This document shows positions 1-20,000 of a stretch of 20,000 bases of DNA, one piece after another (the stretch's first letter is position 1; every line of letters starts with the position of its first letter). The position numbers were made by a program, and so were the translations under genes. The notes beneath the pieces were generated by a model. It ran no database searches, was not told the DNA's origin, and saw only the letters and a list, made by a program, of their open reading frames with translations. The stretch is from an uncultured virus (IMG/VR IMGVR_UViG_3300008108_000086). Lineage: Duplodnaviria > Heunggongvirae > Uroviricota > Caudoviricetes. Location of the stretch: the IMG/VR virus record IMGVR_UViG_3300008108_000086, one strand, 5' to 3'.

Positions 1-729
1 TCATTAAAACTACTTGCTAATAGTACATATACTGAAACAGGTAGTGGCGCACAAAACAATACTATTACTTCTGTAACTGTTGATGCATATGGTAGAACAA
101 CAGCTGCAACATTTAGTCAGATTTCTGGTCTAACAGTTGGCCAAGGTGGTACTGGTGTAAATACATTTAGTGCCGGTCAAGTTATTATTGGTAACGGGTC
201 TGGTGCTTTAGTATCACAAGCAAACGTAGCGTCAATTAATACAAACGTTGCAACTTCAAACACAGTTAACAACATCACGACAGATGTATACGGCCGTGTA
301 ACAGGATTTTCACAACAAGAAATTTCTGGTCTATCAGTTGCTCAAGGCGGTACAGGTGCATCCACATTTACAGCTGGCAGAATGTTGGTTGGCAATGGCG
401 CTGGTGCAATTCAGGCAATCGCTAACGTTACATACACATTAACTGGTACACTAGGTGCTGCTAAGACAATCACATCATTGACTGTTGATGAATATGGCCG
501 TGTAAGTGCTGCAACTGCTTCAGACATTTCTGGTTTGACTGTAACACAAGGCGGTACTGGTGCTTCTACATTCACCACAAACGGTATCGTATTTGGTTCA
601 GGCACTAGTGCAATGGGTGTTACTGCTGCGGCAGGTACATCAGACCAAACATGGTCTAATCAAATACTTACAGTAACCAACGCAGGTGTTCCTGTTTGGT
701 CATCCGCTTTGGACGGAGGTCAATTCTAA
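1..729 (+). CDS. Long tail fibre protein, C-terminal part (5'-truncated by window; >=242 aa)
   Basis: Frame 1 is open from base 1 (SLKLLANSTYTETG...) to TAA at 727-729, so the ORF-track start at 382 is an internal Met. Three ~67-68 aa repeats 'T(V/T)DxYGR...ISGL(T/S)VxQGGTGxxTF..G' (YGR codons at 88, 289, 493). Ends in LDGGQF. Confidence 0.8.
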   Translation, partial: SLKLLANSTYTETGSGAQNNTITSVTVDAYGRTTAATFSQISGLTVGQGGTGVNTFSAGQVIIGNGSGALVSQANVASINTNVATSNTVNNITTDVYGRVTGFSQQEISGLSVAQGGTGASTFTAGRMLVGNGAGAIQAIANVTYTLTGTLGAAKTITSLTVDEYGRVSAATASDISGLTVTQGGTGASTFTTNGIVFGSGTSAMGVTAAAGTSDQTWSNQILTVTNAGVPVWSSALDGGQF

Positions 730-775
730 GCTGACTATATAATGTAATAGATTTTTTTTATGATAGGAGTTTGAA

Positions 776-1501
776 ATGGCAAATGAAAAGTATTTAAATT
801 ATTATATTGAGACATTGACGGCAACAATGACAGACTGTGTTGTCCGAAATGTCTCAATGCAAGCGAATCAAAAAATTACTGATGATGTTGTAAAAGAACA
901 GACTGAAAAACTTGAAGCATTGGCAAGATCCAATAATGAATTACAAACATTAATTGGAGAATTGGAACAAGCCAATGCAACGAATGAAAGTAGTGTCATA
1001 CAAGATTTGAAAAACAAGTTAGACGAAAAGGAAAAACTTGTTGCCAAACAAAGTACCGACATTAATGAATTGACCAATAAACATCGTATTGAACTTGAGG
1101 AATTAAACACAAAGTTTAGAGACTATGATAGTGTTAAGAATCAAGCAACACATGTCGAAACGTTTAAAGGTGAATTGATTAGAGCCCGAGAAGAAACTAA
1201 TAGAGTTCGAACAGAACTTGAAAATAGAATCAACTCTATGAATGCCGAAACGAATGGAAAAATTCAAGGCATTAATGAAGAAAATGATAAAAATGTTAGA
1301 GTGTTGATTCAGAGACATGAAGCTGAGAAAGGTAATCTGAATAATAAGATTGCCGAATTGACTGAAAAGATTGAATACTTACAACTACCTCCTGCCAAAC
1401 GAAGAAAAATTGAAGAACAGCTGAATAAAGAAGTGGCACCAACGACAATAACAAGTTTAGTTGGTGCTGATGGCGAACTCAAGGATGGCGGATCGTTTTA
1501 A
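776..1501 (+). CDS. Charged coiled-coil protein (241 aa) ending in DGGSF; fibre-associated, function unknown
   Basis: AGGAG RBS at 765-769. E/K/N/L-rich heptad pattern over most of its length. C-terminal DGGSF mirrors DGGQF of the upstream fibre. Confidence 0.75.
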   Translation: MANEKYLNYYIETLTATMTDCVVRNVSMQANQKITDDVVKEQTEKLEALARSNNELQTLIGELEQANATNESSVIQDLKNKLDEKEKLVAKQSTDINELTNKHRIELEELNTKFRDYDSVKNQATHVETFKGELIRAREETNRVRTELENRINSMNAETNGKIQGINEENDKNVRVLIQRHEAEKGNLNNKIAELTEKIEYLQLPPAKRRKIEEQLNKEVAPTTITSLVGADGELKDGGSF

Positions 1502-1505
1502 GTAA

Positions 1506-3134
1506 ATGTCAAACACAGCAATACAGTTAAAAAAATCAGGCGTAACAGGAAACACACCATCAGGTCTTGCATTTGGTGAGGTTGCTCTTAACTACGCCGA
1601 TGGTAAACTGTTTTATAAAAACAGTCTTGGTGGTACATCATACATATCCAACCAATTCTCGTTTGACACAATCAACTCAAACAACTCCCTAATATTTGCG
1701 GGAAGTGGTTCAGACACCTTGTCTTTTGTTGCAGGTAATAATGTTACCATAAGCACAAATACAACCACAAAAACAATCACAATCAATGCGTCAGTATCAG
1801 GTGGAAGTGACCCTGGTCCTGCGTTTGACCGTGCCAATGGTGCATTTGTAACTGCTAACTCAGCAGCCAGCTTTGCCAATGATGCTTTTTTAAGAGCTAA
1901 TGCATCCTATGATTCACAAAATACCACAGCATCGTTTGCCAACGGTGCCTTTGTGGTGGCCAATTCATCAGCAACTTTTGCTAACGGAGCTTTCGATAGA
2001 GCCAATGCGGCCTATAATGCTGCGAATACCGCCACAGACCCGTGGGTAAGAACTCAAGCAAATAATGCTTACGACAAAGCCAATTCAGCTGGTTCATTTG
2101 CCAACGGAGCATTCGATGTTGCCAATTCGGCAGCCAGCTTTGCTAATGGTGCATTCACACAAGCAAATTCTAACTATACAAGTGCTGTAACAAAATTAAA
2201 TGTAACTCATAGTGGTGCTTCAGCATATTTAATTGACCAATATTCAGGTAATAATCCATCAATTTATATTTCAGGTGGTGAAACAATAGCATTCAATCTT
2301 GATATATCTGGTCATCCATTTCTAATTCGTCAATCATCAGGTGGTACTAATATTTCTGATGGATTAACACACGTGTCATCTTCAGGTGTTGTAACAACAG
2401 GTTCCAATGCTCAAGGAAAAGAATCTGGAATATTATTTTGGAAAGTTCCTTTCTCTTTAGTTGAAAGTACATATGTTTATCAATGCCAATACCATAGTGG
2501 TATGGTTGGAAATATTATTATACAACAACCAGTTTCTTTTGTTGCTAGTAATACAACTTTGGCTTTTTCGCTGGCCAATGGTGCTTTTGATAGAGCCAAT
2601 TCAGCGGCATCATTTGCTAATGGTGCATTTGTAACAGCCAATTCTGGTGCCACGTTTGCTAATGGTGCTTTTGTAACAGCCAATTCTGGTGCATCATTTG
2701 CTAATGGTGCTTTTGATAGAGCCAATTCAGCGGCATCATTTGCTAATGGTTCTTTTGTAACAGCCAATTCTGGTGCCACGTTTGCTAATGGTGCTTTCAA
2801 TGCAGCTAATTCTGGTGCCATGTTTGCTAATGGTGCTTTCAATGCAGCTAATTCTGGTGCCATGTTTGCCAATGGTGCTTTTGATAGAGCCAATGCTGCA
2901 TATGCATTTGCAAATACAATTTCTGGAGGTTCTTCGGTTGATAATGTAGCTAGGAATAGTGCAAATTCAGCAGAATTTTTTGCTAATGGTGCCTTTATTA
3001 CAGCGAATTCGGCCGCAAGTTTTGCCAATGGTGCTTTTGATAGAGCCAATGCAGCCTTCGCTAAAGCTAACACAGGAACAACCGCACTCGATGTAAACTC
3101 TGATATTGTTGCCTTCACAATCGCCTTTAGTTGA
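1506..3134 (+). CDS. Tail fibre stalk protein (542 aa): Mtd_N-like N-terminal domain, ANGAF heptad repeats, cupredoxin-like domain, hydrophobic C-terminal peptide
   Basis: N-terminus IQLKKSG..P..LAFGEVALNYADGKLFYK resembles the major-tropism-determinant N-terminal type domain of phage fibres. Many ANSAASFANGAF repeats. GHPF...YQCQYHSGMVGNIII at about 2310-2522. Ends DIVAFTIAFS. Confidence 0.8.
   Translation: MSNTAIQLKKSGVTGNTPSGLAFGEVALNYADGKLFYKNSLGGTSYISNQFSFDTINSNNSLIFAGSGSDTLSFVAGNNVTISTNTTTKTITINASVSGGSDPGPAFDRANGAFVTANSAASFANDAFLRANASYDSQNTTASFANGAFVVANSSATFANGAFDRANAAYNAANTATDPWVRTQANNAYDKANSAGSFANGAFDVANSAASFANGAFTQANSNYTSAVTKLNVTHSGASAYLIDQYSGNNPSIYISGGETIAFNLDISGHPFLIRQSSGGTNISDGLTHVSSSGVVTTGSNAQGKESGILFWKVPFSLVESTYVYQCQYHSGMVGNIIIQQPVSFVASNTTLAFSLANGAFDRANSAASFANGAFVTANSGATFANGAFVTANSGASFANGAFDRANSAASFANGSFVTANSGATFANGAFNAANSGAMFANGAFNAANSGAMFANGAFDRANAAYAFANTISGGSSVDNVARNSANSAEFFANGAFITANSAASFANGAFDRANAAFAKANTGTTALDVNSDIVAFTIAFS
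2574..2915 (+). repeat. In-frame tandem array of 42-bp (14-aa) ANGAFxxANSxAxF units
   Basis: Exact 42-bp duplication 2780-2821/2822-2863. A near-exact copy of the stretch starting at 2577 recurs 126 bp later at 2703. Confidence 0.9.
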
Positions 3135-3137
3135 TAG

Positions 3138-3145
3138 AATAAATA
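3138..3145 (+). promoter_or_regulatory. Putative T4-type late promoter (AATAAATA)
   Basis: 7/8 match to TATAAATA in the intergenic gap, about 20 nt before ATG 3166, followed by AAGGA/AGGG SD-like sequence. Confidence 0.55.
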
Positions 3146-3165
3146 AAGGATAATAGGGAATTTAT

Positions 3166-3492
3166 ATGGCAAATACATTTAAAAATCAACTACAAGCAGC
3201 AGTCGGAACATCACCAGCAACCATTTATACTGCTGGTGCCAATGTGTCGACCACAGTTATTGGTATGACTATTGCAAACATACTAAACACAACCATAACA
3301 GCCAATGTGATATTGAATTCTGGTGGTTCAGACTACTATATGGTTAAGATGGCTGAGATTGAACCTGGCAATTCTTTAATCACTATCGGCGGTGAACAGA
3401 AATTAGTAATGAGAGCCAACGATGTTCTAAAAGTTTCAACAAGTAATGCTTCAGCAGCTGATGTTATTGTGAGTTTATTGGAAATAACATAA
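3166..3492 (+). CDS. Small beta-rich fibre adaptor protein, paralogue A1 (108 aa, MANTFKN... type)
   Basis: Alternating hydrophobic beta pattern. Shares TIYT / IAN / YY / DVLKV / terminal LEI motifs with 10266..10616 and 15785..16114. Confidence 0.75.
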   Translation: MANTFKNQLQAAVGTSPATIYTAGANVSTTVIGMTIANILNTTITANVILNSGGSDYYMVKMAEIEPGNSLITIGGEQKLVMRANDVLKVSTSNASAADVIVSLLEIT

Positions 3493-3493
3493 C

Positions 3494-5665
3494 ATGGAAT
3501 TTACTTACATTGGCAACCAAAATAAGAAGGATGTAAGGTTAACCGGTTCATTTGCTAATGGTGCATTTGTAACTGCTAACTCAGCAGCCTCTTTTGCTAA
3601 TGCGGCCTTCGATAGGGCCAATGCGGCCTTCTTACAGGCGAATACTAGTGGTGGTGGAGGCAGTAGTACACCAGTAACAATTTATTCTGATGTGTTTACT
3701 GCCAATGGTAATACGTCAACATTCAATTTAAGTACATCACCGGAAGATGAAAATTATATAATTGCAGTAGTCGATGGTATTACTCAATTAAGAAGTACGT
3801 ATACTGTTACAGGTAACGTGGTCACTTTTGATAGTGCATTTGATAATGGAGCCAACGTTGAAATAACAACCATCACTGGCGGCGGTGAAAGTCCATATGC
3901 AGCCAACCACGCCAATTTGGCATATGCACAGGCAAATGCTGCCTTCACGCAGGCAAATAATTCTACTGATACATGGGTAAGAACACAAGCTAACAGTGCG
4001 TTTGACAAAGCAAACTCGGCAGGTTCATTTGCTAATAGTTCTTTTGTAACTGCCAATGCAAGTTATGACCAAGCAAACACAGGTGCTTTATTTGCAAATG
4101 GTGCCTTCATAACAGCCAATTCTGGTGCATCATTTGCCAATGGTGCTTTCGATAGAGCCAATGCTGCTTATGCACAGGCTAATAATTCTACTGATACTTG
4201 GGTTAGGACTCAGGCCAATAATGCATACGATACGGCAAACTCGGCTCAAACATTTGCTAACGCAGCATTTATAACAGCAAACTCTGCGGCAAGTTTTGCT
4301 AACGGTGCTTATGCGGCCGCAAACTTAAAATTTAATACATCAGGTGGTACAATTTCTGGTGATGTTTCCATTACAGGAAATCTAAGTATATTAGGTAATG
4401 CATTCAGCACTAGTGCAACTCAAATTGTTGCAAATGATACACTCTTTATTATGGGTACAGGAAACTATTCAGGTGATGTACTTGATATTGGTTTTTCATC
4501 TCATTACAACGATGGTACCAATGCACACACAGGTATAATTCGAGATGCTGGCACCAAAGAATGGCATGTGTTTGAAGGTTATACACCTGAGGTTGGTGCA
4601 AACAATAGTATTGATATTAATCATGCATCATTTAAGATTGCAACACTTCAAGCAAATTTAAAATCAACAACCATAACGATTAAAGGTATAGATTTATTAC
4701 CTTATGTTAATAATGCATATGCAACGGCCAACTCTGGTGCATCCTTTGCTAACTCAGCATTCATTACAGCCAATGCATCATATGAATCCCAGAATACCAC
4801 AGCATCGTTTGCTAACGGTGCTTTCATTACAGCTAATGCGGCATTCAATGCAGCGAACAATGCAACCGATCCGTGGGTAAGAAATCAGGCTAACAACTCT
4901 TACAATACAGCTAACGGAGCATTTGTAACAGCCAATTCTGCTGCATCATTTGCTAATGGTGCTTTTGATAGAGCCAATGCTGCTTATGCAGCTGCAAATA
5001 CGGGTAGTGGAGTAGGTGGTGTATTAACAAGTTTTGTTGATACATTTACTGCGAATGGTATATCCAACAACTTCACATTATCAACAACACCAACGAATAA
5101 AAATATTACGTTTGTGTCTATACAAGGTGTATTACAACCAAAAGAAAGTTATAATATATCTGGTACCATATTAACATTTGATTCCACTCCACCAAATACA
5201 GCTTTTATTGAAATAACAACTTTGAATGGTGCATCTGATAATGCTGCCTTTATTGCAGCCAATGCTGCCTTTATTACAGCCAATTCTGGTGCATCATTTG
5301 CTAACGCAGCATTTATACAGGCTAATGCTGCATTCACTCAAGCAAATACTGCTTCAATAAGATACATCACTTTAAATGAAACTGGTAATATTGTCATAAA
5401 AACCGGAACAGTAAGATTTTATCCGCCTAGTAATATAGCTATAAATAATGTATACGCTAGTTTGAGCACCACATCAGCAAACACTTTTACTTTCGAGGTA
5501 GTTAAAAACGGGTCAGTAGTAGGAACATACAACATAGACTCTAACACAAATAAAATGACCGTAGCGGCAGCAAATATTAATTTAACTTCAAACGATTACT
5601 TAACAGTAAATATTACTAATGGGTCACAAGCAAGTGATTTAAGAATTGACTTAGAGTATAAATAG
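3494..5665 (+). CDS. Tail fibre stalk protein (723 aa) with ANGAF repeats, two FTA(N/D)G-type small beta domains and a C-terminal beta domain
   Basis: Starts MEFTYIGNQ, 1 nt after the A1 stop. Repeated domain FTANG..F.LST.P...V.G..Q...Y...G...TFDS at about 3677-3880 and 5027-5230. Central DIGF..HYNDG..HTGIIRDA fibre domain. C-terminal TGTVRFYPP...DYLTVNI...SDLRIDLEY domain. Confidence 0.85.
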   Translation: MEFTYIGNQNKKDVRLTGSFANGAFVTANSAASFANAAFDRANAAFLQANTSGGGGSSTPVTIYSDVFTANGNTSTFNLSTSPEDENYIIAVVDGITQLRSTYTVTGNVVTFDSAFDNGANVEITTITGGGESPYAANHANLAYAQANAAFTQANNSTDTWVRTQANSAFDKANSAGSFANSSFVTANASYDQANTGALFANGAFITANSGASFANGAFDRANAAYAQANNSTDTWVRTQANNAYDTANSAQTFANAAFITANSAASFANGAYAAANLKFNTSGGTISGDVSITGNLSILGNAFSTSATQIVANDTLFIMGTGNYSGDVLDIGFSSHYNDGTNAHTGIIRDAGTKEWHVFEGYTPEVGANNSIDINHASFKIATLQANLKSTTITIKGIDLLPYVNNAYATANSGASFANSAFITANASYESQNTTASFANGAFITANAAFNAANNATDPWVRNQANNSYNTANGAFVTANSAASFANGAFDRANAAYAAANTGSGVGGVLTSFVDTFTANGISNNFTLSTTPTNKNITFVSIQGVLQPKESYNISGTILTFDSTPPNTAFIEITTLNGASDNAAFIAANAAFITANSGASFANAAFIQANAAFTQANTASIRYITLNETGNIVIKTGTVRFYPPSNIAINNVYASLSTTSANTFTFEVVKNGSVVGTYNIDSNTNKMTVAAANINLTSNDYLTVNITNGSQASDLRIDLEYK

Positions 5666-5697
5666 AGTATAAATAGAGTATAAATAGAGCATAAATG
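5652..5697 (+). promoter_or_regulatory. Tandem 11-bp repeat (TAGAGTATAAA x3 plus TAGAGCATAAA) containing three perfect T4 late promoter boxes
   Basis: TATAAATA at 5657-5664, 5668-5675 and 5679-5686, with a degenerate CATAAATG at 5690-5697. The repeat overlaps the TAG stop (5663-5665) of the upstream fibre. Confidence 0.8.
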
Positions 5698-5720
5698 TTA
5701 AATAAAACAAAGGTATTTTT

Positions 5721-6044
5721 ATGGATTTTATAAAAATTTTTTACAATGGTTTACCTGCAAAAGTTTATAAACTTTTGTCAAGTATTCCTAATAACATTGA
5801 AAGTGATGTAGAAAGATTTAGTTATATACATAACCTTTTATCTGTTGATTTAGGTATTGAATCTAATGTATTGTTTGGATCAATTTCGGATATACAAGGA
5901 CTTTGTTATTTTTATACAGAACAACACAAATTAAATTTGATTTCTAATGAAAATTTTGAATTAGTATTTGACACGGACAGTATGATTGTAAAAGAAACAT
6001 TAACTGAATTTAGTGAAGAAACTCAAGAAACTCAAGGAATATAA
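5721..6044 (+). CDS. Hypothetical acidic protein (107 aa), first gene of AT-rich cassette
   Basis: AAGG SD about 8 nt upstream, directly after the late promoter array. Very AT-rich (14/60 G+C in line 5761-5820). Confidence 0.65.
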   Translation: MDFIKIFYNGLPAKVYKLLSSIPNNIESDVERFSYIHNLLSVDLGIESNVLFGSISDIQGLCYFYTEQHKLNLISNENFELVFDTDSMIVKETLTEFSEETQETQGI

Positions 6045-6046
6045 TA

Positions 6047-6940
6047 ATGTATGTGAAGTATAGAATCTCATCAAACACCGTTACTGCAAATGTAATATCG
6101 GATATTACAGGTATTATTGGTGGAACAATAACACAAGCGAATCAGCTGAGTGCTGGTGCTTCAGGAAATACTATTTTTTCCGGTAACTATCCTAGTGGTA
6201 CAATATATACAGTTTCTTTTACGGATGATGCCACAGCTTCGGTTATAAGTAAAAAAAATCATGCAAACACGTCATATCAATCATACATTTTATTAAGTGG
6301 TTCAACTGATACAACTTTTGGAGTAGGTATTAATGCAACTGCATGTGGATTAGGTAAAGACTGGAGTTCAGGATCAACAATTACTAATAGCACAACAGGT
6401 TTCTCAGATACAGTTTTACATTTAAAACAATATATTCCAACGGCGGACAAACCAGAAGAACTAATTATTATAGTTACAAATAAATCTCTTATTTTAATAC
6501 AATCCAATCATAATACTTGTATTGGATGGGTAGATATTACAACTAATGGTGTCGTTGAAAAATATACAACAAGCATGAGAACTATTTTATGTAATTTTAC
6601 CACTAGTAATGCTAAAGTTCCATATACATATAAATTATTAGGTGCATTATCCAGTTATGGATTAACAAATTATACTAAAATATTTAATGCTGCGCCTTTT
6701 ACATCAACACCAGATGCACCAATAATATCAGCAATATCTTTTTTAGCATTTGATGAAAATCGTACTCCAGTAATTATTGAAAATCCAGCGCTTGTATGTA
6801 ATCCTAATGCAGGAAATTATGTAAACTTCTTATATGGTGTGGTATCTATTCCTCCTGGACTTTTAAAAAGTAAATCACTATATAATACAAGTGGTGTAAA
6901 TAGAATTTCTTTTAGTAATTTTGCTTTTGTAACAGAATAG
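6047..6940 (+). CDS. Putative virion/tail-tip structural protein (297 aa)
   Basis: AAGGA SD upstream. S/T/N/G/I-rich beta-type composition. N-terminus MYVKYRIS resembles MLIKFSMP of the next gene. Confidence 0.65.
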   Translation: MYVKYRISSNTVTANVISDITGIIGGTITQANQLSAGASGNTIFSGNYPSGTIYTVSFTDDATASVISKKNHANTSYQSYILLSGSTDTTFGVGINATACGLGKDWSSGSTITNSTTGFSDTVLHLKQYIPTADKPEELIIIVTNKSLILIQSNHNTCIGWVDITTNGVVEKYTTSMRTILCNFTTSNAKVPYTYKLLGALSSYGLTNYTKIFNAAPFTSTPDAPIISAISFLAFDENRTPVIIENPALVCNPNAGNYVNFLYGVVSIPPGLLKSKSLYNTSGVNRISFSNFAFVTE

Positions 6941-6950
6941 GAATAAAAAA

Positions 6951-8402
6951 ATGTTGATAAAATTTAGTATGCCTCGGGCTGCCACTATGACAGACTTGTT
7001 ATGGAATCTCATGCAAGCAGTTTTTGTAACAGCAACCACGGCCGCAAATACAACTCCTACTATTACTAGAGTTTCCACTAGCAATGTGGCCAATACACAA
7101 GCTTCGCTTCTTGGAGTTGGTCCAGGTTGTTTTATTGAAGAAGTTATTTCTAATACTGAATCTGGTGGATGGACTTTAGGCCCAAATAATAACTTTACTC
7201 AAAGTGTGGTGCCAGCTGCCACTGTGGGTTCATACATACTACATCTTCAGACTTCAAATGGAAAAGCCAATACTAAATATTTTGCCATTGGTTGTGGCGG
7301 GGTCGCTGCTGGCAGCGGTGGCGCCAGCGTTTGGAATTCGGGCGTTCAGACTATTAATGACAACAGTGCTAATTGGCCAAATTGTGGTGTTTATGATGTT
7401 GGTTACGGAAGTTTACAGCGTATCCGGTCGATGGAGGGACTCAATGATGGTAGCTTTTTAGGATCGGACATTACACGAATTAGAAAATTAACCGCTGGGA
7501 CAAACAACACCACATGGGGCAGAAATATTTCTGCGGCGTCACCTTTTTCTCTACAATACTTTGCAAACCGATACAATGAATCAAATTTTGGTACCGCAAC
7601 TCGAACTCCATTTTATGTAGGCGCAACAGAAAATTATATTTTTTTAGTTCATGAAGGTGCAATTTGGTATTTTGGTACAAGAACCTCTCAGCCTTGGGAA
7701 GATGCCTATACTGATAACCCTTATTATGTTTCTTTTGGACATGCAGGTACAGCAGCAAACACAACTCATTCATATCATGAAACTTTTTCTAATCTAAATC
7801 ATGTGTTAGGCTCGCCAGGAGTAGGAGTTATCAATAGGTCGTTTACACAAGCATTTAGTAGAACAATCACCACAGCAAACACAAATTACGCAAGTAGTCC
7901 ACCAATGTTATATTATAATACGGTTGCTGGAAACCAGTTAGAAGCAAATAGTTTTTGGACAGTTACGGGTGGTAACCAAAACGCTTACGGTTCAGAAGGA
8001 TTTGATGCAATTTCAATGCAATTCGGCCGAGCCCAATCAACTGCTCTGGTTAACCTAAGGGCGAACTCAAATAATGCATTATCAGGAACACATATGCGTA
8101 ATACTTGGGATCATTTCAATGCGCCGTTTGATGGACCAAGCTTTGATACTACTACAGGTCTTATGGTGCCAACAATATATCCAATTAATTTTAGTGTTTC
8201 TGGAAATAGTGTTAATTCAGGTGGAAATTCAGGTGGTAGAGCACTGGGTATATACAAAGGACAACTTGGCATTGCTAACAACAGTCCTTTACTTAATTTA
8301 GCATCTTATATAATTGACGGATCAAATTATATACCAGTATTTGTTGGTAATTCCATGTTTCATTCTGCAAACACAGACTTATATTTTATAAGAGCAGCTT
8401 AA
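6951..8402 (+). CDS. Putative virion/tail-tip receptor-binding protein (483 aa)
   Basis: AGGA SD overlapping the upstream stop. G/N/S/T and aromatic-rich. Possibly a remote paralogue of 6047..6940. Confidence 0.7.
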   Translation: MLIKFSMPRAATMTDLLWNLMQAVFVTATTAANTTPTITRVSTSNVANTQASLLGVGPGCFIEEVISNTESGGWTLGPNNNFTQSVVPAATVGSYILHLQTSNGKANTKYFAIGCGGVAAGSGGASVWNSGVQTINDNSANWPNCGVYDVGYGSLQRIRSMEGLNDGSFLGSDITRIRKLTAGTNNTTWGRNISAASPFSLQYFANRYNESNFGTATRTPFYVGATENYIFLVHEGAIWYFGTRTSQPWEDAYTDNPYYVSFGHAGTAANTTHSYHETFSNLNHVLGSPGVGVINRSFTQAFSRTITTANTNYASSPPMLYYNTVAGNQLEANSFWTVTGGNQNAYGSEGFDAISMQFGRAQSTALVNLRANSNNALSGTHMRNTWDHFNAPFDGPSFDTTTGLMVPTIYPINFSVSGNSVNSGGNSGGRALGIYKGQLGIANNSPLLNLASYIIDGSNYIPVFVGNSMFHSANTDLYFIRAA

Positions 8403-8436
8403 TCATAAAACAAATTTTTAGTTATATAAAAATAAC

Positions 8437-8853
8437 ATGGCAATTTTATCATCGAATAAAAGGTCAATTGGTTTTAGTACTTCACCAATTAATCAAAGCA
8501 ATAATATAGTTCTAGCAGATACTACTAATGTTGCATCAAATGAATTACCTTTAAATCAATTAATAAATTTAACTACTTTTGACAAAATAAAGTCAATTGG
8601 TTTTAGTACTTCACCAATTAATCAAAGCAATAATATAGTTCTAGCAGATACCACTAATGTTGCATCAAATGAATTACCTTTAAATCAATTAATAAATTTA
8701 ACTACTTTTAACAAAATAAAGTTTATTAATCTTGAACAACCAATAGCTTTTGGTTCTCACACAGCACAGCAAGCAAATTCATTTATAATTAATGCATCTA
8801 GTACACCAAGCGTTCAAAGTAGTACTAGTAGTACTTTTTGGACAATAGGTTAA
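8437..8853 (+). CDS. Hypothetical protein (138 aa) with internal 43-aa duplication; ends in TFWTIG
   Basis: ORF on the same strand as the operon. SIGFSTSPINQSNNIVLADTTNVASNELPLNQLINLTTF(D/N)KIK occurs twice. Confidence 0.6.
   Translation: MAILSSNKRSIGFSTSPINQSNNIVLADTTNVASNELPLNQLINLTTFDKIKSIGFSTSPINQSNNIVLADTTNVASNELPLNQLINLTTFNKIKFINLEQPIAFGSHTAQQANSFIINASSTPSVQSSTSSTFWTIG
8463..8720 (+). repeat. 129-bp tandem direct duplication
   Basis: 8463-8591 vs 8592-8720 show two mismatches by eye (ACT/ACC synonymous; GAC/AAC, D to N). Confidence 0.95.
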
Positions 8854-8877
8854 ATGAATTTGATTGCGGATTTTTGC

Positions 8878-8885
8878 CATAAATA
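8878..8885 (+). promoter_or_regulatory. Putative T4-type late promoter (CATAAATA)
   Basis: 7/8 match to TATAAATA, intergenic, 27 nt before ATG 8913. Confidence 0.6.
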
Positions 8886-8912
8886 TAATTATAAAATAAA
8901 AAAAAATAGAAG

Positions 8913-10264
8913 ATGGCATTATTAAAAATTAAACCGTTTATTATAGATGATACAAAACTCGGCCTCATCTTTTGCTAATGGTGCATTTTTAGTTGCAAAT
9001 TCTGGTGCATCATTTGCCAATTCATCGTTCATAACAGCGAATTCATCATACGCATCACAAAATACTACAGCAACCTTTGCTAATGCGGCCTTTGATGCCG
9101 CTAATGCGGCTTTTAGTCAATCCAATACTAGTGCATCATTTGCCAATGGTGCATTTGATAGAGCTAATGCTGCTTATGCACAGGCTAATAATTCCACAGA
9201 TACATGGGTAAGAACACAGGCTAATACTGCATACGATACGGCAAATTCTGCGGCATCTTTTGCTAATGGTGCTTTTGGCCAAGCAAACTCGGCCGCAAGT
9301 TTTGCTAACGGTGCTTTTATTACCGCAAACACAGCATACAATTGGGGCAATCACGCTTCCGCTGGATATGCAACAACAATTACCTGTAACATTAGATACA
9401 CTAAATGAATTGGCAGCTGCATTAGGAAATGATGCAAATTTTAGTACCACGATTACAACTACATTAGGTGTAACAAATTCATTTGCCAACGGTGCTTTTT
9501 TAAGAGCTAATGCATCCTATATCGCACAAAATACCACAGCAAGTTTTGCTAATGGTGCCTTTGATAGAGCCAATTCAGCAGCATCATTTGCTAACGGAGC
9601 ATTTGTAACTGCTAACTCAGCAGCCAGTTTTGCAAATGGTTCTTTTGTAACAGCCAACTCGGCAGCTTCGTTTGCTAATGGTGCCTTTGATAGAGCCAAT
9701 TCAAGTTATGATGTTGCAAATACAGGTGCATCGTTTGCTAACGGTGCCTTTAATCAAGCAAACTCGGCCGCAAGCTTTGCAAATGGTTCTTTTGTAACAG
9801 CCAACAGTGGTGCAACATTTGCCAATGCGGCATTTGAACGTGCCAATGCAGCCTATGCTCAGGCAAATACTGGTGGCGGTTCTAGTTCAGATACTTGGGC
9901 AAGAGCACAAGCTAATGCTGCATTTGAAACAGCAAATTCAGCTTCGAACACAGCAAATTCTTTTACAGGCAACATTGCAGTCAACATAGATAATTTTACT
10001 GGTGATGGTACGACAACAAACTTCACCATGTCTACTGCACCAACAGATGCAAACAACGTTATCATCAACGTTAACGGTGTTATTCAATTAAAACAAGCAT
10101 ATACAATAACAGCAAATTCCACAACACTTACACTTTCATCAGCACCGGCCAATGGTGCCAAGGTCGATGCGATTATATTTAAGAGTGGTGCAGTGTCTGC
10201 AACATCAGGTGGTGGAACAACAAGAGCTCAGTCTATGACTATGAGCATAATATTCGGAGGATAA
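8913..10264 (+). pseudogene. Tail fibre stalk gene split by two frameshifts (true pseudogene or sequence/assembly error)
   Basis: ATG 8913 gives MALLKIKPFIIDDT then stops at 8976-8978. ANGAF repeats continue in the +1 frame from about 8956 to ...WGNHASAGYATT (9378). After another +1 shift, PVTLDTLNELAAALGNDANF starts at 9383 and the frame runs to ...TTRAQSMTMSIIFGG stop at 10264. The ORF-track entries 8947..9408 and 9260..10264 are fragments of this gene. Confidence 0.75.
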
Positions 10265-10265
10265 A

Positions 10266-10616
10266 ATGGCAGCACCAAATTTATTAACAAGTACAACAGT
10301 AATAGGAAAGACAGCATTGTCACAATTAACCACAATAACGGCTAACGTAATTACTGTATCTAGCAATACTGTGAGTAAGTTAAACGATATTATTTTAACT
10401 AACTACACCGGATCAAACGTTACAAGTAATGTGTTAATTAATAGGAGTTCAACTACATATTATATAGGTGGTAATATAAGCGTACCTCCATATTCGACAT
10501 TAGTATTATTAGGAAAAGATTCTTCATTATATTTAGAAGAAGGAGATGTGATACAAGCAAACGTATCTGCAAACGCTAGTGTCAGTATGGCAGCAAGTTA
10601 TGAATTAATGAGTTAA
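10266..10616 (+). CDS. Small fibre adaptor protein, paralogue A2 (116 aa, MAAPN... type)
   Basis: GGAGG SD within the upstream gene end. Motifs ILTN / YYIG / VPP.STL / LEEGDVI / SYEL align with A1 and A3. Confidence 0.75.
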   Translation: MAAPNLLTSTTVIGKTALSQLTTITANVITVSSNTVSKLNDIILTNYTGSNVTSNVLINRSSTTYYIGGNISVPPYSTLVLLGKDSSLYLEEGDVIQANVSANASVSMAASYELMS

Positions 10617-10618
10617 GT

Positions 10619-11569
10619 ATGAGACAACGGTCAAATTTTGGAGTAACAGGAGCATTAATTGCAACTACCAGTATAACTAGTGGAGTATACTCCAGCGGTG
10701 ACGCTGTTATGCTTTCTAAAACCGGTGTTTGGCCGGGTAGTGTATTACCTATAACTCCAACTGTTGACTACTTAGTTGTAGCCGGTGGCGGTGGCGGAGG
10801 TGCTACACCAAATGGAACAACAAACCGTTTTGGAGGTGGTGGCGGTGCCGGAGGTTACAGGTCATCAGTAACCGGTGAGTCATCTGGTGGGGGTGCATCT
10901 GCCGAATCTGTTCTTTCAGTAACTCCCGGAACACCCATAACAGTAACGGTGGGTGGCGGTGGTGCTAAAGGAACTAACGGTAATAATTCAGTGTTAGGTA
11001 ATATTACGTCTACTGGCGGCGGCGCAGGTGGCGGCGACTCTACAACAGGTGCCGCAGGCGGTTCTGGCGGTGGTGGACATAACAATACTAATGGGGGTGC
11101 TGGTACCGCAAATCAAGGCTATGCTGGCGCAAGAGGTCAAGACACTGGCTCTCCGTACAGTACAGGCGGCGGTGGCGGTGCAGCCCAAACACCTGCTCAA
11201 CCAACCGGCGCTGGTGGTGGAGTTGGTGGTAACGGAGTTTCAAGTAGTATAACAGGTACTGCAATTTATTATGCCGGAGGTGGCGGAGGTGGCGATAGAG
11301 CTGGCGGCGGTGCTGCCGGCGGCCTCGGAGGTGGCGGCGCCGGCTCGTCCGGAACTAATGCTACTGCTGGAACAACGAATACCGGCGGTGGCGGAGGTGG
11401 ACGAGGTGACGGAGTTGATGGAAGTGCTGCCGGAGGTTCAGGTATTGTCATTGTTCGTTATTCAGACATATATCAGGCCGCATCAAGTACAACAGGTTCA
11501 CCAACTGTTACTGTTTCGGGTGGGTATAGAGTATATAAGTGGACTACTTCAGGCTCAATAACATTCTAA
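10619..11569 (+). CDS. Glycine-rich adhesin / receptor-binding protein (316 aa)
   Basis: Short N-terminal SGVYS...GVWP segment, then VDYLVVAGGGGGG...GGGGAGGY...YYAGGGGGG...NTGGGGGG...GGSGIVIVRY. The polyglycine motifs recall PGII-sandwich adhesins such as T-even gp38. Confidence 0.8.
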   Translation: MRQRSNFGVTGALIATTSITSGVYSSGDAVMLSKTGVWPGSVLPITPTVDYLVVAGGGGGGATPNGTTNRFGGGGGAGGYRSSVTGESSGGGASAESVLSVTPGTPITVTVGGGGAKGTNGNNSVLGNITSTGGGAGGGDSTTGAAGGSGGGGHNNTNGGAGTANQGYAGARGQDTGSPYSTGGGGGAAQTPAQPTGAGGGVGGNGVSSSITGTAIYYAGGGGGGDRAGGGAAGGLGGGGAGSSGTNATAGTTNTGGGGGGRGDGVDGSAAGGSGIVIVRYSDIYQAASSTTGSPTVTVSGGYRVYKWTTSGSITF

Positions 11570-11575
11570 GAGAAC

Positions 11576-11583
11576 AATAAATA
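11576..11583 (+). promoter_or_regulatory. Putative T4-type late promoter (AATAAATA)
   Basis: 7/8 match, intergenic, 26 nt before ATG 11610. Confidence 0.55.
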
Positions 11584-11609
11584 CTGATAACACAACAAAG
11601 AAAATATAA

Positions 11610-12500
11610 ATGGCATTAACAACGATATTACCATCAGGTTTAAATTCAGCGAATGATTTTTCATCGTTGGTGCCGGCTGCCTACTCTCAGGCAAATGCAG
11701 CCTTCATACAGGCTAATGCTGCGTTCATACAATCCAACGCATCTTATACTGCACAAAATACAACTGCGTTATTCGCTAATGGTGCTTTCGATGCAGCCAA
11801 CTCTGGTGCATCGTTTGCCAATGTGGCCTTTAGTCATGCTAATGCGGCATTTGCTGCAGCAAATACAGGTTCTGGTGACGCATGGGCTAGAGACCAAGCC
11901 AATGCAGGATTCTTGCAAGCCAACTCGTCTTATACTGCACAGAATATAACCGCAGCATTTGCCAACTCAGCTTTCAGTCATGCTAATGCCGCATATGCAG
12001 CTGCAAATACGGGTGGTGGTGGAGGAGGTGGTGCTTCGGTTACTGTTGGTTCAATAGCACCTTCACCTGCAGCAAACGGATATTTGTGGTATGATGACAC
12101 AACAACTGGTGAATTGTTTGTATACTCATCCAATTCTTGGGTGTCTACAAGCATTATGCCAGCCACGAACGTAAATGATCCTGCAATTACAGGACCAACA
12201 GAAGCAAACGAAGCAACAACACAGACATATACTATTTCGAATTATAATGGTGCGTATGCATATATAATTGGTGTCACAGGAGGTTCAGTAACAAGAACAA
12301 ATCAGTCTATATACTGGACAATGCCATCAGTCACAACAAATACGACACACTATATGACAACTCAGGTTGTTTCTGGAGGCGTTACATCAGCAGTAGACAC
12401 AAGAACTGTTTTGGTTGTTAATTTAAATATATCTGACGCAGCTGTTATTGTATCTGACTTTTCAAGTACATATGCAAACGTAACTTTTGGATGGGCATAA
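11610..12500 (+). CDS. Short tail fibre stalk protein (296 aa): anchor N-terminus, ANAAF repeats, GYLWYD small domain, Ig-like C-terminal domain
   Basis: MALTTILPSGLNSANDFSSLVP N-terminus is related to that of 18415. Heptad repeats. APSPAANGYLWYDDTTTGELFVYSSNSWV at about 12033-12152. Confidence 0.8.
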   Translation: MALTTILPSGLNSANDFSSLVPAAYSQANAAFIQANAAFIQSNASYTAQNTTALFANGAFDAANSGASFANVAFSHANAAFAAANTGSGDAWARDQANAGFLQANSSYTAQNITAAFANSAFSHANAAYAAANTGGGGGGGASVTVGSIAPSPAANGYLWYDDTTTGELFVYSSNSWVSTSIMPATNVNDPAITGPTEANEATTQTYTISNYNGAYAYIIGVTGGSVTRTNQSIYWTMPSVTTNTTHYMTTQVVSGGVTSAVDTRTVLVVNLNISDAAVIVSDFSSTYANVTFGWA

Positions 12501-15134
12501 ATGAAATCGAAAGCAAACGCAGTTTTTATCAGCACACCATACTCACAAGAGGTGGGTGATACAAACTGGAATGAATATCAAACGGTGATTACGGCAAATA
12601 ATAGTCCGAGTAAAATCACCATCAGAACAAGTGATACAACTAGCAATGTTTTGGCAGTGACAAGTGGTTATGCCGACTTGGTGCAAGGTTCAACAATATA
12701 TTTGAGTAATAACGGAACAACATTGACTCAAGGAATCATTGGAGCTATAACATCAGGAACAGTAAAGGCAAATACTAATACAAAATCAACAATAGTTTCA
12801 ACATGGAGTTCTAGTAGTGCCTCAAACGCTTATTTTTCATTAGGTACAACCAATTTTCCAGCTGCAAATTTCATAAAACCTGATGGAACATTGTTATGGA
12901 TAAGACAAAGTGATAGTTCTATAAAAGAATGGAAATTAAATATTCCATGGAATCCTGCAAGTGCTATTTCGACAGGAAAATCTGTTGCTCGGTTGCTAAA
13001 TGAGCAAAATCCAACGGGTGGAAATCATCAATATTGTTTTTGTTTTAGTCATGATGGAAAATATTTGTATAGATTTATTTGGGGACTGAACATAATATCC
13101 AGCTATTCCGCACTTTTGGTTAGAAATACACTATCAACACCATGGGACATATCAACATTAACAAATCATTTGGCTGAAACAAGGCCAATTAATTTTGTGG
13201 ATAATTCAACGGCCGATGGAGCTCGGGCAAACAGAACAATGAGAATTTCAAAAGATGGCACAAGAATTATAATTTTTAGTGCGTCTAATGGAACGGTGAG
13301 AACAAGCATTTTAGCAAAGCCATGGTCTATTAGTTCATACACAACAGCAATAAATGGTACCATAGCTAGCATGACCAGTGAGCAAGCAAACTATGAAGTT
13401 TCAGAAGATGGAAAAACTTGGTATGCTTGGGCGTACGGCAACACCTCGACTTTTAATTTTTATGTAGGAAGTTTTGGTACAGCATGGGATGCGTCAACAG
13501 CAGCATTAAGCAAAACTATTCCATTAAGTGGATTTGCAACACAAATGGGCGGAAGCATTGCTAGCTTGGCCGCAACCACAGGTTTCATTAGTCGAGACGG
13601 AAATTATACTTGGTTTTTGAACTTCAACACCGGTGGCGGTTTTGCAACATATAATTTGGATGCACTAGGCGGCGATGCAGCTAAAACTTACAACATAGAC
13701 ATTACAGGTTTTGGACAAACTCAATCACCAAACACTGCATGGATGCCAGCACCAAATGTTTATATTGCAACAGCACAAACAGTTCCAAAAATTTTAATGC
13801 AGCCATTTCAAATTGATTTGGACACTAGCACGCCAGCAACCACAACTACTGCTGTAGTTGGTATTGATGGCACAGGAAAATTATCGGCTGGTGATACTGT
13901 TCTTTTAGATGGAACAACTGAAGTAACATTAACTTCTGTCGTAGAGACAGCCAATGGATTGAGTGAATTAAGTCCATTGGGCACCACAGGATACATTAGA
14001 TATTATAACAAATCTTTACAAACATTAGCAGCTTCAACCGCTACGGACAGAAATATACATTCCGCAAGCAAAATGAGATTTTCGAATAACGGACACTACT
14101 TGTATGTACTTGGTGATGCAACCGCTTCATATGGATCAGGAGTATATCAATATTATTTAAACACTGCATGGGATGTATCTACCGGAAAATTTGCAGATTT
14201 TCTATATGTAGGTCCATATATGCATAATAGTAGTAGTGGATATAATAATAGTTATCAAAGTTTATCAGGTTTTGATATTAATCCCAATGGCACTTCTTTC
14301 TTTATTGCTTGGTCGGTAGACGGTGGCCAGCAAAAAAACTACAACTATATATTGTCCAAAGCACATGACCTGAATAGTGTATCACAAATTCAAGGACCAA
14401 TTGAACCCGCACCGCCAGTAACTGGCTCAACAATTCAGCACAGTTCCTGGAGATACAATCAATCTGGAAACCAACTTGCTGTTACTATGTATGCTAGTTC
14501 AACAGTATACAGGTGGTGGTATTATACATTAGGAACACCTTATGACTGGTCAACACTGAATGCAACAATTAATAGTTTAGCATCTCCTGGATCCTTACCC
14601 TCAATTGATGTTTGTTTTACACCTAGTGGAAACAATATACTAACACTTGGCCAATCAGATGCACTTAATGGTTATTTGGGTATGCAACCAAATAACGGTG
14701 GCGCAAATGGATCTTTCTTGAACGTAACTTGGAATACAAAAACTACCGCAGCAGCTAACAATGTCCAATATCCAGCAGGTTCAGGATTAACTGGAACAAC
14801 AGCACTAAGGTCCATAGATGTTTCTCCAGATGGAACACAGTTGTATGTAATGACAAAAACCGGAGTGGTTTATCAATTTGCTACAAGATTGAAAACACTA
14901 ACTAAATATGTTATAACATATCCAACTCAAGCATCAGCACCAACCAGTGTTTGGTTGCCAGGAAAAGGAATAAAACAAACATTAACTCCTCAACTGGATT
15001 CTGCAAACAACACGATTGTGTATACAAGTAATTATACTAGTGCCAATGCAAGAGTTATACAATATAAGTTAGAAGATGGACCTGGTGGGTCTGAAGTTAC
15101 TCAAGTAAGAATTAACCTAAACAAATCACAATAA
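12501..15134 (+). CDS. Large receptor-binding protein with two beta-propeller-like repeat regions (877 aa)
   Basis: About ten repeats of the form (F/I)S.DG..h(Y/W)h......L.T(P/A)WD.S(T/S), in two groups of five (about 12861-13660 and 14073-14880). Confidence 0.75.
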   Translation: MKSKANAVFISTPYSQEVGDTNWNEYQTVITANNSPSKITIRTSDTTSNVLAVTSGYADLVQGSTIYLSNNGTTLTQGIIGAITSGTVKANTNTKSTIVSTWSSSSASNAYFSLGTTNFPAANFIKPDGTLLWIRQSDSSIKEWKLNIPWNPASAISTGKSVARLLNEQNPTGGNHQYCFCFSHDGKYLYRFIWGLNIISSYSALLVRNTLSTPWDISTLTNHLAETRPINFVDNSTADGARANRTMRISKDGTRIIIFSASNGTVRTSILAKPWSISSYTTAINGTIASMTSEQANYEVSEDGKTWYAWAYGNTSTFNFYVGSFGTAWDASTAALSKTIPLSGFATQMGGSIASLAATTGFISRDGNYTWFLNFNTGGGFATYNLDALGGDAAKTYNIDITGFGQTQSPNTAWMPAPNVYIATAQTVPKILMQPFQIDLDTSTPATTTTAVVGIDGTGKLSAGDTVLLDGTTEVTLTSVVETANGLSELSPLGTTGYIRYYNKSLQTLAASTATDRNIHSASKMRFSNNGHYLYVLGDATASYGSGVYQYYLNTAWDVSTGKFADFLYVGPYMHNSSSGYNNSYQSLSGFDINPNGTSFFIAWSVDGGQQKNYNYILSKAHDLNSVSQIQGPIEPAPPVTGSTIQHSSWRYNQSGNQLAVTMYASSTVYRWWYYTLGTPYDWSTLNATINSLASPGSLPSIDVCFTPSGNNILTLGQSDALNGYLGMQPNNGGANGSFLNVTWNTKTTAAANNVQYPAGSGLTGTTALRSIDVSPDGTQLYVMTKTGVVYQFATRLKTLTKYVITYPTQASAPTSVWLPGKGIKQTLTPQLDSANNTIVYTSNYTSANARVIQYKLEDGPGGSEVTQVRINLNKSQ

Positions 15135-15514
15135 TGTTAACAAGTAAAACTGTTGAAATACAACCTCAAATGTTTAAGAAAGTTTATACTTTCTATGATG
15201 ACGTTGTTCAAGGTTATAAGGCCGAAAAGACCGAAAAAATATATAATTCTACTGTAGAATTTAATGGTTGGTTGTTTGATTCTGATGAAAAAAGCATAGG
15301 TAGAATGTCTAGGTATCTACAAATATCTAGTATCGGAATGTTAAAAGACCAATCAAATGGTATGTCAATAAATGATTCATGGCAAAAAAATTTCATTGAT
15401 AACAAAATTCAGTGGAAATTAAATGACAATACCATACAAGAAATTAGTGTTGAACAATTGTTTGAAGTTTATACTATGTGTGTTCAAAATATGTCCAACA
15501 ACTGGTTAAAATAA
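15134..15514 (+). CDS. DUF4376-like tail fibre assembly/chaperone protein (126 aa)
   Basis: VEFNGWLFDSDEKSIGRM...IQWKLNDNTIQEISVEQL matches the DUF4376 pattern (G..FD.D..S..R...W...DN....L....L). TAATG-coupled to the upstream RBP. Confidence 0.7.
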   Translation: MLTSKTVEIQPQMFKKVYTFYDDVVQGYKAEKTEKIYNSTVEFNGWLFDSDEKSIGRMSRYLQISSIGMLKDQSNGMSINDSWQKNFIDNKIQWKLNDNTIQEISVEQLFEVYTMCVQNMSNNWLK

Positions 15515-15526
15515 TAGGTAACAATC

Positions 15527-15775
15527 ATGGCTTTCCCATCAAGTCCAACAGACGGACAAACATATACACAGTTTGGAAGAACCTTTACTTATAGTAGCAC
15601 ACTGACTGCTTGGAGAACATTTAAGAATAGTGATATTGCCACACTAGGTTCAATCACAAATCTACAACTTACAGGCGGCTCAAGTAATCAAATTATAACA
15701 ACCAATGGTGCAGGCCAATTAAGTTTCATAAATCTACCAACAACTCTGGAACCATTCTTGTTAATGGGTTCGTAA
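15527..15775 (+). CDS. Mini fibre/connector protein (82 aa)
   Basis: MAFPSSPTDGQTYT..GRTFTY....AW N-terminal module, GGSSNQIITTNGAGQLSF fibre motif and hydrophobic C-terminal LEPFLLMGS. AGGT SD upstream. Confidence 0.75.
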   Translation: MAFPSSPTDGQTYTQFGRTFTYSSTLTAWRTFKNSDIATLGSITNLQLTGGSSNQIITTNGAGQLSFINLPTTLEPFLLMGS

Positions 15776-15784
15776 GGAAAAAAT

Positions 15785-16114
15785 ATGGCATCAGTATATA
15801 AAGTATTAGGACAATCAAACCCAGCTTCAGCGACAGCAACAACATTGTATACAGTACCTGCGGCTAATACAGCAGTTATTTCAACATTAAACATATGTAA
15901 TCTTTCGACTACAGGTAGTACGTTTAGATTGGCTATAAGACCTGCTGGCGCAACTCTTGCTAATACACATTATTTGGCATACGATACTCCTGTTGCAGGG
16001 TCTGATTCAATCGCACTTACGTTAGGTGTCACACTATCAGCAACAGATGTATTAACAGTATATGCAAACAATGCCTCAATGACTTTTTCAGCATTCGGTA
16101 CGGAGATTTATTAA
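15785..16114 (+). CDS. Small fibre adaptor protein, paralogue A3 (109 aa, M..YKVLGQ type)
   Basis: AAGGA SD. TTLYTVP / ICN / HYLAYD / DVLTV / GTEI motifs align with A1 and A2. Confidence 0.75.
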   Translation: MASVYKVLGQSNPASATATTLYTVPAANTAVISTLNICNLSTTGSTFRLAIRPAGATLANTHYLAYDTPVAGSDSIALTLGVTLSATDVLTVYANNASMTFSAFGTEIY

Positions 16115-18006
16115 TGACGGTTAAAAAGTATTCTAAGAATAATATTCCTAGAAGAAACTACAACTATGGCACTGAGGGTGACCTAAGATTAATAAGAGCC
16201 ACAGGTGGTACAGAAAGTACAGTTGGTGCTTATAAGATACACACCTTTACATCAAACGGAACTTTTACAATTACACAAGGATCATACCAAGAAATTGATT
16301 ATTTTGCAATTGCCGGTGGTGGGCCAGCTGGTCGAAACGTAGATGCAAACGGTTGCGGCGGTGGCGGTGCTGGCGGAGCTCTAATGCATTGGGTGGGATT
16401 AAACGCAACGGATCTTTATCCTTTCAAATTTAGTCAGTGTATCGGACCAGAAATGTACACACAATCTGGTGATGTTTGGACAGTAAATGTGGGTTTAGGA
16501 GGAACAGCATTAGACAATAATAGCAGCAACAATTCTGGCGGTGATACCTGGATATTAAAAAATGGAGCTGAACAATTAAGGTGTTATGCTGGCGGCGGTG
16601 GCGGTGGCGGAAGTACCAAGTTTGTGGGTTATAATGGCGGATGTTCTGGAGGAACTGCTGGCGCTGCTGGCGCAGGAAATACAGGAACACCAAACACATG
16701 GGTGTCTAGTCCAGGTTATAGTATATTAACAAATGAACTTCAGTATCAATTTACTTACGGAAAAACAAACTGGCCTTACAAACAAGGCAATGGTAATAGT
16801 GTTATTGGTGTAACTGGTGTAAACTCAAGAAGTAATACAGCTGGTGGTTGTTTTGCGCCTAGTCCATACTATTGGACTGGAGCTAATAACACTGATACAA
16901 TTAGAGGAGCAACAAACGCCAATTTTACTGGATATGGAATCAGAACAACTTTTGCTGGTGTATATCAAACATATGGAGATGGAGGTTACTGCGGCACTAC
17001 ATCAATATATACAGTTCGACCAATACCGACACCAACAACACCTGGTTCGGGTGGCCACTCTGTGCCGATTGCCACGGCCGGTGCCGGTGGAAACGGATCA
17101 GATGGTATAGTAATTTTTAGATATCTAATGAACAAAACTGTCGCAGCTGCAAATGTTGAATTGTTAATGGTAGCTGGCGGTGGCGGCCAAGGTTCAAACA
17201 TTCCTGGCCCAGGCGGCGGTGGAGGTTCAGTTATATATTATGGAAACGAAACAGGCAATACTGGTGGATCATTAACTCTCTACAATGGAACATATGGTGT
17301 AACTGTTGGCGCAGGCGGCGCTTTAGCCACCTCGGCCACAGTATCAAATTTAGGAGGAGCTTCCTTTGTTACTGGTATTCCTTGTGACACTGTAATTAAT
17401 TACGGTATACCGAAAGCAAATACTTTTGGTGGTTTTATTGCTCTAGGTGGAGGATCTAAATTCAGAGCTCTTGAAGAATTACATGGTTCAGGTCATGGTG
17501 TTCGTGATAATCAAGGAGCATTTGCATTTGGATTGCCAAATCCAGACCATGGCAACCGTGGTGGTCTGGGTGCTGCGGCCGTTTCTGGCGGTGGTGGCGG
17601 CGCAGGTAATACTGGTGGTTCTGGAGTAGCATCAACATCAGGCGGCAATGGAGGTATTGGTAAAGCATTTTCTATAAGTGGCACATCGACTTATTATGGT
17701 GGCGGTGGAGGAGGAGGAAAATCAACAGTAGGTGGAGTGAATTCTACTGGTGGTCTTGGTGGTGGAGCAAACGGATTTAATGGAACAGCAACAACAACTG
17801 CTAGCGGAACAGTTAATACAGGTGGTGGTGGCGGTGGTGGTTATAGTGCTACGACAGGTGGTCAAGGCGGTTCAGGTATTGTAATACTCAGATATCCGGA
17901 CAGTTATCCTGCTGCAAACGGAACAACAGGTTCACCAACTATCACAACATCAGGTGGTTGGAGAACTTATACATTTACACAATCAGGATCAATTTCTTTT
18001 GGTTAA
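16114..18006 (+). CDS. Glycine-rich adhesin / receptor-binding protein with two Gly-rich domains (630 aa)
   Basis: Domain 1 about 16192-17127 (ATGG..YKIHTFTSNGTF..IAGGG...GSDGIVIFRY). Domain 2 about 17152-18003 (VELLMVAGGG...GGSGIVILRYP...GGWRTYTFTQSGSISF). The C-terminal ~45 aa are similar to those of 10619..11569. Confidence 0.8.
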   Translation: MTVKKYSKNNIPRRNYNYGTEGDLRLIRATGGTESTVGAYKIHTFTSNGTFTITQGSYQEIDYFAIAGGGPAGRNVDANGCGGGGAGGALMHWVGLNATDLYPFKFSQCIGPEMYTQSGDVWTVNVGLGGTALDNNSSNNSGGDTWILKNGAEQLRCYAGGGGGGGSTKFVGYNGGCSGGTAGAAGAGNTGTPNTWVSSPGYSILTNELQYQFTYGKTNWPYKQGNGNSVIGVTGVNSRSNTAGGCFAPSPYYWTGANNTDTIRGATNANFTGYGIRTTFAGVYQTYGDGGYCGTTSIYTVRPIPTPTTPGSGGHSVPIATAGAGGNGSDGIVIFRYLMNKTVAAANVELLMVAGGGGQGSNIPGPGGGGGSVIYYGNETGNTGGSLTLYNGTYGVTVGAGGALATSATVSNLGGASFVTGIPCDTVINYGIPKANTFGGFIALGGGSKFRALEELHGSGHGVRDNQGAFAFGLPNPDHGNRGGLGAAAVSGGGGGAGNTGGSGVASTSGGNGGIGKAFSISGTSTYYGGGGGGGKSTVGGVNSTGGLGGGANGFNGTATTTASGTVNTGGGGGGGYSATTGGQGGSGIVILRYPDSYPAANGTTGSPTITTSGGWRTYTFTQSGSISFG

Positions 18007-18021
18007 TTTTAAGGGAAAATT

Positions 18022-18387
18022 ATGGCACATTTTGCACAACTAGATGAAAACAATATTGTAAGACAAGTAATTGTAATTGAACAAGATGTTATTAATACAG
18101 GTCTTTTTGGAGAACCAAATTCTTTTGTACAAACAAGTTACAACACACACGGTGGAGTACATACTTTAGGTGGCACACCATTGAGAAAAAATTATGCTGG
18201 TATTGGATACACTTACGATTCAATTCGTGATGCTTTCATACCACCAAAACCTTACAATAGTTGGACGTTAAATGAAACTACATGTTTATATGAATCACCC
18301 ACACCTATGCCAACAGATGGAAAATTATATGATTGGAATGAAGATACACTTTCTTGGGTGGAAGAAGTTACAGAATCAGAAGCATAA
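18022..18387 (+). CDS. Conserved phage protein MAHFA(Q)LDENN type (121 aa), probable fibre assembly chaperone/partner of Gly-rich adhesin
   Basis: AAGGG SD. QTSYN...RKNYAGIGYTYD...DAFIPPKPY.SW.L....C..E.P.P.P.DGK.Y.W.E....W has a Trp/Pro-rich C-terminus reminiscent of Tfa-type fibre chaperones. Confidence 0.7.
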   Translation: MAHFAQLDENNIVRQVIVIEQDVINTGLFGEPNSFVQTSYNTHGGVHTLGGTPLRKNYAGIGYTYDSIRDAFIPPKPYNSWTLNETTCLYESPTPMPTDGKLYDWNEDTLSWVEEVTESEA

Positions 18388-18390
18388 ATA
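18383..18390 (+). promoter_or_regulatory. Putative T4-type late promoter (CATAAATA)
   Basis: 7/8 match overlapping the TAA stop of 18022..18387, 24 nt before ATG 18415, with GAGGG SD in between. Confidence 0.6.
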
Positions 18391-18414
18391 TTCCTATAGA
18401 GGGATATAAAAAAA

Positions 18415-20000
18415 ATGCCAACACAAGTACCACCATCAAGGTTAGACTCATCTAAAGATTTTTCATCTTTGGTTCCTTCTGCATTTGCAAAAGCTAATGC
18501 TGCTTTTGAAGCAGCAAACACAGCATCTGGTGCGGCCGCAACATCAACACCAAAAATTTCAAGTATTGTTTATCCAGGAAATGATACAGCAGCTGCAACA
18601 GCTGGCGGTCAAACAGTCACATTAAATGGCGCAGGTTTTAATGCTGGTGCAAGTGTTCTAATTAATGGTTCTTATGCTGGTGTGGTCTCTGTAGCAAACA
18701 GCACTTCATTATCATTTACAACACCATCAAATAGTGGTGGAACTTACATATTGTATGTTATTAATACTGATGGTGGCACAGGCATTTCTGTTCCTGGTAT
18801 TAGTTATAGTGGCACACCGTCTTGGAGTAACGCTGCTGGAAGTTTAGCAACAGTATATGAAACAGCTGCAGTAAATACACAATTAACGGCAACAGGCGAC
18901 ATAGCTGATGGTGCAATCACATACAGTTTACAGTCGGGTACATTGCCGCCAGGAAGTTCATTGAATTCCTCAACAGGTTTGTTATCAGGTACAACACAAG
19001 TAACAGAAAATTCAACAACATATAACTTTACTATTCGTGCAACTGACGGACAAAATCAAGATACTGATAGAGCATTCAGTATAACAATCAATCCAGACGT
19101 TGTTACATGGAGTTCACCTGCTGATGGAACAGTTACTGCATTGTCTCAAAACCAAGCAATGTCGAATGTTACACTAAGTGCAACAAGTGAAGCGGGCCAA
19201 AGCGTTTCTTATACCGCAAATGCATTACCAACCGGAGTAACTATAAGTGGTTCAAATGTAACAGGAACTCCAACCGTGCTGGGTAATACAATAAGTGTCA
19301 TAACAGCCACTGCTGCAAATACAAATAGAACAGCAACAAGAACATTTACATGGGTGGTCAGTGTTGCTAATGATACTTACTTTAAAAATACAACCTTATT
19401 ATTGAACGGGGAGACAACTGTTACTCCATTCATTAATGATGCAAGTACAAATAATTTTGGATTGACTATTAACGGTGATACTAAACCTGTGTTGTTTAAT
19501 CCATATACACCGGGGTATTATAGTAATTACTTTGATGGTACCGGGGATTATTTGAGTGTCCCTAGTAATGCCGCATTTGCATTTGGTACTGGTGACTTTA
19601 CAATAGAGTGTTTTTATTATAGAAGCGGTATTAAAGGTAATTCATTTCACGATAATATACTTGGAAACAGACCTACTAGTTATGGATCTGGACAATGGCA
19701 TTTGTATGTTGGTCCTGCGGTTGGCGGAGCGTTTACCCTTCATGCGAGAACACCAAGCGGAGATATAACAGTTAGTGGAGGGGCATGTGTGGAAAATGCA
19801 TGGAATTATCTAACCGTAGTAAGAAACGGAACCTCACTCACACTATTTGTAAATGGAATAAATGTAAATTCAACAACAACATCTGCTTCTATTGGAGATT
19901 CGGTAAGTAATCTAAGTATTGGTGCATTCAGTGATGGTGCTTACCCAACAATTGGTTACATTTCTAACCTTCGTCTGGTCAAAGGCACGGCAGTCTATAC
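18415..20000 (+). CDS. Fibre/adhesin with IPT/TIG domain, two putative Ig (He_PIG-like) domains and a LamG/concanavalin-A-like lectin domain (3'-truncated, >=528 aa; absent from ORF track)
   Basis: Translated by hand; no stop from ATG 18415 to the window end. MPTQVPPSRLDSSKDFSSLVPSAFAKANAAF; PKISSI.P...GGQTVTLNGAGF..GASVLING (IPT/TIG); YSLQSGTLPPGSSLNSSTGLLSGT and ALPTGVTISGSNVTGTPT (He_PIG-like); YFDGTGDYLSVP...FGTGDFTIEC...WNYLTVVRNGTSLTLFVNG...GYISNLRLVKGTAVY (LamG-like). Confidence 0.85.
   Translation, partial: MPTQVPPSRLDSSKDFSSLVPSAFAKANAAFEAANTASGAAATSTPKISSIVYPGNDTAAATAGGQTVTLNGAGFNAGASVLINGSYAGVVSVANSTSLSFTTPSNSGGTYILYVINTDGGTGISVPGISYSGTPSWSNAAGSLATVYETAAVNTQLTATGDIADGAITYSLQSGTLPPGSSLNSSTGLLSGTTQVTENSTTYNFTIRATDGQNQDTDRAFSITINPDVVTWSSPADGTVTALSQNQAMSNVTLSATSEAGQSVSYTANALPTGVTISGSNVTGTPTVLGNTISVITATAANTNRTATRTFTWVVSVANDTYFKNTTLLLNGETTVTPFINDASTNNFGLTINGDTKPVLFNPYTPGYYSNYFDGTGDYLSVPSNAAFAFGTGDFTIECFYYRSGIKGNSFHDNILGNRPTSYGSGQWHLYVGPAVGGAFTLHARTPSGDITVSGGACVENAWNYLTVVRNGTSLTLFVNGINVNSTTTSASIGDSVSNLSIGAFSDGAYPTIGYISNLRLVKGTAVY

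What the first reader, a model, noticed from the sequence alone, without database searches (positions are those of the whole stretch)
3090..16200. Three-fold repeated 'C-terminal peptide -> small adaptor -> next fibre' connector grammar with three diverged adaptor paralogues
Seen: three different fibre genes end in a short hydrophobic peptide: DIVAFTIAFS (to 3134), TTRAQSMTMSIIFGG (to 10264) and LEPFLLMGS (to 15775). Each is immediately followed by a 108-116 aa beta-rich protein (3166, 10266, 15785). These three align by eye (T(I/L)YT or VIT; h-h-x-N; (Y/H)Y; D-V-(L/I); terminal E-(I/L)) despite low identity. Each is then tightly coupled to a gene with its own distinctive short N-terminal segment (MEFTYIGNQ; MRQRSNFG..SGVYS..GVWP; MTVKKYSKNNI). 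Inference: each adaptor is a two-faced socket that binds the C-terminal plug of the upstream fibre and the N-terminal peptide of the downstream one. The three paralogues would be orthogonal connector types, letting stalks and adhesin heads be chained and swapped as non-covalent parts. I know of no experimental description of this connector family.
Basis: partly seen in the sequence, partly recalled or inferred. Interest (0 to 1): 0.8.

Follow-up and report, generated by a model that had tools for sequence, protein, structure and literature searches.

The report
Plug-and-socket adaptors chaining phage fibres
Three related small proteins in this phage sit between tail-fibre genes whose ends carry matching short tags, a pattern repeated across many phages, which suggests a sequence code for how fibre pieces are clipped together, although binding itself has not been shown.

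Summary
Three homologous proteins of 108, 116 and 109 aa (hhalign 92-99% probability) each follow a gene that ends in a short alternating hydrophobic peptide. Each is tightly coupled to a next gene with its own N-terminal peptide.

In 187 other loci, 135 of 150 unique cases have an upstream protein ending in one of four tag classes, against 5 of 1471 background frames. The tag classes follow the adaptor tree: 6 and 3 changes, against about 50-65 when shuffled. Only the last 9-12 residues of the otherwise mosaic flanking proteins are conserved. Twenty-two proteins carry an N-tag of one class and a C-tag of another, which implies chains. Glycine-rich heads occur behind three adaptor classes, and the N-tag follows the adaptor class.

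The adaptor model is a generic small jelly-roll (pLDDT 92.5). No solved structure matches by sequence, and there is no Pfam or NCBIfam family; the only match is phrog_1276 ("unknown function"). In cyanophage S-SCSM1 a homologue follows the gp37-like long fibre and is named "virion protein".

Physical binding is untested: the one complex prediction gave no answer. There are exceptions, namely a class with no coupled downstream gene and fused forms with no tagged neighbour.

Earlier scan notes describe a different joint (DGGxF), which is also present here.

Verdict: a probable new fibre-connector family; interest 0.72.

The parts
1506..3134 (+). Fibre protein 1 (542 aa, SFANGAF repeats). Its last 10 residues, DIVAFTIAFS (3102-3131), are the class I C-terminal tag.
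   Evidence: (tail-fibre PHROGs). The tag is conserved in 24 close loci while the preceding 100 aa vary.
3166..3492 (+). Adaptor A1 (108 aa), class I jelly-roll protein.
   Evidence: phrog_1276 positions 1-111, E 2.3e-8. AF2 pLDDT 92.5, all beta. 240 close homologues.
3494..5665 (+). Next fibre (723 aa). N-terminal tag MEFTYIGNQ (3494-3520), class I N-tag (M-x-[YF]-..-IGN). It starts 1 nt after the A1 stop and has no C-terminal tag.
8947..10264 (+). Fibre protein 3, read here as two frames (8947-9408 and 9260-10264) because 38 nt present in the nearest record are missing between 9381 and 9382. Ends with the class II tag TTRAQSMTMSIIFGG (10217-10261).
10266..10616 (+). Adaptor A2 (116 aa), class II paralogue. 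Starts 1 nt after the fibre stop.
   Evidence: BLASTP to A1 E 9e-8. Class profile against class I: 98.6%, E 9.6e-16.
10619..11569 (+). Glycine-rich head protein 1 (316 aa, Pfam Gly_rich_2). N-tag MRQRSNFG (10619-10642).
   Evidence: In the AF2 model residues 1-23 have pLDDT < 50 and the rest is confident. Weak fold matches to the Bxb1 tail tip and the Pam3 fibre.
15527..15775 (+). 82-aa protein ending in the class III tag LEPFLLMGS (15746-15772). A counterpart in phiPsal1 (86 aa) ends ALMLMGG.
15785..16114 (+). Adaptor A3 (109 aa), class III paralogue.
   Evidence: phrog_1276 E 9.2e-8. Class profile against class I: 97.4%, E 1e-11.
16114..18006 (+). Glycine-rich head protein 2 (630 aa, two Gly_rich_2 stretches). 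N-tag MTVKKYSKNNI (16114-16146). Its start overlaps the A3 stop (TTAATGA).

Best explanation
The three small genes encode paralogues of a widespread, uncharacterised phage jelly-roll protein (the N-terminal domain family of phrog_1276). I read it as a virion-borne docking adaptor at the far end of a fibre segment.

Proposed mechanism, none of which is shown:
- The adaptor recognises the 8-10-residue alternating hydrophobic C-terminal strand ('tag') of the preceding protein, probably by adding that strand to a sheet or groove of the jelly-roll.
- It carries the next module. In fused forms the link is covalent. In split forms it holds the short, class-specific N-terminal peptide of the gene translated right after it.
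- Diverged classes (three here, at least four overall) would keep several joints in one virion from cross-pairing.
- They would also let shafts and heads be exchanged by recombination at the conserved junction.

What is shown: homology of the three proteins, the fold class, the tag grammar and its co-variation, doubly tagged proteins, head swapping, and the virion label of one homologue.

What is inferred: every physical contact, the stoichiometry, and orthogonality.
For: 1. Homology. BLASTP; hhalign of class profiles 98.6 / 97.4 / 92.4%.

2. Family size and shape. 4508 clusters at 50% identity match at E <= 1e-3. Most are standalone at 104-116 aa. 16 of the best 150 are 216-625 aa with the domain always at residues 1 to about 110, followed by Laminin_G_3, Lcl_C, FG-GAP or RCC1 propellers, or glycine-rich tails.

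3. Tag grammar. 135 of 150 unique cases are tagged, against 5 of 1471 background frames. Matched class pairs: I/I 53, II/II 11, III/III 16.

4. Co-variation on a tree of 147 adaptors. Upstream class changes 6 times (132 labelled; the ten printed of 200 shuffles gave 61-68). Downstream class changes 3 times, the minimum (111 labelled; shuffles 48-56).

5. Only the junction is conserved. In 24 close loci the identities are: adaptor 87%, upstream last 12 aa 85%, upstream previous 100 aa 52%, downstream first 12 aa 75%, downstream next 100 aa 44%. In 32 diverse class I loci only three tag columns reach 90%.

6. Chains. 22 proteins (12 unique) carry N-tag I plus C-tag II or III, between two adaptors.

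7. Head swapping. Glycine-rich heads occur behind class I, II and III adaptors, and the N-tag follows the adaptor class.

8. The same layout appears in named podo-, sipho- and myoviruses: HMO-2011, HTVC203P, Ochrobactrum OC, phiPsal1, P-SSM2.

9. S-SCSM1. A gp37-like long fibre ends ...PFILALGGN and is followed by the 112-aa SSCSM1_27 'virion protein' (profile E 1.5e-11), then another tail fibre. The paper reports 45 proteins found by mass spectrometry in CsCl-purified virions, 13 of unknown function (section read).

10. The N-tag region of the glycine-rich head is disordered on its own in the AF2 model (residues 1-23, pLDDT < 50).

11. Start-stop spacing of -1 to +2 nt suggests coupled translation.
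Against: - No contact has been shown or predicted.
- Few changes on a tree can arise from linkage of neighbouring genes without any interaction.
- The motif classes were defined after looking at the same data.
- Class IV (31 unique adaptors): the next gene lies 79-104 nt away and looks unrelated to fibres. In phiPsal1 a 200-nt gap follows. So a downstream partner is not universal.
- All five fused forms examined follow an ORF of >= 832 aa ending ...LRRLAG[LVI][KNR], with no hydrophobic tag. No tagged ORF was found in two such records, though these are only 14-16% complete.
- The fused glycine-rich form P0261 shows no BLAST similarity to the window's glycine-rich protein.
- The AF2 monomer is a complete, confident sandwich with no obviously missing strand.
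- The 'virion protein' name of SSCSM1_27 is taken from the record. The paper's figure marking the detected proteins could not be seen, and the supplementary table read lists only BLAST hits.
- 15 of 150 cases had no recognisable tag.
Confidence: 0.55

Rival explanations
1. A tip cap or assembly chaperone of the upstream fibre only. The jelly-roll binds the C-terminal tag to help the fibre fold or trimerise, and may stay on as a cap. This would resemble tail-fibre assembly proteins encoded just after fibre genes. The next gene's product would attach elsewhere.
For: - The position directly after a fibre gene is the classical place for fibre assembly proteins (my own knowledge of T4 gp38 and Mu/P2/lambda Tfa; T4 gp38 as an assembly factor is stated in PMC6851490, passages read).
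- The upstream tag is the most general feature. Class IV and phiPsal1 have a tag and an adaptor but no coupled downstream gene.
- In S-SCSM1 the gene sits where gene 38 sits.
Against: - Fused forms carry lectin or propeller domains behind the same domain, which fits a structural carrier better than a chaperone.
- The downstream N-tag follows adaptor class even when the head family is the same.
- Doubly tagged proteins exist.
- The S-SCSM1 homologue carries a virion label.
- No Pfam match to fibre-assembly families at E <= 0.1.
Confidence: 0.22
2. The jelly-roll is itself the receptor-binding tip, as C1q/TNF-like knobs are. The flanking tags are only its attachment site.
For: - The fold resembles trimeric knobs and decoration proteins: KHP40 cement Z 9.8, C1q Z 7.9, TNF family Z 7.6-7.9.
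- It is the last fibre-module gene in class IV and in phiPsal1.
Against: - It is the most conserved element of the module (87% against 44-52% for neighbouring segments). Receptor binders are usually the most variable.
- Fused forms place known binding-type domains behind it.
Confidence: 0.08
3. The grammar is only a conserved recombination cassette. The adaptor gene and about 30 nt on each side would be kept together by linkage and serve as a crossover point for module exchange, with no tag-adaptor contact.
For: - A sharp drop in conservation on both sides of the junction.
- Highly mosaic flanking genes (upstream frames of 66 to >998 aa).
Against: - Tags stay conserved as peptides between adaptors only about 39% identical (upstream last 12 aa 52% against 25% for the previous 100 aa) and between unrelated phage types. 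DNA similarity should be too low there to guide recombination (inference; DNA identity was not measured).
- The alternating large/small residue pattern is a protein-level feature.
Confidence: 0.1

Closest known systems
gp38 adhesin capping the gp37 long-tail-fibre tip of T2/S16-type phages (PDB 6F45; PMC6851490, passages read)
   Same: - A separate small protein is encoded right after the distal fibre gene and attaches non-covalently to the fibre's C-terminal end.
- It presents a glycine-rich receptor-binding part.
- In S-SCSM1 the adaptor occupies the gene-38 position after a gp37-like fibre.
- In this window two adaptors are followed by glycine-rich proteins.
   Different: - gp38 attaches through a three-helix bundle with conserved tryptophans that fit pockets on the gp37 beta-helix, and it is one polypeptide.
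- Here the candidate attachment unit is an all-beta jelly-roll.
- The fibre end is a short hydrophobic tag, and the head is usually a separate polypeptide.
- No sequence or fold match to 6F45 was returned.
T4 long-tail-fibre joints (gp34-gp35-gp36-gp37) and the DGGxF / Mtd_N-like joints noted earlier in this scan (e1-5830902 and others)
   Same: Multi-protein fibres are clipped together roughly in gene order through short conserved terminal elements. That other joint type also occurs in this window: ORFs ending DGGQF and DGGSF, with the next gene starting ...GEVALNYADGKLFYKN.
   Different: There the C-terminal peptide meets an N-terminal domain of the next fibre protein directly. Here a third, separate jelly-roll protein lies between the two, and the tags are hydrophobic strands in at least four classes.
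Adapter proteins of branched tail-spike systems (K1-5 type), as discussed for CW02 in PMC4819975 (passages read)
   Same: A small protein serves as the attachment point for interchangeable receptor-binding proteins.
   Different: Those adapters sit on the tail and carry the spikes. No relation in sequence or fold was tested or found here, and the position here is at the far end of a fibre.
Bacillus exosporium anchoring: the TNF-like ExsFA/BxpB binding N-terminal peptides of BclA or F-Anchor fibres (PDB 9h3d, 7r5i, listed)
   Same: A small jelly-roll protein that holds a terminal peptide of a fibre. These were among the Foldseek matches (E 2.8e-3 to 5.2e-3).
   Different: Weak, generic fold resemblance only (TM 0.41-0.45), in a different biological setting. 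This is an analogy of mechanism, not membership.

Membership tests
phrog_1276 (unknown function), N-terminal ~110 positions | Significant match to profile positions 1 to about 111 | tested here: met
   A1 E 2.3e-8 (1-111 of 325) and A3 E 9.2e-8. Class IV members 2.6e-6 and 1.2e-10. A2 has no direct hit but is linked through hhalign to class I at 98.6%.
T2/S16-type gp38 adhesin | N-terminal three-helix attachment domain with conserved tryptophans | tested here: not met
   The AF2 model of A1 is nine beta strands with no helix. Feature taken from PMC6851490.
T2/S16-type gp38 adhesin | Encoded directly after the gp37-type distal fibre gene | tested here: met
   S-SCSM1 ORF26 (T4-like gp37 in the paper's Tables S1/S2) is followed by the adaptor homologue ORF27.
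T2/S16-type gp38 adhesin | Polyglycine-II sandwich head | tested here: inconclusive
   The downstream proteins are Gly_rich_2. The fold search of the model returned the Bxb1 tail tip and the Pam3 fibre at weak scores, and 6F45 was not listed.
Tail-fibre assembly chaperones (Pfam Caudo_TAP and relatives; names recalled) | Match to a family model | tested here: inconclusive
   No such Pfam or NCBIfam match for A1-A3 at E <= 0.1 / 0.01. A missing match does not exclude a distant relation.
C1q/TNF-like trimeric jelly-roll | Fold match standing clearly above unrelated folds; trimer | tested here: inconclusive
   Z 7.6-7.9, no better than many other jelly-rolls (best 9.8, KHP40 cement). Oligomeric state was not determined.
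DGGxF / Mtd_N-like (T4 gp36-gp37-type) joint | C-terminal D-[GS]-G-x-F peptide followed by an Mtd_N-like N-terminal domain in the next gene | tested here: not met
   The three tags here are DIVAFTIAFS, MTMSIIFGG and PFLLMGS, and a separate protein intervenes. The DGGxF type is present elsewhere in the window (ORFs ending at 729 and 1501).

The most novel reading that the evidence does not exclude
A general, readable 'connector code' for phage fibres. It would consist of a family of small jelly-roll sockets in at least four mutually exclusive classes. Each class would pair a C-terminal strand tag with an N-terminal peptide tag. The code would be used by myo-, sipho- and podoviruses of many hosts to fix the order in which separate proteins assemble into branched or serial fibres, and to swap receptor-binding heads. 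Fibre architecture could then be predicted from gene ends alone, and the tags used as orthogonal parts for building fibres.
Probability: 0.4. Interest if true: 0.85.

Novelty: new variant of a known kind. Interest (0 to 1): 0.72.

Why it matters
Tail fibres decide which bacteria a phage can infect. In most environmental phages they are built from many unannotated proteins whose order of assembly is unknown.

If these small proteins are class-specific joints, three things follow:
- The ends of neighbouring genes would tell which pieces connect. This would help annotate thousands of 'hypothetical' and 'virion structural' proteins (4508 clusters).
- It would explain how heads are exchanged between fibres.
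- It would offer small orthogonal connectors for fibre engineering in laboratory phages.

The family includes abundant marine phages of SAR11, SAR116, Roseobacter and cyanobacteria. No member matched a solved structure by sequence.

Tried and rejected
- **Complex prediction.** A1 x3 with the last 60 aa of fibre 1 x3, both as 32-row alignments. Score 0.02, verdict 'no answer', controls not run. This is neither for nor against binding.
- **Whole genome.** None is held for the window.
- **Locus search with alignment A1.** I used the three single proteins instead.
- **Megablast of 3000-12000 against phages.** No match.
- **PDB by sequence.** Adaptor profile: best E 0.28, unrelated. Both glycine-rich proteins: nothing.
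- **Pfam and NCBIfam.** Nothing significant for the adaptors.
- **'Longer' homologues of A1 by word search.** None. Fused forms belong to another subfamily.
- **Rosetta-stone link to Gly_rich_2.** The fused glycine-rich form P0261 has no BLAST similarity to 10619-11569, so I dropped this link. I keep only 'fused to diverse heads'.
- **Glycine-rich heads as gp38-type polyglycine sandwiches.** Not supported by the fold search. Kept only as an analogy.
- **Fused forms docking on a tagged neighbour.** The gene before them has no tag, and no tagged ORF was found in two incomplete records.
- **Exact 41-nt junction of the 38-nt gap in viral contigs.** No other copy, so I cannot tell a real deletion from an assembly error.
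- **Papers.** Searches gave no description of this protein family or of the tags. The source of the older label 'virion structural protein' (traced to HTVC010P in a record note) could not be found. PMC4819975 (passages read) does not treat this gene.
- **ESM Atlas.** Only its own unnamed or 'virion structural' clusters.

Full report
**What is in the window.**
All long ORFs lie on the + strand and form one continuous tail-fibre module.
- PHROG and Pfam matches name tail-fibre families, Gly_rich_2, He_PIG and Laminin_G_3.
- The nine elements of the finding are at the stated places.
- The three small ORFs (A1 3166-3492, A2 10266-10616, A3 15785-16114) are preceded by ORFs ending DIVAFTIAFS, TTRAQSMTMSIIFGG and LEPFLLMGS.
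- They are followed, at +1, +2 and -1 nt, by genes beginning MEFTYIGNQ, MRQRSNFG and MTVKKYSKNNI.

Two corrections to the description:
- The third upstream gene encodes only 82 aa.
- The second fibre gene is read in two frames here. 38 nt present in the nearest held record (G001, which shares 78% of the window's sampled words) are missing between 9381 and 9382. In G001, and in more distant homologues, the gene is one open frame.

**The three small proteins are paralogues.**
- BLASTP links A1 to A2 (E 9e-8) and weakly to A3 (E 0.011), but not A2 to A3.
- Profiles built separately for each class from other loci match each other by hhalign: 98.6% (I/II), 97.4% (I/III) and 92.4% (II/III).
- A1 and A3 match positions 1-111 of phrog_1276, 'unknown function'.
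- No Pfam or NCBIfam family matches.

**Fold.**
- With a 14-row alignment, AF2 gives a confident nine-strand all-beta model (pLDDT 92.5).
- Against solved structures it is a generic small jelly-roll. Best VIA Z is 9.8 (KHP40 trimeric cement protein), then HDT1/nucleoplasmin cores, the HFTV1 turret, Ena spore-appendage subunits (9.4-8.9), and C1q/TNF at 7.6-7.9.
- Foldseek gives no match at E <= 1e-3.
- No solved chain matches by sequence (best E 0.28).
- Against predicted viral structures it matches 100 models at E <= 1e-3. Most are about 105-120 aa and several are named 'virion (structural) protein'.

**Size and shape of the family.**
- A profile search of 1.84 billion representatives gives 4508 clusters at E <= 1e-3.
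- Most are standalone proteins of 104-116 aa.
- Sixteen of the best 150 are 216-625 aa with the domain at the very N-terminus. It is followed by Laminin_G_3 (3), Lcl_C, an FG-GAP propeller, an RCC1 propeller, a glycine-rich tail, a second copy of the domain, or unassigned sequence.
- Named carriers of the standalone form include podoviruses of SAR116, SAR11 and Roseobacter, the myovirus Melnitz, T4-like Rhizobium and Ochrobactrum phages, cyanomyoviruses and the actinobacterial phage phiPsal1.

**The grammar outside the window.**
In HMO-2011, HTVC203P and Ochrobactrum phage OC the small gene follows a tail-fibre-type gene. Those genes end ...GFAVAMAIAL...GFAIAMAIAL and ...ALALSIALG. The small gene is followed by a gene starting MPYIGQ, MPFIGNQP or MAYLGNTP.

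I fetched 184 viral-contig loci with A1, A2 and A3 as queries. I then located adaptor ORFs with an HMM of alignment A1 and read off the end of the preceding frame and the start of the next gene.
- There are 220 adaptor ORFs in 188 sources, which reduce to 150 unique adaptor-plus-upstream combinations.
- With motif patterns written after inspection, 135 of 150 upstream ends fall in four classes:
  - I: ...A-h-A-I-A-L-G or AFTIAFS, 62 cases
  - II: ...M-x-M-x-I-I-F-G-G, 17 cases
  - III: ...F-L-L-M-G, 24 cases
  - IV: ...VILTINFVSA, 32 cases
- Of the remaining 15, 13 are 'other' and 2 have no upstream frame.
- Only 5 of 1471 other + strand frames of >= 80 aa match.
- Downstream starts form matching classes: I M-A-Y-I-G-N, II M-R-x-R-S-N-Y-G, III M-x-V-K-K.
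- Matched up/down pairs number 53, 11 and 16.
- On a FastTree of 147 unique adaptors, the upstream class changes 6 times (132 labelled) and the downstream class 3 times (111 labelled). Shuffled labels gave 61-68 and 48-56 in the ten printed of 200 shuffles each.
- Some of the six changes are an overlap of my patterns: ...AIAMAIVFGG was scored as class I.
- Few changes on a tree do not prove co-evolution, because neighbours are inherited together.

**Evidence that goes beyond linkage.**
1. Only the junction is conserved. Among 24 close loci (231 pairs) mean identity is 87% for the adaptor, 85% for the upstream last 12 aa against 52% for the previous 100 aa, and 75% for the downstream first 12 aa against 44% for the next 100 aa. 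The same trend holds in the other classes.
2. In an alignment of the last 60 aa of 32 diverse class I upstream proteins, only three tag columns reach 90%. Upstream frames range from 66 to more than 998 aa.
3. Thirty-one of 188 sources hold two or more adaptors. In these, 22 proteins (12 unique) lie between two adaptors and carry an N-tag of class I plus a C-tag of class II (9) or class III (13). That is what a serial chain predicts.
4. Glycine-rich heads (HMM of alignment A6, E <= 1e-5) follow adaptors after class I tags (6 of 59), class II tags (5 of 14) and class III tags (8 of 21). Three of the six 'class I' cases carry ...VFGG tags that really belong with class II. In each case the N-terminal peptide is the one typical of the adaptor class, not of the head family.
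5. In the AF2 model of the window's glycine-rich protein (pLDDT 86), residues 1-23, which include the N-tag, have pLDDT below 50 while the body is confident.

**Virion presence.**
- In Synechococcus phage S-SCSM1 the profile finds one member, SSCSM1_27 (112 aa, E 1.5e-11).
- It follows the 1478-aa long tail fibre, which the paper's Tables S1/S2 call T4 gp37-like and which ends ...NSVTPFILALGGN. Another tail-fibre gene comes after it.
- The record names SSCSM1_27 'virion protein'.
- The paper reports 45 proteins detected by mass spectrometry in CsCl-purified particles, 13 of unknown function (PMC9602691; section 'Virion-associated proteins' and methods passages read).
- Table S1 lists only hypothetical BLAST hits for ORF27. 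I therefore infer that the name comes from detection. The figure that marks the detected ORFs could not be seen.
- Older 'virion structural protein' labels trace to HTVC010P (record note), and I could not find their basis.

**Exceptions.**
- In class IV (31 unique adaptors) the upstream protein is fibre-like (phrog_38233, E 2.1e-9). The next gene lies 79-104 nt away and matches only tape-measure-type motifs.
- In phiPsal1 the adaptor ends the module.
- In a further scan with the fused form P0215 (79 loci), five fused proteins (216-662 aa) all follow a frame of >= 832 aa ending ...LRRLAG[LVI][KNR], with no hydrophobic tag.
- In the same scan, 32 of the 38 unique standalone rows follow an ...(A/S)IALG end.
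- Two records with fused forms hold no tagged ORF of >= 70 aa, but they are estimated to be only 14-16% complete.
- A third such record has both a fused form and a standalone form. The standalone form is preceded by ...AAALSIALG.

**Reading.**
The most economical account is a docking adaptor at the distal end of a fibre segment.
- The alternating pattern of the tags (large hydrophobic residues on one face, Ala/Ser/Thr/Gly on the other) suits a beta strand laid into a groove or onto a sheet edge of the jelly-roll.
- The next module is then carried either covalently (fused forms) or through its N-terminal peptide (split forms).
- The diverged classes would keep several joints in one particle from cross-pairing.
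- Every physical step is inference. The single complex prediction allowed gave no verdict.
- The main rival is a cap or assembly factor that binds only the upstream tag. I give the adaptor reading 0.55 and this rival 0.22.

**Relation to what is known.**
- Functionally nearest is the gp38 adhesin that caps gp37 in T2/S16-type phages, which has the same gene position in S-SCSM1. But gp38 docks through a helical bundle with tryptophans, and no sequence or fold match was found.
- T4-type joints, and the DGGxF / Mtd_N-like joints noted earlier in this scan on other DNA, link two fibre proteins directly with no third protein. That joint type is also visible here (see below).
- I found no paper describing this family or its tags in the searches. 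The library lacks most subscription journals.
- I rate it a new variant of a known kind: non-covalent fibre connectors.

Noticed in passing
window 9381/9382 (fibre gene 8947-10264): 38 nt present in the nearest held record (which reads ...ATTIYVSGEIANLVNSAPVTLDTLNEL...) are missing here. This splits the fibre gene into two frames. It could be a real deletion or an assembly error. No other contig carries the junction.
   Followed up: partly
window 1-729, 776-1501, 1506-: A second joint type is present. The ORFs end ...LDGGQF and ...KDGGSF, and the next fibre starts MSNTAIQLKKSGVTGNTPSGLAFGEVALNYADGKLFYKN. This is the DGGxF / Mtd_N-like pattern that earlier scan notes liken to the T4 gp36-gp37 joint.
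   Followed up: no
window 11610-12500 and 18415-19998: Both proteins that come after the glycine-rich heads begin with a shared peptide: ...SANDFSSLVPAAYSQANAAF and ...SSKDFSSLVPSAFAKANAAF. Both glycine-rich proteins end ...T(T/Q)SGSI(T/S)F. This may be a third kind of junction.
   Followed up: no
window 1506-3134, residues ~226-340: An inserted globular domain in fibre 1 is shared with cyanophage 'baseplate wedge tail fiber connector' proteins (phrog_677 E 2.2e-23; tblastn 31-44% identity). The motif YQCQYHSGM recalls a cupredoxin copper site. That resemblance is from memory, and no Pfam match supports it.
   Followed up: partly
window 8437-8853: A 138-aa ORF holds an almost perfect tandem duplication of 44 aa (SIGFSTSPINQSNNIVLADTTNVASNELPLNQLINLTTF(D/N)KIK). 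It lies in a low-GC stretch (30%, against about 40% around it).
   Followed up: no
L246 and L211 (viral contigs), gene before the adaptor: The class I tag is followed by about nine more hydrophobic residues (...AIAMSIALGLVLTPLIIG), so here the tag is not strictly C-terminal.
   Followed up: no
window 5001-7000 and 8001-9000: GC content is 30-31%, against 38-50% elsewhere. The genes there (5721-6940, 8437-8853) have no family match, which suggests recently acquired inserts in the fibre module.
   Followed up: no
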